DNA from: an uncultured bacterium
Lineage (GTDB): Bacteria; Gemmatimonadota; Gemmatimonadetes; Gemmatimonadales; Gemmatimonadaceae
Direction of reading: 5' to 3'
Assembly (NCBI GenBank): GCA_963978095.1
Contig: CAXBQP010000003.1
Location: forward strand, 1 to 64,000
DNA length: 64,000 bases
Shown here: in pieces, positions 1 through 64,000 of the stretch
Position numbering within the stretch: position 1 is the stretch's first letter
How the letters are laid out: the number at the start of each line of letters is the position of its first letter
Position numbers and translations under genes: made by a program
The notes under the pieces: model-generated
The model's input: the letters and a program-made list of their open reading frames with translations, nothing else
The model's database searches: none
Told to the model about the DNA's origin: nothing

Positions 1-53
1 GCGGCCGCGGCGGCGGCGGAGCGCTGGAGGAAGGTGCGGCGGGAGGTGGGCAT
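1..53 (-). CDS. 5' end of a Tat-exported protein (runs off window edge)
   Basis: Reverse strand from ATG at 53 reads MPTSRRTFLQRSAAAAA, a twin-arginine S-R-R-x-F-L signal motif. Confidence 0.7.
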   Translation of the reverse strand, partial: MPTSRRTFLQRSAAAAA

Positions 54-164
54 GGGGCGGGGCTCGGCCTATCGTGGGACTCCACGAGGAATGTCGCGCG
101 GGTGCCAGGAACGCGCTAGCGGGAGGCCTGGCGCTGCCGGCGGCGCCGATCCAACTTGAGATCA

Positions 165-2144
165 ATGGCCTCGAGCTACTACGAGATCCGATCGATCGCC
201 CACTTCGTCGCCGAGCCGGCGCCGGGGATTCTTGGGACGCTGGCGGAGGGCTCCGAGTTCGATGTGACCCAGGAGCAGCGCGATGCCTGGCGCGAGCAGA
301 TCGACATCCTGCACGAGGCACTGACGGGACTGAACGGGTCGGTCACTCTGGAGTACGTCGTCCCCCGTATCGGCAGTCGCGTCGACGCGGTCGTGATCCT
401 CGGCGCCGCCTTGGTGGTCATCGAGTTCAAGGTCGGGGCCAAGAAATTCGACATGAGCGGGATTGACCAGGTTTGGGATTACGCGCTCGACCTCAAGAAT
501 TTCCACGAAGCGAGCCACGCCGCGGCGATCTTTCCAATCCTCGTCGCGACCGATGCCAAGGCCGCAGACGACGAGTTCGGCGTGCCTTTTCGAGATTATG
601 TCTATCCACCCGCGCGATGCAATGCAGCGGGATTGCGTACGCTGCTACTCGACGCTGAGCGTCAAGCGAAGGGGGCCATCATCGATTCGGAGGCGTGGGC
701 CTCGGGTCGATATCGCCCGACCCCCACGATCATCGAGGCTGCACGAGCGCTTTATCGTGAGCATTCGGTTGAGTCGATCGCCCGCAATGATGCGGGGGCC
801 AAGAACCTCGTCGCCACTTCAGCATGCGTCGAGCGGATTGCGGATTCCGCGAAGGCGAATCGGGAGAAGGCGATCATCTTCGTCACTGGCGTTCCGGGGG
901 CAGGCAAGACGCTCGTGGGCTTGAATCTCGCCACCAAGCGATTGGACGCGGACGCACAGCACTCGGTCTTCCTGTCCGGGAACGGGCCGCTGGTCACGGT
1001 GCTGCGGGAGGCACTCGCGCTCGACTATGTCGAGCAGAAGGCGGCGACCGAGCAGAAGGTGAAGAAGGGTGATGCGCGCCGGATCGTCTCGACGTTCATC
1101 CAGAACATCCACCACTTCCGTGACGATGCGCTGCGCAGTGAGGAGGCACCGGGCGATCATCTCGTCATATTCGACGAGGCGCAGCGTGCGTGGGACCGCA
1201 AGCAGACTTCCGATTTCATGCGCCGTAAAAAGGGCCAACCGAACTTCAACGAATCGGAATCGGGGTTCCTGATCTCCTATCTTGACCGTCACGTCGATTG
1301 GGCCGTCATCGTGTGCCTGGTCGGTGGGGGTCAGGAGATCCACAAGGGCGAAGCCGGGATCTCGGCGTGGCTCGATGCCGCTCGGGAACGATTCCCGAGC
1401 TGGAGGATCCATCTCTCCTCGAAGCTCACGGAATCCGAGTACAAAGCAGAAGAGGCGATCGGACGTCTCGATGGTCGAGCCGGCGTCTCGTACGACAGCG
1501 ATCTCCACCTCTCGACCTCGATGCGCTCGTTCCGCGCCGAGCGACTGTCGGATCTCGTCCGCGCGATCCTGGATCTCGAGGTCGAGACGGCGCGAGGTTG
1601 CGCGCACGCGCTCTCTGAAAAGTACCCGATTGTCCTTACCCGCGACTTGAGCGCCGCCAAGGCATGGATTAAGCAGAATGCCCGTGGAACCGAACGTTTT
1701 GGCCTCGTGGCCTCGTCGGCTGCGCAGCGGCTCAAGCCGCATGCGATCGACGTCCGCGTGAAGATCGATCCTCGACACTGGTTCTTGAAAGGGCGCGACG
1801 ACACCCGCTCCAGCAACTACCTCGAGGACGCCGCCACCGAGTTCCAAGTGCAGGGTCTCGAGCTCGATTGGTCGCTCGTGACCTGGGACGCCGACCTTCG
1901 CTTTCAGAAGGGGGCGTGGACGTACAACGAGTTCAAAGGCTCGAAGTGGCAGACCGTCGGCGCCACCAATCCGATCCGCGAGCGCTACCTCCTGAACGCC
2001 TATCGCGTCCTTCTCACCCGCGCACGTCAAGGGATGGCCATCTTCATCCCGCCCGGCGACCCGGACGACCACACCCGCCCCCCGAAGTTCTACAACGAGA
2101 CCTTCGAGTACCTGGCCGGTTTGGGACTCCCGACCCTCCCCTGA
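165..2144 (+). CDS. DUF2075-family (Schlafen group 3-like) helicase with N-terminal PD-(D/E)XK-type nuclease domain
   Basis: N-terminal RVDAVV..VIEFKVG...QVWDY nuclease-like motifs; Walker A GVPGAGKT; Walker B DEAQR; C-terminal QGLELDW and NAYRVLLTRARQG helicase motifs. ATG at 165 preferred over TTG at 156. Confidence 0.85.
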   Translation: MASSYYEIRSIAHFVAEPAPGILGTLAEGSEFDVTQEQRDAWREQIDILHEALTGLNGSVTLEYVVPRIGSRVDAVVILGAALVVIEFKVGAKKFDMSGIDQVWDYALDLKNFHEASHAAAIFPILVATDAKAADDEFGVPFRDYVYPPARCNAAGLRTLLLDAERQAKGAIIDSEAWASGRYRPTPTIIEAARALYREHSVESIARNDAGAKNLVATSACVERIADSAKANREKAIIFVTGVPGAGKTLVGLNLATKRLDADAQHSVFLSGNGPLVTVLREALALDYVEQKAATEQKVKKGDARRIVSTFIQNIHHFRDDALRSEEAPGDHLVIFDEAQRAWDRKQTSDFMRRKKGQPNFNESESGFLISYLDRHVDWAVIVCLVGGGQEIHKGEAGISAWLDAARERFPSWRIHLSSKLTESEYKAEEAIGRLDGRAGVSYDSDLHLSTSMRSFRAERLSDLVRAILDLEVETARGCAHALSEKYPIVLTRDLSAAKAWIKQNARGTERFGLVASSAAQRLKPHAIDVRVKIDPRHWFLKGRDDTRSSNYLEDAATEFQVQGLELDWSLVTWDADLRFQKGAWTYNEFKGSKWQTVGATNPIRERYLLNAYRVLLTRARQGMAIFIPPGDPDDHTRPPKFYNETFEYLAGLGLPTLP

Positions 2145-2229
2145 GCACCGTTCCGATGCCACCGAAAGGGTTCGGTTAGACAGTCCGGACCAGAGTCGTT
2201 AGCTTAGCTGAAGTGTCCAGCTATCCCTC

Positions 2230-2460
2230 ATGACCCTTCCGACCCCGCTCATCTCCTCGAGTCCCGCCCGATTGGGTGGCGAGCCGTGCTTCACCGGCAC
2301 GCGAGTGCCGGTACGTACTCTCGTGGATTACATCGAGGGTGGCCATGATCTCTCGGAGTTCCTCGCCGATTTCCCTGACGTGTCGCGGGAACACGCGATC
2401 GCGGTCCTTGAGCTCGCGCGTCAGGCACTCGTCGGTCAGTCCGTTCAGAGCGTCGCGTAG
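2230..2460 (+). CDS. DUF433-family antitoxin
   Basis: 76 aa with GGEPCFTGTRVPV...FLADFPDV signature of DUF433; directly upstream of a PIN-like gene. Confidence 0.9.
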   Translation: MTLPTPLISSSPARLGGEPCFTGTRVPVRTLVDYIEGGHDLSEFLADFPDVSREHAIAVLELARQALVGQSVQSVA

Positions 2461-2474
2461 AGCAGGCTCCGAAC

Positions 2475-2798
2475 ATGCGGATTGTGCTGGATGCGTGCGT
2501 TCCGGCTGGATTCGCTAGGTTCCTCATCGGTCACGAAGTGACCACGGTGCACCGGCTCTTCGGCACGTCGAATCTCGACGACGGTCCTTTGCTCGACCTC
2601 CTCGCGCCGGTCTGTGATGTCTTCGTCACCGCAGACAAGAACCTCCCGTATCAGCAGAACTTGAGCGGGCGACCGTTCCCCGTCATTCTGCTGCGTGCGC
2701 ATTCGAACTCGCTGGAGCATCTCGCTCCGCTCGCTGTGACCGTTCTTCGCGTCTGCGATCGAGCAGTACCAGGCTCGCTCACTGTGGTCGGCGTGTGA
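2475..2798 (+). CDS. DUF5615 PIN-like (VapC45-type) toxin
   Basis: MRIVLDACVP...DDGPLL...FVTADKNL.YQQNL pattern; usual partner of DUF433. Confidence 0.85.
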   Translation: MRIVLDACVPAGFARFLIGHEVTTVHRLFGTSNLDDGPLLDLLAPVCDVFVTADKNLPYQQNLSGRPFPVILLRAHSNSLEHLAPLAVTVLRVCDRAVPGSLTVVGV

Positions 2799-5536
2799 AG
2801 CGGCCAGTGCGCACCTCTTTCTTCCTTCCCTACCGATCTCCCGTGCGCCTCCCCACGCCTGCCGCCCTCGCCTGCGCCCTCTCGCTCCTCCTGGCGCCTG
2901 CCTCGTCGCACGCACAGGTTCCTGTCGCCGTGACGCGAACCGCCGCGGACCCGGTCGCTCCCCTCCTCCAACACGGCGTCTCCCGCGAACTCGCCACCAC
3001 CCGCTTCGCCGCCATCAGCGACCTCCGCTACGATCTCTCCCTCGACGTCACCGCCCCCGACTCCGCCCTCGGACACGTCGCCATCCACTTCATGCGACAC
3101 GGCACCGGCGATGTCATCGTCGATTTCCGCGGCCGCCGGCTCACCTCACTCAGCGCCAACGGGACCACGCTCGACGCGAGCGCCTTCAACGGCAATCACA
3201 TCCGAGTCCCCGCCAAAGCCCTGCTCAACACCGAGAACGCCCTGGAGTTCTCCTTCGTCACCGACATCGCCGCCAACGGCGCCAGCATCATCAAGACCCA
3301 CGATACCGACGGCTCGGACTACCTCTACACCCTCCTCGTCCCCGCCGACGCGAATCAGCTCTTCCCCTGTTTCGACCAACCCGACCTCAAGGCGCGCGTC
3401 ACCTTCCACCTCCGCGCCCCACTGGAGTGGAACGTCATCGCCAACGGCTCCATCGCCAAGATCGAAACGGGCGCGGGAACGCGAACCACGCATTTCACCG
3501 AAACACGCCCCCTCTCCACCTACCTGATCGCCTTCGCCGCCGGCCCCTGGCAGCGCGCCACCTCCACCGTCAACGGACGCACCATCAGCGTCCTCGTGCG
3601 CCGCTCACGTTTCAAAGAGGCCGACACCGACTCGATCCTCGCGCTCAACCACCGCGCCATCACCTGGATGGAGCAGTACTTCAATCGCGCCTATCCGTTC
3701 GAGAAGTTCGACCTGCTCCTCGCCCCGGCCTTCCCCTTCGGCGGCATGGAACACCCGGGGCTCGTGATGTACAACGAGAACTCCTTCATCTTCCGCGATC
3801 GTCCCACCCTCGCCCGACGGCTCGGCCGCTTCTCCACCATCCTCCACGAAGTCGCCCACCAGTGGTTCGGCGATCTCGTCACCATGAAGTGGTTCGACGA
3901 CCTCTGGCTCAAGGAAGGGTTCGCCACCTACATGGCCGCCAAGGCCCAGTACTCGCTCGACTCCACCACCGGCGCCTGGAAGACCTTCTACCAAGGCAAC
4001 AAACCCACGGCCTACGGCGTCGATCAGACCACCGGCACCAACTCACTCTGGCAAAAACTCGGCAACCTCGATCAAGCCAAGTCCAACTACGGCCCGATCG
4101 TCTACAACAAAGCGCCGAGTGTGCTCAAGCAGCTGAACTACCTCGTGGGCGAGGATGCCTTCCAGTCCGGCGTGCGCAGCTTCCTCTCCACCCACGCCTA
4201 CGCCAACGCCACCTGGCAAGATCTCCTCAACGCCGTCGGCAAAGCCGCCACCAAACCGGGCAGCACCACGCCGTGGACGCGCACCATGGACGACTTCGGC
4301 ACGAACTTCATGCTGCGACCGGGCATGCCGATCGTCGAACAACACCTCACCATCAAGAACGGCAGGATCGCCGCGCTCGATCTGGTGCAACGCCCCGCCC
4401 AGCCGCTCTCCGGCACCGGCCCGTGGCCGATGCGCACCGAAGTGCTCCTCGCCTACGCCGGACAGCCAGCGGTGCGCATCCCCGTCGAGCTGCGCAACCG
4501 GACCACCACCGTCACCGCCGCCATCGGCAAGCCGGCCCCGCAGTTCGTCTTCGCCAACAGCAACGACTACGGCTACTTCCTCACCATCCTCGACAGCGCC
4601 AGCGTCAAGGCACTCGAAGACGGCGCGCTGGGCACGGTCCAGGACCCCTTCCTCCGCACCATGCTCTGGGGCGCGCTCTGGGATCAGGTCCGCGACGCGC
4701 AGTACGACCCGATCCGGTTCGCACGCCTCGCCCTCCGTGAACTCCCGCGCGAGAAGGACGAACAGATCTTCCCGAACATCCTCGGCCGCATGGTGCGGGC
4801 CGCCACCACCTACGCCGCCGACAGCGCACGCGAGATGCTCCGCCCGCGCATCGAGGACGCCCTCTGGGCCGGCGCGAACGACGCCGCTCTCCCCTTCGGC
4901 ATCCGGCGCGCCTACATCGACGCATACATCGGCGTCGCCAAGAGCGACGAGGCACTCGCGCATCTCACCGCGCTCTTGAATGCCGACAGCGTTGCCGGTG
5001 AGCCGATGCGCGATCCCACGCGCTGGAGCATCGTCGACCGCCTCACCGTCATCGACTACAAGGACGCGCCGCGTCTCCTCGCCACGCAGATCCTCCGCGA
5101 CACCACCCCCGACGGCCGCCGCCGCGCCTTCACCGCCGGCGCCGGACGCAAGAACGCCGAGGTCAAGAAGGACTACTTCACCCGCTACTTCTCCGACAAG
5201 ACTCTCAATGAAGATTGGGCAAGCGGTTCGCTCGGCATCTTCAACAGCGGCGACCACGCGGAACTAACGCTCCCGTACCTGCGGCCAGCCCTCGATTCGC
5301 TCCCGTACATCCAGGCGAATCGACGCATCTTCTTCCTCGGGAGTTGGCTCGGGGCCTTCATCGGTGGCCACAAGAGCGAAGCGGCACTCAAGACCGTACA
5401 GCAGTACCTCAGCGACAACCCCAAGCTTCCGCTGGACCTGCGCCAGAAAGTGCTGCAGAGCGCGGACGACCTGGAACGCACGGTGAAGATTCGCAAGCGC
5501 TGGAGTACCGCGCGTGCGACATCACCGGCGAAATAG
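2795..5536 (+). CDS. pepN: M1 family aminopeptidase (aminopeptidase N-like), probably exported
   Basis: GGMEH motif, HEVAHQWFGD zinc motif, LWLKEGFA downstream Glu, VYNKA; hydrophobic signal-like N-terminus. True start may be slightly downstream. Confidence 0.9.
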   Translation: MKRPVRTSFFLPYRSPVRLPTPAALACALSLLLAPASSHAQVPVAVTRTAADPVAPLLQHGVSRELATTRFAAISDLRYDLSLDVTAPDSALGHVAIHFMRHGTGDVIVDFRGRRLTSLSANGTTLDASAFNGNHIRVPAKALLNTENALEFSFVTDIAANGASIIKTHDTDGSDYLYTLLVPADANQLFPCFDQPDLKARVTFHLRAPLEWNVIANGSIAKIETGAGTRTTHFTETRPLSTYLIAFAAGPWQRATSTVNGRTISVLVRRSRFKEADTDSILALNHRAITWMEQYFNRAYPFEKFDLLLAPAFPFGGMEHPGLVMYNENSFIFRDRPTLARRLGRFSTILHEVAHQWFGDLVTMKWFDDLWLKEGFATYMAAKAQYSLDSTTGAWKTFYQGNKPTAYGVDQTTGTNSLWQKLGNLDQAKSNYGPIVYNKAPSVLKQLNYLVGEDAFQSGVRSFLSTHAYANATWQDLLNAVGKAATKPGSTTPWTRTMDDFGTNFMLRPGMPIVEQHLTIKNGRIAALDLVQRPAQPLSGTGPWPMRTEVLLAYAGQPAVRIPVELRNRTTTVTAAIGKPAPQFVFANSNDYGYFLTILDSASVKALEDGALGTVQDPFLRTMLWGALWDQVRDAQYDPIRFARLALRELPREKDEQIFPNILGRMVRAATTYAADSAREMLRPRIEDALWAGANDAALPFGIRRAYIDAYIGVAKSDEALAHLTALLNADSVAGEPMRDPTRWSIVDRLTVIDYKDAPRLLATQILRDTTPDGRRRAFTAGAGRKNAEVKKDYFTRYFSDKTLNEDWASGSLGIFNSGDHAELTLPYLRPALDSLPYIQANRRIFFLGSWLGAFIGGHKSEAALKTVQQYLSDNPKLPLDLRQKVLQSADDLERTVKIRKRWSTARATSPAK

Positions 5537-6157
5537 CCGCGACCTTGGCCCCGTCAGGCGCCGCGAGTCCGCCCATCCGTCGATCCCGTCGACGCGCACA
5601 TGCGTCCAGCCGGTGATCTGCTCTCCGATCAGCACGGTGTCGCCCTTGGCCAGCACCAAGAGCACCTTGGCACCGCGCTCCGATTTCTCTCGAACATTCA
5701 CCGGTAGTGCCACCACCGCGTGCTTCCACTCGGTGCTCTCGGGGGGCGCGGATCGTGCGGGCGCCGGTACCTTTGGCGCAACCCGCGCCGGTGCCACCGT
5801 AACAGACTGTGGTGTCGGCGCTACGGGAGTGGAAGCCGCCGGTATTAGGGTCGTCGAATCCGGGACGCCGGGTGCCGTGGTATCCGGCGCCGGCGCCACT
5901 TCCACCGGTATCACCCGCGCCGCGGCCGCCTTCCGGTCTGCTGCGGCCTGTCGCGACGTGCTCCAAGCGATCCACGCCCCGGCGACCACGAGCAGCGCGA
6001 GTCCCCCGATATACCAGGGAGCCTTGGGCTTCGGCGCCCGCACCGGCTCACTCGCCAGCCGCTCCTCCCGACTTGGGAAGGGGTGCTGACACCGCGGGCA
6101 TCGCGTCGCGATCTCAAGCGCCTTGGCGCCACAGTTGGAACAGGTGATATAGGCCAT
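5522..6157 (-). CDS. Zinc-ribbon + TM + Pro/Ala linker + bacterial SH3 domain protein
   Basis: CSNC..CPRC at N-terminus, hydrophobic helix, C-terminal VNVRE..S....VLLVLAKGDTV......GWTHV..DG..GW SH3b pattern. Confidence 0.75.
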   Translation of the reverse strand: MAYITCSNCGAKALEIATRCPRCQHPFPSREERLASEPVRAPKPKAPWYIGGLALLVVAGAWIAWSTSRQAAADRKAAAARVIPVEVAPAPDTTAPGVPDSTTLIPAASTPVAPTPQSVTVAPARVAPKVPAPARSAPPESTEWKHAVVALPVNVREKSERGAKVLLVLAKGDTVLIGEQITGWTHVRVDGIDGWADSRRLTGPRSRLFRR

Positions 6158-6208
6158 GTCGTCTCGGCGGAAGCTCCTGCGAGAGTGACGGATTCCCCCG
6201 GCGTCACG

Positions 6209-7243
6209 TCACGTCTCAGTCTCGTCACCAAGGCCCGGGCCGAGTTCGAGGAGGCGCTCGGCCGCGGGACCAGGCGCCGCCTCCACCCCGCGCAACTTCC
6301 GCTCCATCGCGCGGGTGCGACGCCCCGTTTCCTCGAGCGTCGTCCCCACGGTCGCCAACTGCTTCTGGGCCCGCGCGATCGTATCGTTGAACTTCCCGAA
6401 CTCGGCCTTCACCGCGCCGAGTAGCTCGCGGACTTCCCCCGCGCGCTGTTCGATCGCCAACGAATGGAAACCCACACGCAAGCTCGTCAGCAGCGCCGCG
6501 AGCGTGGTCGGCCCCGCAAGGTTCACGCGATACTCGCGCTGCATCTCCTCCAGCAACCCGGGCTCGCGCGCCACCTCGGCGAACAACGATTCCGTCGGCA
6601 GGAACATCACCGCGAAGTCCGTCGTGGTGGGCGGCTTCACATATTTGGAGCTGATATCCTTCGCGGCTTTCCGCACAGCGCGCATCAGGCCCTCACGCGC
6701 CACCCGCACGGTCTCCGCGTTGCCGCTCTCGGACGCATCGACCAACCGCAGGAAATCCTCCTGCGGGAACTTGGCATCGATCGGGAGATACAGCGGCGTC
6801 GCGGCACCATCGCGCCCCGGAAACCGTACCGCGTATTCCACCGATTCACGCGACGCCGGATCGGGGACGAAGTTCGCCACGTACTGCGCACTCGTCAGGA
6901 ACTGCTCGAGAATCCCCCCGAGCTGATATTCCCCCCAGATGCCACGCACCTTCACGTTGCCGAGCACTTTGCGAAGATCATCCATGCCGGAGGTGAGCGC
7001 CTGCATCTCGCCCAGTCCGCGCTGCAGGGCGGTGATCTGCGAGTCGAGCCGCGCGTTGATCTCGTTGCGCAAGTCACCGGCGGTGCGTTGCTGCTCCCCA
7101 CGTGACTGCTGGAGTTCGTCGCGCACGCGTTGCATGGCAGCCTCGACCTGAGCCGCCGGATCAACGGGACGTCGCAGCAAGACCACCGCCAGGATGATGA
7201 GCTGCAGCACCACCGCGGCGCCAACCAGCAGTTCCGTGGACAT
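6209..7243 (-). CDS. rmuC: DNA recombination protein RmuC
   Basis: N-terminal TM and coiled coil; KVRGIWGE, LPIDAKFP, TTDFAVMFLPTESLF, GPTTLAALL motifs. Confidence 0.92.
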   Translation of the reverse strand: MSTELLVGAAVVLQLIILAVVLLRRPVDPAAQVEAAMQRVRDELQQSRGEQQRTAGDLRNEINARLDSQITALQRGLGEMQALTSGMDDLRKVLGNVKVRGIWGEYQLGGILEQFLTSAQYVANFVPDPASRESVEYAVRFPGRDGAATPLYLPIDAKFPQEDFLRLVDASESGNAETVRVAREGLMRAVRKAAKDISSKYVKPPTTTDFAVMFLPTESLFAEVAREPGLLEEMQREYRVNLAGPTTLAALLTSLRVGFHSLAIEQRAGEVRELLGAVKAEFGKFNDTIARAQKQLATVGTTLEETGRRTRAMERKLRGVEAAPGPAAERLLELGPGLGDETET

Positions 7244-7247
7244 CCGC

Positions 7248-10200
7248 TTACGGCTTCTTGTCGAAGATGGTGGTCGATTTCACATCCGTCTTCAGCGCAT
7301 CGTCGTTGACCCAATACGCAGGGCCGAACGGCACGGCCTTGGGCCAGAGCTCGTCCAACGAGAAACCGTCGTACAACCGTCCGCCCTTCATCACGTACTT
7401 GATGTCGAGCGTGTTCCGGATGTTCTCGAGGGGATTCGCATTCAGGATCATCAAGTCCGCCAGTTTGCCGACCTCGATCGATCCCAGGTCTTTGTCGGCG
7501 CCCAGGAACTTGGCCCCATGAAGCGATGCGACTTCCAGTGCACCATGGTTGCCGAGCGCGGAGGCTCCCATCCACACTTCCCAGTGAGGGGCGAGTCCAT
7601 GATGCTCACCGTGCGATCCAACCGCACCGTAGCCGCCGTTGGCGATGATGTCCGCCATGGACTGCGCGAGCAGGGGATAACTGTAATCCGTCTCCGGCCG
7701 CAACGTCCGCGTGCGAAGCTCGGGGACGAGCGCACGCCACGGGAACCAGCGGCGCTGTTTCGCGTCCTTCCACCAGTCCGCGATTCCGAACCAGTACTCG
7801 ATGTTCCACGACTGCGGTCCGGCCACGACCAGCGTCGGCGAGTAGGTCGCCCCTGCCATGCCGAGGAACTTGGCGCCGTCGGCATACATCGGCACTTCGC
7901 TGAACGGATGCTCGAACCCGGTCTGTCCGTCCATGATCATGCCGAGGTCTTCAAAGAAGTCGCTCCCCTCGGATGTCACATTGAGGCCCGCGACTCGTGC
8001 CGCATCGGTGATCCATTGGCGCTGGTCGCGGCGTGGTTGCGCGTACTGTTTGATCTGCGTCGCCCCCCAATCGGCCAAGCGACGCACCGTGGCCTGCGCC
8101 GCCGCGTAGTTGGCGATCTCATTCGTGCGCGCGCCGTCGCCGGCGCTCACGTTGTCGCCGGTGCTGAACCCGCGCGGACCGATCATCGCGCCGGACTCGA
8201 TCATCTCGGCGGTCGGGAACACGTTCTGGCTCCACGTGCTCACGTCCATCGTCGTGGTGACGCCGTACGCCAGATAGATCGCCTGCTCGAAGTCATGCGC
8301 CGGACGCATGCCGCGCCATTCGCGGTAGTGGTGGGAGTGCATGTCCACCCACCCCGGAATGATGGTCTTTCCCCTCGCGTCGATCACTTTGTCCGCGCCC
8401 ACCGTGCTGCACGTCCCCACACAGCTGATGCGGCTCCCCTTCACCACGATCGTCCCGCGTTCGATCACCTTGCGATGGTCGAGCGTCACGATTCGCGCGT
8501 TCGTCAGCGCCACCGTCCCTTGCGGCGTCGCGCGGGGCGCGCTCACCGTGAGCGTCAGCGTATCGGTCTTCTTGCTCTCGAGATGGTGCACGAAGAAGCG
8601 GTTCCCGCTCCCCCACTCGAGGGTGCGCGCGTTGCGCCAGCGTGGGAAGATCCCACCATCGCGCGAGAGTTGCGTCACCGGAAAAGCGCCACGCCGCTTC
8701 TGCACGTCCTGCGGCATACCACCGAGCCCGCCCCAGGCGAGCGGCGTGAGGAACACATTGTCCCCCTCCTGGAACGCCAACCACTGTCCATCCGGGCTCG
8801 GCACCATTTCGTCGGCGGCCGGGAAGGTCACATGCACCTGTCGATCGCTGCCGTCGGGCTTCACGCTCACGAGCGCGGTTCCGCCACCGCGACCGTTCGC
8901 CCCAGCGCGCTCGTCCGGCCAGAAGAGTCGTCCCTCGGGACCAAAGCTCGGGCGCAACAGCTGACGGCGCGCTTCGCCACCGACACTTTGTCCCGTGGGA
9001 CGCGTCACCGTGGTGATCACCGCGCCCGTGTCATTCCCCGCAGCGGAATAGCGCACGAGGTCGAACCAGGCATTGTGCGTCACGGTGCGTCCGCGCGCCG
9101 TGGCCCCTTCGCCACGCGCCACCACCACGGAACGTCCGTCAGGACTCCACACCGGATCCACGAAGTCCGCCGCCTCGCTCGAGAGCTTCACCGGCGCGCC
9201 GCCCGCGGCGCTCACCTTCCAGAGCTGCATCCGGTTGCCGTCATCGATCGACACGAACGCCACCCACTGTCCGTCGGGGCTCCACGCCGGCGCATACTCC
9301 AGCGGCGTGAAGCTGGCCGGCGTCAATCGCTGCGGCGTGCCATTCGTAGCATTTTGCACATAAATACGTCCCAGCGCCTGGAACGCCACACGCCGTCCAT
9401 CCGCGCTCGCCGCCGGCCAGCGCACGAACTGCGCCTGCACCGCGTCGTCGGTGATCCGGAACTCCTTGCGCGCCATCTCACTGATCGTGCGCTGCACCTT
9501 GGCCGAGAAATCGATCGTGCGCACCGCGCCGGTCGAGATCTCGAGTCGACGCAGATGCCCCCCCTGCGTGATCACGATGCTCTTGCCGTCCGCGGCCCAC
9601 GTGTAGCGCGGCAGTACGCCGAGCGTCTTGCTCCCGCTCGTGACGATCGGATCAATCGGGTCCATCACCAGCTTCTCGGCTCCGGTCTTCATGTCGCGCA
9701 GCCAGAGCGCGGTGCGCGGGCCGTATTTGTGTCCCTTGAACTCGAGCAGCCCGTCGGGGATCTGCCGTGCGAAGGCGAGCCAGCGTCCGTCGGGGGAGAT
9801 TTCGGGCGCCGCAGCGCCACCGCTCGAAAAGCGTCCCGCCGCGGCGCCCACGCTCTCACCGTTCGTCACGTCGACGATCTCCCCCGTCTTGAATTCCATC
9901 CGGCGGAGCTGCATCCCGCCGGCGAGCATGTCCTTGTCGGTCACGGCGGGCATGGTGACGTGATAGTACAGATACCTCCCGTCGCGGCTCAGCGAGGGCC
10001 ACACACCGCCCGCGACGAGCATCACCCCCTGGCCGCCGTCCTTGTGGTACATGGCCAGTCCGGCGCCACCGCCTCCGCCCCCCTCACCACCACCGCGCCC
10101 ACCACGTCGCACCACGATGTATTGCCCATCAGGGGTCCAAGCAGGTTCGGCCGCCGTGGTGTTCAGATCGGTGTAGACAGGGCGCGGATTCTTGCCGTCG

Positions 10201-10595
10201 GCGTCCATCACCCAGAGGTTGTTCTGTCCCCGGCGATCACTGATGAAGGCGATCGACTTGCCGTCGGGGGAGATCCGCGGTTGATAGTTCAGCGCCACGC
10301 CACTGCTCTGCGTCAGCGACTCGGCGGCCCCACCGGTGGCCCTCACGCGATAGATGTGCCCGAGCAGGTCGAAGTAGATCCACTGCGCATCGGCGCTGAT
10401 ATCGGCCGACATCCAGGTCCCTTCCGTGGTGGTGAAGGAGATATCGCGCGTCTTGCCGCGAGCCTGGGTGACATCCCATCGGGACGTCCCGCTGTCGGCC
10501 GCGGCCCCGCCGCCCCGTTGTGCGGCGGCCGGTGCGGCGATCATCCCCGACACCACTGCCGTCATCAGCACCGCTCGGATCTGCTGCCATGCCAT
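7248..10595 (-). CDS. Exported amidohydrolase with N-terminal PD40/TolB-like propeller repeats
   Basis: Signal peptide; repeated SPDG motifs; PGWVDMHSH metal site; GSIEVGKLADL C-terminal amidohydrolase motif. Confidence 0.9.
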   Translation of the reverse strand: MAWQQIRAVLMTAVVSGMIAAPAAAQRGGGAAADSGTSRWDVTQARGKTRDISFTTTEGTWMSADISADAQWIYFDLLGHIYRVRATGGAAESLTQSSGVALNYQPRISPDGKSIAFISDRRGQNNLWVMDADGKNPRPVYTDLNTTAAEPAWTPDGQYIVVRRGGRGGGEGGGGGGAGLAMYHKDGGQGVMLVAGGVWPSLSRDGRYLYYHVTMPAVTDKDMLAGGMQLRRMEFKTGEIVDVTNGESVGAAAGRFSSGGAAAPEISPDGRWLAFARQIPDGLLEFKGHKYGPRTALWLRDMKTGAEKLVMDPIDPIVTSGSKTLGVLPRYTWAADGKSIVITQGGHLRRLEISTGAVRTIDFSAKVQRTISEMARKEFRITDDAVQAQFVRWPAASADGRRVAFQALGRIYVQNATNGTPQRLTPASFTPLEYAPAWSPDGQWVAFVSIDDGNRMQLWKVSAAGGAPVKLSSEAADFVDPVWSPDGRSVVVARGEGATARGRTVTHNAWFDLVRYSAAGNDTGAVITTVTRPTGQSVGGEARRQLLRPSFGPEGRLFWPDERAGANGRGGGTALVSVKPDGSDRQVHVTFPAADEMVPSPDGQWLAFQEGDNVFLTPLAWGGLGGMPQDVQKRRGAFPVTQLSRDGGIFPRWRNARTLEWGSGNRFFVHHLESKKTDTLTLTVSAPRATPQGTVALTNARIVTLDHRKVIERGTIVVKGSRISCVGTCSTVGADKVIDARGKTIIPGWVDMHSHHYREWRGMRPAHDFEQAIYLAYGVTTTMDVSTWSQNVFPTAEMIESGAMIGPRGFSTGDNVSAGDGARTNEIANYAAAQATVRRLADWGATQIKQYAQPRRDQRQWITDAARVAGLNVTSEGSDFFEDLGMIMDGQTGFEHPFSEVPMYADGAKFLGMAGATYSPTLVVAGPQSWNIEYWFGIADWWKDAKQRRWFPWRALVPELRTRTLRPETDYSYPLLAQSMADIIANGGYGAVGSHGEHHGLAPHWEVWMGASALGNHGALEVASLHGAKFLGADKDLGSIEVGKLADLMILNANPLENIRNTLDIKYVMKGGRLYDGFSLDELWPKAVPFGPAYWVNDDALKTDVKSTTIFDKKP

Positions 10596-10670
10596 AGAAT
10601 CGTCCCCTCGATGGTGAAGGTCCCGCTGACCTGGGTGAACGCGTGGTGTGGAATCCCTCGTCCCGAATTC

Positions 10671-11666
10671 TTACTTCCCGGCTTTATGTGGAGGCGGCGC
10701 CACCAGCAGGCTCGCCACGGCACCGATCGCCAAGATCGATGCCACTACCCCCAACATGATCAGGTTCTGCCGCTCGCCGAGCTGTTCCGTCAACCAGTCG
10801 GCGAAGATCATTTTGGTGCCGACGAATGCCAGGATCAACGCGAGGCTGACCTTCAGATAGCGGAATTTCTCGATCATCCCCGCCAAGCCGAAGTACAGCG
10901 ACCGGAGGCAGAGGATCGCGAACACATTGCTCGTGAACACCAGGAAGGCGTCGGTCGTGATCGCGAAGATGGCCGGAATGCTGTCGACGGCGAACAGGAG
11001 GTCCGTGGTCTCCACCAGGACCAGCGCCACGAACAATGGGGTGATGACCTTCTTCCCATGCTCGGTGATCACGAAGTGCCGACCATGAAAGCGCTTCGCC
11101 ACCCGGAAGTGCGAGTTCAGCCATCGGACGATCGTCGCTTCCTCCGGTGACTCCTCCTGCTCCTTCGCGAACAGCATCTTGATCGCCGTCACGATCAGGA
11201 ACGCGCCGAACAGGTAGAACACCCAATGCCAGCGCGCCACCAAGGCGGCTCCACCACCGATCATGACGCCGCGCATCACGAGCGCGCCCAGCACCCCCCA
11301 GAACAGCACGCGATGCTGCAGGGTACTCGGGACCTTGAGATGTTCGAAGATCAACGCGATCACGAACACGTTGTCCATCGAGAGACTCATCTCGACGATG
11401 TAGCCCGTGAAGAACTTCACGGCGGCCAGCCGGCCACCGTTATACTGACCATCCACCGCATCCAAGGCGGTGCCGAGTCCCGCCCAGTGGTTCGCGTATC
11501 CTTCGTAGATGAAGCCGCCAAAGGCGACCGCAAGCGCCGCCGTCATGGCGGTGAAGGCCAGCGCTTCCTTCACACTCGGCGCGTGTTCCGTCTTGTTGAA
11601 GACACCAAGATCCAGCGCCAACAGCAGACAGACGAACGCGATGAACCCCACCCACATCAGCAGCAT
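10671..11666 (-). CDS. TerC/Alx family membrane protein
   Basis: LALDLG, EMSLSMDNVFV, QHRVLFWG, ETTDLLFAVDSIPAIF, VFTSNVFAIL motifs; start placed at ATG 11666. Confidence 0.92.
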   Translation of the reverse strand: MLLMWVGFIAFVCLLLALDLGVFNKTEHAPSVKEALAFTAMTAALAVAFGGFIYEGYANHWAGLGTALDAVDGQYNGGRLAAVKFFTGYIVEMSLSMDNVFVIALIFEHLKVPSTLQHRVLFWGVLGALVMRGVMIGGGAALVARWHWVFYLFGAFLIVTAIKMLFAKEQEESPEEATIVRWLNSHFRVAKRFHGRHFVITEHGKKVITPLFVALVLVETTDLLFAVDSIPAIFAITTDAFLVFTSNVFAILCLRSLYFGLAGMIEKFRYLKVSLALILAFVGTKMIFADWLTEQLGERQNLIMLGVVASILAIGAVASLLVAPPPHKAGK

Positions 11667-11671
11667 CGTCG

Positions 11672-12034
11672 CTAGCCTTTGTCTTGAGTGACCCAGTCCT
11701 TCCAGTCCGCTTCCGCGTACCCGATCGTGACCTTGTGTTGCCAGCGCGTGAGCGGCATCACCAGCAGCAGCGGCTCTTCGGTGAGCCATTGCATCCATTT
11801 GGCGTCGTCATAGCGGCCCGCCCCGAGCCCCAACTCGGCGTAGCGCTTGGACGTTTTGTCGATCAGCGCACCAATGCCGAACTTTTGGGTGAAGCGCTGC
11901 AGCTCGCCCTTGCTCGCGGCCTTCTCCTTGAGGTCCACGAAATGGACCTTCACGCGCCGTTCGCTCCAGAACCGGAGTGCCTTGCGGACATCCTGGTTCT
12001 TCTGGGTGCCGAACACCTGAACTTCCACGCGCAT
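11672..12034 (-). CDS. ArsC/Spx/MgsR-family protein
   Basis: 120 aa thioredoxin-like fold pattern (QVFG....DVRKALRF..ERRV...FVDLKEK; EEPLLL.MP); lacks the N-terminal CxxC. Confidence 0.75.
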   Translation of the reverse strand: MRVEVQVFGTQKNQDVRKALRFWSERRVKVHFVDLKEKAASKGELQRFTQKFGIGALIDKTSKRYAELGLGAGRYDDAKWMQWLTEEPLLLVMPLTRWQHKVTIGYAEADWKDWVTQDKG

Positions 12035-12092
12035 TCCTCGTCTGGGGACTCTGTGGCCGTCGGGCTGCTGTTCCGGGTTATAATATCACCCC

Positions 12093-13076
12093 ATGCGCGA
12101 TTTCACCCCGCACCCCTTCCGTCCGGCATGGTGGCTTCCCGGCCCGCACCTCCCCACGGTCTGGGGAAAGTTCGGACGGCATCAGCCTCTCGTCCACGAC
12201 CGGGTTGAGCGCTGGACCACCCCGGACGACGATCACCTGACCATCGCGCGGATGGGGCATGCCCGGCCGGGCGTGCCGCACCTCCTCATCCTGCACGGGC
12301 TGGAAGGAAAGCTCACCGCGAAGTATGCGCACGGCTTGCTGGCGCAGATTCGGGCGATGGGGTGGAGCGGCGACCTCATGCTCTTTCGGAGTTGCGATGG
12401 CGAGCTTAACCGCGCGCGGCGTATGTATCACTCCGGCGAGACCACCGACATTGATTTCGTCGTCCGCCGTTTGATCGCCGATTCCCCCCGCACGCCCCTC
12501 GTCATCGCCGGCGTCTCACTCGGCGGCAACGTCACGCTCAAGTGGCTCGGGGAGCAGGGGAGTGCGGTGCCTGAGCAGGTCGTGGCGGCTGCGGCCGTCA
12601 GTACCCCCTTCGACCTGGCGGCAGGATCCCGGCACTTGGAGCGCGGCTTCGCCCGGCAGTACGTGAAGCACTTCCTGAAGACGCTCACCGCCAAGACGCT
12701 CGCCAAGCTCGAGCAGTACCCCGACCTCTGCGACCGCGAGCGCCTCCTGGCCTGCCGCACCTTCTGGGACTTTGACGACCTGGTGACCGGCCCCGTCCAC
12801 GGGTTCACGGGGGCGGCGGACTATTACACGCGGTCGAGCTCAATCCGGTTCATCGAGCGAATCGCGGTCCCGACCCTGTTATTGAATGCGATGGATGATC
12901 CGTTCTTGCCGGCGGAGGTGCTGGAGCAGGTCCGGGGGATCGCGGCGCGCAATGGAATGCTGCGCCCGCACTTCACGGAGCGCGGAGGGCATGTGGGGTG
13001 GGTCGAGGGTTTGCCAATTTCTCAACGTTTCTACATGGAGAGCACGCTCGCGCAGTGGTTTGCATGCTGTTTTTAG
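12093..13076 (+). CDS. YheT-family alpha/beta hydrolase
   Basis: PHLPT, LHGLEG, YHSGETTD, GVSLGGN nucleophile elbow, NAMDDPF, GGHVGW. Confidence 0.9.
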   Translation: MRDFTPHPFRPAWWLPGPHLPTVWGKFGRHQPLVHDRVERWTTPDDDHLTIARMGHARPGVPHLLILHGLEGKLTAKYAHGLLAQIRAMGWSGDLMLFRSCDGELNRARRMYHSGETTDIDFVVRRLIADSPRTPLVIAGVSLGGNVTLKWLGEQGSAVPEQVVAAAAVSTPFDLAAGSRHLERGFARQYVKHFLKTLTAKTLAKLEQYPDLCDRERLLACRTFWDFDDLVTGPVHGFTGAADYYTRSSSIRFIERIAVPTLLLNAMDDPFLPAEVLEQVRGIAARNGMLRPHFTERGGHVGWVEGLPISQRFYMESTLAQWFACCF

Positions 13077-13211
13077 TCATTTCCGCAGGATTTGATTCGT
13101 TTATCTACTGTTTTTACAATAAATGATTACGGAGAGCGCAAAAACCCTCAAAGGAATGCTACAGATTCTAGAATAATCAGTGTAGTTAGAAAAATGATTT
13201 ACCGGATCAAC

Positions 13212-13244
13212 TGGATATAAATAACTATTTTTAGTATAGTTATT
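13212..13244 (+). promoter_or_regulatory. Putative promoter with overlapping inverted-repeat operator
   Basis: TGGATA(13212-17)-N17-TATAGT(13235-40), 7 nt before ATG 13248; 9-bp inverted repeat AATAACTAT(13220-28)/ATAGTTATT(13236-44) inside a ~170-bp AT-rich spacer. Confidence 0.6.
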
Positions 13245-13247
13245 CAA

Positions 13248-13919
13248 ATGCTATCCGATCTCGTCATTTCCACCGCCGCTGGTTCGTCGATCTCCTGGCT
13301 CTACAACGCCAGCCGGATCCTTCATCGCGATATTGCGCGCACCCCGGACGATACCCGCTGGTGGCGGTTGGTCCGGCTCATCCACGCAGACCTCGGCCTC
13401 CCCCTCCAAGCAGCCGCAAAAATCGCCGACGCCACCTTGAACGGACTCAGCCCCACCAAAGTCCGGCTCAACGCGACAGTCGATGGCTCGATTGCCATCC
13501 AGTTGGACATGGATCGATTCCTCTCATCCACGAGCGCCGCCCTTAGCGCCGCTCGCAATTTTTCGGTACCCGCCCCGCGCGGACGACCCCCAAAAACACC
13601 CCGCCAAGCCCCGAACGGTGTTGCATCCATACCTGAGGGTACCAAAATCCCGACCGTTCGCCTTGGAGCATTTGAAGCGCATGGCGCGGATGTCGCCATT
13701 CTGCTGAGCTCAAAACAGGGAATCCTCACCGGAATGTACGATCCCGCCCCCAAGAACCTCGAGCGCGTGGCAGCAGCCCTCACGTCACTCGGTGCAAGAC
13801 ATCGCGGGATACCGGACAGCTGGCCAAACACGATCGACGCCATCACCCTGCGTGCGGTGCCGAGTTTGGCCCTCAATACCAGCGACGGGCCACTCGACCT
13901 GATCCCACGCACCGACTGA
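13248..13919 (+). CDS. Hypothetical protein: putative DNA-binding N-terminus, AT-hook-like RGRPPK, degenerate nucleotidyltransferase-like C-terminus
   Basis: C-terminal NLERVAAALTSLGARHRGIP....DAITL......LNTSDGPLDLIP resembles small nucleotidyltransferases but lacks the GG..A/DxD catalytic segment. Confidence 0.55.
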   Translation: MLSDLVISTAAGSSISWLYNASRILHRDIARTPDDTRWWRLVRLIHADLGLPLQAAAKIADATLNGLSPTKVRLNATVDGSIAIQLDMDRFLSSTSAALSAARNFSVPAPRGRPPKTPRQAPNGVASIPEGTKIPTVRLGAFEAHGADVAILLSSKQGILTGMYDPAPKNLERVAAALTSLGARHRGIPDSWPNTIDAITLRAVPSLALNTSDGPLDLIPRTD

Positions 13920-13926
13920 CCGATGA

Positions 13927-13964
13927 ACACGAAGGGGCGCACCGGCTGGTGCGCCCCTTCGTGT
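13927..13964. terminator. Perfect 17-bp hairpin between convergent genes
   Basis: ACACGAAGGGGCGCACC-ggct-GGTGCGCCCCTTCGTGT; no clear U-tract. Confidence 0.7.
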
Positions 13965-13978
13965 ATCCCAGCACCCAC

Positions 13979-16771
13979 TCAGTTCTTGGCTTTCTTGGCG
14001 GCGGATCTCTCCGTCGCCTTTTCCTTGTCGATGACCCTCTCCCGCCGCTCCTCATCCGGGATATCCACGGAGTACGGCGAGAACAGTGATTGCTTCACTC
14101 CGGGGTACTTTGTCCCCCACCCCTTGGCTTCATGCCAGAGAATTCGGTTGAGCAGATCCGACGGCGCCTCATCCGGCTCACTGAAATCCATCTTCGCACT
14201 CGCCACAGCCGCCGCCCGACGCTCCTTCGCATACGGCCCCGTGATCGCCCCGAGCTTCACATTCACATCATACAAGGACTGCTTGGGAACCAGCGCCGAG
14301 TACGGCGTGAAGTCCGGCTTCTCCCCAGGCCGAATGAACGAGGCCCGCATGTCCGTCGCCACCAAGTCGAACATGCTCATCGCCGGCAACCCCAGCATCA
14401 ACTCCACCGTCTTCACCATGCTCGGCTGACTATAGAACGTCGAGTCAATGGAACCGCGCCTGGTGTACGGAGAGATCGCCAGAGCAACAGTCCGGTGCCC
14501 ATCAATATGATCCACACCGTTCTGCGCGTCGTCCTCCACCACGAAGATCGCCATGTCCTTCCAGAAGCTGCTCTTCGTCAGCGCTTCCACCATCGTCCCC
14601 AACGCCAGGTCATTATCCGCCTGATGCGACGCCGGCGTGCTCCGCCCGGCCGCCGTGCCATCCGTGTGATCGCTCGGCAGGATCACCATCACCAAATTCG
14701 GCATCGCCTTCTTGCCCTCCCACTCCTTCACATGCTCCGTGAAGATGTCGGCCTTCACCACGTCGGGCACATCCTGCGTCCAGCTCGGGTACTCGCGCAC
14801 CAATGTTCGATCGAGTGACGCGATCGGTGAGATGGTGTTGTACTCCTGGCCCACCATCGCACGGAAGTACGCGGGATCGTGCGGCTGCCGGTCGCGCCAC
14901 TCGGCCAGATACTTCTGCCGCACCGCGGGCTCGCGGTCCTTGGGGGGCGGCGCATACTCGCCGAAGATCGTCACCTTCTTTCCTTTCGCCTGCGCCCCCT
15001 CCCACAAGAATCCGCCGCTCGAGTACGCCAGCGCATCGCGACCCTCGCTCGGATAGCTGCGGCCATAGTACAGCGGCCACATCGGATATTCGGTCTCGTT
15101 CGCGCTCACGATCCACTGATGCCCGTCGGCGCTGTTGCCGCCGGAGGCGAAGAAGTGGTCGAGCAAGACATACTGCTCCGCCAACGCATGCGTGTTGGGC
15201 GTGACGTCGCGCCCGTACATCGCCAAGCTGGAATCGCTCGCTCCCTTCCCGATGTCGCCGAGCACCTGGTCGTAGGTGCGGTTCTCCTTCACGATGAACA
15301 CCACGTGATTGATCAGGCTGGCCTCGCCCGGACGCTCCGGTACCGCGCGCGGGCTCGCCGTGGCGCGCACGGCAAGCGCACGATCCGGTTGCGACAGAAG
15401 CGTCAGACGATTGTTCTGCGCGACACTCGTCGTGTAGGCCGTGAGTTCGGCGTCCGTCGGCACCGGGATGACATTCACGGACCCCCGTACCGAGTGCACG
15501 AAACCGGCGGTCTTGCCGGGGTGGCCACTCGTGCGTCCGTCGCCAGAGCCCACACCAAGCAAGGTGCCGACCGCGATCATCGTGCCGTCGCCACTGATAT
15601 CAATGCTCGCCGGATACCATCCGGTCGGGATGAGCCCCTTGAACACCCCGTACTTGAGCCCCATCGTCGCTGACACATCGTACACCCCAACGGCATTCAA
15701 ACCGCCAAGCGTGACATAGAGCCTGTTGAAGTCGGGGGAGAGCGCAACGGCCGTCGGCGCGTAGCCGATCTTCCGCTCACGAAAGGGAGCGATCTCGATC
15801 ACACCGGCGAGCGTGTTGCTCCGCGTGTCGATCACGCTCACGGCATCGCTGTTCCCGTTGGCGACGTAGAGGCGGCTCCGCTTCTCGTCCCACACGAGAC
15901 CACTCGGATGACGCCCCACGATGATGTTGGCGGTGATCGTCCCCGTGGTCAGATCGATCCGAGCGATCGTCCCAGGCTGCGCAATACCACGCGTGTCCAC
16001 GCGCACATCCTCGGCCAGCGGGTCGCAGCACTGCTTGGTCGCGAGCTCCCCCGGCTTCGGCTTAGGGCCGCCGAACACCGATACATACGCCACCGTCCCT
16101 GCTTCGTTGATCACGGCCGCGATTGGCAGCACCCCCATGTCAATCGTCGAAAGCTGCTTGCCGGTTTCGGCGTCGAGCACCGCCAGTTGGTCATTCGCGG
16201 GGAGTGGAAGAACCGCCAGCCGCTTTCCGTTGGCGCCGGCACGGCGCGCCACCGCTGGCGCACCTGACATGAACTCACCAAGCTGTCCCGACACCGCGGC
16301 CACCACGACGCTGTCCCCACCCCCCGCTGCGGCCGGAACAATCCCCCCGCGATCGTAAAAGAAGAGTTGGGAGAAACTCTTGGCGCGCGCGAGCGGTGGT
16401 CCCCCGGGAAGCCGACTCTGCGCCACCGCATCCGGCAGTCGCCCAACCGTGGACACCAGCACACGCCCCAGGACGGGGTCGACCGTTACCCCATGGACGC
16501 CAGGACGACCGTCAAACGTGGCTTTTGCCACGACGCGGTTGTCGCGCCACGACATACGCCACACCGCGCTCTGCGCCCCAATCCAGATCTCGTCCGACCG
16601 TTCACCAAAGCGTACGCCGCCGACACGATCGTTGAAAACGGTTTGGACGCCGGCTGGTGTCACACGCTGGTTCGTCGCAATCACCCCGGGTTTTGCAACA
16701 TCACGCTGCGGGGCAGGAGCTTGCACCTGGAGCGCAAACAGCAGGGCAGGGGTCAGCACGGTCGCGATCAT
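13979..16771 (-). CDS. YncE/YVTN beta-propeller fused to phosphoesterase (alkaline phosphatase-like) domain
   Basis: Signal peptide from ATG 16771; LYVANGNSDAVSVIDT repeats; KENRTYDQVLGD, SADGHQW, EDDAQNGVDHIDGHR motifs. Confidence 0.88.
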   Translation of the reverse strand: MIATVLTPALLFALQVQAPAPQRDVAKPGVIATNQRVTPAGVQTVFNDRVGGVRFGERSDEIWIGAQSAVWRMSWRDNRVVAKATFDGRPGVHGVTVDPVLGRVLVSTVGRLPDAVAQSRLPGGPPLARAKSFSQLFFYDRGGIVPAAAGGGDSVVVAAVSGQLGEFMSGAPAVARRAGANGKRLAVLPLPANDQLAVLDAETGKQLSTIDMGVLPIAAVINEAGTVAYVSVFGGPKPKPGELATKQCCDPLAEDVRVDTRGIAQPGTIARIDLTTGTITANIIVGRHPSGLVWDEKRSRLYVANGNSDAVSVIDTRSNTLAGVIEIAPFRERKIGYAPTAVALSPDFNRLYVTLGGLNAVGVYDVSATMGLKYGVFKGLIPTGWYPASIDISGDGTMIAVGTLLGVGSGDGRTSGHPGKTAGFVHSVRGSVNVIPVPTDAELTAYTTSVAQNNRLTLLSQPDRALAVRATASPRAVPERPGEASLINHVVFIVKENRTYDQVLGDIGKGASDSSLAMYGRDVTPNTHALAEQYVLLDHFFASGGNSADGHQWIVSANETEYPMWPLYYGRSYPSEGRDALAYSSGGFLWEGAQAKGKKVTIFGEYAPPPKDREPAVRQKYLAEWRDRQPHDPAYFRAMVGQEYNTISPIASLDRTLVREYPSWTQDVPDVVKADIFTEHVKEWEGKKAMPNLVMVILPSDHTDGTAAGRSTPASHQADNDLALGTMVEALTKSSFWKDMAIFVVEDDAQNGVDHIDGHRTVALAISPYTRRGSIDSTFYSQPSMVKTVELMLGLPAMSMFDLVATDMRASFIRPGEKPDFTPYSALVPKQSLYDVNVKLGAITGPYAKERRAAAVASAKMDFSEPDEAPSDLLNRILWHEAKGWGTKYPGVKQSLFSPYSVDIPDEERRERVIDKEKATERSAAKKAKN

Positions 16772-16946
16772 TTGTATAGATGTGAGTGTTGGAGAAGAGC
16801 CTACGCTACGTGCCGTTGGCGTCCTTTGCAAGCAACAATTCGGTATCGGTGCCGATGACGTCCCTTGGGCGCGAATGTCTCCCCCTCGCGACTACAGACA
16901 CGTCAACGTAGTATACACGCAATCACCAACCCCATTGAGGGATCTC

Positions 16947-17939
16947 ATGCTGCGTCGCGTCACCATTCTTTCTGTCACGATGTTCCTCGCAGCCTGCTCG
17001 GTGCAGCAGTGGCGGTCGTCCCGCGCCTCGGTGATGGACGAGCATATGTCGCACATGACGGTCGCCGACATCAAAGCCACACCATCGGCCAATCGTCACA
17101 CCGCGGATTGGCAAGGCGTGCCGGGGCTTCCGCCGAGCAACAACGCCGCGGCGGCACGCATTCAAGCGAGCCCGCGTCACGCCGAATGGGTGAAGATCGC
17201 GTGGGCCCCTGGCTCCAAGGACTCGCTCATGGCGTGGATCGTCTACCCCGTGAGCAGCAAGAAGGCGCCGGTCGTCGTGGTGGTGCACGAGATCTATGGA
17301 TTGTCGACGTGGGTGCGTGGCGTTGCCGACCAGGTCGCGGCCGAAGGGTTCATTGCCATCGCGCCCGATCTGAACTCGCGCGTTCGCGGCGGACCGTCGA
17401 CCGATGAGCTCACGCGCGACTCGTCGCAGAAGATCATTCGTGGGGTGCCGAACGCCGACAAGGATGCGGGGGTTCTCGCCGCGGCCAACTACGCGATGTC
17501 ACAGCCTGCCGCCGAGAAGAAGTACGGGGTGGTGGGGTATTGCTGGGGCGGTTCGGTGGCGTTCAATCATGCCGTGTTCAACGGCAAGGGACACGCCGCG
17601 TCAGTGGCGTATTATGGACTTCCGTATACCGGTCCGAATCCCGCGGATCCGACCAAGCAGATTCCGGCGGTCGACTCGCTCAGGAAGATCCAGGTCCCGG
17701 TGATGCTGCTCAGCGGCACCGGCGACGCCCGCATCACGGCGGCGATGCCGGATCTCGAGGCGTCCATGAAGGCGCTGGGCAAGACATACGAATCGACCAA
17801 CTATCAGGGGGCGATCCACGGATTCCTCCGTGCGCAGGATGACACCCCGGATGCCACGGGGCAGGCGAATCTGGTCGCGACCAAGGATGCGTGGCCCAAG
17901 ACGATCGCATTCTTCAAGAAGCATCTTGGCGTGAAGTAG
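16947..17939 (+). CDS. Dienelactone hydrolase family lipoprotein
   Basis: GAGG RBS then ATG 16947; lipobox LAAC; VHEIYGL, IAPDL, GYCWGG, AIHGF triad motifs. Confidence 0.9.
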   Translation: MLRRVTILSVTMFLAACSVQQWRSSRASVMDEHMSHMTVADIKATPSANRHTADWQGVPGLPPSNNAAAARIQASPRHAEWVKIAWAPGSKDSLMAWIVYPVSSKKAPVVVVVHEIYGLSTWVRGVADQVAAEGFIAIAPDLNSRVRGGPSTDELTRDSSQKIIRGVPNADKDAGVLAAANYAMSQPAAEKKYGVVGYCWGGSVAFNHAVFNGKGHAASVAYYGLPYTGPNPADPTKQIPAVDSLRKIQVPVMLLSGTGDARITAAMPDLEASMKALGKTYESTNYQGAIHGFLRAQDDTPDATGQANLVATKDAWPKTIAFFKKHLGVK

Positions 17940-17955
17940 ATCGTTCGGCGCCACA

Positions 17956-17989
17956 AAAAGGCCGACACCTCAACGGGTGTCGGCCTTTT
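17956..17989. terminator. Bidirectional intrinsic terminator
   Basis: AAAAGGCCGACACC-tcaacg-GGTGTCGGCCTTTT between convergent genes. Confidence 0.85.
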
Positions 17990-18018
17990 CTTCGGCACAA
18001 GGCAGCGTCAGGGCGGAG

Positions 18019-18309
18019 CTACCCGTCGTTCGACATTCCGAAGAGGGCCAACCACTCCGGCCAGTTGCCGGGCATCTCGAAGAAATCGTCGAAGAACACC
18101 AATCCGGCCTTCTCGAACGCCTCGACCAGCGCCGCCAGGCCGTCGTCGTCAAAGACCGGACCGATGGCGACAAGATCCTTTTCGACGCGGAATTCGTTGT
18201 CCGTCAGGGTCAGCGCTTGGTCGATCTGGACCCGAGTCAGCCCGGACCGCTCAAAGGCACTTTTGCGCACCAACAGGGTGGTGGCGCTGGAAGACAGTGG
18301 AAGTGGCAT
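18019..18309 (-). CDS. Small acidic hypothetical protein (96 aa)
   Basis: ORF MPLPLSSSAT...GNWPEWLALFGMSNDG fills the gap between terminator and mnmG; TATCCT box 6 nt before ATG. Confidence 0.7.
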   Translation of the reverse strand: MPLPLSSSATTLLVRKSAFERSGLTRVQIDQALTLTDNEFRVEKDLVAIGPVFDDDGLAALVEAFEKAGLVFFDDFFEMPGNWPEWLALFGMSNDG

Positions 18310-18332
18310 GCAGGCAGGATACCTTTGAAGGA

Positions 18333-20294
18333 ATGACCAGAGCAAGGGTTGCGCTGAACGCGGGGAATCCCTCGGAGCACTCGGTGGAATCGGTGTACGA
18401 CGTGATCGTCGTGGGTGGCGGGCACGCCGGCGCCGAGGCCGCCGTGGCCGCCGCACGCGCCATCGGCAACGGGGCGCGAGTCGCCCTGGTCACCAGCTCG
18501 GTCGAGACCATCGGGCAGATGTCGTGCAATCCCGCGATCGGCGGAGTGGCCAAAGGAACCGTCGTACGCGAAATCGACGCCCTGGGCGGCATCATGGGAC
18601 GCGCCATCGATCGCGCGACCATCCAGTTCCGGATGCTCAACCGCGGCAAGGGGCCGGCCGTGTGGGCCCCGCGTGCACAGGCTGACCGTGGCTTGTATCG
18701 ACGCGCCGTGCGCGCACTCCTGGAGCAACATCCGGGGGTCGCCCTGGTGCAAGGCACCGTGCGCCAACTCATATTCGCCCCCGGCGATCCCGCCGTGCGC
18801 GGCGTCGAAACCATGGAAGGGCGGCGGTTCGGCGCGCGCGCAGTGGTCATCACCACGGGCACCTTCCTCCGCGGCCGCATTCACATTGGCACCGACACGG
18901 CGCTCGCCGGCGGACGCGCGGGCGAACAGAGCACCACGCACCTGGCCGAACAACTCGCGGAGGTCGGGCTCACGGTCGAGCGGTTCAAGACGGGAACGCC
19001 GCCGCGCATCGACGGCCGTTCAGTGGACTACTCGGCACTCGAACGCCAGGAGTCCGAGCTCGCGGATTTCGATTATCGCTGGTCGGCACTCGACGCGGAA
19101 CAGCCGGCGCGACTCGAGCAGGTCCCCTGTTGGATCGCGTTCGCCGACACGCCCACCAAACAGATCGTCGCCGATCACATCAACGAATCCGCGATGTACG
19201 GCGGAGCGATCGGCGCGCGTGGGCCCCGCTACTGCCCGAGCATCGAGGACAAGATCGTCCGGTTCCCGGATGCCGAACGGCATCAACTCTTCCTGGAGCC
19301 GGAAGGGCTCGACACGCACGAGTTGTACGTCAACGGACTCTCCACGTCGTTGCCCGCACCGGTGCAGATCGACATGCTGCGCTCCGTGCGCGGACTCGAG
19401 CGGGTGGAGATGACGCGTGCCGGCTACGCGATCGAGTACGACTATTATCCGCCCACGCAGTTGCATCCCTGGCTCGAGGTTCGCGCCATCGAGGGATTGT
19501 TCCTCGCCGGACAGATCAACGGCACCACGGGCTACGAAGAAGCGGGAGGGCAGGGAACGCTCGCCGGACTCAACGCCGGGCTCCGTGCGCGCGATCGTGC
19601 GCCGCTTGTGCTCGGCCGCGAGCGTTCGTACATCGGTGTGCTGGTGGACGACCTCGTGACGCGCGGCGTGGACGAACCCTACCGACTCTTCACGTCGCGC
19701 TCCGAGTTCCGTCTCACGGTGCGGCAAGACAACGCGCTGCACCGCCTGGCGCCGATCGGTCTGGCGCACGGGATTTTTGGTGACGTCGAGCGGGCACGCA
19801 TCGACGCGCGGGCCACGGAGTATGAGCGTCTTTGGCAGGTCGCGCGTGAGACCAGTGCGCGCCCGGACTTGGTCGATCCCCTCGTCACCGCGGCAGGGGG
19901 CTCCCCGTTGGCGCACGCGGTCCGTGTCGTGGAACTCGCGAAGCGCAACGGCATGTCACTCGATCAGATACTGGCGGCCACCGGCGTCGCCGAGCCGTTC
20001 TCGCGCGACGAGCTCACCACGGTGGATCTCGAAATCAAGTATTCCGGCTACTTCGAGAAGGAGCGCCTCGCGGCCGACCGCCTCGCGCGGATGGCTGACC
20101 TGCCTCTCCCGGTCGACGCGCCTTATGCGCAGATGAAGACGCTCTCCATGGAGTCGCGGCAGAAGCTGGCGGCACGTCGGCCGCAGACGCTCGCACAAGC
20201 GTCGAGTATTCCGGGCGTCCGGCCAGCGGATCTGCAGAATCTGGTCCTGGAGATCGAGCGACTGCGACCGTCCGAGGCAACGCCCACCGAGTGA
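18333..20294 (+). CDS. mnmG: tRNA uridine-5-carboxymethylaminomethyl(34) synthesis enzyme MnmG (GidA)
   Basis: DVIVVGGGHAG, MSCNPAIGG, RFKTGTPPR, GPRYCPSIEDK, AGQINGTTGYEEA. Confidence 0.97.
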   Translation: MTRARVALNAGNPSEHSVESVYDVIVVGGGHAGAEAAVAAARAIGNGARVALVTSSVETIGQMSCNPAIGGVAKGTVVREIDALGGIMGRAIDRATIQFRMLNRGKGPAVWAPRAQADRGLYRRAVRALLEQHPGVALVQGTVRQLIFAPGDPAVRGVETMEGRRFGARAVVITTGTFLRGRIHIGTDTALAGGRAGEQSTTHLAEQLAEVGLTVERFKTGTPPRIDGRSVDYSALERQESELADFDYRWSALDAEQPARLEQVPCWIAFADTPTKQIVADHINESAMYGGAIGARGPRYCPSIEDKIVRFPDAERHQLFLEPEGLDTHELYVNGLSTSLPAPVQIDMLRSVRGLERVEMTRAGYAIEYDYYPPTQLHPWLEVRAIEGLFLAGQINGTTGYEEAGGQGTLAGLNAGLRARDRAPLVLGRERSYIGVLVDDLVTRGVDEPYRLFTSRSEFRLTVRQDNALHRLAPIGLAHGIFGDVERARIDARATEYERLWQVARETSARPDLVDPLVTAAGGSPLAHAVRVVELAKRNGMSLDQILAATGVAEPFSRDELTTVDLEIKYSGYFEKERLAADRLARMADLPLPVDAPYAQMKTLSMESRQKLAARRPQTLAQASSIPGVRPADLQNLVLEIERLRPSEATPTE

Positions 20295-22471
20295 GATCCC
20301 CGCGCCAGGAGGCGGCGAGGTCGGTACGGAGGTCGGTGCGCGAGACATCGCTCTCCGCCCGATGGGCCGGCCCGATGGTGCCACGCGCAATCGCGGTGGT
20401 CTTGTTGCTCTTGGGATGCCTGCCGATCCCCGCGCTGCTCGAAGGCGGCGCCGCGAACACACCGACGCAGGCACGGTCCATGGCGCAGTACGCCGCGCGC
20501 TGGATCGACTGGGGACTGGGTTCGGCGATCTGCGCAGCCGTCGCCGTGGTGGCGGTGATCGTGTGGCGCGCCCGTGCCCGTGATGCCTCCGGAAGCGTGC
20601 GCCGCACCGCGCACGACGGGACACCTCCGTCGGTGCTGTCGGGAATGCGCATTCGCCTTTTGACGGGATGGGGCATCCCCGCCGTCGCGTTCGCGCTCTA
20701 TGCCGGTATCGCCCGATTCGTGTTTGATGGCCGGCCGTTGCTCATCGACGAACTGGTGCAAGTCATGCAAGCCCGCCTCTATGCGGCCGGGCAGCTGTTC
20801 GCGCCGGTCGAACGGTACCGGGAGTTCTTCTCCATCCTGCATGTGGTGGACACCGGCGGCAAGGTGTACTCGCAGTTTCCCCCTGGTGGACCGGCGATGC
20901 TCGCCCTCGGGGAATTCTTCGGCGCGCCATGGATCGTCGGCCCGGTGTCGGGCGCGATATGCGTCGCCCTGTTCGCGCGAATCATCCGGCACACGGACCC
21001 CGATGCGTCACCCCGCTGGCAGCTCGCGACCACCGGGCTCTTCGCCGCGGCCCCGTTCGGAGCCTTCATGTTCGCGTCGCACATGAACCATGCGACCGCG
21101 TTGCTGTTCCTGATGATCGCCATACTGGCCCTTGCGCAGGTGATGGCGCATGATGCCGTGGCGTTGCGAGGGTCCGAGGACTCCGTGCATCCATCGGGTC
21201 GTGCCCTGACGTCGGCCGTTGTCTGTGGGCTCGGGCTCGGGGCGGCCGCGACCATCCGCCCGCTCGATGCCTTCGCCTTCGCACTGCCGGCCGGCGCCTG
21301 GTTTCTGTGGCGCGCGCTCAGGACGCCCGCATACTGGCGTGATGTCGTGGCCGCTGCCGCGGGGATCGCCATCCCCTTTGCCCTGATGATGTGGGTGAAC
21401 CATCGCACCACCGGTTCCCCGCTGCGCTTCGGCTACGAAGTGCTCTGGGGGGCATCCCACGGACTCGGCTTTCACACCGCGCCCTGGGGGGCCGCGCACA
21501 CCCCCGGGCGTGGGCTGGTGTTGCTCGCGTCGTATGTGACACGTCTGCAGACCTATCTGTTCGAGACGCCATTCCCCGCCCTGCTTCCCGCGGTCGCTGC
21601 CCTCGGGCTCGCCCGTCGGTGCTCGACGATCGACCGGTATCTGTTGATCAGCGCCGGTCTGCTGGGTGCACTGTATTTCGCGTACTGGCACGACGGGTTT
21701 TTCCTTGGTCCGCGGTTCGTCTTTCCGTGGCTCCCCGTGCTCGTGCTGTGGAGCGCGCGGTTGCCCCACGCGATTCGGGATCGGTTCGGCGGTGGGATCG
21801 TCGCCGTTGCGACCAATGCCGGACTGCTGTCCGGTGTGGTGATGGCGGTCGCGTTCGCGTTGCCGGTGCGGGTGGCGCAGTATCGCGGGGGGCTGTCGTC
21901 GATGCGCGATGACTATGGGGCGCTGGCAACGGCCGCCGGCGCGCGCCACGCCTTGGTGTTCGTGCGCGAGTCGTGGGGCGCCGAGTTGGTGGCGCGCCTG
22001 TGGGCGCTGGAGGTGTCGCGGAGCGCTGCCGCCGCGTTGTACCATGACGTCGATGCCTGCACGTTGGATCGTGCGATCCGGGCCCTCGAGCACTCGGGGG
22101 TTCGGGGTTCCCTGGCGGAGCAGCGCTTGGCGCCGCTGCGCGCGGACTCCCTGCAGGTCACCAGCAGTCCGTTTTCCCCGGATAGTACGGAGCGTTTCCG
22201 CCGCGGTGCGCCCTACGACGTCGTCTGCGTCGCGCGACTGAACGAAGACCGGGCGGGGTACGCGTTGCTCCCGCCGGTGCTCCTGGATCGCACGAGCGGG
22301 AACGTGTACGCGCGCGATCTGGGGGCACGCGACACGCTCCTGATGCAGGAGTACGCGGAGCGTCCGGTGTATTTGATGCGGCGGCGTGCGGCGGCGGCCG
22401 GCGGGGCCGTGGAGTGGATCCCCGTGTCGCGGGATTCGGTCCTGTCGCAGTGGCGGCGGGGCGCGCCGTAG
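20291..22471 (+). CDS. Polytopic membrane protein, probable GT-C (ArnT/PMT-like) glycosyltransferase
   Basis: Many TM helices; LIDE after first TM bundle, YSQFPPG, RPLDA, GPRF motifs; start overlaps mnmG stop (GTGA). Confidence 0.65.
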   Translation: MRSPRQEAARSVRRSVRETSLSARWAGPMVPRAIAVVLLLLGCLPIPALLEGGAANTPTQARSMAQYAARWIDWGLGSAICAAVAVVAVIVWRARARDASGSVRRTAHDGTPPSVLSGMRIRLLTGWGIPAVAFALYAGIARFVFDGRPLLIDELVQVMQARLYAAGQLFAPVERYREFFSILHVVDTGGKVYSQFPPGGPAMLALGEFFGAPWIVGPVSGAICVALFARIIRHTDPDASPRWQLATTGLFAAAPFGAFMFASHMNHATALLFLMIAILALAQVMAHDAVALRGSEDSVHPSGRALTSAVVCGLGLGAAATIRPLDAFAFALPAGAWFLWRALRTPAYWRDVVAAAAGIAIPFALMMWVNHRTTGSPLRFGYEVLWGASHGLGFHTAPWGAAHTPGRGLVLLASYVTRLQTYLFETPFPALLPAVAALGLARRCSTIDRYLLISAGLLGALYFAYWHDGFFLGPRFVFPWLPVLVLWSARLPHAIRDRFGGGIVAVATNAGLLSGVVMAVAFALPVRVAQYRGGLSSMRDDYGALATAAGARHALVFVRESWGAELVARLWALEVSRSAAAALYHDVDACTLDRAIRALEHSGVRGSLAEQRLAPLRADSLQVTSSPFSPDSTERFRRGAPYDVVCVARLNEDRAGYALLPPVLLDRTSGNVYARDLGARDTLLMQEYAERPVYLMRRRAAAAGGAVEWIPVSRDSVLSQWRRGAP

Positions 22472-22618
22472 GGTCGACCGTGTCACCCATGATCGCACGT
22501 GGGTGCCGCGGGTGCCGTGTTGCGCCTCTTCACACGGACGCCCGTCTGTGGCGCGTGGATCGGAAACACCCCGCGGTGCGTCGGGTATGAGACAGGCCCT
22601 TGGTGGGGGCCGCCCGAA

Positions 22619-22670
22619 ATAGTATCATATTGAGATTATATAGGGCGTATTAGTACCATATTAGAACTAT
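22619..22670 (+). repeat. Two tandem copies of the 21-bp AT-rich motif
   Basis: ATAGTATCATATTGAGATTAT (22619-39) and TTAGTACCATATTAGAACTAT (22650-70), 31 bp apart. Confidence 0.65.
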
Positions 22671-22679
22671 TTCATCGGA

Positions 22680-23438
22680 ATGCTCATGCGCATCCTCTCG
22701 AGCGGTGTCAGGTTGGGCGCCACCTGGGGCGCCGCCTGGTTCCTGGCGTTCGGCAACACGTCGCCGGCAATCGCCCAGGAGTTGGGGCCCCCTGTCCCCT
22801 CGCTAAAGGCCCCACAGCTCAACAGCTCGGCCACAGGAGAGGTGACGTTGCGCCCGGACCGGGCCACGCTGACGGTAAGCGTGGAAAGTCGAGCGGGCAC
22901 CGCGTCGAAGGCAGCCGGGGAGACTGCGCGACGACAGAAGCAAGTCTTGGACACACTTCGTGCACTGGGAATCGGGATTGATCAGGTCCAGACCGCATCG
23001 CTACAGATCACCCCCGAGTATTCGAACCCCGGACCCGGGCAACGTCAGCGAGTCACCGGGTATCTGGCGATCAGCTCCCTCCGGGTGGAGATCCTGCGGA
23101 TCGAGCAGGTCGGCGCTGTGGTCGACGCCGCGCTTTCCGGGGAGGCTACCAGTATCCAAGAGCTTCGCTTCAGCTCATCCAATGAGGCCGAAGCCAGAAA
23201 ACAGGCGCTGGCGCTCGCTGTATCGAAGGCGCGGGGAGAGGCGGAGGCGATGGCCTCCGCAGCTGGCGGACTTTTGGGTGGTCTCATCGAGCTCAACGCC
23301 CAACCCGACGTCATCCGGATGCGCAGTGCCCCGCCGATGTCGTTCGCCGCGCGCGCTACTACTCCGATGCCAGTGGCTGAGGGAACGATCACCGTGAGCG
23401 CGACTGTAAGTGGTCGCTGGGGATATATCCCCCGATAG
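22680..23438 (+). CDS. SIMPL (DUF541) domain periplasmic protein
   Basis: Signal peptide; GEVTLRPDRATL, QTASLQITPEY, ARKQALALAVSKARGEAEAMA pattern. Confidence 0.88.
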   Translation: MLMRILSSGVRLGATWGAAWFLAFGNTSPAIAQELGPPVPSLKAPQLNSSATGEVTLRPDRATLTVSVESRAGTASKAAGETARRQKQVLDTLRALGIGIDQVQTASLQITPEYSNPGPGQRQRVTGYLAISSLRVEILRIEQVGAVVDAALSGEATSIQELRFSSSNEAEARKQALALAVSKARGEAEAMASAAGGLLGGLIELNAQPDVIRMRSAPPMSFAARATTPMPVAEGTITVSATVSGRWGYIPR

Positions 23439-23475
23439 GGATCATTGCGAGAACGGCTGTTGTGGTGCGGCGGAT

Positions 23476-23491
23476 TGTTCCACGTGAAACA
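23476..23491. promoter_or_regulatory. parS: parS centromere site
   Basis: TGTTCCACGTGAAACA matches the parS consensus TGTTNCACGTGAAACA; 80 bp upstream of parA. Confidence 0.93.
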
Positions 23492-23571
23492 ATCCGCCTT
23501 GCCCTCTCGCGCCACCTCCCGATATGTTGCGGGAGGTCTCTTTGGTCTCACTGCTACCGGAACGCATCGCC

Positions 23572-24363
23572 TTGGCACGAGTCATCGCAATCGCCAACCA
23601 GAAGGGCGGGGTTGGCAAGACAACAACCGCCGTCAACCTCGCCGCGAGTCTCGCTGCCGCCGAGCAACGGGTTCTCCTTGTTGATGGCGATCCCCAGGGG
23701 AATGCCACGAGTGGCATCGGTCTCGAAAAAGAGAGCTACGAGACAACAGTCTATGACGTCCTCCTGGATCCCACGACGATAGCTGCCGCCACGGTACGCG
23801 AGGTGCAGTTCATGCATCTCGACGTCATCCCGGCGACCCCGGATCTGGCGGCAGCGGAAGTTGAGCTGGTGAACCGTGTGGATCGTGAACATTCCATGCG
23901 CCATGCGCTGGCCTCTGTCCGCGACCATTACGACTTCATCCTGATCGACTGCCCCCCCTCGCTTGGGCTCATCACCATCAATATGCTCGCGGCGGCGGAT
24001 TCGCTTCTGATTCCGCTCCAGTGCGAGTATTACGCCCTCGAGGGGCTCTCCCAGCTGCTGAACACAGTCCATCTTGTCCAGCAGGGTGTCAACCCGACGC
24101 TGGCGATTGATGGGGTGTTGTTGACCATGTATGACGCCCGCCTCAACCTGTCCCGTCAGGTCGCGGCCGATGCTCGCGAGTATTTTGGCGCGAAGGTGTT
24201 CCAGGCAGTCGTCCCCCGAAATGTGAGGCTTGCCGAGGCTCCCAGCTTTGGCAAGCCCATCATCCTGTACGATGTCGCGTCCGTTGGCGCACAAGCGTAT
24301 ATGGGAGTCGCCAAGGAACTGATCGAGCGCAACTCCATCATCAGCAAGAACCGCGCGCCGTAA
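23572..24363 (+). CDS. parA: Chromosome partitioning ATPase ParA/Soj
   Basis: [53 protein letters not shown] start at 23572 preferred. Confidence 0.97.
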
Positions 24364-24369
24364 AAACAT

Positions 24370-24398
24370 CGTAAGTCATTATATTACAACAACTTACG
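24370..24398. promoter_or_regulatory. AT-rich palindromic IHF-like element between parA and parB
   Basis: CGTAAGT-cattatattacaaca-ACTTACG; contains TTACAA-caac-TTA resembling WATCAA-N4-TTR. Confidence 0.4.
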
Positions 24399-24417
24399 AA
24401 TACACACGCACATCATC

Positions 24418-25407
24418 ATGTCGACTGAAAAACCGAGACGCCTCGGACGGGGACTTGAAGCGCTTCTCTCCGCGCGTCCTACCCAGGTGCCGGCCGTTCC
24501 CGCAAGTCTGGCTACGCCGACAGCGGCTCCGGTACCACCCGCTGTCCCGACGGCAACGACGGTACCCGTTGAAACGCCGCGCTCCGCACTGCGGTCGCTC
24601 CCGCTTGCGCTGATCCGACCCAATCCCCTGCAGCCACGCAAGGAGTTCAGCGCCGCTGATCTGGCAGACCTGGAAGCGAGCATCCGATCGAACGGCTTGC
24701 TCCAACCGGTGACGGTCCGGGTCGCCGGAGCGGGTTACGAACTGATCGCCGGCGAACGCCGCTTCCGTGCCGTGTCGCGGATCGGCTGGACCGAGATTCC
24801 CGCCATCGTGCGTGGCGCTGCCGAAACAGACGACAAGGCGGCACTCACCCTCGCGCTGGTCGAGAACCTGCAACGCGCAGATCTGAACCCGATCGAAGAA
24901 GGTGAGGGATATCAGCAGCTCATCGCGCAGTTCGCACTCACCCAACAAGAAGTCGCGGATGTGGTCGGCAAGGATCGCTCGACGGTGGCCAACACGATCC
25001 GGTTGTTGGCGCTGCCGACCAGCGTCCGTCGCATGGTACGTGACGGAGAGCTCACCATCGGCCACGCGCGCGCCCTGCTCTCCTTGGGCGATGATCACCG
25101 CATGCTCGAACTCGCCAAGGCGATCATTGCTGAAGGACTCAATGTGCGCGAAGTCGAGCGTCGCGTCCGGGACGCCGGAACAGGGCGCGCCGACTCGGCC
25201 ACGCGCGGTGCCGCGCCGAGAGCAGGCACGGTCCGCCCTCCCGAGGTCAGCCGCATCGAAGAACAACTGCGCAAGCACCTGCAAACGGCGGTCACGATTC
25301 AGCTCGCCGCGAAAGAAAAAGGGGAGATCCGCATCAGCTTCTATTCCTCCGATGACCTGGAGCGCGTGCTCGACCTCGTGCTCGGGGCGGATCGCGAGGC
25401 GCTGTGA
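24418..25407 (+). CDS. parB: Chromosome partitioning protein ParB/Spo0J
   Basis: LGRGLEALL, NPLQPR, IAGERRFRA, ENLQRADLNPIEE, GKDRSTVAN HTH. Confidence 0.97.
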   Translation: MSTEKPRRLGRGLEALLSARPTQVPAVPASLATPTAAPVPPAVPTATTVPVETPRSALRSLPLALIRPNPLQPRKEFSAADLADLEASIRSNGLLQPVTVRVAGAGYELIAGERRFRAVSRIGWTEIPAIVRGAAETDDKAALTLALVENLQRADLNPIEEGEGYQQLIAQFALTQQEVADVVGKDRSTVANTIRLLALPTSVRRMVRDGELTIGHARALLSLGDDHRMLELAKAIIAEGLNVREVERRVRDAGTGRADSATRGAAPRAGTVRPPEVSRIEEQLRKHLQTAVTIQLAAKEKGEIRISFYSSDDLERVLDLVLGADREAL

Positions 25408-25841
25408 GTCCGTCGGTCCGGAGGCGGCGCGACTCCGGCGCGCATCGCCACGGGAATATCTTCTCCCGCGATTCCGGGTCGATGCTGATCCATGTACAAC
25501 GGGAGAGCGGGCTCGCGCATCGCACGCTGGTGCTGCGCCCGTGGCAAGTCCAAGTCCTGCGAGTCCTCGCCTCCCGGAGTTTTCTGGTCGTGCTGACGAT
25601 CGGCCTGTTGAGCTGGGGATACTTTGCCGTGCAAGCCGCTCGGGTGCCCCTGCTGACTCGCCGCATCACGCACCTCGAGCAGGACGGTCAACGATTGGAC
25701 ACGCTGCAACGCACGTTGTCGGATCTGCAAGATCGCTACGCACAGGTCCAGCGGCTCCTGACCACGTCACGGGTGACCACGACTCCCGCTCCCCTCGGTA
25801 CCCCGCGTTCGGCGCCACCATCGCCGAAGAAGAATCCTTAG
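25404..25841 (+). CDS. Single-TM coiled-coil protein upstream of bactofilin
   Basis: Start overlaps parB stop; short cytoplasmic region, one TM helix, heptad-like coiled coil, Pro-rich tail. Confidence 0.7.
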   Translation: MSPSVRRRRDSGAHRHGNIFSRDSGSMLIHVQRESGLAHRTLVLRPWQVQVLRVLASRSFLVVLTIGLLSWGYFAVQAARVPLLTRRITHLEQDGQRLDTLQRTLSDLQDRYAQVQRLLTTSRVTTTPAPLGTPRSAPPSPKKNP

Positions 25842-25853
25842 GAGAATCGACGC

Positions 25854-26258
25854 ATGGCGTTTTTCGGTACAGCACGGGGAACCGACGACGGGCGGAGCGC
25901 AGGCCGCGTGGTGGAAACATCCCTTTCGATCATCGCCGCCGGCATGCGGATCACCGGCGACATCGAAAGTGGTGGTGTCGTCAAGATCGATGGACGAGTG
26001 GAGGGCTCCGTCATCGGGGCGCGGCAGATCCTTCTGGGACGTGGCGGTGCCATTCACGGCAACGTCGAAGCCGACGAAGTAGTCCTTGGAGGCGACGTAC
26101 TGGGCTCCATTCGTGCCACGAACCGGCTCGAGCTGCAGGGAACAGCCACCGTCCATGGGGACATTGACACAAAGTCGATCGTGGTGATGGAAGGCGCGCT
26201 CATCACCGGCCATGTGCGGATGTCAGAGATCGTGGGGAGAGCGATAGCGGCGGGGTGA
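25854..26258 (+). CDS. Bactofilin (polymer-forming cytoskeletal protein)
   Basis: SIIAAGMRITGDI...VKIDGRVEG...VHGDI....IVVMEGALITG beta-helix repeats; AGGAG RBS. Confidence 0.93.
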   Translation: MAFFGTARGTDDGRSAGRVVETSLSIIAAGMRITGDIESGGVVKIDGRVEGSVIGARQILLGRGGAIHGNVEADEVVLGGDVLGSIRATNRLELQGTATVHGDIDTKSIVVMEGALITGHVRMSEIVGRAIAAG

Positions 26259-26411
26259 GCCTGGGAATGGTGTTCGTCAGTTCAACTCCCAACCGTCGCA
26301 AACAGGTTCAAGAAGTACTCCACAGCCGTTTTCTGATTTCCACAAACGGGACCGACGGCACACATTTGTTTATTTTTCGGTAATATCTTACTACGGAATA
26401 ACGATTTACAC

Positions 26412-27458
26412 ATGAAATACGGCATTCGTCGTCTGGTCTTTGTTGGATTTATCAACAGTGTCGCGTTGCTCGCCATGGCGTGCGGAGGAGCGAAGGACAC
26501 GAAGGCACCGGCCACCCCAGGCGCGATCAAGGTCGCGCTCCTGACACCGGGGCCCATTACCGACCAGTCGTGGAACGGTGGTGCCTACGCCGGCTTGATG
26601 CGCATCAAGGACAGCCTGGGCGCTGAGGTCAGCCATATCCAGACCAAGACCCCGGCGGAGTTCGAGGAGAACTTCCGGCAGTACGGCGCCCAGGGCTACA
26701 CCGTCGTGATCGGACATGGCTTCGAGTTTCAGGACGCGGCCAAGCGCGTCGGACCGGAATATCCGAAAACGTTGTACATCACGACGGGCGGCAACACGGC
26801 GGGCCCGAACATCGCGGCGATGTCGTTCGCGTTCGACGAGCCGAGTTATCTCGCCGGGATGGCAGCCGCAGCTGTGACGAAGACGGGAACCATCGGATGC
26901 ATTGGCGGCACGGAGTTGCCTCCCGTGAAATCCAGTTTCGCCGCATTCACGGCCGGGGCACTCGCGGTGAACCCCAAGATCAAGGTCGTGACGGCCTTCA
27001 TCGGCAACTGGGACGATGCGAGCGCGGGCAAGGAGCAGGCGCTCGCGCAGATCGGGCGTGGGGTGGATGTGATCTTCCAGAATGCCGATGCCGCGGGGCT
27101 TGGGGTGTTCCAGGCGGCGAAGGAGGGCAAGGGTGTCTGGGTGATCGGATCGAATGCTGATCAGAACCGGGTCGCGCCAGCCGTCACCCTCGGCAGCGTG
27201 GTGATTGATGTGCCACACGCCTTCCTGGTCATGGCGCGCGAAGTGAAGGGCGGACAGTTCGAACCGCGCGTCATGCGGCTCGACACCAAGACCGATGTGG
27301 TACGTTGGGTTCCGAACCCTGCGGCAGTGCAGGCGATTCCCGCTGCCATGCGGGCACGCGTCGACTCCGTGCAGCAGCGCATGACGGCTGGCGCGTTCGT
27401 CATGCCGACTGGTGTGGAGGCCGCGGCGGTCACACCGTCGACCGGTGGCGCGAAGTGA
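26412..27458 (+). CDS. BMP-family ABC transporter substrate-binding lipoprotein (nucleoside-type)
   Basis: Lipobox AMAC; DQSWN, IGHGFEF, SYLAG, GNWDD, DVIFQ motifs. Confidence 0.9.
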   Translation: MKYGIRRLVFVGFINSVALLAMACGGAKDTKAPATPGAIKVALLTPGPITDQSWNGGAYAGLMRIKDSLGAEVSHIQTKTPAEFEENFRQYGAQGYTVVIGHGFEFQDAAKRVGPEYPKTLYITTGGNTAGPNIAAMSFAFDEPSYLAGMAAAAVTKTGTIGCIGGTELPPVKSSFAAFTAGALAVNPKIKVVTAFIGNWDDASAGKEQALAQIGRGVDVIFQNADAAGLGVFQAAKEGKGVWVIGSNADQNRVAPAVTLGSVVIDVPHAFLVMAREVKGGQFEPRVMRLDTKTDVVRWVPNPAAVQAIPAAMRARVDSVQQRMTAGAFVMPTGVEAAAVTPSTGGAK

Positions 27459-28246
27459 CCACGCAGCCCGGGGGCATTCCGCTCGAGCGGATCGCGCAGG
27501 ACCTCGACGCATTGCTTCGCACGTCGGAGACCCCGGACTACAAGACAGCCCTGAACGGCGTGCAACTGGCGAACCGCACACCGATCACGAAGGTCGCCGC
27601 GGCGGTCGACTGCTCGCGCTTCACCATCGAGCAGACGATCGCGCAGGGCGCGAATCTCCTGCTCGTGCATCACGGACTGTTTTGGGGGGGACTCCAGCCG
27701 TTGACAGGACCGCACCTTGAACGGGTGCGCCTGTTGATCGATCACGACGTGGCCTTGTACGCCGCACATCTCCCGCTGGACGCGCATGAGCGGATCGGGA
27801 ACTCGCGCCTTCTGGCTGGCGCGTTGGGCCTGGAACCCACGGCGGGCTTCGCGCGGCACGAACACATCTTTTGTGGCGTGCGTGGCACGACCACCCTTCG
27901 CACCGCCACGGTGCTCGACCGTTGTCAACGGTTCTCGGCGACCCACGGCGGAACCGCGATCGCGAGTGCCATGCCTGCTGACCGCATGACCAAGCACTGG
28001 GCCATCTGCACGGGGGCAGGGGCGGGACACTCGACGATTGCTGAAGCAGTGGCGCTGGGCGTCGACACGTTGATCGTGGGCGAGGGGCCGCACTGGAGCG
28101 CTGTGGACGCGCCGGAAAAGGGGCTCGTCATCATCTATGCCGGACACTATGCCACCGAAACACTCGGCGTTCGTGCACTCGCCGATCATGTGACCGCGAC
28201 GTTCGGACTCCCGTGGAGCTGGATTTCGGCCCCGACGGGATTGTGA
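27455..28246 (+). CDS. Nif3-like dinuclear metal-centre protein
   Basis: NGVQL, LVHHGLFW, HLPLDAH, GHYATE; GTG start overlaps upstream stop. Confidence 0.92.
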   Translation: MTTQPGGIPLERIAQDLDALLRTSETPDYKTALNGVQLANRTPITKVAAAVDCSRFTIEQTIAQGANLLLVHHGLFWGGLQPLTGPHLERVRLLIDHDVALYAAHLPLDAHERIGNSRLLAGALGLEPTAGFARHEHIFCGVRGTTTLRTATVLDRCQRFSATHGGTAIASAMPADRMTKHWAICTGAGAGHSTIAEAVALGVDTLIVGEGPHWSAVDAPEKGLVIIYAGHYATETLGVRALADHVTATFGLPWSWISAPTGL

Positions 28247-28253
28247 GCCCTTT

Positions 28254-29732
28254 GTGGTGAGTGCGCCGTTGGACGCCGCGAGCGCTCTCTCTCTGCGCGA
28301 GATCAGCAAGCGGTTCGGGGCCACGCAGGCGCTCGACGGTTGCTCCCTCGAGGTACGCCGCGGCACGCTGCACGCGCTGCTCGGCGAGAACGGCGCGGGC
28401 AAGACCACCTTGATGCGGCTGGCCTTCGGCATGCTGCAGCCCGACGCGGGAACATTGTCCGTCGCCGGACGCGCGTGTACCTGGCGCTCGAGCGCCGATG
28501 CGATGCGCGCGGGGATCGGCATGGTACACCAGCATTTTCTGCTGGTACCCGCCATGACGGTCGCGGAGAACATCAGCGTGGGACGCGGCGGGATGTGGAG
28601 CGGATTCGATCCCGTCCGGGCGGCGGAACAGGTGCGTCGACTGGCCGCCGATACCGGACTCTCGATCGACGCCGAGGCGCGCGTGGCCGATCTCCCGGTC
28701 GGCGCACAACAACGGCTCGAGATCCTGAAAGCACTCTCGCATGATGTTCAGGTGCTGATCCTCGACGAGCCGACCGCGGTCCTCTCGCCACAGGAGACAC
28801 AGGATCTCTATGCGTGGCTCCGGCGGTTCGTCGACCGTGGACGCACGGTGGTGCTGATCACGCACAAGGTGCGCGAGGCGTTGCAGATCGCCGACGACAT
28901 CACGGTGCTCCGCCGCGGGCGCACGGTGCTGCAGGTACGGGCACGCGACGCGCGCGAGGGAGAGGTGCTCGACGCGCTGCTCGGCGACGCCAACACACTG
29001 CACGCGCTGGCCGATGGACGGCCCCCGCATGGTGCGGGACTCCGTTCCGCCGCGCCCGTGCTCACAACGACCGGCGTCACGGTACGTGATGCACGGGGTG
29101 TGAATCGGCTGAAGGGGGTCACCACGCAGGTGTACGGAGGAGAGATCCTCGGGGTGGCCGGCGTGGAAGGCGCGGGTCAGATGGAACTGCTTCGCGTCAT
29201 GGCGGGACGGTGCCGCCCGAACTCGGGCACGACCACGCGCCCGGCACGCATCGGTTTCGTGCCTGAGGATCGGCACCGCGACGCCGTGATCAGCGCATGG
29301 ACCCTGGTGGAGAATCTCGCGCTCAAGGAGGCGGGATCGGTGCGAGGGCTCATGGCGTGGGACGCATATCGCGCGCGCGCCGAGTCGTGCGTGCGATCGC
29401 AGGATGTCCGCGCGACCGGAGTGGACGATTCGATGGCGGCGCTCTCCGGCGGCAATCAGCAGAAGTTCGTACTCGCCCGAGAGTTGGAGGGGGCGCCGAC
29501 GGCGTTGATTGTCGAGAATCCCACACGTGGTCTCGATATCCGTGCGGCGGCTCAGGTCCTTGCTGCGCTGCGCGCAGCGCGCGATGCTGGGGTCGCCGTC
29601 GTGATTCACTCCAGCGATCTGGACGAGTTGTTCAGTGTGAGCGACCGAATGATCGTGTGCTTCGATGGCACGGTCCGGGATGTTGCCCTTGACCGACAGG
29701 CCGTCGGCCGGGCGATGGTCGGGCTCACATGA
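28254..29732 (+). CDS. ABC transporter ATP-binding protein (two-domain sugar/nucleoside type)
   Basis: GENGAGKT, MVHQHF, ILDEPTAVL, ITHK, LSGGNQQK, NPTRGLD. Confidence 0.93.
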   Translation: MVSAPLDAASALSLREISKRFGATQALDGCSLEVRRGTLHALLGENGAGKTTLMRLAFGMLQPDAGTLSVAGRACTWRSSADAMRAGIGMVHQHFLLVPAMTVAENISVGRGGMWSGFDPVRAAEQVRRLAADTGLSIDAEARVADLPVGAQQRLEILKALSHDVQVLILDEPTAVLSPQETQDLYAWLRRFVDRGRTVVLITHKVREALQIADDITVLRRGRTVLQVRARDAREGEVLDALLGDANTLHALADGRPPHGAGLRSAAPVLTTTGVTVRDARGVNRLKGVTTQVYGGEILGVAGVEGAGQMELLRVMAGRCRPNSGTTTRPARIGFVPEDRHRDAVISAWTLVENLALKEAGSVRGLMAWDAYRARAESCVRSQDVRATGVDDSMAALSGGNQQKFVLARELEGAPTALIVENPTRGLDIRAAAQVLAALRAARDAGVAVVIHSSDLDELFSVSDRMIVCFDGTVRDVALDRQAVGRAMVGLT

Positions 29733-30781
29733 CGCCGACCGGAACGATGCGTCGAACCGACGGCATCCTGCGCGCCCTGCTCCCGCCGCTGACGGTCGCC
29801 GCCGTGGTGACCGGCGTGATCGTGTTGGTCATCGTGGCTGGGCATCACGAGATCGGGCCCTCATTTGGCGCACTCGGGCGCGGTGCATTCGGCAGCGCGT
29901 ACGCCATATGGTCAGCAACGCTTGTGCGCGCCACGCCACTCACCTTGCTCGGCCTCGCCGTGGCGCTCGCCTTTCGCGCCGGAGTCATGAACATCGGCGC
30001 GGAAGGACAATTCCTTGCCGGGGCGAGCGCCGCGAGTGCCGTCGCCTTGCGCGTACCGGATGCGCCAGCAATCCTGCTGGTCGCGATTCCGGCGGCTGTC
30101 ATCGCCGGCGCGCTCTGGTCATCGATCGCCGGATGGCTCAAGCACAGGTTCGGAGTGCTCGAGGTGATCAGCACCCTGATGCTGAACTTCGTGGCACAGT
30201 ACTTGGTGTCGTATCTGGTGCGCGGTCCACTGCAGGAGCCGACTCACGTCTATCCGCAAACCGCGAGCTTCAGCAGTACCGCACATCTCCCGTTGTTGAT
30301 CACCGGTCAACGCTTGCATCTCGGCTATGCGATTGCCGTGGTGCTCGCCGTGGTGTTGTGGTGGATGCTGCGCGCCACGGGGCTGGGATTCCGACTCCGT
30401 GCGGTTGGCGCCGGTGCCGCCGCGGCTGAGAGTGCGGGTCGGATCATGGTCCCCCGCGTGATGTTCACGGCGTTCCTGTTGAGCGGCGCTATTGCCGGAC
30501 TTGCCGGCGGCGTTGAGGTGACCGGTGTCACCTATGCGTTGTATGAGGGGATCTCGCCGGGATTCGGGTACACGGCAATCGCGGTTGCGTTGCTCGCCCG
30601 CCTCAACCCATTGGCGGTGATCGGAACCGGGCTCTTCTTTGGGGCACTCGAAGCCGGTGCGGCCGCGATGCAGCGTGATGCCGGTGTGCCATTCCAGTTC
30701 GTCGCGGTCGTCGAAGCGCTGATTGTGCTCGGGGTGATCGCGATTGAATGGTCGCGCACCCGTGACGAGGATGGTCGATGA
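29729..30781 (+). CDS. ABC transporter permease (nucleoside type)
   Basis: NIGAEGQ, EVISTLMLNFV, GYTAIAVALLA. Confidence 0.92.
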   Translation: MTPTGTMRRTDGILRALLPPLTVAAVVTGVIVLVIVAGHHEIGPSFGALGRGAFGSAYAIWSATLVRATPLTLLGLAVALAFRAGVMNIGAEGQFLAGASAASAVALRVPDAPAILLVAIPAAVIAGALWSSIAGWLKHRFGVLEVISTLMLNFVAQYLVSYLVRGPLQEPTHVYPQTASFSSTAHLPLLITGQRLHLGYAIAVVLAVVLWWMLRATGLGFRLRAVGAGAAAAESAGRIMVPRVMFTAFLLSGAIAGLAGGVEVTGVTYALYEGISPGFGYTAIAVALLARLNPLAVIGTGLFFGALEAGAAAMQRDAGVPFQFVAVVEALIVLGVIAIEWSRTRDEDGR

Positions 30782-31686
30782 CCGACGCCATGTCCCCGTT
30801 CTTCGAAGCCACAGTGCGCACAGCCACACCGCTCGCGTTCGCGGCAATTGGCGAGCTCGTGGCGGAGCGGTCCGGAGTGATCAACATCGGTCTTGAGGGA
30901 ACGATCATCGCCGGCGCATTCGGCGGTCTTGTCGTGGCAGGGACCGGCGGCGCCGGCTTGGGGTTTGTGGGAGCGATGGCAGCCGGGATGTTGGTCGCGG
31001 CGGTCTTTGCACTGTTCGTCATTACGCTCAAGACTGATCATATCATCACGGGAACAGCCATCAGCATGCTCGGGGTTGGTGCAACGGGAACCCTGTATCG
31101 CCTGTTGTACGGCGCGACAGGTGCGGCGCTTGCGACCCCCACGCTCGCACCACATCCGATCCCGTTCCTGCAGAACCTTCCATGGATCGGACAGGCGCTG
31201 TTCGCGCAGCCGCCGATCACCTACCTGCTCTACGTGCTGGTGCCAAGTCTGGCCTGGTGGATGCGGCGTACGAGTGGCGGGCTTGCGCTACGCGCGGTCG
31301 GCGAGCGCCCGGAAGCGGCGAGCGCTGCCGGCATATCACCGGCACGGGTCCGGTGGGCGGCGCTCCTGTTCTGTGGAGCGATGGGGGGACTGAGCGGCGG
31401 CACGTTGGTGCTCGCACAGGTCGGAACCTTCAATGAGGGAATTTCAGCCGGACGGGGATTCATCGCGATTGCGATCGTGGTCCTCGGGCGGTGGTCGGCG
31501 TTCGGGGTCACGGGCGCCGCCCTGCTATTCGGTGCGGCGAGTGCACTGCAGTATCTCGCGCAGGCCATGGGGTGGGGGCTCCCCTATCAGTTCGCGCTGG
31601 CGATCCCCTATGTGCTCACACTGATTGCGCTCGCCAGCGCACGAAGCCGATCCGCGGCACCAGCCGCGCTTGGCGCGCGCGGCTAG
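30778..31686 (+). CDS. ABC transporter permease (nucleoside type)
   Basis: ERSGVINIGLEG, LRAVGERP, GRGFIAIA, IPYVLT. Confidence 0.92.
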   Translation: MTDAMSPFFEATVRTATPLAFAAIGELVAERSGVINIGLEGTIIAGAFGGLVVAGTGGAGLGFVGAMAAGMLVAAVFALFVITLKTDHIITGTAISMLGVGATGTLYRLLYGATGAALATPTLAPHPIPFLQNLPWIGQALFAQPPITYLLYVLVPSLAWWMRRTSGGLALRAVGERPEAASAAGISPARVRWAALLFCGAMGGLSGGTLVLAQVGTFNEGISAGRGFIAIAIVVLGRWSAFGVTGAALLFGAASALQYLAQAMGWGLPYQFALAIPYVLTLIALASARSRSAAPAALGARG

Positions 31687-31697
31687 TCCTCCCGTCA

Positions 31698-32627
31698 TTA
31701 CGGAAGTGCGCAGCCGAGTGCGGTAGAGCTCCAGCGAAGACGCCAGCTCCCGGGTTGCGTCCGATCGAGGATTTCGATCTCCTCGCCAAGATCGCCGCTG
31801 CGGGAGAGGACGACCACCGTGCGCACGCCGCGCAGGGTAAGGGCTGCCAGAACATCCGCCCCGACGACGCGATCCTCCGGCCCGGACTCACGGCGAGACC
31901 ATGCGATGCGCCAGGCGTCGCGGCTCGGCGGATCAGGTTCGGCGATCATCGTGAGAATTTCGAGTCGTGGATTGGACTCGGTTCCCAGGGTACGAGTGGA
32001 CAGTGTGATCCACACCGGTGTGCCCTCCGGTGTGAGCACCCGCCACGCCTCGCGAATCACAACAGGAAGGCCCCGGAAGGGGGCAGATGTGGAATCCTCG
32101 GGGATTGTCCCCGCCAGTCGACGAAGTCGGACGATCATCGCGCCCGAGTCGCGGGGCGCCAGATCGTCCAAGCCGTCGATTGCGGTGGGTTTGGCGATCC
32201 CAGAGTCGAGAGCAGTCGACCATACAGGGACACCCGGCCGCGACGGTGTCGTGATGGTCGCCCCGTGTTCGCGAGCGCAGGCACGTGATGCAGGGCCGGG
32301 GACGAGGATCCCGGGCTGCAGCTGCGCGTCGTGCGAGAAGAGCTCGACCGTGTGCGGTGTCGTGGGGAGTGGGTCGCGCGAGAAGACCACCGGTGTTCCG
32401 CGCTCGGTGGACATGACGGCAATCAGGTTGCCCAAGGAGTCGTCCCACGTCGTGATGGCGGGAGCCGACTGCGCGGTCGTCCCCCCGCTGACCATGCTGG
32501 AGGACACACCCGGACGTGTGGATTTCACTGGTGAGGCGGGTTTCGTCCCGCACGCAGCGGCAAGCATCGCCAACAGACCCACGGCAAAGCCCTGGGAGAT
32601 GCGCGACGTCAGCCGAGAGGCCATCAT
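31698..32627 (-). CDS. Hypothetical lipoprotein
   Basis: ATG overlaps upstream stop (ATGA); signal with LAAAC lipobox; no family recognised. Confidence 0.65.
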   Translation of the reverse strand: MMASRLTSRISQGFAVGLLAMLAAACGTKPASPVKSTRPGVSSSMVSGGTTAQSAPAITTWDDSLGNLIAVMSTERGTPVVFSRDPLPTTPHTVELFSHDAQLQPGILVPGPASRACAREHGATITTPSRPGVPVWSTALDSGIAKPTAIDGLDDLAPRDSGAMIVRLRRLAGTIPEDSTSAPFRGLPVVIREAWRVLTPEGTPVWITLSTRTLGTESNPRLEILTMIAEPDPPSRDAWRIAWSRRESGPEDRVVGADVLAALTLRGVRTVVVLSRSGDLGEEIEILDRTQPGSWRLRWSSTALGCALP

Positions 32628-32938
32628 GGTCGTGGCGGCAGCCATGGCCCGACGAGGTCCCAGTGCCACGCGTCGCGACGAATGCCATCGCGTGGATCAC
32701 GCAGCGGTTTGAACTGCAGGCGATGTGGATTCAATCCCACGCCGATTCCCCACCGCACCAAGGTCACCCGATCCGTCGATACGAGGTGGGCCATCGGGCG
32801 TCCTTTCCAAATGTGTCGGTGCAACCAGAGGCCGCCCGACATCGCGTGCATCATCCCGTCGCGACGTCGCTCGAACTCCATCCACGGTCCTTCGATGCGC
32901 CACTCGACCGCAGCATCCAGGAACTCCGAATCAGTCAT
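32624..32938 (-). CDS. Small protein, DUF4031-like
   Basis: MAHLVSTD...L...G...GL....LQ...WHWDL resembles the DUF4031 H..D / HYDL pattern; follows polA in the same orientation. Confidence 0.55.
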   Translation of the reverse strand: MTDSEFLDAAVEWRIEGPWMEFERRRDGMMHAMSGGLWLHRHIWKGRPMAHLVSTDRVTLVRWGIGVGLNPHRLQFKPLRDPRDGIRRDAWHWDLVGPWLPPRP

Positions 32939-32953
32939 TCCGTCTTCGGCGCG

Positions 32954-35899
32954 TCAGCGTTTGGTCTCGAGCCAGTTGGGCCCAGTCCCGATATCCACAA
33001 CCAGTGGAACATCGAGTTGCACGGCCGTGGTCATCTCGTGATTCACCAAGTCCCGCAGCGTCTCGAGTTCGTCGGGTGGACACTCGAACACGAGTTCATC
33101 GTGTACTTGCAGCAGCATGCGACTCGCGAGGGCGCGTTCCCGCAACGCATGGTGCAGCCGGATCATGGCCACCTTGATCAGGTCAGCGGCCGACCCCTGA
33201 ATCGGTGAGTTCTGTGCGGTCCGCTCACCGAAGGCGCGGATGTTGAAGTTGCGATCCTTGATCTCCGGGATGTACCGACGCCGCTTGAAGATCGTCTCCA
33301 CGTAGCCATTGACCCGCGCTTGTTCGACGGTGGAGTCCAGGAATCTCCGTACGCCGGCGAAGCGCTCGAAGTACGTCTCGATGAACGCCTTGGCCTCGGC
33401 CACTTCGATCTTCAACTGCCGCGACAAGGCGAACGCTCCCTGGCCATAGATCGTCGCGAAGTTGATGGTCTTGGCGCGCGCCCGCATCTCGCTGGTGACC
33501 GCGCCGAGGTCGACCCCGAAGATGATGGCCGCCGTCTGGCGGTGGATGTCGCCGCCGGCCTTGAAGGCATCGACGAAAGCCGGGTCATGCGAGAGGTGCG
33601 CGAGGAGGCGCAGTTCGATCTGCGAGTAGTCGGCCGCGAGCATCGTCCATCCAGGCTCGGGGATGAATCCCTTGCGGATCTCCTTGCCGAGGTCGCGACG
33701 GATCGGAATGTTCTGGAGGTTCGGGTCACTGGAGGCCAGTCGTCCCGTGCTGGCGACATGCTGGTTGAACGAGGTATGGAGCCGCCCGTCACGGGGATTC
33801 ACGAGGACGGGCAGTGTGTCGAGATACGTACTCTCGAGCTTGGCGAGCTCCCGATACTCCATCAACAATGACGGCAACACATGGCCTTCGTCCGCGAGTT
33901 CCGTCAGGACCGACGCGTCCGTACTCGGCCCCGTGGATGTCTTCTTCTTGACGGGGAGCCCGAGTTTCCCGAAGAGGATGGCGCCGAGCTGCTTGTTGGA
34001 GTTGATGTTGAACTCCTCGCCTGCCGCGTCGTAGATCTGCCGTTCGACGCCGCCGCGCTCCCGCGCAAAACGCGTCTTCAGTGAATGGAACCACGGCACG
34101 TCGATCGCGATCCCGTTCCACTCCATCCCCGCCAGGACTTCGACGAGCGGCATCTCGACATCGTGCAACAGCGCATCGGCGCCCGATTCCTTGAGCTTCG
34201 GCTCGAACAATTTCCGGAGACGGAGTGCGATGTCGGCGTCGGCGCAGGAATACGCACAGGCCGCCGCGATCGGCACCTGGTCAAAAGGGATCTGCGCTTT
34301 TCCCTTGCCCGTGAGCTCGTCGTAGCCGGTCATCGCGAGTTGCAGGAACTCGATGGCCAGCGCATCGATGGCATGCGATCGGCGCCCGGGATCGAGCACA
34401 TAGCTCGCGAGCATGGAATCGAAGTCGAGCCCGCGGACATCGACACCGGTCCGCCGCAGCACCAAGAGATCGTACTTCGCGTTGTGCGCGGTCTTCTTGA
34501 CCGATGGATCACCGAGGAGATCCCGCAGCGGTGCCAACTCGGGCGAGAGGATCGACGGAAGATTCGTGACCGTCGCCCCACCCCCCTCCGCGATGGCTCG
34601 CGCGGCGATGCTTCCACCACTCGCGGCAGACCTGGATGATGTCGGGGTCGCAAGCAGGAGGTCGCCCTGGTCGCTCGCCCACGCCGTGTGTGCGAACGGC
34701 AGATAGAACGCTTCTCCTTCCTCGAAGGCGATGGAGAGACTGACGAGGTTCGCGCGCAGCGGGGTGATGATCGGGGGTGCGCCGTCGTCGAGTACTGTTT
34801 CGGTATCGAACGAGACAAAAGGGGCCGTGCGCGCACGCGCGCACAAGGCCACGACCCCCTCGACGGTGTCGACCACGGTGTAGCGCGTCGGGATCGCATC
34901 CGGTACCGCAACAGTGGCGGGCGACGTCCGCTCCGCGGTCGCCGCATCAGCGGTCGCCGATGGCGTGGCACCGGACAGCCCGGCGGTAGTGCCGAGTGCC
35001 TGTGCGGCGGCTTCCTGCGCATTGTTCCGGAACTCGAGCTCGACAAAGAGGTCACGCAACCGATTCCAATCCGGCGTGCTGACCTTGAGCGCGTCGAGGT
35101 CAAGCGTCATCGGCAAATCGTCGCGAATAGTTACTAATTCCTTGGACAGAACCCCGTTGTCCCGGAATTCCTTGAGCGCGTTGCGGGCACGGGTCGGTTC
35201 CACCTCGTCGACGTGGGCGAGGATGTTCTCGAGCGGTCCCCACTTCTCGATCAGGGCCAGGGCGGACTTGTCCCCGATCCCCTTGACCCCGGGAACATTG
35301 TCGCTCGTGTCGCCCAGGAGGGCGAGATAGTCGGTGACGCGCTCAGGGATGACCCCCAGGCGTTCGACCGCGTTGTTGCGATCGTACCATTTCTCGGAGG
35401 TGAAGCCCGGCCGACCATGCCATGGGTTCAGGATCCAGACGCCGTCATCGATCAGCTGAACGAAATCCTTGTCACCCGAGACGATCACGCCGTGGACGCC
35501 CCGGTGGGGCGCTTGGCGGACGAGCGTCCCGATCACGTCGTCGGCCTCATAGTGTTCGAGGCTGAGAATCGGGATCTGCATCGCCGCCAGGATCTGCGAG
35601 ATGCGCTCGACACCGGTGTCGAAATCGGCCTGCATCGCCGGTTCGAGTCGTTCGCGGGTGGCCTTGTACGCCGGATACCGTTCGTGGCGGAAGGACAGGC
35701 CGGCGTCGTGCACCCAGCCGAGGTACTCCGGCTTGTGCTTGTCCATGAGGCGCCGGAGAAAGTCGTAGGCGCCGCGGGCGATCGATGTATTCTCGCCCTT
35801 GGAGTTGATCAGCGGTTGCGCACCGTACGCGAAGAATGCGCGATAGATCATCGCGTAACCGTCGATCAGAAAGAGGCGCGGCGAGGGGGCTGGAGGCAT
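32954..35899 (-). CDS. polA: DNA polymerase I
   Basis: LIDGY, EADDVIGT, GDTSDNVPGV 5'-3' exonuclease; FDTET; TGRLASSDPNLQNIP, ADYSQIELR, AKTINF, LQVHDEL. Confidence 0.98.
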   Translation of the reverse strand: MPPAPSPRLFLIDGYAMIYRAFFAYGAQPLINSKGENTSIARGAYDFLRRLMDKHKPEYLGWVHDAGLSFRHERYPAYKATRERLEPAMQADFDTGVERISQILAAMQIPILSLEHYEADDVIGTLVRQAPHRGVHGVIVSGDKDFVQLIDDGVWILNPWHGRPGFTSEKWYDRNNAVERLGVIPERVTDYLALLGDTSDNVPGVKGIGDKSALALIEKWGPLENILAHVDEVEPTRARNALKEFRDNGVLSKELVTIRDDLPMTLDLDALKVSTPDWNRLRDLFVELEFRNNAQEAAAQALGTTAGLSGATPSATADAATAERTSPATVAVPDAIPTRYTVVDTVEGVVALCARARTAPFVSFDTETVLDDGAPPIITPLRANLVSLSIAFEEGEAFYLPFAHTAWASDQGDLLLATPTSSRSAASGGSIAARAIAEGGGATVTNLPSILSPELAPLRDLLGDPSVKKTAHNAKYDLLVLRRTGVDVRGLDFDSMLASYVLDPGRRSHAIDALAIEFLQLAMTGYDELTGKGKAQIPFDQVPIAAACAYSCADADIALRLRKLFEPKLKESGADALLHDVEMPLVEVLAGMEWNGIAIDVPWFHSLKTRFARERGGVERQIYDAAGEEFNINSNKQLGAILFGKLGLPVKKKTSTGPSTDASVLTELADEGHVLPSLLMEYRELAKLESTYLDTLPVLVNPRDGRLHTSFNQHVASTGRLASSDPNLQNIPIRRDLGKEIRKGFIPEPGWTMLAADYSQIELRLLAHLSHDPAFVDAFKAGGDIHRQTAAIIFGVDLGAVTSEMRARAKTINFATIYGQGAFALSRQLKIEVAEAKAFIETYFERFAGVRRFLDSTVEQARVNGYVETIFKRRRYIPEIKDRNFNIRAFGERTAQNSPIQGSAADLIKVAMIRLHHALRERALASRMLLQVHDELVFECPPDELETLRDLVNHEMTTAVQLDVPLVVDIGTGPNWLETKR
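35117..35137 (-). promoter_or_regulatory. 21-bp AT-rich motif copy inside polA
   Basis: TTAGTAACTATTCGCGACGAT; codons TTA GTA ACT ATT are atypical for this high-GC window. Confidence 0.6.
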
Positions 35900-35975
35900 A
35901 GGGGAAGTTTCGCCCACGGGCCGCCTTGGCACCAGCGACGGGTCGTCCTGACCCCCTGGGCCGTCGGGGGAACCC

Positions 35976-36614
35976 TCAGGACAACCAGAGCGACAGCAAT
36001 CCGGTGGCGGCCGTCACCCGCACATTGTCGTCGAGCGGGCGGGTCGGGCGTTCGACGACCGCGGCAAGCGCGCCGACCGCGAGGGCCGCCATCGGCGTGG
36101 CCGAGGTCAACCACCACACGCCGATGGCGCTGCACACGGCGCACGCGATGGAGCCGGCCCATGTCTTGCGCCCACCCGTTGGGGACAGGGCGCGCCCGAC
36201 GATCGCCGCGGCGGGATCTCCGATCGTCGCGCACCACAACGCGGCAATGGCTGCCGGCGCTGGGAGCAGCACCACAGCAGCAAGACTGGAGAGGCACAAC
36301 CAGGTGGCGCCCGTCAGGTGGTGCGCCTCGCGCGGCCGAAGCAACGGACCGAACCACCGGGTGAACGGCGTGCCGACGGTGGTGGTGTTCCAGCGAAGCC
36401 ATTCGACGCCGAGGGCCAGGATCGAAGCCACGGCGAAGGCGCTACTGATCCACCGTACCGGGACGCCAAAGTGGTACCCGATCGGCACGAGTGCCGTGGC
36501 GAGATGCAGCAGCTTGCGGGAGATCTCGCGTTTCAATGAAAACGCGGCCCCCTCCGGTCGCTGGGCACCGGAGGGAACGTCTGCAGCGATCACGGGGTGA
36601 TCTTGCGGCGCCAA
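35976..36614 (-). CDS. Dolichol/phytol kinase-like (CTP-transferase family) membrane protein
   Basis: RKLLHL, LLRPRE...LTGATW, GDPAAAIVGR, KTWAGS, DDN motifs. Confidence 0.85.
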   Translation of the reverse strand: MAPQDHPVIAADVPSGAQRPEGAAFSLKREISRKLLHLATALVPIGYHFGVPVRWISSAFAVASILALGVEWLRWNTTTVGTPFTRWFGPLLRPREAHHLTGATWLCLSSLAAVVLLPAPAAIAALWCATIGDPAAAIVGRALSPTGGRKTWAGSIACAVCSAIGVWWLTSATPMAALAVGALAAVVERPTRPLDDNVRVTAATGLLSLWLS

Positions 36615-38005
36615 GCGGCCTGAAAGGCGATTTCACTGCTGTTCACCAGTTTCCACCGACCGAATCCGGTCTGATCGTAGAAGGTGAGCTGCAGGTTCTG
36701 GTTGCGATAATCCCAGATCTGGGATCGCCCGCGCTGCCCGAAATCGTTGGAGTTCCGCTGATCGAACACCTGATCCGGTTCGCCAAGTCCGAGGAGCACT
36801 TTGCCGCGATCCGTCATCCACCCCGGGATTCCCTCTTCGCGGAATCGGGTGTTGGCGCCCAGCAGCCGGCGGAAATAATCCCGGAGCGGTTCATTGCTTC
36901 CGCCCAGTGTGGCGTGACGCTTCACGAAGGCCGACCACGCTCCGGCCCGGGACTCGGGCGCCGTGTCCCGCAGCGTGTTGAGCTCGTACGCCGGCGCGAA
37001 CCACCGGAGATAGGTGATCATCTCCTCGTACGTCGTGACCGGAAGATCCTCCCCGAAGCCGATGAAGATCGGTGCCTTGACGCTGTCGGGACGTCCCGGT
37101 TGCACGAAGGCGACCTGTGCGGCACCGATGGTCAGACGCGCGACCGGTATCAGGACGACGCCCGAGTACAAATTGCCACGCCGGGGAATCGACGTGGAAT
37201 CGGCGAAGATCGTTTGTCCCTTCTCGCTCAGGACCGCGTAGCGGATCGGGAGTCGTGCCCCCGACGTCCTGCTGTATCCCTCGAGGTACAGAGGCACCAT
37301 CGAGTCGCTGCCGAACGTGATGGTCGAGGTCGGACTCGACACGATCTGCGGCAGCGAGTCGGTATTGCTGCGCGTGACCGCGCGCGCGAAGGTGATGGGT
37401 GAGGACAACATGCCCTCCTTCACCGCGGGGACGAGCAATGTCACATCCTCGGTGCTGGAGCGCGAGCTTCCGTCATCCCGAACCGTCAGGACGAGGTTGT
37501 AACTGCCGGGCGGAAGGGTGAGCAGTTCTTGAAAGATGACGCTTTCGTCGATGCGGGAGGTCTCGCGGAAACTGCTCAACACAACCGATTCCCGCGCATC
37601 GGTCTGCTTGACCGTCGCTCCGTTCTGCTTGATGGAGATCTCCACCGAGTAGCCGGCACGGAAGCGATCCCCTTCACGTGAGAACGTGAGCGAGGCATTC
37701 GCGATCCCGAGGCCGAGCAGAACATGCGTGGAGTCCGGCGTGCCCGTGGCCAGAAAGGACGCGTTGCCGACGAACGGCATCGGGGCGCCGCGTGCGAGCA
37801 GTCCGAGTTGCTGGTAGAGCCGGACCTGATCGAACTGGGGTCCCGTGGACGGCGTGGTCCCGTTGGCGGCTGCACCGCTCCCCTTGGGCGAGGCGGCAGG
37901 CACCGGTGCTCCCGCTGGTCCACCCGCCGGGCGAGCGCCGCCGCAGGCGGCCAACACCACGACGGTCACCCCCCACACTCCACCACGCCACATCCTCGTG
38001 ATCAT
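36590..38005 (-). CDS. GWxTD domain-containing lipoprotein
   Basis: Lipobox LAAC; C-terminal ANTRFREE..PGWMTDRGKV...GEPD; start uncertain (38041, 38020 or 38005). Confidence 0.85.
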   Translation of the reverse strand: MITRMWRGGVWGVTVVVLAACGGARPAGGPAGAPVPAASPKGSGAAANGTTPSTGPQFDQVRLYQQLGLLARGAPMPFVGNASFLATGTPDSTHVLLGLGIANASLTFSREGDRFRAGYSVEISIKQNGATVKQTDARESVVLSSFRETSRIDESVIFQELLTLPPGSYNLVLTVRDDGSSRSSTEDVTLLVPAVKEGMLSSPITFARAVTRSNTDSLPQIVSSPTSTITFGSDSMVPLYLEGYSRTSGARLPIRYAVLSEKGQTIFADSTSIPRRGNLYSGVVLIPVARLTIGAAQVAFVQPGRPDSVKAPIFIGFGEDLPVTTYEEMITYLRWFAPAYELNTLRDTAPESRAGAWSAFVKRHATLGGSNEPLRDYFRRLLGANTRFREEGIPGWMTDRGKVLLGLGEPDQVFDQRNSNDFGQRGRSQIWDYRNQNLQLTFYDQTGFGRWKLVNSSEIAFQAAWRRKITP

Positions 38006-38112
38006 GCAAACCCCGGGCATTCGAGAAAGATTCGTCGACATCTACACCAGTACCCTCGGTCCGTCACATCGTTTCGCTTGCACGCTTGGGTCCTGAGGGT
38101 TAGCTTCGCCGC

Positions 38113-39030
38113 GTGGCTCGAGACCCTCTCGTTGGAACAGAACTCGCCGGCTATTCCCTTCTCGACCGTGTCGGGGAAGGCGGGACTGCCGTAGTATATC
38201 GCGCCGAACACCCGGAACATGGGCCCGTCGCGGTGAAAGTCCTCAAGGACAAGCTCCGCCAGGACAAAACCGCCGTCACCCGATTCCTGCGCGAGGCGCA
38301 ATTCGGAGGGCGTGTCGTCCACCCAAAGGTCGTGCGGACCATAGAGGCGGGGCAATCCCCTGAAGGGCTCCACTATCTGGCCATCGAGTGGGCACCCGGG
38401 GAGATCCTCGAAGGGTACGCCAAGCGTAACGCCCCACTCAAACCCGATGAGGTCTCGGCGATCATCCTGCAGATCGCCGATGCCGTGCACGCCGCGCATG
38501 CTACGGGCGTCGTCCACCGCGACCTGAAGCCGGAGAACCTGATGTATGATCCGGCCTCCCGAAACGTCAAGTTGCTCGACTTCGGCATTGCGATGGCCAC
38601 CGATTCGGCGCCGAATGAACGGCTCACCCGCGCGGGGTTCTTCGTCGGCACCCTGATGTATGTGGCTCCGGAGGCACTCTCGGGTGAGGTGGTCACCGCG
38701 GCGGCGGATCAGTACAGTCTCGGTATCATCGCCTACTTGCTGCTCTCCGGCGTGTTGCCCTACACCGCCAAGACGCCGCGGGAGATGTTCACGCAGTTGC
38801 TCTCCGACCCGCCGATCGCGCTGAACAAAGCCGTACAGGGCGTGCACTATCCGGCGAGCGTCGAGAACGCCGTCATGAGAGCCCTCGCGAAGGCACCGGC
38901 AGACCGTTTCCCCGATGTGCTCGCCTTCGCCAAGGCACTGGAGCTCGGTCTTCAGGATGTGGGCAAGGCGGGAAGTGAAGACGGCGGACTCTTTTCCAAG
39001 ATGCGGGGGCTCTTCGGACGGAAACCGTGA
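38113..39030 (+). CDS. Stand-alone Hanks-type Ser/Thr protein kinase
   Basis: GEGGTAVVY, VAVK, HRDLKPEN, DFG, YVAPE, DQYSLG. Confidence 0.95.
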   Translation: MARDPLVGTELAGYSLLDRVGEGGTAVVYRAEHPEHGPVAVKVLKDKLRQDKTAVTRFLREAQFGGRVVHPKVVRTIEAGQSPEGLHYLAIEWAPGEILEGYAKRNAPLKPDEVSAIILQIADAVHAAHATGVVHRDLKPENLMYDPASRNVKLLDFGIAMATDSAPNERLTRAGFFVGTLMYVAPEALSGEVVTAAADQYSLGIIAYLLLSGVLPYTAKTPREMFTQLLSDPPIALNKAVQGVHYPASVENAVMRALAKAPADRFPDVLAFAKALELGLQDVGKAGSEDGGLFSKMRGLFGRKP

Positions 39031-39102
39031 TCAGGTCGTGCGAACCCCGTGACCGTACCACACCAACGACCGCTCGGCATCTGCCGGGCGGTCGTCCCGC
39101 AT

Positions 39103-40167
39103 TCAGCGCAAGTCGGCCACAGGAGGCGTTGGGCTGTCGGCAGGCAGCCACACGGTGAACGACGACCCGACCCCAAGGGTGCTCTCAACGGTGATGTCAC
39201 CGTCGAGCAGTCGCGCCAGACGCCGTGAGATCGCGAGCCCCAACCCCGTGCCGCGACGCGCCGAATCGCCACGCGGCCCGGCATTCACCTGCTCGAATTC
39301 CTCGAAGACACGCACGAGGTCCTTCTCCGCGATCCCGATCCCCGTATCGGCGACCTGCAGCGCGACCCAGGATCCGCCGCTCGCCAGCAACGGGTGTCGA
39401 TTGGCCGCCGCCGCCACGCGCGCCACATCACCATCCGGGACCAAGATGGCACGCAACGTCACACTCCCGGACGGCGTGAACTTGATGGCGTTGCCCAGGA
39501 GATTCACAAGGATCTGCCGAAGATGCGTCGGGTCGGTCGCGATGCGTGGGAGTGTGGCGGGAATGGCAATCGAGAAGGAAAGCCCTCGTTCGGTGATGAG
39601 CGGCTCCACTTCACTCGCGACATCGATCACGAAGGGACGCAACTTGACGAGTTCCGTATGCACGTCGAGACGCCCCGCCGCCATCTTGGCGAGATCCAAC
39701 ACCTGCTCGACGAGCGCCTGCAGGTGATTGGCCGACGACTCAATCCGCTCGACGGGTCCGACCTGACGTGGCGAGAGCTCCCCGTAGGCACCGTCGCGCA
39801 AGAGATCCACGAATCCGACGATCGCCGCCAGCGGCGTCCGCAACTCGTGCGACACGTTGGCCAGGAACTCCCCCTTCGCGCGATTCGCCCGGTACAGCTC
39901 CGCGGACAACTGCTCCAGTTCCGCTGATCGGTCAGCGATGTCAGCGGCCTGTTTCCGCTGTTGCACAAGTCCGAGGAACAGCGCGAGCACCGCAAGTCCA
40001 ACCGCTCCCCACAGCGCGAGACGTACTCCGGGCGAACCATGGAGCCGTACATAGTGGTCCCCGATGGCGAGCGCGACGAACAACCCCACGAACACCGCGC
40101 CGAGCGCGAAGGTCGACGGGCGCAACCGGGTACGCGTCTCCGCGAAGAGCTCAGGACGCTCCGCCAT
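39103..40167 (-). CDS. Membrane sensor histidine kinase
   Basis: Two TM helices; FLANVSHELRTPL H-box, NLLGNAIKFT, DTGIGI, GTGLGL. Confidence 0.95.
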   Translation of the reverse strand: MAERPELFAETRTRLRPSTFALGAVFVGLFVALAIGDHYVRLHGSPGVRLALWGAVGLAVLALFLGLVQQRKQAADIADRSAELEQLSAELYRANRAKGEFLANVSHELRTPLAAIVGFVDLLRDGAYGELSPRQVGPVERIESSANHLQALVEQVLDLAKMAAGRLDVHTELVKLRPFVIDVASEVEPLITERGLSFSIAIPATLPRIATDPTHLRQILVNLLGNAIKFTPSGSVTLRAILVPDGDVARVAAAANRHPLLASGGSWVALQVADTGIGIAEKDLVRVFEEFEQVNAGPRGDSARRGTGLGLAISRRLARLLDGDITVESTLGVGSSFTVWLPADSPTPPVADLR

Positions 40168-40235
40168 CAGCTCCGCCTGCCTTTCATCCGTCGCTGCATT
40201 GACGCATCCTTCACGCTCGCCTAACCTCCGCCGTC

Positions 40236-40790
40236 ATGACACCTACCGAACGCCTGCTCTCGATGCTCGCCGAACGCTCGGCGAAGCGTGGCAACTTCAC
40301 CCTCGCCTCCGGTCGACAGTCGACACTGTACATCGACTGCCGACTCACGACCATGAGCCCGGATGGACTCGCGACCATCGGACCCTTGGGGCTCGCGGCA
40401 GTCCGTGACGCGGGATGGTCCCCTGATGCCGTGGGTGGGCTCACCCTGGGCGCCGACCCCGTGTCGTACGCGATTGCCCACGCCAGTGCACTCGCCGGAA
40501 CCCCGGTGCGCGCCTTCACTGTGCGGAAGGAAGCGAAAACACACGGGACTGGCAAGCTCATCGAGGGACCCTACCGCAGTGGCGATCGCGTGGTGGTGAT
40601 CGAGGACGTCATCACCACCGGCGGCTCGGCGCTCAAGGCCGTGGAGGCCGTGCGTGCCGCGGGCGGCACCGTGCTGGGGGTGCTCGCCGTGGTCGACCGA
40701 GAAGAGGGAGGGGTGGAAGCCATCCGCGCCGCGGGCGTGGAGTCCATTGCACTCGCACGGGCGTCGGAGATCGTCGCGCGGATGGCGTGA
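40236..40790 (+). CDS. pyrE: Orotate phosphoribosyltransferase
   Basis: FTLASG..S..YID, VRKEAKTHG, VIEDVITTGGS. Confidence 0.95.
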   Translation: MTPTERLLSMLAERSAKRGNFTLASGRQSTLYIDCRLTTMSPDGLATIGPLGLAAVRDAGWSPDAVGGLTLGADPVSYAIAHASALAGTPVRAFTVRKEAKTHGTGKLIEGPYRSGDRVVVIEDVITTGGSALKAVEAVRAAGGTVLGVLAVVDREEGGVEAIRAAGVESIALARASEIVARMA

Positions 40791-40857
40791 CCACCGCATC
40801 TCCGGCCGCTTCAGGCGGTGCCGGAGAGGTGGTGGTGTCCTGATGAACACGCCGCGG

Positions 40858-41841
40858 TCACTGCAAGAGGCGTGGAATCTTCGGCGCAAAGAGCAGGGAC
40901 GCGGCCGAGGGGGGCGTCGGGGGAGTGGTCGCAAACGGATGCACCCCTGGAGCGACCACCACGATCGGTGCTCCCGCGATGTCGGTGGCGGACCCCGGCA
41001 CCTGTCTCGCAAGGGGCCGCAGCTCGCGGAGGACGGGAAGATACGGAAGGATCAAGGTTTCCCTGAAGTGGCGCAGCATCGTCTGCCCGTCGTACCGGCG
41101 CCGGAAATCGGTCGCGTTGATCGCCAGCACGGATTTCACGTGGCGGCCGAAGCTCTGCGGCGACGAATAGTCGAGATGGTTGGCGACATCGGCGACTGAG
41201 AGCCCGGGATTCTCGAAGAGCCGCGCGGCGCGGACGAGTCGCGCGAAGGCGAGGTAGCGTTTCGGGGCGGGAAGCCGGGCGCGGAAGAATCGACTCATGA
41301 GCGTGCTCGGCAAGACGCCCAGCCGGCGCGCCAGCACCCGGATGGTCGGCGCACTGTACGATCGGGTGAAGAGGGATTCGAAGAACTTCCAGCAATCCGG
41401 GCTCGCGTCGCGCAGATCTTGCTGGAGGACGCCGAGCGCGATCCGATCCATGTCGTTGGTGACTTCGGCACCGAGCACGTCGCGAAGACGTCCCCACCCC
41501 GCGGCGTATCGCACGTCGACGAGTGTTCGAACCCCACAGTTTCCCAGTGCGAGCACCGACGCCGGGTCCGTGTCGGAGGCCGCCGACACGAGCGCCACCG
41601 TCGGAACTCTCGGAAAGTCGCGCACCACCGCCTGCATGTGTGCCGGCTCCTCACGCACGCAGCGCGCGACGGACACGATCACCGCACTGATGCGCCGCTC
41701 TTTGAGATCTCGCCGCACCTCGTCCAGTGATTCACGGTGGAGTGTGCGGTACAGTCCCGCGCCCGCCGCATCGACACTGCGTCGTTCGGATGGATCCAGC
41801 ACCGTCGCAACAGGGGGAAGTCGATCGGTCGATGTCGTCAC
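40858..41841 (-). CDS. AraC-family transcriptional regulator
   Basis: C-terminal double HTH (LARRLGVLPSTL; SVADVANHLDYSSPQSFGRH); receiver-like alpha/beta N-terminus. Confidence 0.8.
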   Translation of the reverse strand: MTTSTDRLPPVATVLDPSERRSVDAAGAGLYRTLHRESLDEVRRDLKERRISAVIVSVARCVREEPAHMQAVVRDFPRVPTVALVSAASDTDPASVLALGNCGVRTLVDVRYAAGWGRLRDVLGAEVTNDMDRIALGVLQQDLRDASPDCWKFFESLFTRSYSAPTIRVLARRLGVLPSTLMSRFFRARLPAPKRYLAFARLVRAARLFENPGLSVADVANHLDYSSPQSFGRHVKSVLAINATDFRRRYDGQTMLRHFRETLILPYLPVLRELRPLARQVPGSATDIAGAPIVVVAPGVHPFATTPPTPPSAASLLFAPKIPRLLQ

Positions 41842-41959
41842 GTGGCCCCTCCTCGGGTTTGGTGTTCAATCGGACAGGAGAAGGGTAGGACCGCGCTGTC
41901 ATTGGCTCGTCACCGTATCGCTGGTCGCATGGTCGACAGGGACTGGCTACTATTAACCA

Positions 41960-42345
41960 GGGAGGTTTCCCTCGGCCGGACGGTCGCGACGTGGTGGCAG
42001 GAATGCCGCATCGAGGAAAGTCCGGGCTCCATGGACACGTTGCCAGGTAACGCCTGGGCGCCTCGCAAGAGGTGACGGATAGTGCCACAGAGAATCAGAC
42101 CGCCTTCGGAAACGGAGGTAAGGGTGAAAAGGTGGGGTAAGAGCCCACCGCGTTCGTGGTAACACGGACGGCACGGTAAACCCCAGCTGGAGCAAGGCCG
42201 AATAGGCGGTGAGCAGCAGTCCTCTGCGATCAAGACACCGCGGGTAGGCCGCTAGAGGGTACGGGTGACCGTACTCCGAGAGAAATGACCGTCCGGAGTC
42301 GCAAGGCTCTGACAGAACCCGGCTTATAGGCCGAGGGATTCCCCC
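41960..42345 (+). ncRNA. rnpB: RNase P RNA (bacterial type A)
   Basis: GAGGAAAGTCCGGGCTCC, AGTGCCACAGA, GGGTGAAAAGGTGGGGTAAGAGCCCACC, GGTAAACCCC..GGAGCAAG, ACAGAACCCGGCTTA; P1 TCCCTCGGCC(41968-77) pairs with GGCCGAGGGA(42329-38). Confidence 0.97.
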
Positions 42346-42360
42346 TTCCCACTTTTCTTC

Positions 42361-43251
42361 GTGTGCATGGTGCGTGACGCTGGTGCGGTTCGAGTGCTCC
42401 TGGTGGTGGCAGTTATGGTCGCGGCATGCCGGCCACCGATTCCACAGCAGGTGATCGTTCCTGAAGCACCACCTCCAGCTCCCGTTGTCGTTGCCTCTGT
42501 CACCGCCGGGCCCTGGAGTTGGACGCCGGTCCGAGAACGGCGATCCTATCTGGTCACGCAGAGCGCGCTCATCACGACGCGGCAAGACACCCTCACCCAG
42601 ATCGACAGCGTCAGCAGCGAGTTGAGCGCTGCATTCACCTCGTTCGTCACGGCGAATCGCATCAGTGGCGCCGTCACGGCGTTCCGTGTCGCGACCGGTG
42701 CACGGAACCCGTCGACGCCCGCCGGCCTCTCATTCCCGATTGCGATCGCCGCGACCGGGACACCGTCGGGATTCGGGAGTGATCTGCAGTGGAGCATGAC
42801 GACCCCGGTCGAAGGAGCGCCCTGCAGCACGACCGCGTGGACCGTGGTACAGGGGGTGCGCGATCTCTGGTTCCGCGCTCCGGAAACATTGCGCCTCGGG
42901 ACCACCTGGCGAGACAGCACCAGTTACACGAGCTGTCGTGATGGCATCCCGTTGAAACTGCACATGGAACGCACCTTCCGCGTCAGTGGCGTGATCGAAC
43001 GTGAGGGGCGGGCCGTACTCACCGTGTTGCGAGAGACCCTGACGACACTGTCGGGCGAGGGGACGCAGTTCGGTGAACGCGTGCAGTTCACCGGGACTGG
43101 CATGGGATCGCTCCAATTCGAACTCGAGCCGGCAAGCGGTGAACTGCTGACCGGCAGCGGAACGAGCGCGTTGGCGCTGACCATGCAAAGCCGCCTGCGC
43201 ACACAGCGTGTGCAGCAGGCGGCGGTGACAACGATTGCGCGGGAACGTTGA
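42361..43251 (+). CDS. Hypothetical beta-rich lipoprotein
   Basis: Signal with VAAC lipobox, Pro-rich linker, Thr/Ser-rich strands; no family recognised. Confidence 0.65.
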   Translation: MCMVRDAGAVRVLLVVAVMVAACRPPIPQQVIVPEAPPPAPVVVASVTAGPWSWTPVRERRSYLVTQSALITTRQDTLTQIDSVSSELSAAFTSFVTANRISGAVTAFRVATGARNPSTPAGLSFPIAIAATGTPSGFGSDLQWSMTTPVEGAPCSTTAWTVVQGVRDLWFRAPETLRLGTTWRDSTSYTSCRDGIPLKLHMERTFRVSGVIEREGRAVLTVLRETLTTLSGEGTQFGERVQFTGTGMGSLQFELEPASGELLTGSGTSALALTMQSRLRTQRVQQAAVTTIARER

Positions 43252-43271
43252 ATCCGGCGCGGCGCAGCCCG

Positions 43272-44390
43272 TCAGTCGACCAAACGCAGCGGCATGAGCA
43301 GGCAGAGATACTTCGCGGGATCCGTCCAGCCTTCGGGTTCGATGGTCGCTGCGCGATCCGGAGCCTTGAAGGTCAGGCGGATCTCGTCGGTGGGCATGTA
43401 GCGCAGGATATCGAGCAGGTACGTCCCGTTGAATCCGATGTCGAGCGGATCGCCGTTGTAGCGCACCGGCAGTTCGTCCTGCGCATCGCCCAGATCCGGC
43501 GTGCTCACCGAGAATTTGAGCATGCCCGAGTTGAAGGACAGGCGAATCCGGTGCGTCTGGTCGGAGGCGACGATCAACATGCGCTTGAGCGCGCTGGCGA
43601 ACGCGGCCTTGTCGATGGTGGCGACCTTGTCGTTGTCCTTCGGAATCACCTGATCGTACGGCGGATACGGTCCTTCGATCAGGCGCGTGAAGACCGAGGT
43701 GAACGGGGAACGGAAGCCCAGATGGTTGTCCCCCTGCGCAACCTCCAGCTCCTCTTCTGCGGGGAAGAGGCGATGAATCTGGTCCAAGGCCTTCGGGGGG
43801 ATGATCAGGTCGCCCTGCGCGGCTTTGGCGGCCTTGGCTCCCACCGGAACGTCCATCTTGGCGAGCCGATGGCCATTAGTGGCAACCATCCGCATATGCT
43901 CGGCGCGAACTTCCCAAAGGACACCGTTGAGAATCGGACGGCTCTCCTCGGTGCTGACGGCGAACGAGGTATGCGAGATCAGGCGCTGCAGATCCCCCGA
44001 AGGAATGCGGAGCGCCTTCTCAAAGGCAACAGCGGGGAAGCTCGGAAACTCGCTCTTGGGCAATCCCAGAAGTTTGAACTTGGAACGTCCACAGTCGAGC
44101 GTGATGCGCTGATCGCCCGTTGCGGAGATCTTCACCGATGCTGGCGGAAGCTCGCGGGCGATTTCCGCCAACTTGCGTGCCGGGATTGTGATGGCGCCCG
44201 GGGATTCGACGTCCGCGGTGACTTCCGTGCTGACCGCGATATCCAAATCGGTGCCCGAGATACGGATGCCCTTCTCGGTGGTCTGCACGAGGAGATTTGC
44301 GAGGACCGGCAACGTCGTCTTGGACGGAACTGCCGGCGTGACCGCAGCGAGCCCTTCCTGCAACTTCTCACGCGAGATGGTAAATCGCAT
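43272..44390 (-). CDS. dnaN: DNA polymerase III beta clamp
   Basis: GTDLDI, RPILNGV, VATNGHRLA, RLIEGPYP, LLMPLR; 372 aa, downstream of dnaA. Confidence 0.97.
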   Translation of the reverse strand: MRFTISREKLQEGLAAVTPAVPSKTTLPVLANLLVQTTEKGIRISGTDLDIAVSTEVTADVESPGAITIPARKLAEIARELPPASVKISATGDQRITLDCGRSKFKLLGLPKSEFPSFPAVAFEKALRIPSGDLQRLISHTSFAVSTEESRPILNGVLWEVRAEHMRMVATNGHRLAKMDVPVGAKAAKAAQGDLIIPPKALDQIHRLFPAEEELEVAQGDNHLGFRSPFTSVFTRLIEGPYPPYDQVIPKDNDKVATIDKAAFASALKRMLIVASDQTHRIRLSFNSGMLKFSVSTPDLGDAQDELPVRYNGDPLDIGFNGTYLLDILRYMPTDEIRLTFKAPDRAATIEPEGWTDPAKYLCLLMPLRLVD

Positions 44391-44436
44391 ACCCGACCTC
44401 TCTCCTGGATGAGGAGAATGTGGACCCCGCGCCCGG

Positions 44437-44600
44437 ACTAGTAGCTACATGAATTAGATATCTAATTCGCAGTAGTAGTAGTAAGGCGTGGATAGTTGAA
44501 AAGCAAGAGAAGTCCTTATATCACTTGGACTTCTGGGATGTCACCTGATGTGGAAACGCTGTGCAGAACGTGGGGGAGCCTGTGGGTTGTTCCCGATCCC
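44437..44600. other. oriC: Replication origin oriC (dnaA-dnaN intergenic)
   Basis: DnaA-trio run CAG-TAG-TAG-TAG-TAA (44470-84), GGC, DnaA-box-like CGTGGATAG (44487-95), TGTGGAAAC (44549-57), TGTGCAGAA (44560-68); AT-rich palindrome at 44451-68. Confidence 0.85.
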
Positions 44601-44627
44601 CAACGCTGAATGGGGGCTGGATGTTGA

Positions 44628-46016
44628 TCATTGTTCATGACGCAGAGTTTCCCTCACTTTCTCCACACGACCCCGGAACTCTGCATCGTCCTTCATCATC
44701 TCCGCTACACGCTCCAAGCTATGGATGACTGTGGAGTGGTCGCGTCCGCCGAAGGCCTGTCCGATCTCGACCAGCTGCAGTCCGAGAATCTCTCGGGCCA
44801 GATACATGGCCACCTGGCGCGGGGTGGTGAGGACCTTGGTGCGAGTCTTGGATTGCAGTCCATCAACCGTGACCCCCCATTCTGCCGCCACCCGCTGCTG
44901 CACCGCGCGCATACGATCATGGCGGGAGGAGCGCGGCGGAGCAGCATCATTTGATTTCAGCTTGTCCCGAAGTGCTTCACGGGCCAGATCGACCGTGACC
45001 ACGCGATGCTTGAGCGAGGCGTAGGCGAGCAGCTTGATGATGGAGCCTTCGAGCTCGCGCACGTTCGCGAGGACGTGATCGGCGATGAAGTGGAGGACGT
45101 CGTCGGGGATCGTGTGTTCAAGATGATCCGCCTGGGCTTTCTGGCGGAGGATCGCGATGCGGTGCTCGAGATCGGGCGGCGCGATGTCGGCGACCATTCC
45201 CCATTCGAATCGGCTGACGAGTCGCGCTTCGAGTTTTGGAATTTCAGATGGCGGGCGATCACTGGTGAGGACGATCTGCCGCCCGGCTTCATAGATGGCG
45301 TTGAACGTATGGAAGAACTCCTCCTGGGTCGCTTCCTTGCCACCGAGGAAGTGGACGTCGTCGACCAAGAGGAGATCCGTCTCGCGATAGCGGCGGCGGA
45401 AATCATGCATGGTGCGCTTCGTGATCGAGGTGACCACGTCGTTCGTGAACTGCTCGGTGGAGATGTACATCACTCGGCAGTTCGGATCGCGGGCGAGGAT
45501 ATCGTGCGCGATCGCCTGCATGAGGTGCGTTTTGCCGAGTCCTGTGGCGCCGTAGATGAAGAGCGGATTGTAGGTTTTGCCCGGAGCGGCCGCGACGGCA
45601 GAGGCGGCCGCTGCTGCGAGTTCATTGGATCGTCCGATGACGTACGAATCGAAGAGATAGCGCTCGTTCAAAGTGCTGAGAACAACGCTATTATCGCGCT
45701 GTTGTGGCGCTATGATGGCGCTTTTTTGAGGCACAAAGAGGTCCATTTGCGACCTTTTGAGCCGTTCTGCTTGGACCTTGAAAATCACCTTGATCGGGTG
45801 CCCGATGCAGGTCGGGGCGAACCCTTCGAGGAGTGCCAGGTGTTTGCTCTCGTTCCACTCGACTGACCACTGGTCCGGGGCGGTCAGGGTCAGCGCGGTG
45901 CCGTCGAAGGTATCGGGGGCCAGCGGGGTGAGCCACGTCTCGATGACATGCTCCGGGAGCTCGATCTTTGCGCGATCGAGGAGCCGAGTCCAGGCGTCGG
46001 TGGCGGAGAGTGTCAC
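44628..46016 (-). CDS. dnaA: Chromosomal replication initiator DnaA
   Basis: YNPLFIYGATGLGKTHL, LLVDDVHF, QEEFFHTFN, NVRELEG, GGRDHSTVIH. Confidence 0.98.
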   Translation of the reverse strand: MTLSATDAWTRLLDRAKIELPEHVIETWLTPLAPDTFDGTALTLTAPDQWSVEWNESKHLALLEGFAPTCIGHPIKVIFKVQAERLKRSQMDLFVPQKSAIIAPQQRDNSVVLSTLNERYLFDSYVIGRSNELAAAAASAVAAAPGKTYNPLFIYGATGLGKTHLMQAIAHDILARDPNCRVMYISTEQFTNDVVTSITKRTMHDFRRRYRETDLLLVDDVHFLGGKEATQEEFFHTFNAIYEAGRQIVLTSDRPPSEIPKLEARLVSRFEWGMVADIAPPDLEHRIAILRQKAQADHLEHTIPDDVLHFIADHVLANVRELEGSIIKLLAYASLKHRVVTVDLAREALRDKLKSNDAAPPRSSRHDRMRAVQQRVAAEWGVTVDGLQSKTRTKVLTTPRQVAMYLAREILGLQLVEIGQAFGGRDHSTVIHSLERVAEMMKDDAEFRGRVEKVRETLRHEQ

Positions 46017-46081
46017 GGGGTGTGTTGCCGGTGGCGAAGTGCGACGTGCTTGATGCAGAGGGGCAAAGAGTAGGGTTCGTA

Positions 46082-46090
46082 TGTGGATAA
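46082..46090. promoter_or_regulatory. Perfect DnaA box in the dnaA-rpmH spacer
   Basis: TGTGGATAA, the reverse complement of TTATCCACA; weaker TGAACCACA at 46191-99. Confidence 0.85.
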
Positions 46091-46237
46091 GTCAACATCG
46101 TGCTTGCAAACAAGTGAGAGGAGTTTGGGGGGTGGACTTGATGTATGTGTTTCCCACGACTAGGTTTAGCGGTCTTGGGTTCATACGACTTGAACCACAT
46201 TGTGATTCGCAGTTGAACAGCGCTTTTTGGAGCAGCT

Positions 46238-46402
46238 ATGGGGAAGCCAACTTACCGTCCGCGCAACAAGCGTCGCATCAAGACGCACGGATTCCGTACG
46301 CGGATGGCAGATAAGTGGGGACGTGAGGTGCTGAGCCGCCGTCGCAAGAAGGGGCGCAAGCGGCTGACCGTCAAACTGCCGTCGAAGTACGCCGGCGCCT
46401 GA
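46238..46402 (+). CDS. rpmH: 50S ribosomal protein L34 (not in ORF track)
   Basis: Translates [61 protein letters not shown]. Confidence 0.97.
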
Positions 46403-46781
46403 TCGTTTCCGTTTCCCGCCGGCGTCGCGACTGACGCGGGAGGGGGAGCTCGAAGCCGTTCGTCAGAAAGGGAAGCGAGTCCGAGCCACGCACCTCGAGG
46501 TTCGGCACATCGCTTCCCTTCTGCGTCGGGTCCGGGTGGGTGTGATCGTGCCAAAGTACGGTCACAACTCGGTGGAACGGAATCTCGTGAAGCGGCGTCT
46601 TCGTACCGTGGTCCGATGCGAGCTGTTGCCGAAGCTTGAGGTCGGCGGGGCTGGGGGCGATGTCGTGGTGCGGGCACTGCCGTCCGCATACGGCGCGTCG
46701 TTCGCGGCGCTCCAACTGGAGATCGGCACGCTGGTGGCCAGACTCACTGCGGCGTCGTCCGCCACGCGTCCCACGCCGTGA
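46401..46781 (+). CDS. rnpA: RNase P protein component (start codon unresolved)
   Basis: Frame reads [26 protein letters not shown]...[22 protein letters not shown]...DVVVRA; lies between rpmH and yidD. Confidence 0.9.
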
Positions 46782-46990
46782 TGCAGCGGTTCTTCATTCG
46801 GTGCGTTCGGGGGTACCAGCTGGTGATCTCGCCGCATCTCGCGGCATCGTGCCGTTATTATCCAACGTGTTCCCACTACGCGATCGAGGCACTGCAGAAG
46901 TACGGTGCCTGGCGTGGCGGGTGGATGGCCGCGGGGCGCATCGCCCGCTGTCACCCCTTCCGTCCCGGGGGTTATGACCCGGTTCCCTAA
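46778..46990 (+). CDS. yidD: Membrane protein insertion efficiency factor YidD
   Basis: [32 protein letters not shown]. Confidence 0.96.
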
Positions 46991-47008
46991 CCTGCGCAGA
47001 CTTCGCTG

Positions 47009-48700
47009 ATGGAACGGCGTTTCTTTCTGGCTCTCGTGCTGACTGGCGTGGTGGTTGTGCTCACGCCGCGGCTTTTTCCTGCCCCGCCCAGGGCCGTCAC
47101 GGTGTCGGCGGATTCCGTGGGGGGCGCCTTGGCGCCGGCGATTCCGTCTGCTGCGAGCGCGGCGGTGGTCACGCCTGCCCCAGCGGGGGCCACCACGATG
47201 GGTGCGGCCGTCGGAACGGTACCGGCGGTCAGTGCCGCGTCCCAAGCGGTGCCCGCCGAAACCCTGACGGTCGAGACGCCGTTGGCGCGTACGGCCTATG
47301 GATCGCTCGGTGCGGCGCCGCTCTACGTGCAGGTCGACAGTTATCCCGCACTGAACGCGGCCACGGGTGGCGTGCGGATCAAACATGGCACGCAAGGACT
47401 GATCCGGTATCGGGTGATTTCGGCGACCGATACCATCCGGCTCGATGCGCTGAACTTCAGCGCGCAGCGCGGTACGGCGGCCAATGGCGACCCCACGGCG
47501 ACCTTCACCGGGACCGCGCCAAGCTCACGCGGGCCGGTGACCGCGACCATCACGTACACGATGTCGCGCGACAGTTATGTGAGCACGACGGCGGTCCGTC
47601 TGACGGGAGTGCCGGAATCGGCGTACCTGCTGGTGGACCTCCCGCGTGGTTTCGACAGCCAGGAAGCGGATTCGACCGGCGACCTGCGTGCCCTCGCCTA
47701 TGCGGTGAAGCCGATCAACAAGAGTGCCAAAGGGACCTTGTTCGCCAAGCTGGACGAAGGCGAGACGAAACTTGAGCCGGGGCCCCTGACGTGGGCCGTG
47801 GCGAAGAACAAGTATTTCCTCGTCGGCCTGCTCACCCCCGAGAAGGGGGGCGTGCCGTTCGCCGAGGTGAACATGGTCGGCGGGGCGCGCGTGAGGAAGG
47901 AGGCGCGACTCGCGCAGGCCACCGTCGTGATGCCGCTCAAGGGCGGTGCGGCGACCTTCGAACTGTTCGCCGGTCCGCAGTCGTGGGAACGGCTCCGCAA
48001 GATGGGACGCGAGTTCGAGACGGCCAATCCGTACGGCGGCTTCATGCAGCCGGTGGTGCAGCCGTTCTCGACGATCGTGATGCGGATCCTGCTCTGGATG
48101 AAGAAGGTGATCGGACTGAACTACGGCTGGGTGCTCGTCATCTTCGGCGTTTCGATCCGCATCATCCTCTGGCCGCTCAACGCCAGCGCCATGCGGGCCA
48201 GCTTGCGCATGCAGCGGTTGCAGCCGGAGCTCACGGCGGTGCAGGCCAAGTACAAGAGCGATCCGCAGAAGCAGCAGGCGGAGATCATGCGGATCTACAA
48301 GGATCATGGCATGAGCCCGCTCTCTCCGCTCTCGGGGTGCTTGCCGGCGCTGATCCCGATGCCGGTGCTCATGGCGCTCTTCTTCGTGTTCCAGAACACG
48401 ATCGAGTTCCGCGGCGTGCCGTTCCTGTGGTTGCATGACATCTCGCTGCACGATCCGCTGTACATCCTTCCGCTCATGATGGGGATCTCGATGTACGTGT
48501 TGAGCTGGATCGGATTGCGCAACATGCCGGACAACCCGCAGGCGAAGATGATGAGCTGGATGATGCCGCTCATGTTCACCTTCTTCCTCCTGCAGTCCGC
48601 GGCGGGACTCTCCCTGTATTACACCGTCCAGCAGATCGCGGCGCTCCCGCAGCAGTGGTTGATCGCGAACGAGCGGGCCAAGGCCAAGGCCACGGGCTGA
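47009..48700 (+). CDS. yidC: Membrane protein insertase YidC
   Basis: N-terminal TM, periplasmic domain, NYGW..V, LQPEL, GCLP, FLWLHDIS..DPLYILP, GLSLYY. Confidence 0.96.
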   Translation: MERRFFLALVLTGVVVVLTPRLFPAPPRAVTVSADSVGGALAPAIPSAASAAVVTPAPAGATTMGAAVGTVPAVSAASQAVPAETLTVETPLARTAYGSLGAAPLYVQVDSYPALNAATGGVRIKHGTQGLIRYRVISATDTIRLDALNFSAQRGTAANGDPTATFTGTAPSSRGPVTATITYTMSRDSYVSTTAVRLTGVPESAYLLVDLPRGFDSQEADSTGDLRALAYAVKPINKSAKGTLFAKLDEGETKLEPGPLTWAVAKNKYFLVGLLTPEKGGVPFAEVNMVGGARVRKEARLAQATVVMPLKGGAATFELFAGPQSWERLRKMGREFETANPYGGFMQPVVQPFSTIVMRILLWMKKVIGLNYGWVLVIFGVSIRIILWPLNASAMRASLRMQRLQPELTAVQAKYKSDPQKQQAEIMRIYKDHGMSPLSPLSGCLPALIPMPVLMALFFVFQNTIEFRGVPFLWLHDISLHDPLYILPLMMGISMYVLSWIGLRNMPDNPQAKMMSWMMPLMFTFFLLQSAAGLSLYYTVQQIAALPQQWLIANERAKAKATG

Positions 48701-50094
48701 CGCACACCACGCTGCGGGGCGACACGATCGTGGCCATTGCCACGGCCCCCGGCCGTTCGGCAGTGGCCATTGTCCGTTTGAGTGGGCCGCAGGCGGAGGC
48801 GATGGCCGCGCGGGTTGGTGTGTCCCTGCGCCGCTGCGCGCCTCGTGTGGCCACCCGAACGACACTGCATGCCTGTGATGATCCGGCGACGCCACTCGAC
48901 GACGCACTGGTGACACGGTTCCCCGCGCCTCACTCGTACACCGGTGAGACCGTCATCGAATTCGCGACGCACGGCGGGAGCATGGTCCCGGCCGCGGTGT
49001 GCGGCGCGTTGTTGCATGCCGGGGCACGCTTGGCATTGCCCGGGGAGTTCACGGAGCGGGCGGTCCTTGCCGGGAAACTCGATCTGTTGCGCGCCGAAGC
49101 CGTCGCGGACCTGATCGATGCGCGTTCGACCGCCTCACATCGCACGGCCCTGACGCAGCTGGACGGCGCCCTGTCCCGCGCGCTCGACGCCTTGCGTGCG
49201 GCCGTCATCGAACTGGACGCCCTGCTGGCCTACGACATCGATTTTCCCGAGGAGGATGGCGGGCCCGTGCCACGCGCCCGAATCTCCGTCGCGTGCGACG
49301 CCATTGTGGAACGCCTGGAGGCCCTGTTGGCCACGGTACCGGCCGCCGTGCTGGGCCGCGATGGCGTGACGGTGGTGCTCGCCGGCGCGCCGAACGTCGG
49401 CAAGTCGTCCTTGCTCAATGCGCTGGTCGGGGAGCTTCGGGTGATCGTGAGTGAGATCCCCGGCACCACCCGCGACGCCGTGGAGGTGTTGCTCGATCAT
49501 GAGCCGTGGCCGCTCCGATTGGTGGATACGGCCGGACTCCGGGAGACCCAAGACCCCGTGGAGCGGCTCGGCATCGAGGTGAGTGCGCGGTATGTGGCGG
49601 CGGCGCACGTGGTGGTGGTGTGCGGAGAGACGCCGGAGGCGCTGCGCGCGGCGGCGGCGGCGCTGCGCGCCCACACGGCGGCCCCCTTCATCGGTGCGCT
49701 CACGAAGACTGATTTAGTATCAATAAGTTACGATATAACGCCCCTGGCGCCGGATTTCGCGCGCGTCGTGGCGGTGAGCGCGCGCACCGGCGATGGACGG
49801 AGCGCGCTGCTCGCCGCGATCACCGCGGTGATGCACGCGCAGTTGGACGGACGGACGGACGGAGATGGGACGCAGACGCCGCTGCTCACGCGGGCTCGGC
49901 ATCAGTCCGCGATCACGACCGCGCGCGACGAGCTGCGCGCGTTCCGCGCGGCGTGGAGTGCGGGTGCGCTTCCGGCGCCGGTCGCGGCGTCGCACGTACG
50001 CGCGGCGGCTCACGCACTCGAGGAGCTGGTGGGGGCTGTTGATATCGAGGATGTGCTGACGAAGGTCTTCGCCAGTTTCTGCGTCGGGAAGTAG
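48697..50094 (+). CDS. mnmE: tRNA modification GTPase MnmE (TrmE)
   Basis: DTIVAIAT, SYTGE, PGEFTERA, GAPNVGKSS, PGTTRD, DTAG, FCVGK; start either GTG 48655 or CTG 48697. Confidence 0.96.
   Translation: MTHTTLRGDTIVAIATAPGRSAVAIVRLSGPQAEAMAARVGVSLRRCAPRVATRTTLHACDDPATPLDDALVTRFPAPHSYTGETVIEFATHGGSMVPAAVCGALLHAGARLALPGEFTERAVLAGKLDLLRAEAVADLIDARSTASHRTALTQLDGALSRALDALRAAVIELDALLAYDIDFPEEDGGPVPRARISVACDAIVERLEALLATVPAAVLGRDGVTVVLAGAPNVGKSSLLNALVGELRVIVSEIPGTTRDAVEVLLDHEPWPLRLVDTAGLRETQDPVERLGIEVSARYVAAAHVVVVCGETPEALRAAAAALRAHTAAPFIGALTKTDLVSISYDITPLAPDFARVVAVSARTGDGRSALLAAITAVMHAQLDGRTDGDGTQTPLLTRARHQSAITTARDELRAFRAAWSAGALPAPVAASHVRAAAHALEELVGAVDIEDVLTKVFASFCVGK
49714..49734 (+). promoter_or_regulatory. 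21-bp AT-rich motif copy inside mnmE (also matches IHF consensus)
   Basis: TTAGTATCAATAAGTTACGAT; contains TATCAA-TAAG-TTA. Confidence 0.6.
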
Positions 50095-50116
50095 CGGCTC
50101 GCCCCGCTGCGACCGA

Positions 50117-51055
50117 CTACGCCGTGCGCGCGGTCCCCTCGGCGAACGCCAACAACTCCGTCGCACTGGCCCGAAGCGCCCACGGGAGTCCTTTCTCGAG
50201 GATGGCGTTCTCGACCATGCGCGCGCCCAGGAAGTACCCGGCACGCTCGGGAATGACCAGTCGCTGCACCGTGCGGGCGTCGTCGCTCATGCCGCCGGAG
50301 AGCCAGCGGAGTCGCAGGCCGAGCCCGGCGCGCTCGAGATCGTCGGCAACGGCACGGGTCAGGACGGATTCCAGCTCGCGGATGCGCGCGTATTGTTTGC
50401 GGTGGAACCCGAAATACTCCCAAGGCGCGTGCCCCGGGCTGAACTGGCGGGCCGCCTGCACGGCCAGCCCTTCATTCACGAGATGCTCGCGGAGCGACAC
50501 CTGACGCCCGGTGTCCCAGTACGAGTATTCGCCACCCGCTTCCGCAATCGGTCGGCGCATCTCGCTGCGACTCTGGGAGGAGGTGTACCGTACCCCGTGG
50601 GCGATCTCGTGGGCAAGCCACATGGGGATGAGCTCCGGATCCAGGCCGAGTGCGTGGGTCGTCGGGTTGGCCACGGAGGTGAAGTGCTCGAGGCAGACGA
50701 AGGCGACGGCGCGTCCGTTGACCACCAGTTCGCCGGCATTCGCACCGCCGACGCCCACCATGATGAGCACGTCGATCGTGCTATCGACCTCCATCAACTC
50801 CGCGCACTGGGCTTCCGTGTCGCGCGCGATCGCATCGATGTCGGTACGCTCGAGCATCGCCAGCAGATCGCTACGGTCGGCGTTCACGGTGTCGCGCACC
50901 ACTTCGGCGAAGTGCGGTCCGCGGGGATCGACGACGTAGTTCTGCCAATAGGCTTCGAGCAGGGGACGATGATGCTCGAAGTACCGCTCGTACGCTGCTG
51001 CCCTATCCGTGCTCTGGAGGATCGCCAGAAATTCGGGCAGCAGGTTGATGATCAT
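50117..51055 (-). CDS. Putative Zn-dependent protease (DUF2268-like)
   Basis: AHEIAHG HExxH motif, downstream LVNEGLA, AGYFLG. Confidence 0.7.
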   Translation of the reverse strand: MIINLLPEFLAILQSTDRAAAYERYFEHHRPLLEAYWQNYVVDPRGPHFAEVVRDTVNADRSDLLAMLERTDIDAIARDTEAQCAELMEVDSTIDVLIMVGVGGANAGELVVNGRAVAFVCLEHFTSVANPTTHALGLDPELIPMWLAHEIAHGVRYTSSQSRSEMRRPIAEAGGEYSYWDTGRQVSLREHLVNEGLAVQAARQFSPGHAPWEYFGFHRKQYARIRELESVLTRAVADDLERAGLGLRLRWLSGGMSDDARTVQRLVIPERAGYFLGARMVENAILEKGLPWALRASATELLAFAEGTARTA

Positions 51056-51191
51056 CAGGCGTCGTCAGGGTACGAAGCGGTGGTCGGGTGCGCACACGCG
51101 CATACACAGGGGCATGCACATGGGCGCGCAAACCAAATGTACGACAACGGAATGACGCGTGTCAGCCTCTTGTGGCGCGCGCCGATTCGTG

Positions 51192-51848
51192 CTAGCGCGT
51201 GCCGAACAACCGGTCGCCGGCGTCGCCCAAGCCGGGGAGAATATAGCCGGACTCGTTCAACTCGCGATCGAGCGCTGCGCAGATGATCGGCACGTCGGGA
51301 TGCACCTCGTGTACACGGGCGACACCGGCAGGTGCTGCCACCAGGCAGAGGAACCGAATGCGTTGCGCCCCGGCGCGCTTGAGCGACGTGATCGCCGCCA
51401 CCGCGCTCCCCCCGGTGGCCAGCATCGGGTCGAGCACCAAAAAGTCGCGCTCCGCCGCGTCGGCCGGAATCTTGAAGTAGTAGTCCACCGGCTCCAGGGT
51501 CTCGTGATCGCGATACAAGCCGATATGCCCGACGCGGGCGGATGGCACCAGGCGCAGGATGCCATCAATCATGCCGAGTCCGGCGCGAAGGATCGGCACC
51601 AACGTCAACTTCTTCCCGGCGATCCGCTCTCCACGGGTCGCCTCGAGCGGCGTCTCGACCGGGGCCGGCTCGAGCGCCAGGTCGGCGGTGGCTTCGTACG
51701 CCATGAGCATGGCGATCTCGTCGACCAACTCCTTGAAAATCTTCGTCGGAGTGTTCTTGTCGCGGAGCAACGTCACCTTGTGGCGCACCAAGGGGTGTTG
51801 CACCACGGTGAGGAGGGGGGACCCGGGGCGAACAGGCGTTGTTGTCAT
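51192..51848 (-). CDS. upp: Uracil phosphoribosyltransferase
   Basis: [49 protein letters not shown]. Confidence 0.97.
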
Positions 51849-51875
51849 GCTGCGGATACTACTATTCTTCCCTTC

Positions 51876-52052
51876 ATGAAAGAATACCAGGCCGTGATCC
51901 TGCGCCTCACCGGGCATACGCGCGAGGATGAGGACGCCCTGACCGATCTGCTCAACGAGCGGAGCCGCGGAGGGTGGGACCCGATGATGATGACGCCCGA
52001 CAACCAACGCTTGACCATCATATTCGCCCGGGCATCGAAGCCCGAGCGCTGA
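51876..52052 (+). CDS. Small protein, DUF4177-like (58 aa)
   Basis: MKEYQAV...[13 protein letters not shown]...IIFAR resembles the EY...LN..G..GW...F.R pattern. Confidence 0.6.
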
Positions 52053-52065
52053 CCCCGGAGTTCCA

Positions 52066-53460
52066 GTGCAACTCGAGTTCCATGGCGCGGCCCGCGAAGT
52101 CACCGGGTCGTGTCATATCCTGCGCGTCAACGGGCACACGATCCTGCTCGACTGCGGGTTGTTCCAGGGGAAGCGCGCGGATGTCCAGCAGAAGAACGCC
52201 CGGGTTCCCGTCGATCCGCATACGGTGTCGGCGGTGGTGCTCTCCCACGCGCACATCGACCACGCCGGACGTCTCCCCTTCCTCGTGCGTGAAGGCTACC
52301 GCGGCCCGATCCACGCGACGACGGCCACCCGCGACTTGTGCGAGGTGATGCTCGCCGACGCGGCGCATATCCAGGAGAAGGATGCGGAGTTCCTGGCGCG
52401 GCGGAAGAAACAGCACGCCGATCCGCTGTACGGGCAGAAGGATGTGGTGCGCACGCTGGAGTTGATGCAGGGCACGCGCTACGGGCGCGTTGTGGATATC
52501 GTCCCCGGCGTCACTGCGACGTTCCTGGACGCCGGTCATATCCTCGGCTCCGCTTCGATCCTGCTGGAGTGCACGGAGGGAGGACGCACGGTGCGACTGG
52601 CCTTCAGCGGTGACATCGGGCGCGTCGGACTGCCGATCATTCGCGATCCCGTGGTTCCGGAGCGTGCCGACGTGGTGATCATGGAGAGCACCTATGGGAA
52701 CCGGGATCACCCATCGTCCGCTGGTGCGATGGATGCGTTGGCCACGGTGGTGCGTGACACCGCGGCGCGAGGGGGCAAGGTCCTGATTCCGGCGTTCGCC
52801 GTGGGGCGAACGCAGGAACTCGTGTACGACCTGCACCAACTGGCGGATCAGGGAAAGATCCCGCGCGTTCCCATCGTGATCGACAGTCCATTGGCGACGA
52901 AGGCCACCGGGGTGTTCGCGAAAAACACGGCAATCTTCGATGACGCGGAGCCATTTGTCCAATCGCATCGGGACGATCCGTCCAGTCTCTTCAAATTCCC
53001 GTTATTGCGCTTCACGGAATCGGTGGAGGAGTCGATGGCGCTGGATTCGACACCGGGGCCTGCCGTGATCATTGCCGCCTCCGGGATGGCCGAGTCCGGG
53101 CGGATCCTCCATCACGTGCTGCATGGAGCATCGGAACCCAGGAACACGATCCTCGTGGTGGGATTCATGGCTGAACACACGCTGGGGCGCCGCATCGTGG
53201 ACCGGCAGCCGGTGCTCAAAGTGTACGGTGACGAGGTGCCACTGCGGGCGCAGGTTGAGGTCATCAGCGGCTACAGTGCGCACGCCGACCGGACCGAACT
53301 GCAGGCATGGATCACGACCGCGCGGGCCCGATCCTCGACGTTGCGTGATGTCTGGCTGGTGCATGGCGAGCCGGAGGCGCAGGATGTCTTTGCGGCGAGG
53401 CTCGTGCAGGATGGGTTGACGCCCCATTGTCCGACGCCCGGCACGCGGGTCACCCTGTAG
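52066..53460 (+). CDS. MBL-fold beta-CASP ribonuclease
   Basis: [48 protein letters not shown]. Confidence 0.92.
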
Positions 53461-54044
53461 TGGTTCGTCGTCGGTGGGTGCGCGGGATCTTCGGGGTGTT
53501 GTTGCTCGGCTGGGTGACATCGCTTGGCGCCGTACTGGTCTGGGCGCTGGAAGATGATGCCGACCATGCCGATGTGATCATCGTGATGGGGGCCGCGCAA
53601 TATCAAGGGAAACCGTCGCCCGTCTTGCGGTCGCGGCTCGATCATGCGGTGGCCCTCTGGCAGCGCGGGCTGGCGACGCGTCTGGTGCTGACGGGCGGCT
53701 TCGGGACTGGGGACACACTGTCCGAGGCCGGCGTGTCGCGCCGCTATGTGATGTCGCGCGGCGTTCCCGACAGCGCGATCCTGCTGGAAAGTGCCGGACG
53801 GACTTCCTCGCAGAGCATGCGGTCGGCCATCGACCTGATGCGGGGGCAACGCTTGCGCACCGCCATCGTCGTCAGCGACCCGTTCCATATGCTTCGCCTG
53901 GAGATCATCGGTCGGCGCTACGGGATCGAGCCACTCACCTCTCCGGCGCTTCCCTCGCGTGCGGGGAGTCGCATCTGGAATCACTGGGGGTTTCTGTTGG
54001 CAGAGTCCATCAAGGCGCCAGTGGCGCTTGTCCTCGACTGGTAA
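53460..54044 (+). CDS. YdcF/DUF218 family protein
   Basis: N-terminal TM; VMGAA...PSPVLRSRLD, LTGG, SEA, VSDPFHMLR. Confidence 0.88.
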   Translation: MVRRRWVRGIFGVLLLGWVTSLGAVLVWALEDDADHADVIIVMGAAQYQGKPSPVLRSRLDHAVALWQRGLATRLVLTGGFGTGDTLSEAGVSRRYVMSRGVPDSAILLESAGRTSSQSMRSAIDLMRGQRLRTAIVVSDPFHMLRLEIIGRRYGIEPLTSPALPSRAGSRIWNHWGFLLAESIKAPVALVLDW

Positions 54045-54055
54045 TCCGACACACC

Positions 54056-55363
54056 ATGCGCATTCCCGTAGACTCGTACCGCTTGCCGAACGGTCTGCTG
54101 GTGACCCTCTCCGAGGATCACTCGGCGCCGATCGTCGCGGTCAACTTGTGGTACCACGTAGGGTCGGCGAACGAACGGGAGGGGCGCACGGGATTCGCCC
54201 ACTTGTTCGAACACATGCTGTTCCAGGGTTCCGCGCATGTGGGGGCCAACGAGCACTTCGAGTTGGTGCAACGCGCCGGGGGAACCCTCAATGGATCCAC
54301 ATGGCTGGATCGCACCAATTATTTCGAGACCGTGCCGTCGAATCATCTGGCAACCGCGCTCTGGCTCGAGGCGGATCGCATGGGCGCCCTCCTGCCCGCC
54401 ATGACGCAGGAGAAACTCGACACGCAGCGTGATGTGGTGAAGAACGAACGCCGTTGGTCGGTGGACAATCAGCCCTATGGGACGTGGTGGGAGCGACTGC
54501 CGGCCCTGTGTTTTCCACCGGAGCATCCCTTCCATCATTCACTGATCGGCTCGATGGAGCACTTGAGCGAGGCGAGTCTCGAGGACATCGCCGAGTTCTT
54601 CCGCACCTGGTACACGCCGGACAACGCCGTGCTGACGATCGCCGGGGATTTCGATCCCGCGGAGGCGCGCGCGCTCGTGACGCAGTACTTCGGCCCCATT
54701 CCGCGTGGCACGGCACGTCCGGCATTGCCGTCGTTCGAGGTGGCGCCGTCGTTCGGCGGGGCGCGTCGCGCGGTGTTCGAGGATGCGGTGGTGTTGCCGC
54801 GCCTCTTCCTGGCGTTTCGCTCACCGGTGTTCGGCTCAGACGGGTACTACGCCGCGAGCGTCTGCGGGGCGATCCTCGGCATGCGGCGCGGGAGCCGACT
54901 CTACCGCGCACTCGTGAGGGAGCAGGAGATCGCGCAGGAGGTGTCGGCGTTCACCTATGATTTGAGCAAGGGGAGCGATCTGCTGGTGATCGATGCGATG
55001 GCGCGCCCGGGTGTCACGCTCGAGCGGCTCGAAGCGGCCGTGGGGGCGGAAGTCGACCGGTTGCATCGTGAGGGCGTGACGGCCGACGAACACACGCGCG
55101 CGCTGGCGCTGATCGAGACCGACCTGATCAGCGCGTTGCAGTCGGCCGGGGAGCGCGCCGACAAATTGTCGCAATTTGCTACTTATTTTGGCGATGCCGC
55201 GTTGCTCAACGACCAGATCGACCACTACCGCGCCGTGACCGTGGAGCAGGTGACGGCGTTCGCGCGCGCACACCTGGGCGCGGCCAATCGGGCCTCGCTC
55301 GTGTATGTCCCGCGTGCGGCCCGAGCGGATGCGGCGGCCGGCCCCGCGGAGGTGCGCGCATGA
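54056..55363 (+). CDS. M16 family Zn peptidase, catalytic subunit
   Basis: GFAHLFEHMLF HxxEH motif, NGST..DRTNYFE, VKNERR, YTPDNA. Confidence 0.94.
   Translation: MRIPVDSYRLPNGLLVTLSEDHSAPIVAVNLWYHVGSANEREGRTGFAHLFEHMLFQGSAHVGANEHFELVQRAGGTLNGSTWLDRTNYFETVPSNHLATALWLEADRMGALLPAMTQEKLDTQRDVVKNERRWSVDNQPYGTWWERLPALCFPPEHPFHHSLIGSMEHLSEASLEDIAEFFRTWYTPDNAVLTIAGDFDPAEARALVTQYFGPIPRGTARPALPSFEVAPSFGGARRAVFEDAVVLPRLFLAFRSPVFGSDGYYAASVCGAILGMRRGSRLYRALVREQEIAQEVSAFTYDLSKGSDLLVIDAMARPGVTLERLEAAVGAEVDRLHREGVTADEHTRALALIETDLISALQSAGERADKLSQFATYFGDAALLNDQIDHYRAVTVEQVTAFARAHLGAANRASLVYVPRAARADAAAGPAEVRA
55165..55185 (-). promoter_or_regulatory. 21-bp AT-rich motif copy inside the M16 peptidase gene
   Basis: Reverse strand TAAGTAGCAAATTGCGACAAT; coding strand uses AAA TTG TCG CAA TTT GCT ACT TAT TTT. 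Confidence 0.6.
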
Positions 55364-56745
55364 GCATGGACACGCGTCCGACGGCGGGCCCGGGCCGCCC
55401 GTGGGAGTTCCCGGCCGTGCATCACGCGACGCTGGCGAACGGACTGCGCGTCTCCGTCGCGCCGATGCATCGTCTCCCCATGGTGACGGTGTTGGCGTTG
55501 GTGGATGCCGGTGCCACACGGGACGAGCCGGGACACGAGGGGGTGGCCCTCCTCACCGCTTCAGCGCTCACCGAGGGCACCGCCCGGCTCGATGGTGCGT
55601 CGCTGACCGACCAGTGCGAACGTCTGGGAGCGAGCATCGACACCGGCGCGGATTGGGACAGCTGCATCACTCATGTTGCGGTCACGCCGGATCGCCTCGA
55701 ACCGGCCATGGCGTTGCTGGGCGAGGTGCTCGTCTCCCCCGGCTTCCGCGGGCGCGATGTGGAACGGCTCAAGGAGGAGCGTCTCGCGGATCTCCTGCAA
55801 CAGCGGGTGGAGCCCCGCGGTCTCGCGGCGGAACAGTTCCGAGAGTTCCTGTATGTGGACGGCTCGCGGTATCGCGTGTCGGCAGGGGGATCGCCAACCA
55901 CGGTGCGGGGGCTCACGCCCGACCTGGTGCACGCGTTCCATGCCGCGCATGTGGTGCCGAGTCGCATGAGGATCGTGCTTGCCGGTGATGTGACCCCTGA
56001 GCGCGCGGTGGCGTTGGTGGAGCGCACGCTGGGCTCGTGGCGTGGCAGTGATGCGGCGTCCGGCGCCCCACCGGCGACAGTTGATGACCGGACCGTGGCC
56101 GGTGGCCGGCGCGTGCGCGTGGTGCACAAGGCTGATGCGCCGCAGTCAGAGCTCCGGATCGGGCATCGCGGACTTCCGCGTCGGCATCCGGACTTCTTCG
56201 ATGTCGTCGTGATGAATGCCCTCTTGGGGGGGCTGTTCTCGTCGCGCATCAACTTGAATCTCCGCGAGGCGCACGCGTACACCTACGGAGCCAACTCCAT
56301 GTTCGATTGGCGCTGCGGCGCGGGACCGTTCGTGGTGTCGACCGCGGTGAAGACGGAAGTGACCGACGCGGCGGTACGTGAGATTCTGCTGGAGATCGAC
56401 CGCATGCGCCATGAGACGGTCGGCGTCGATGAGCTCTCGCTCGCCACCGCGTACCTGGATGGTGTCTTCCCGATTCGATACGAGACCACGACCGCCGTGG
56501 CGCAGGCGATCGCGACCGCGGCCACGTACGGGTTGCCGGACGACTACTACACGACGTATCGCGAGCATGTCCGTGGCGTGACGGCGGCGTCGGTGCGTCG
56601 CGCGGCCGAACAGCATTTGCATCCCGAGGAGTTGCTGGTGCTCGCGGTCGGTGACCGCGAGGCGATCCGTGCGCCGCTGGAGGCCTTGGGAATCGGCCCG
56701 TTGGATGTCGTCGTGCCCGACGACGAGTCGACGGAGGGGGGCTGA
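55360..56745 (+). CDS. M16 family peptidase, non-catalytic partner subunit
   Basis: Lacks HxxEH; has LGGLFSSRINLNLREAHAYTY (R/Y) motif; ATGA overlap with partner. Confidence 0.9.
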   Translation: MSMDTRPTAGPGRPWEFPAVHHATLANGLRVSVAPMHRLPMVTVLALVDAGATRDEPGHEGVALLTASALTEGTARLDGASLTDQCERLGASIDTGADWDSCITHVAVTPDRLEPAMALLGEVLVSPGFRGRDVERLKEERLADLLQQRVEPRGLAAEQFREFLYVDGSRYRVSAGGSPTTVRGLTPDLVHAFHAAHVVPSRMRIVLAGDVTPERAVALVERTLGSWRGSDAASGAPPATVDDRTVAGGRRVRVVHKADAPQSELRIGHRGLPRRHPDFFDVVVMNALLGGLFSSRINLNLREAHAYTYGANSMFDWRCGAGPFVVSTAVKTEVTDAAVREILLEIDRMRHETVGVDELSLATAYLDGVFPIRYETTTAVAQAIATAATYGLPDDYYTTYREHVRGVTAASVRRAAEQHLHPEELLVLAVGDREAIRAPLEALGIGPLDVVVPDDESTEGG

Positions 56746-57344
56746 TGGGTGGGGAGAAATCACGTCTCGTGAGCGGTCCGACGGAGGGCGTTGCCGCGGA
56801 GCCCGGGAAGGTGTCGAGTCGGCATGTGCACACGGGGCGGGTCATCTCGCTGGACGTCGACCAGGTGCGACTCCCGGATGGCAGTGTGCGGGAGATGGAC
56901 ATGATCCATCACTCCGGTGCCGCCGCCGTGGTGCCGTTTCTCAGCGATCCCGATGGGGACGACCCGCAGATCCTGCTGATCCGGCAGTATCGCTATGCGG
57001 CCGGCGGGTATCTATGGGAAATCCCCGCAGGCCGGCTCGACGCCGGCGAGGCACCGATCGCCTGCGCACACCGGGAGCTGCGCGAGGAAACCGGTTGTAC
57101 CGCCACGACCATGATCCCGCTGACCGGCTTTCTGACCACCCCAGGATTCACGGACGAGAAGATTCACCTCTTCATGGCCACGGGGTTGAGCGTGGGAGAA
57201 TCGGCGCGCGAGGTGGACGAGTTCATCGAGGTGGCGGCAAAGCCCCTGTCCGAGGTCCTGCAGATGATCGAGCGAGGGGAGATTATTGATGCGAAAACGT
57301 TGGTAGCGGTTCTCTTTGCTGCGGGGTTCCGGCTCGGGCGGTAG
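56745..57344 (+). CDS. NUDIX hydrolase (ADP-ribose pyrophosphatase-like)
   Basis: RQYRY, EIPAG.....E....CAHRELREETG Nudix box, TPGFTDE. Confidence 0.92.
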   Translation: MGGEKSRLVSGPTEGVAAEPGKVSSRHVHTGRVISLDVDQVRLPDGSVREMDMIHHSGAAAVVPFLSDPDGDDPQILLIRQYRYAAGGYLWEIPAGRLDAGEAPIACAHRELREETGCTATTMIPLTGFLTTPGFTDEKIHLFMATGLSVGESAREVDEFIEVAAKPLSEVLQMIERGEIIDAKTLVAVLFAAGFRLGR

Positions 57345-57376
57345 GGCGTCGATCTGCGCGCCGGGAGGAGGGTGAC

Positions 57377-57402
57377 GGGGTGTCCTAAAATTAGGACACC
57401 CC
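57377..57402. promoter_or_regulatory. Perfect 12-bp inverted repeat: enhancer-like UAS and/or terminator
   Basis: GGGGTGTCCTAA-aa-TTAGGACACCCC (core TGT-N12-ACA), about 90 bp upstream of a sigma54 motif; followed by a T-rich tract. Confidence 0.6.
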
Positions 57403-57455
57403 ATTCTTGTTTCTTGGACGATTCCCTCAAATCTCCTAAAATGTAAATCATTGTA

Positions 57456-57468
57456 AATCAATATCTTA
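57456..57468 (+). promoter_or_regulatory. IHF consensus site
   Basis: AATCAA-TATC-TTA matches WATCAA-N4-TTR; lies between the inverted repeat and the -24/-12 motif. Confidence 0.65.
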
Positions 57469-57483
57469 CAACATTTTTTCCTG

Positions 57484-57499
57484 TGGCACGGCAAATGCT
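57484..57499 (+). promoter_or_regulatory. Sigma54 (-24/-12) promoter
   Basis: TGGCACG-GCAA-ATGCT with exact GG-N10-GC spacing; one mismatch to TGGCACG-N4-TTGCW. Confidence 0.75.
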
Positions 57500-57544
57500 T
57501 TCAGAATGACAGAAATCTTGTCCCACTCTGAGGAGTCAGTCACC

Positions 57545-58189
57545 ATGGCCCGCGCTGCCGCGCTACCGTCTGCGACTCGTTTCCAGCCCGCCTTCCGGCC
57601 GATGGTCCAACTGCAGGCGCTCTCGGATCACGATCTGGTGCAGGGCTATCTGGCCGGGGACACCCGCGCTTTCGATGCGATCGTCGAACGCTACCAGGGG
57701 CGGCTGCTGAACTTCGTCTACCGCATTGTCACGGATCGGGAACGCGCCGAGGATCTGGTGCAAGAGGTGTTCATCCGTGTGCATCGCCATTTGGCGCGTT
57801 TTGACCGGTCCAAGAAGTTCTCGACCTGGATCTACACGATCGCGTCGAATCTGGCCAAGAATGAACTGCGCAACCGCTCACGGAATCCGCTGGTGCTGTT
57901 CACCTCGATCACACAGGGGTGGGAGGACGAGGAGCGGCCGTTGGAGTTCGAAGATCCAACGGCCCGCCCGGACGACCAGTTCCGCAAGCGGCATGTACGT
58001 CAGATGGTCGAGGCCTCGGTGGCGGCCCTGCCGGAGCACCACCGGGAAGTGTTCGTGCTTCGTGAGCTCGAGGGGCGTTCGTACGAAGAGATCAGCGAGA
58101 TCACGCATTGCAACCTGGGCACGGTGAAGTCACGGTTGAACCGGGCGCGGAACTCCTTTGCGGAGATCATCGAACCATCGCTTCGTTGA
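57545..58189 (+). CDS. ECF RNA polymerase sigma factor
   Basis: GAGGAG RBS; AEDLVQEVF, FSTWIYTIASN, SYEEISE...LGTVKSRLNRAR. Confidence 0.95.
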   Translation: MARAAALPSATRFQPAFRPMVQLQALSDHDLVQGYLAGDTRAFDAIVERYQGRLLNFVYRIVTDRERAEDLVQEVFIRVHRHLARFDRSKKFSTWIYTIASNLAKNELRNRSRNPLVLFTSITQGWEDEERPLEFEDPTARPDDQFRKRHVRQMVEASVAALPEHHREVFVLRELEGRSYEEISEITHCNLGTVKSRLNRARNSFAEIIEPSLR

Positions 58190-58225
58190 GTGCAGGTGCA
58201 GGTGCAGGTGCAGGTGAAGGTGAAG
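58190..58225 (+). repeat. Hexamer tandem repeat (GTGCAG)4(GTGAAG)2
   Basis: Begins immediately after the sigma factor stop codon. Confidence 0.85.
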
Positions 58226-58389
58226 GGGGAGTAGGACACTGCCGGGGTTGGGGGACTGCTGGCAGTACGGATGGGAAACCGCGTGACGCGCGGTCGGCAT
58301 GAAGAGTGGGGGCCATCTGGCAGGGGGGTCGTGGGGGGCGGGAACCTGAATGCAGCACTTGGGGTACCGTAGCGACCAACCCCTGCCAG

Positions 58390-58791
58390 ATGGACTGCCG
58401 AACGTTTCGCGAGCAGCACCGCGCATATATGGATCATGAGCTGACGGCGCCTGACTTGGCGGCCGTCATGTCGCACATCAGGAGCTGTGGGACCTGCGCC
58501 GCCCGAGACGGAGCCTTGCGTCGCGGGCTTTTGCTCGCGCGGAATCTTCCGCGGATCCACCCCTCGACGGCCTTCCGAGCACGTCTCCAGGCGCGGCTCG
58601 CTGCGGAGCGGCGGATGGTATATTCCGAGCATGGCTCCTTCCCCTCTGAGTGCCCTCAAATCAGCCCTGAAAAGCGGGGCGTTCGAGCCGGCGTATCATT
58701 TCCATGGGGACGAGGATTTCCTGAAGGACAGCTGGATCCGCGACGTGATCGCCCGCGCCACGGACGCAGCCACCCGCGACTTCAATCTTGA
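58390..58791 (+). CDS. zf-HC2 (ZAS) anti-sigma-like protein, possibly truncated
   Basis: MDCRTFREQH..YMDHEL.......HIRSCGTC HxxxCxxC motif; last ~160 nt overlap holA out of frame; no TM helix. Confidence 0.7.
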   Translation: MDCRTFREQHRAYMDHELTAPDLAAVMSHIRSCGTCAARDGALRRGLLLARNLPRIHPSTAFRARLQARLAAERRMVYSEHGSFPSECPQISPEKRGVRAGVSFPWGRGFPEGQLDPRRDRPRHGRSHPRLQS

Positions 58792-59686
58792 AACGCGCCG
58801 CGGCGGCGAGGTAGACGCACGAACGCTGGCCACGGCACTCGACGCGATGCCGATGATGGCCGAACGGCGCGTTCTGGTGGTGCGTGACGTGCCGTCGCTC
58901 AAGAAAGAGGCACGGGGCGTCCTGCTGAAGTACCTCGAGCGACCGTCGCCTGATACCCTGCTGTTGCTGGTGTCACCAGCGGGTGCCAAGGCGGACGCCG
59001 AGCTCAATGCCAAGCTGGTGTCGGTTCCGTTCGATTCCCTCACGGAAGACGCCCTCGTGAAATGGGTGGCGCATCGCGCCGCGCAGATCGATGTGACGAT
59101 CACGCCCTCGGCGGCAGAGTTGCTCTGCAGTGCGGCCGGCAACGATCTCGCCCTGATGGCGGGAGAGCTCGAAAAACTGCGCAACTTCACGAATGGCGCC
59201 GAGATCGACGATGCCGCCATCGCCGCCATCGTGGGCGTCACCGCGGGCGAGACGCTCGGTGATCTTCTGGATGCCGTCGCGCAGCGTGACGGCATGCGCG
59301 GCATCCGGCTCATTGAACCGATCCTGCTCCAACCGAAGACGACCGGCGTGTCGATCGTGATGGCGCTGACGACACAGATGCTGGCTATCGGCTGGGCATT
59401 GGCGGCAAAGGATCGCGGGGTGGCGCAGGGCCGGCTGGAGAGCGAACTGTTCGGGCTGTTGAAGGCGAATCCCTCCTCGATCACCGGTCGGCCGTGGGGG
59501 GAAGCGGTGAAAGTGTGGGTGCGCGCGATGCCCAAGTGGCATGCGGCCGACATCGACCATGCCCTGCATCTGTTGCTGGCGGCAGACCGGGCCCTGAAGG
59601 ATTCCAAGGTGTCGAGCGAGGAGCAGGTGTTGGTGTCGCTCGTTCTGGCACTCGCGGCGGGTGGAAAGCGCCGAGTGGCCGCATGA
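58631..59686 (+). CDS. holA: DNA polymerase III delta subunit
   Basis: PAYHFHGDEDFL, DFN, PMMAERRVLVV, ELEKL, ADRALK; ATG 58631 preceded by TATATT. Confidence 0.9.
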   Translation: MAPSPLSALKSALKSGAFEPAYHFHGDEDFLKDSWIRDVIARATDAATRDFNLETRRGGEVDARTLATALDAMPMMAERRVLVVRDVPSLKKEARGVLLKYLERPSPDTLLLLVSPAGAKADAELNAKLVSVPFDSLTEDALVKWVAHRAAQIDVTITPSAAELLCSAAGNDLALMAGELEKLRNFTNGAEIDDAAIAAIVGVTAGETLGDLLDAVAQRDGMRGIRLIEPILLQPKTTGVSIVMALTTQMLAIGWALAAKDRGVAQGRLESELFGLLKANPSSITGRPWGEAVKVWVRAMPKWHAADIDHALHLLLAADRALKDSKVSSEEQVLVSLVLALAAGGKRRVAA

Positions 59687-59711
59687 GCCCACGCGAACGG
59701 ACAGGACCATC

Positions 59712-60761
59712 ATGAGACTCTGGCAACGGCGACCGATGCGGCACTTGGGTGCCGTCGTGGCGATGACGTGTGTGACGTCGGTGCTGACGGCGCAGACGGG
59801 ATCGCGTCCGACCCCGAGCGATTCGGCGGTATTCCGTCGTGCGGCGCAGATGGTGAATGTGGGGCAGGCGCCGGCGGCCCGCGCGCTGATCGATTCGGTG
59901 ATCACGGCGGCGAAGGACGGTTCGCCGATGCTGGTGGATGGTCTCTACTGGCGTGCGGTGTACTCGGATGCGCCGGATCAGGCGCGACGGGACTACCTCC
60001 GCATCACGGTGGAGTTCGCGCAGTCGCCACGTGCGGAGTGGGCATTGCTGCGACTGGCGCAGCTGGAGTTCTCGCGGGGAGGACGGGCGGCAGCCAAGCG
60101 ACACGTCGATCGACTGCTGCTCGATCACCCGGATGGTGCCACACGGACGCAGGCACAGTACCTGCTCGGCCGTCTCCTGATTGAGGACGGGGCGATGGTG
60201 CGTGGCTGTGCGTCGCTCGCCGAGGCGAAGCAGCGCGCGGCTCCGGGCGAGATCGAGCTCCAGAACCAGATCGCGTACGCACAACGTGCGTGCGGAAGCG
60301 CTGCGATCGCCGCGGACTCCGTCCGGCTGGATTCGTTGCGTGCGGACTCGGTGCGAGCAGAGATGCAGCGTACCGCGGCCGCCGTCGCCACAGCGCCGAA
60401 GAAGGCGAAGGCGGCCGCGGCGCCTACGCCCAAGCCGGAACCGAAACCGGAACCCAAGCCAGAACCAAAACCAGAACCCAAACCGACCATACCACCGGGG
60501 CCACAACCGCCCGCTGTGTCACCGGCCGTATCGGCCAGTGGCAATTGGACGGTACAGCTTGCGGCGTATCAAGTGCTCGGCGACGCCGAGCGGTTGAGCA
60601 CCAAGATGAAGGCCCGCGGCTACGATGTGCGTGTCACGGCCGAGCGTCCGTACCGCGTCCGGATCGGGCGCTTCGAGACGCGCGCCGAGGCCGTCGCGTT
60701 GGTCGCCAAGTTGCAGGCGTTGCAGATCACGGCGATCGTGGCGGAGGCTGAAAAGCCGTGA
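59712..60761 (+). CDS. Exported TPR-like + SPOR domain protein
   Basis: Signal peptide; helical repeats (YLRITVEF..SPRA..ALLRLAQ); (PKPE)n linker; WTVQLAA...YRVRIGRF..RAEA SPOR motif. Confidence 0.85.
   Translation: MRLWQRRPMRHLGAVVAMTCVTSVLTAQTGSRPTPSDSAVFRRAAQMVNVGQAPAARALIDSVITAAKDGSPMLVDGLYWRAVYSDAPDQARRDYLRITVEFAQSPRAEWALLRLAQLEFSRGGRAAAKRHVDRLLLDHPDGATRTQAQYLLGRLLIEDGAMVRGCASLAEAKQRAAPGEIELQNQIAYAQRACGSAAIAADSVRLDSLRADSVRAEMQRTAAAVATAPKKAKAAAAPTPKPEPKPEPKPEPKPEPKPTIPPGPQPPAVSPAVSASGNWTVQLAAYQVLGDAERLSTKMKARGYDVRVTAERPYRVRIGRFETRAEAVALVAKLQALQITAIVAEAEKP
60428..60486 (+). repeat. 12-bp coding repeat encoding a (PKPE)n linker
   Basis: Degenerate CC.AA.CC.GAA units inside the SPOR gene. 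Confidence 0.75.
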
Positions 60762-63448
60762 GCAGGGAGGCCACGCCCTTGATGCAACAGTACCGTGAGA
60801 TCAAGGCGCGGCATCAGCACGCCATCCTGTTCTTCCGGATGGGTGATTTCTACGAGATGTTCTACGAGGACGCGGACGTCGCGTCGCGTGTGCTCGGGCT
60901 GACCCTGACCTCGCGCAACAACGGTGGTGCGACGTCGGTCCCGTTGGCCGGCGTGCCGGTGAAGGCCGCCACCGAGTATCTGCGCCGATTGGTGCAGCAG
61001 GGATTCCGCGTCGCGATCTGCGAACAGGTGGAGGATCCCAAGCTGGCGAAGGGCATCGTCCGGCGTGAGGTCGTCGAGACGATCACGCCTGGTGCTGCGT
61101 TCAGCGATGACCTGCTGGATGGTGCGCGCAACAATTTTCTCTGTGCCGTCCAGGTCGCGGGCGAGTTGACCGGTCTTGCGGCGGTCGATGTGTCGACCGG
61201 CGAATTCCGCCTGGTGACCGCGCGCTCCGGCGATGCGGCGGCGGCGTTGGCCCGGTTGTCGCCGCGTGAGGTGATCACGCCGGCAGGGAATGCGGATGCC
61301 GCGGTCTTGGCGCGCGGGCTGGATGTGTTGACGACCGAGCGCGACGGATGGGAGTTCGAGTCCGCGCTCGCCGAGCAGGCGATGGCCGAGCATTTCGCCG
61401 TGCGCTCACTCGAGGGATTCGGGATCGGTGCCGTGGACGCGGCGGCGGTCGGTGCCGCGGGGGCGTTGTTGCGCTATCTCCGCGAACTGCAGCCGTCGGG
61501 GATCCCGCATCTCGCGCGTCCCATCATCGAGCGGCCCGGCGGCGTCATGCCGCTGGACGACATGACGCGTCGCAACCTCGAGTTGGTGGAGTCCTTGCGT
61601 GGCGGAGACCAGTCCGGGACGCTCTTGGGTGTCCTGGATCGCACGCAGACACCCATGGGCGCCCGGTTGTTGCGACACTGGATCTTGGCGCCACTGACGG
61701 ATGTTGCCGCCATCACCGCACGTCTCGATGCGGTGGATGGGTTGGTGTCCGATGCCCTTGCCCGCGCGGCGTTGCGCAGCGCCCTCGATGGTGTTCGGGA
61801 TGTGGAGCGTCTGGCGGGGAAGGCGGCGGCGGGGCGTGCGAATCCGCGCGATCTGCGAGCGCTCGGCGACTCCCTGGCGCGGCTCCCGGAGGTGGAGCGC
61901 GCCTTGCGCCGTACGCCGCCAGCCGGCGCGCTGGCGGAGATCGTCACCGTGTGGGACTCATGCCCCGATCTCGCGACCGAGATTCAGCGGGTGCTGGTGG
62001 AGCGCCCCGGTACGAGTGTCGGGGAAGGTGAGACGATCGCCTCCGGCGTGGACGGCACGCTCGACGAGTTGCGGGCGATCGCCATCGGCGGCAAGGATGC
62101 GATTGCGGCGATGCAGACCGCCGAGCGTGAGCGCACCGGGATCGCCTCGCTGAAGGTCGGGTACAACCGCGTGTTCGGCTATTTCATCGAAGTCACGAAC
62201 ACGAACGCGCATCTGGTGCCTCCGGATTACCAGCGTCGTCAGACGTTGACCGGCGCGGAGCGGTACATCACGCCGGCGCTGAAGGAGTTCGAGGAGAAGG
62301 TGCTGCATGCGACGGAGCGGATCGAGACGCTCGAGCGGCAGTTGTTCGAGGCGCTGCGGGGTAGGGCCGGGGCACAGATCGGGCGATTGCAGGGGGTGGC
62401 GTCGACGCTCGCGCGTCTGGATGTACTCGGCACGCTCGCGGAAGTGGCGGCGCGTGAGGGGTATGTGCGTCCCGAGGTGCGCGATGGGATGTCGCTCGAG
62501 ATCACCGGTGGGCGCCACCCCGTGGTGGAGCGGATGATGCCGCGCGAGCAGTTCATCCCCAACGACGTGACGCTGACGCCGGATGCGCGGATGATCATCC
62601 TCACCGGTCCGAACATGGCCGGAAAAAGTACCATATTGCGACAAATCGGCCTGCTCGTGCTCATGGCACAGATGGGGAGTTTCGTGCCGGCCACCCGGGC
62701 GGTGGTGGGGATCGCCGATCGCGTCTTCACGCGGGTGGGGGCGAGTGACAATCTGGTGCGCGGGCAATCCACGTTCATGGTGGAGATGTCGGAGACGAGC
62801 GCGATCCTGCACACGGCGACCGCGCGGAGTCTGGTGCTGCTCGACGAGATCGGCCGCGGGACGAGCACATGGGACGGGGTGAGCATCGCGTGGGCGGTGA
62901 GCGAGCATCTGCACGAACAGGTCGGCTGCAAGACCGTGTTCGCGACGCACTATCACGAACTCACGCAGCTCGCCGACGAATTAGTAGCAGTACGAAACTA
63001 TAACGTGGACGTGAAGGAGGTCGGCGAGAAGATCCTCTTCCTCCATCGCTTGAAGCCCGGCGGGGCTGACCGATCGTACGGGATCGAGGTCGGACGGCTC
63101 GCGGGACTGCCGGCTCCGGTGATCGCTCGCGCCCGTTCCCTGCTCGCGTTGCTCGAGAGTGAACAGTTGGCGGAGGCGCTCTCCGGAGCGGGCGCTGCGT
63201 CCGCCCCGCGCGTGCCCCGCGCGGGCGGAAGTGCCGGACCAGGTGCCGTGCGCCACCCCCCGCTCCCGCGGGCCGACCAGCTCGGACTGTTCGCGCCCGC
63301 GGCCGCGCCACATCCCGTGCTCGCACGGCTCCGCGCGTTGCATCCGGACACCATGACGCCGCTCGACGCGCTGACCGTGTTGGCACAGCTCAGTCAAGAG
63401 GCCAAGCGGGACGCGTCCCCGGAAGCGCCCCGGGACGTGGCCGGGTAG
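60758..63448 (+). CDS. mutS: DNA mismatch repair protein MutS
   Basis: TPLMQQY, FFRMGDFYEMF, GRHPVVE, TGPNMAGKST, STFMVEM, DEIGRGTST, SYGIEV, QLGLF clamp-binding motif. Confidence 0.98.
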   Translation: MSREATPLMQQYREIKARHQHAILFFRMGDFYEMFYEDADVASRVLGLTLTSRNNGGATSVPLAGVPVKAATEYLRRLVQQGFRVAICEQVEDPKLAKGIVRREVVETITPGAAFSDDLLDGARNNFLCAVQVAGELTGLAAVDVSTGEFRLVTARSGDAAAALARLSPREVITPAGNADAAVLARGLDVLTTERDGWEFESALAEQAMAEHFAVRSLEGFGIGAVDAAAVGAAGALLRYLRELQPSGIPHLARPIIERPGGVMPLDDMTRRNLELVESLRGGDQSGTLLGVLDRTQTPMGARLLRHWILAPLTDVAAITARLDAVDGLVSDALARAALRSALDGVRDVERLAGKAAAGRANPRDLRALGDSLARLPEVERALRRTPPAGALAEIVTVWDSCPDLATEIQRVLVERPGTSVGEGETIASGVDGTLDELRAIAIGGKDAIAAMQTAERERTGIASLKVGYNRVFGYFIEVTNTNAHLVPPDYQRRQTLTGAERYITPALKEFEEKVLHATERIETLERQLFEALRGRAGAQIGRLQGVASTLARLDVLGTLAEVAAREGYVRPEVRDGMSLEITGGRHPVVERMMPREQFIPNDVTLTPDARMIILTGPNMAGKSTILRQIGLLVLMAQMGSFVPATRAVVGIADRVFTRVGASDNLVRGQSTFMVEMSETSAILHTATARSLVLLDEIGRGTSTWDGVSIAWAVSEHLHEQVGCKTVFATHYHELTQLADELVAVRNYNVDVKEVGEKILFLHRLKPGGADRSYGIEVGRLAGLPAPVIARARSLLALLESEQLAEALSGAGAASAPRVPRAGGSAGPGAVRHPPLPRADQLGLFAPAAAPHPVLARLRALHPDTMTPLDALTVLAQLSQEAKRDASPEAPRDVAG
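62625..62645 (+). promoter_or_regulatory. 21-bp AT-rich motif copy inside mutS (over the Walker A coding region)
   Basis: AAAGTACCATATTGCGACAAA; codons AAA AGT ACC ATA TTG CGA CAA. Confidence 0.6.
62981..63001 (+). promoter_or_regulatory. Second 21-bp motif copy inside mutS
   Basis: TTAGTAGCAGTACGAAACTAT; codons TTA GTA GCA GTA CGA AAC TAT. Confidence 0.6.
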
Positions 63449-63482
63449 ATTTCCGCATTCTCCTTCGACCGACCGGACACCG

Positions 63483-64000
63483 ATGCCAGCACCCGCCAAC
63501 GACCTCAAAGTCTACGACTCGATCCTCGATACGATCGGGTGGACGCCGCTGATTCGTCTGCATCAGGTCACCAAGGGGATCACGACCCCGGTGTGGGTGA
63601 AGGCCGAGTTGTTCAACCCCGGCGGTTCCGTGAAGGACCGGATCGGGATGGCGATCATCGAGGCCGCGGAGCGGTCTGGCACGCTCAAGCCCGGTGGGGT
63701 GATCGTCGAAGGCACGAGCGGCAACACCGGTGTCGCGCTGGCGTTGGCGGCCACCAAGAAGGGGTACCGGTGCATCTTCACGATGCCCGACAAGATGTCG
63801 CAGGAAAAAGTGCGACTGCTGAAGGCGTTCGGTGCCGATGTCATCATCACGCCGACCGCGGTGCCGCCGGACCATCCGGACAGCTATGTCATGACCGCCA
63901 AGCGGATCGCGAAGGAGACCCCGAACGCGGTGTTGGCGAATCAGTTCTACAACCAGGCCAATCCGGACGCGCATTTCGCGACGACGGGCCCGGAGATCTG
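63483..64000 (+). CDS. PLP-dependent cysteine synthase / cystathionine beta-synthase family (partial, runs off window)
   Basis: Translates ...TIGWTPLIRL...KAELFNPGGSVKDRIG...EGTSGNTG...MPDKMSQEK...NQFYN. Confidence 0.92.
   Translation, partial: MPAPANDLKVYDSILDTIGWTPLIRLHQVTKGITTPVWVKAELFNPGGSVKDRIGMAIIEAAERSGTLKPGGVIVEGTSGNTGVALALAATKKGYRCIFTMPDKMSQEKVRLLKAFGADVIITPTAVPPDHPDSYVMTAKRIAKETPNAVLANQFYNQANPDAHFATTGPEI

Follow-up and report, generated by a model that had tools for sequence, protein, structure and literature searches.

What binds a 21-bp AT-rich sequence that recurs around a replication origin, and why should that sequence be written into genes as unrelated as polA, mnmE and mutS? 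The question is raised by a stretch of 64,000 nucleotides (the window), in which seven copies had been recognised and attributed to an unidentified dimeric protein that organises, tethers or protects the origin region. Site-specific chromosome-domain systems are known from a few model bacteria. The analysis described here bears out the motif as a genuine target of a dimeric protein, kept under selection, and very probably an NrtR-family regulator is its binder. The many copies inside unrelated genes near the origin are unusual and suggest that a regulator of metabolism has been co-opted to mark or manage that region.

A 21-bp palindrome in the origin region

The window is an origin region, containing dnaA, dnaN, yidC, mnmE, mnmG and parAB, and the cumulative GC skew minimum on contig C3 lies at ∼17 kb. 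The letters and coordinates of all seven original sites (7/7) were verified; five are intragenic as claimed, in polA, mnmE, the first M16 peptidase gene and, twice, mutS, and the 22619/22650 pair is intergenic, 5′ of SIMPL-parA-parB. The initial pattern, with up to two mismatches, gives 10 strand-matches at 7 places compared with 0.13 expected (100 shuffles). Symmetric count matrices bear out the 21-bp palindrome expected of an operator and refine its consensus to WTAGT(A/C)NC-N5-GN(T/G)ACTAW, with GT conserved at columns 4-5, AC at 17-18, and columns 6-7 variable. Because the motif is truly palindromic, the strand of a copy carries no information, and its placement on coding and template strands, remarked on previously, is uninformative. 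An eighth copy, at 9343, originally described as weaker, exists as well; at 23.3 bits it is a full-strength site.

Table 1. Palindrome copies and landmarks in the window
Position	Strand	Feature	Evidence
9343..9363		site in amidohydrolase/TolB-like gene (7248-10595, minus)	23.3 bits; independent-matrix rank 6; 0/4000 recodings
22619..22639		pair site 1, over predicted −35 box, 5′ of SIMPL-parA-parB	25.7 bits; independent-matrix rank 10
22650..22670		pair site 2, over predicted −10 box	23.0 bits; independent-matrix rank 8
22680..25407	+	SIMPL (DUF541), parA, parB; probable regulated operon	Pfam, NCBIfam
23476..23491		canonical parS	sole copy in assembly; separate from motif
35117..35137		site in polA, peptide LVTIRDD	23.6 bits; independent-matrix rank 4; 0/4000 recodings
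43272..46016	-	dnaN and dnaA, origin landmarks	NCBIfam; GC skew
49714..49734		site in mnmE, peptide LVSISYD (variable loop)	27.6 bits; independent-matrix rank 3; 0/4000 recodings
55165..55185		site in first M16 peptidase gene	22.5 bits; independent-matrix rank 9; 0/4000 recodings
62625..62645		site in mutS, Walker A peptide KSTILRQ	19.2 bits; independent-matrix rank 11; 0/4000 recodings
62981..63001		second site in mutS, peptide LVAVRNY	26.5 bits; independent-matrix rank 2; 0/4000 recodings

Scanning the whole 2.98-Mb assembly (G000) with a matrix that included the window sites themselves gives ten positions of at least 19 bits, eight in the window and two at the nrtR locus. With 30 palindromic matrices of shuffled columns the mean was 0.5 for the whole genome (maximum 2) and 0.1 for the window. 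An independent matrix was built from 18 position-chosen 21-mers of nrtR promoters in other genera (21 loci were tried, 3 of them without TTGAC in range), and here the eight window and two nrtR-locus sites make up 10 of the top 11 among 2.98 million positions. Viral sequences contained 15 exact matches, scattered and uninformative, and a check of RNA in two runs gave shares of 0.08-0.09, speaking neither way.

Selection on the coding copies

The runs of A/T-ending codons described originally are real, with 4-6 of 7 third positions A or T in the six coding sites compared with 17-19% gene-wide in each host, and at each of these sites none of 4000 recodings matches the motif. Comparisons between genomes with nrtR (NrtR+) and without it (NrtR−) point the same way. 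The polA site, at 16 bits or more, occurs in 6/13 NrtR+ and 0/9 NrtR− orthologues, the mnmE site in 5/11 aligned NrtR+ and 0/9 NrtR−, the M16 peptidase site in 4/9 and 0/1, the mutS 62625 site in 4/10 and 0/6, and the mutS 62981 site in 8/10 and 0/4 aligned (2 more NrtR− orthologues being gapped). At mutS 62625 the eight residues are identical in two site-less NrtR− orthologues (G005, G060). Across relatives the coding copies turn over between unrelated genes. Selection here rewrites codons, and apparently residues too, of mutS, polA and mnmE to keep a binding site.

An NrtR-family protein as the probable binder

The dimeric protein of the original prediction stands, but it is no longer without a candidate, the motif being found at the promoter of an NrtR-family gene. 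This gene lies outside the window (G000:C29:17946-18650) and encodes 234 residues, with an N-terminal Nudix-like domain and a C-terminal NrtR winged helix (PF21906, E 6.8e-22). The predicted model (pLDDT 89) matches AraR (Foldseek E 1.8e-18, TM 0.75) and the NrtR-DNA structure 3gz6 (E 7e-15, TM 0.70). The palindrome stands directly 3′ of TTGAC (−35) in 79/79 orthologous loci that extend far enough upstream (80 were fetched), and within the genus an nrtR promoter site is found at 20/20 loci. Both the recognition helix, HKASFRR, and an R-centred hydrophobic motif in the C-terminal tail are present in 80/80 orthologues.

Conservation is 88% in the winged helix compared with 55% in the Nudix domain. 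In the latter LPGG has become LPW in 34/43 sequences and the catalytic glutamates are lost; the second pocket arginine is replaced (A in 29/43) and DH is changed to RH or RQ, one arginine being retained in 34/43. These replacements suggest that the effector pocket is altered or closed, and the small-molecule switch may have been lost with it. In its 21-bp geometry the motif agrees with the operators of NrtR and NadQ, a family absent from the original list of candidates, and so it is in part explained as the motif of a known regulator family; the intragenic, origin-clustered copies remain unexplained by that family.

Gene and motif occur together. The nrtR gene is present in 20/30 genus genomes, and the family-wide median is 4 sites in 94 NrtR+ compared with 0 in 48 NrtR− genomes (reversed-pattern controls, 1.1 and 1.0). 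These counts are not independent, since presence and absence run along clade lines. No site of 16 bits or more was found in 626 kb of origin regions fetched from 10 NrtR− genomes, and a crude de novo search of 8 NrtR− origin regions found no multi-copy AT-rich family that might represent another dispersed palindrome. The exceptions are 7/48 NrtR− genomes with at least two matches (G250 has 7 and is 90% complete) and 8/94 NrtR+ genomes with none. The system is absent from genus g18 (0/21), and because whole groups lack it, it must be dispensable.

Promoter-type targets

The conserved promoter-type targets are nrtR itself, (SIMPL)-parA-parB, and the gene of a small protein that carries a clamp-binding-like motif. 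The 22619/22650 pair overlaps a predicted promoter, TTGAGA-18-TACCAT at 22630-22659, and its members resemble ordinary operators at promoters. The small protein has no Pfam match and no usable match in the ESM Atlas. A Q-x-x-L-P-L motif is found in 32/37 downstream ORFs, with Q115 and L120 invariant over 46 rows; the Hda clamp-binding motif, QLSLPL, is described as a tight clamp binder in the available text of PMC12309361. Complex prediction with DnaN gave 0.46 compared with 0.00 for the best control (at least 59% of contacts agreeing between runs, partner pLDDT at least 62), which is weak support, since scores in this range mislead more often than not when the pairing is not already likely beforehand. 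It was reached by 116/157 solved complexes and 2/215 mismatches, with 18/157 and both mismatches at 0.60 or below, and resemblance to clamp-peptide structures already solved may account for it.

No NAD or pentose target was found in G000, an assembly 91% complete in which nadA-D were not located individually. No site of at least 8.5 bits lies near nadE (G000:C5:53.6 kb), and PF04095 (pncB/nadV) was not found in 5/5 genomes. A pntB-internal match of 18.7 bits (C43:14026) is treated as noise because it is unique to G000, being conserved in none of 4 relatives, and because in the closed genome G228 a distance of 1.37 Mb separates pntB from dnaA.

Position of the sites

Confinement of the sites to the origin region is supported in well-assembled relatives. 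In seven such NrtR+ genomes 21/24 matches with at most one mismatch are no farther than 213 kb from dnaA or parB (13/16 when nrtR-locus sites are left out), which agrees with the restriction to one chromosome domain suspected earlier. The coding copies cluster ∼70-300 kb or less from dnaA, and in six genomes nrtR itself sits at a distance of 46-97 kb from that gene. In G135, which has 14 matches, all 13 listed are on the dnaA contig, from −200 to +299 kb. Two genomes depart from this pattern: G242, with 21 matches over 15 of ∼50 contigs and only 3 on the dnaA contig, shows no tight origin confinement, and in G167 the 140 kb fetched contain no site but the one at the nrtR promoter, its two 1-mismatch matches not being close to dnaA. 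G163 too has outlier sites, and those of G163 and G167 might mark second replicons. Among 20 far-from-origin pattern matches fetched, 14 score below 12 bits, two 13.8-14.7 and three loci 20.8-23.2, and one, in an NrtR− genome, reaches 17.7 bits, the background ceiling. At ∼4-20 per genome the sites are few for a macrodomain.

Canonical parS lies 5′ of parA in 28/28 genus loci, NrtR+ and NrtR− alike, whereas a motif copy 0.3-1.2 kb from parS is found in 13/14 NrtR+ and 0/9 NrtR− genomes examined.

Proposed role and alternatives

The reading that we favour, tentatively and with slightly less than even confidence, is that an NrtR operator has been reused as an origin-proximal array with a structural role. 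The palindrome is very probably the operator for NrtR-family dimers of one Gemmatimonadaceae clade; by analogy with structures of the family, each winged helix would read one half-site and the GRGRP wing would touch the A/T flanks. As judged from position, the protein would repress at three kinds of promoter, its own and those of the small clamp-motif gene and SIMPL-parA-parB. The other copies, in unrelated genes within ∼70-300 kb of oriC, would make up a docking array dependent on position, by which the protein is loaded onto the origin domain. There, beside ParABS, it would most likely act as an accessory organiser or anchor and bind a partner through its conserved basic (V/I)R(F/L)(D/E) tail. 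A lineage of NrtR that has given up its metabolite switch may, with confidence again falling somewhat short of even, have become an origin-domain protein that coats a few hundred kilobases around oriC, docks on a partner via its C-terminal tail, and couples this to how parAB and a clamp-binding factor are expressed. We infer an organising, tethering or protecting role of the kind first proposed.

Alternatively, though this we think unlikely, the intragenic copies could be decoys for the same binder, with no structural role. Origin-proximal copies would double first and soak up the autoregulated repressor, and brief derepression of parA-parB and the clamp-motif gene would give a cell-cycle pulse. 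Host-gene indifference, site turnover, origin clustering, autoregulation and the altered effector pocket would all follow, and the conserved promoter targets do have segregation and probably replisome functions. However, the target promoters and nrtR are also origin-proximal and would double at nearly the same time, the conserved C-terminal tail is left unexplained, and no precedent in the NrtR family was found in the open literature.

It is improbable that the sites form an ordinary repressor regulon, with promoter occlusion at parAB, roadblocks inside polA, mutS and mnmE, and clustering that simply reflects gene location. NrtR proteins repress at promoters, according to the available text of PMC2330246, one predicted promoter is overlapped here, and the best-conserved coding sites are those in mutS and polA. 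Yet the hosts also include unrelated genes (dctA, moeB, argG, Rieske oxygenase, SDR, M16 and M1 peptidases, amidohydrolase; several were assigned by inspection of the sequence), and on G000 contigs other than that of the window, sites above 19 bits are found at the nrtR locus only. Moreover, 33/45 intragenic sites are nearer the 3′ than the 5′ end of the host gene, and none of the 45 abuts a −35 box, compared with 17/60 intergenic sites.

Less probable still is a different co-inherited protein, such as the small protein or an unrecognised regulator, that binds the dispersed sites and controls nrtR. Binding by the NrtR-like protein is a prediction, genus g31 keeps the small gene and includes three genomes with 2 matches apiece but no NrtR match, and the GT-N7-AC core of the NrtR family is not seen in the motif. 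Against this are the 79/79 autoregulatory placement with an invariant recognition helix, a 21-bp geometry like that of the related NadQ box (PMC5343134), and the small protein's want of a Pfam match. Chance AT-rich patches, a codon artefact or a variant parS can be dismissed as scarcely credible since, even though the first matrices were trained on the window sites themselves, they are refuted by the independent matrix, the shuffles, the recoding test, the NrtR− orthologues, and a separate parS with a single ParB.

If the favoured structural reading is true, a Nudix-winged-helix regulator has here become the basis of a system that organises the chromosome, of which no published example was found in the open literature; if the copies are decoys or a plain regulon, they still belong to an NrtR regulon whose ties are to segregation and replication and not to NAD, for which the same literature yielded no description. 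Nor did the open literature yield a report on a gemmatimonad NrtR or on intragenic NrtR sites by ChIP-seq. For a phylum that is widespread but little studied, there is now a protein paired with its probable site, along with two probable effectors downstream and lineages that have naturally lost the system.

Comparison with known systems

With the NrtR family (Shewanella NrtR, PDB 3gz5/3gz6; Bacteroides AraR, PDB 5bs6) the system shares the Nudix-like and winged-helix build, the 21-bp palindrome and an operator over its own promoter. NrtR operators are described in the available text of PMC2330246 as having a GT-N7-AC core in most, not all, groups, whereas the motif here has GT-N11-AC with C8/G14. 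The recognition helix is HKASFRR instead of the DKRNFRR of 6 canonical-type copies in the same order, and the family's NAD and pentose targets have no counterpart found here. Published NrtR sites, as far as that text describes them, are in promoter regions, in contrast to the many intragenic origin-proximal copies here. NadQ (COG4111; Agrobacterium PDB 7q91-7q94) has a related winged helix, and its box, ttATRCTCannntGAGYATaa (PMC5343134), is equal in length and has TTA...CA-nnn-TG...TAA in common with the motif, but the inner bases differ, the predicted structure of the NrtR-like protein ranks NadQ below AraR and NrtR, and NadQ controls nadABC, no such target being found here.

ParB/parS likewise has an origin-proximal palindrome with a GTnnC...GnnAC frame, but the five-base spacer and WTA flanks of the motif are unlike the 16-bp TGTTNCACGTGAAACA-type ParB site. 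A variant parS is ruled out, canonical parS being kept in NrtR+ and NrtR− genomes; as originally stated, the motif is not parS, which lies separately at 23476 in an assembly with one ParB_N gene. SlmA/SBS, Noc/NBS and MatP/matS have intragenic palindromes limited to part of the chromosome, and SlmA is a TetR regulator fold reused for chromosome biology; sequence and fold in all three differ from those of the system here. The exclusion of NBS holds, the best match to the NBS pattern having 2 mismatches and G000 having no second ParB-family gene.

The ram sites of RacA are dispersed and independent of host gene, and this trait is borne out here, where many origin-proximal sites occur whatever the host gene (G167 and G242 excepted). 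DivIVA is present in 5/5 genomes whatever their NrtR status and is not discriminating. RacA/ram of Bacillus subtilis and MaoP/maoS of Escherichia coli are described, in the available text of PMC7174722, as sequence-specific origin-proximal chromosome binding; the putative binder here, in contrast, has the NrtR fold and would be an autoregulated repressor. The resemblance to these two systems is one of logic, not of membership.

The palindrome and its setting

The palindrome is a real feature of the window. All seven 21-mers of the original prediction are present at their coordinates, and its pattern gives 10 strand-matches where 0.13 are expected by chance. A further copy at 9343, described there as weaker, does exist but scores as a full site. 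With relatives added (109 distinct sites), the consensus becomes a true palindrome, WTAGT(A/C)NC-N5-GN(T/G)ACTAW. The window corresponds to positions 1-64000 of contig C3 in the source assembly, which is of 2.98 Mb and 91% complete; relatives of the window's DnaA and DnaN carry the label Gemmatimonadota. The gene content (table), together with a minimum of cumulative GC skew at ~17 kb, identifies the window as the origin region, a statement that concerns the region and not the exact position of oriC.

The skew minimum is ~28 kb from dnaA and closer to mnmG-parAB (window ~17000). It is displaced likewise in two relatives, G044 and G046, and lies at dnaA in G050 and G047; some lineages may have their oriC away from dnaA.

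Features of the source assembly (G000) and its relatives; near-origin matches come from genome-wide pattern scans (≤1 mismatch), which are free of fetching bias
Feature	Location	Remarks
Genes in window	window	mnmG, SIMPL, parA, parB, polA, dnaN, dnaA, yidC, mnmE, mutS
Schlafen group 3 DNA/RNA helicase domain protein (PF09848)	window 156-2144	possibly defence-related
Canonical parS	window 23476-23491	parA leader; sole canonical parS in assembly
Palindromes flanking nrtR	G000:C29:17917, 18729	
Small target protein gene	L068:8772-9140 = G000:C29:18772-19140	122 residues; ends QIELPLSA
DivIVA homologue	G000:C25:9624-10013	also in 4/4 relatives tested
Matches, G228 (closed)	≤72 kb from dnaA	4/4
Matches, G145	≤65 kb from dnaA	3/3
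Matches, G047	≤133 kb from dnaA	4/4
Matches, G050	≤213 kb from dnaA	6/7
Matches, G046	≤98 kb from parB	3/3
Match, G163	beside parA	1/1
Matches, G167	near origin	0/2
Strong sites inside 507-residue ORF, G163	G163:C2 ~134 kb (L219:871-2394 and 2394-3071)	23.2 and 20.8 bits; ORF downstream of second parA, 868-kb contig; weak likeness to ParB (E 0.018 pairwise), no Pfam match
Single 20.8-bit sites off dnaA contigs	G167:C2:872213 (L217:1513); G047:C4:16720 (L206:1520)	first is 154 kb from ParB-like gene of same contig

An NrtR-family protein as the probable binder

The dimeric binder that the original prediction could not name is probably an NrtR-family protein encoded on contig C29, as indicated by the palindrome in its own promoter and by the ranking from an independent matrix. 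A refined matrix finds two further sites on C29, flanking a 234-residue ORF that matches NrtR_WHD (E 6.8e-22); the protein model (pLDDT 89) has AraR and the Shewanella NrtR-DNA complex as structural matches. Records of its orthologues are mostly titled Gemmatimonadaceae or Gemmatimonadales. The first site lies immediately 3' of TTGACA in the nrtR promoter, a promoter site is present in 20/20 orthologues of the genus, and the palindrome immediately follows TTGAC in 79/79 GTDB nrtR loci with sufficient upstream DNA (80 were fetched, a few overlapping earlier loci). As a guard against circularity, the independent matrix was built from the 21 bases after TTGAC in orthologues from other genera, chosen by position only (18 of 21 loci, the other three having no TTGAC in range). 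It places the eight window sites and both C29 sites inside its top 11 of 2,975,744 positions, the sole interloper being C20:1776.

Conservation among 43 clade sequences is 88% in the winged helix and 55% in the Nudix domain. The recognition helix reads HKASFRR in all 43, versus DKRNFRR in six canonical-type copies, and the wing GRGRP. LPGG has become LPW in 34/43, and the Nudix glutamates are lost. Since the corresponding pocket residues touch ligand in AraR and NrtR (PMC4666351), this protein's effector switch has probably changed. Regulator sequences retain, in 80/80 cases, a basic tail with the ending (V/I)R(F/L)(D/E).

The C-terminal 20 residues of the regulator (L068:7946-8650; tail GRRGVRF(D/E)LL) are loosely like the ParA-contacting N-terminal peptide of ParB, which in the window's ParB is RRLGRGLEALL; this is a resemblance only.

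Distribution of the motif and of nrtR

The nrtR gene is found in 20/30 genus genomes. The ten without it (NrtR-) have background-level matches, with two exceptions, a good match in G005 (contig C174) and another in G017, an assembly that is 61% complete; 626 kb of DNA from ten NrtR- genomes holds no position at 16 bits (maximum 14.6), and two NrtR- genomes, G060 and G089, give zero matches genome-wide at ≤1 mismatch. Family-wide, excepting G000 and two unpublished genomes, the median is 4 matches in 94 genomes with PF21906 (at least 2 in 79) and 0 in 48 without (at least 2 in 7), with reversed-pattern control means of 1.1 and 1.0; the counts track clade membership and so lack independence. Eight NrtR+ genomes have no match, and G250 has 7 matches with no nrtR gene found.

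Matches in most relatives scanned lie near dnaA or the par genes (table). Six more genomes were queried, for two of which matches were listed only in part. G135 has 13 of its 14 matches listed, all on the dnaA contig (-200 to +299 kb), in G270 the dnaA contig carries 8/13 and the nrtR contig 5, and in G077, for which the control count is 6, 7/15 lie near dnaA. Contrary to origin clustering, G242 has 21 matches over 15 contigs, 3 of them on the dnaA contig (control 0), and in some lineages the array may be much wider, nearer a nucleoid-occlusion-type distribution.

The G163:C2 sites, a single case, could indicate a second replicon's partition locus. In genus g31 (G107, G185, G202, G254), NrtR was not found in 4/4 genomes, the small clamp-motif gene is retained in 3/4, and three genomes have 2 matches each; recent loss of nrtR or a missed gene is possible.

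Evidence of selection on the coding sites

Each of the window's six coding sites was compared with 4000 synonymous recodings sampled according to the genome's codon usage, and at every one of them 0/4000 attain the observed score; the scoring matrix included the tested sites, which the independent matrix also ranks high. The expected conservation in orthologues proved patchy in NrtR+ genomes (polA 6/13, mnmE 5/11, mutS 4/10 and 8/10, M16 4/9) and absent from NrtR- genomes (polA 0/9, mnmE 0/9, mutS 0/6 and 0/4, M16 0/1); we conclude from this patchiness that individual sites arise and disappear. NrtR- G005 and G060 have exactly the same mutS Walker A peptide, KSTILRQI, and encode it with common codons. 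At the second mutS site the peptide is LVAVRNY or FVSVRNY versus LPGVRNF, which suggests an accompanying protein change.

Promoter targets and a model

The fetched DNA, with its bias toward origins and nrtR loci and with genes called by our own method, contains 45 intragenic and 60 intergenic sites; a -35 box adjoins 0/45 and 17/60 respectively. Three intergenic targets are conserved: nrtR, a small gene that usually lies a short way downstream of nrtR, and the (SIMPL)-parA-parB leader, where the window's site pair overlies a predicted promoter. In that leader a site lies 0.3-1.2 kb from parS in 13/14 NrtR+ versus 0/9 NrtR- genomes.

The motif is not parS, as originally held: the canonical parS is separate and independent of it, G000 has one ParB_N gene, and canonical parS stands upstream of parA in 28/28 genus loci, those of motif-free genomes included. 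Upstream of parA in three NrtR- genomes (L022, L023, L024) is another palindrome, of GTAAAC-N4-GTTTAC type, ~90 bp from parS, which might be a replacement operator.

The product of the small gene has no Pfam match and occurs in 26/40 family genomes, with one weak match among 160 others of the phylum (a tally including the unpublished G103). Its Q-x-x-L-P-L ending, present in 32/37 cases, is like QLSLPL, the tight Hda clamp motif (PMC12309361). Folded with DnaN it scores 0.46 against 0.00 for the best control, a weak result possibly due to likeness to solved complexes. It is a candidate replisome-binding factor, probably controlled by the palindrome.

The most likely model, which we hold tentatively, has a dual role: a regulator dimer would repress the three promoters and would also load on the origin-proximal array, organising or anchoring the origin domain beside ParABS. 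The intragenic host genes share no common pathway, and their sites could instead be decoys for replication-timed titration, a doubtful reading that we place well behind the dual role. A plain roadblock regulon, which would act from those same sites, seems unlikely. Less likely still is a different protein binding the motif. The chance of an artefact is negligible.

Comparison with known systems

According to PMC2330246, NrtR boxes lie at promoters and are for the most part 21-bp palindromes built on a GT-N7-AC core. By its fold and its autoregulation the C29 protein belongs with NrtR, yet nadE has no site, pncB/nadV were not found, and the motif lacks that core, a comparison made with the main text, to which supplements may add closer boxes. 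The related NadQ box, ttATRCTCannntGAGYATaa (PMC5343134), equals the motif in length and frame. Searches of the open-access literature found no paper that ties NrtR to Gemmatimonadota, intragenic sites or the origin. The NrtR family itself is already known; what appears new is an NrtR with predicted sites that are intragenic and in the origin region. In distribution these sites are like the ram sites of RacA, as those are generally described. They are similarly like maoS, the site of MaoP (PMC7174722), and the C29 system is a member of neither.
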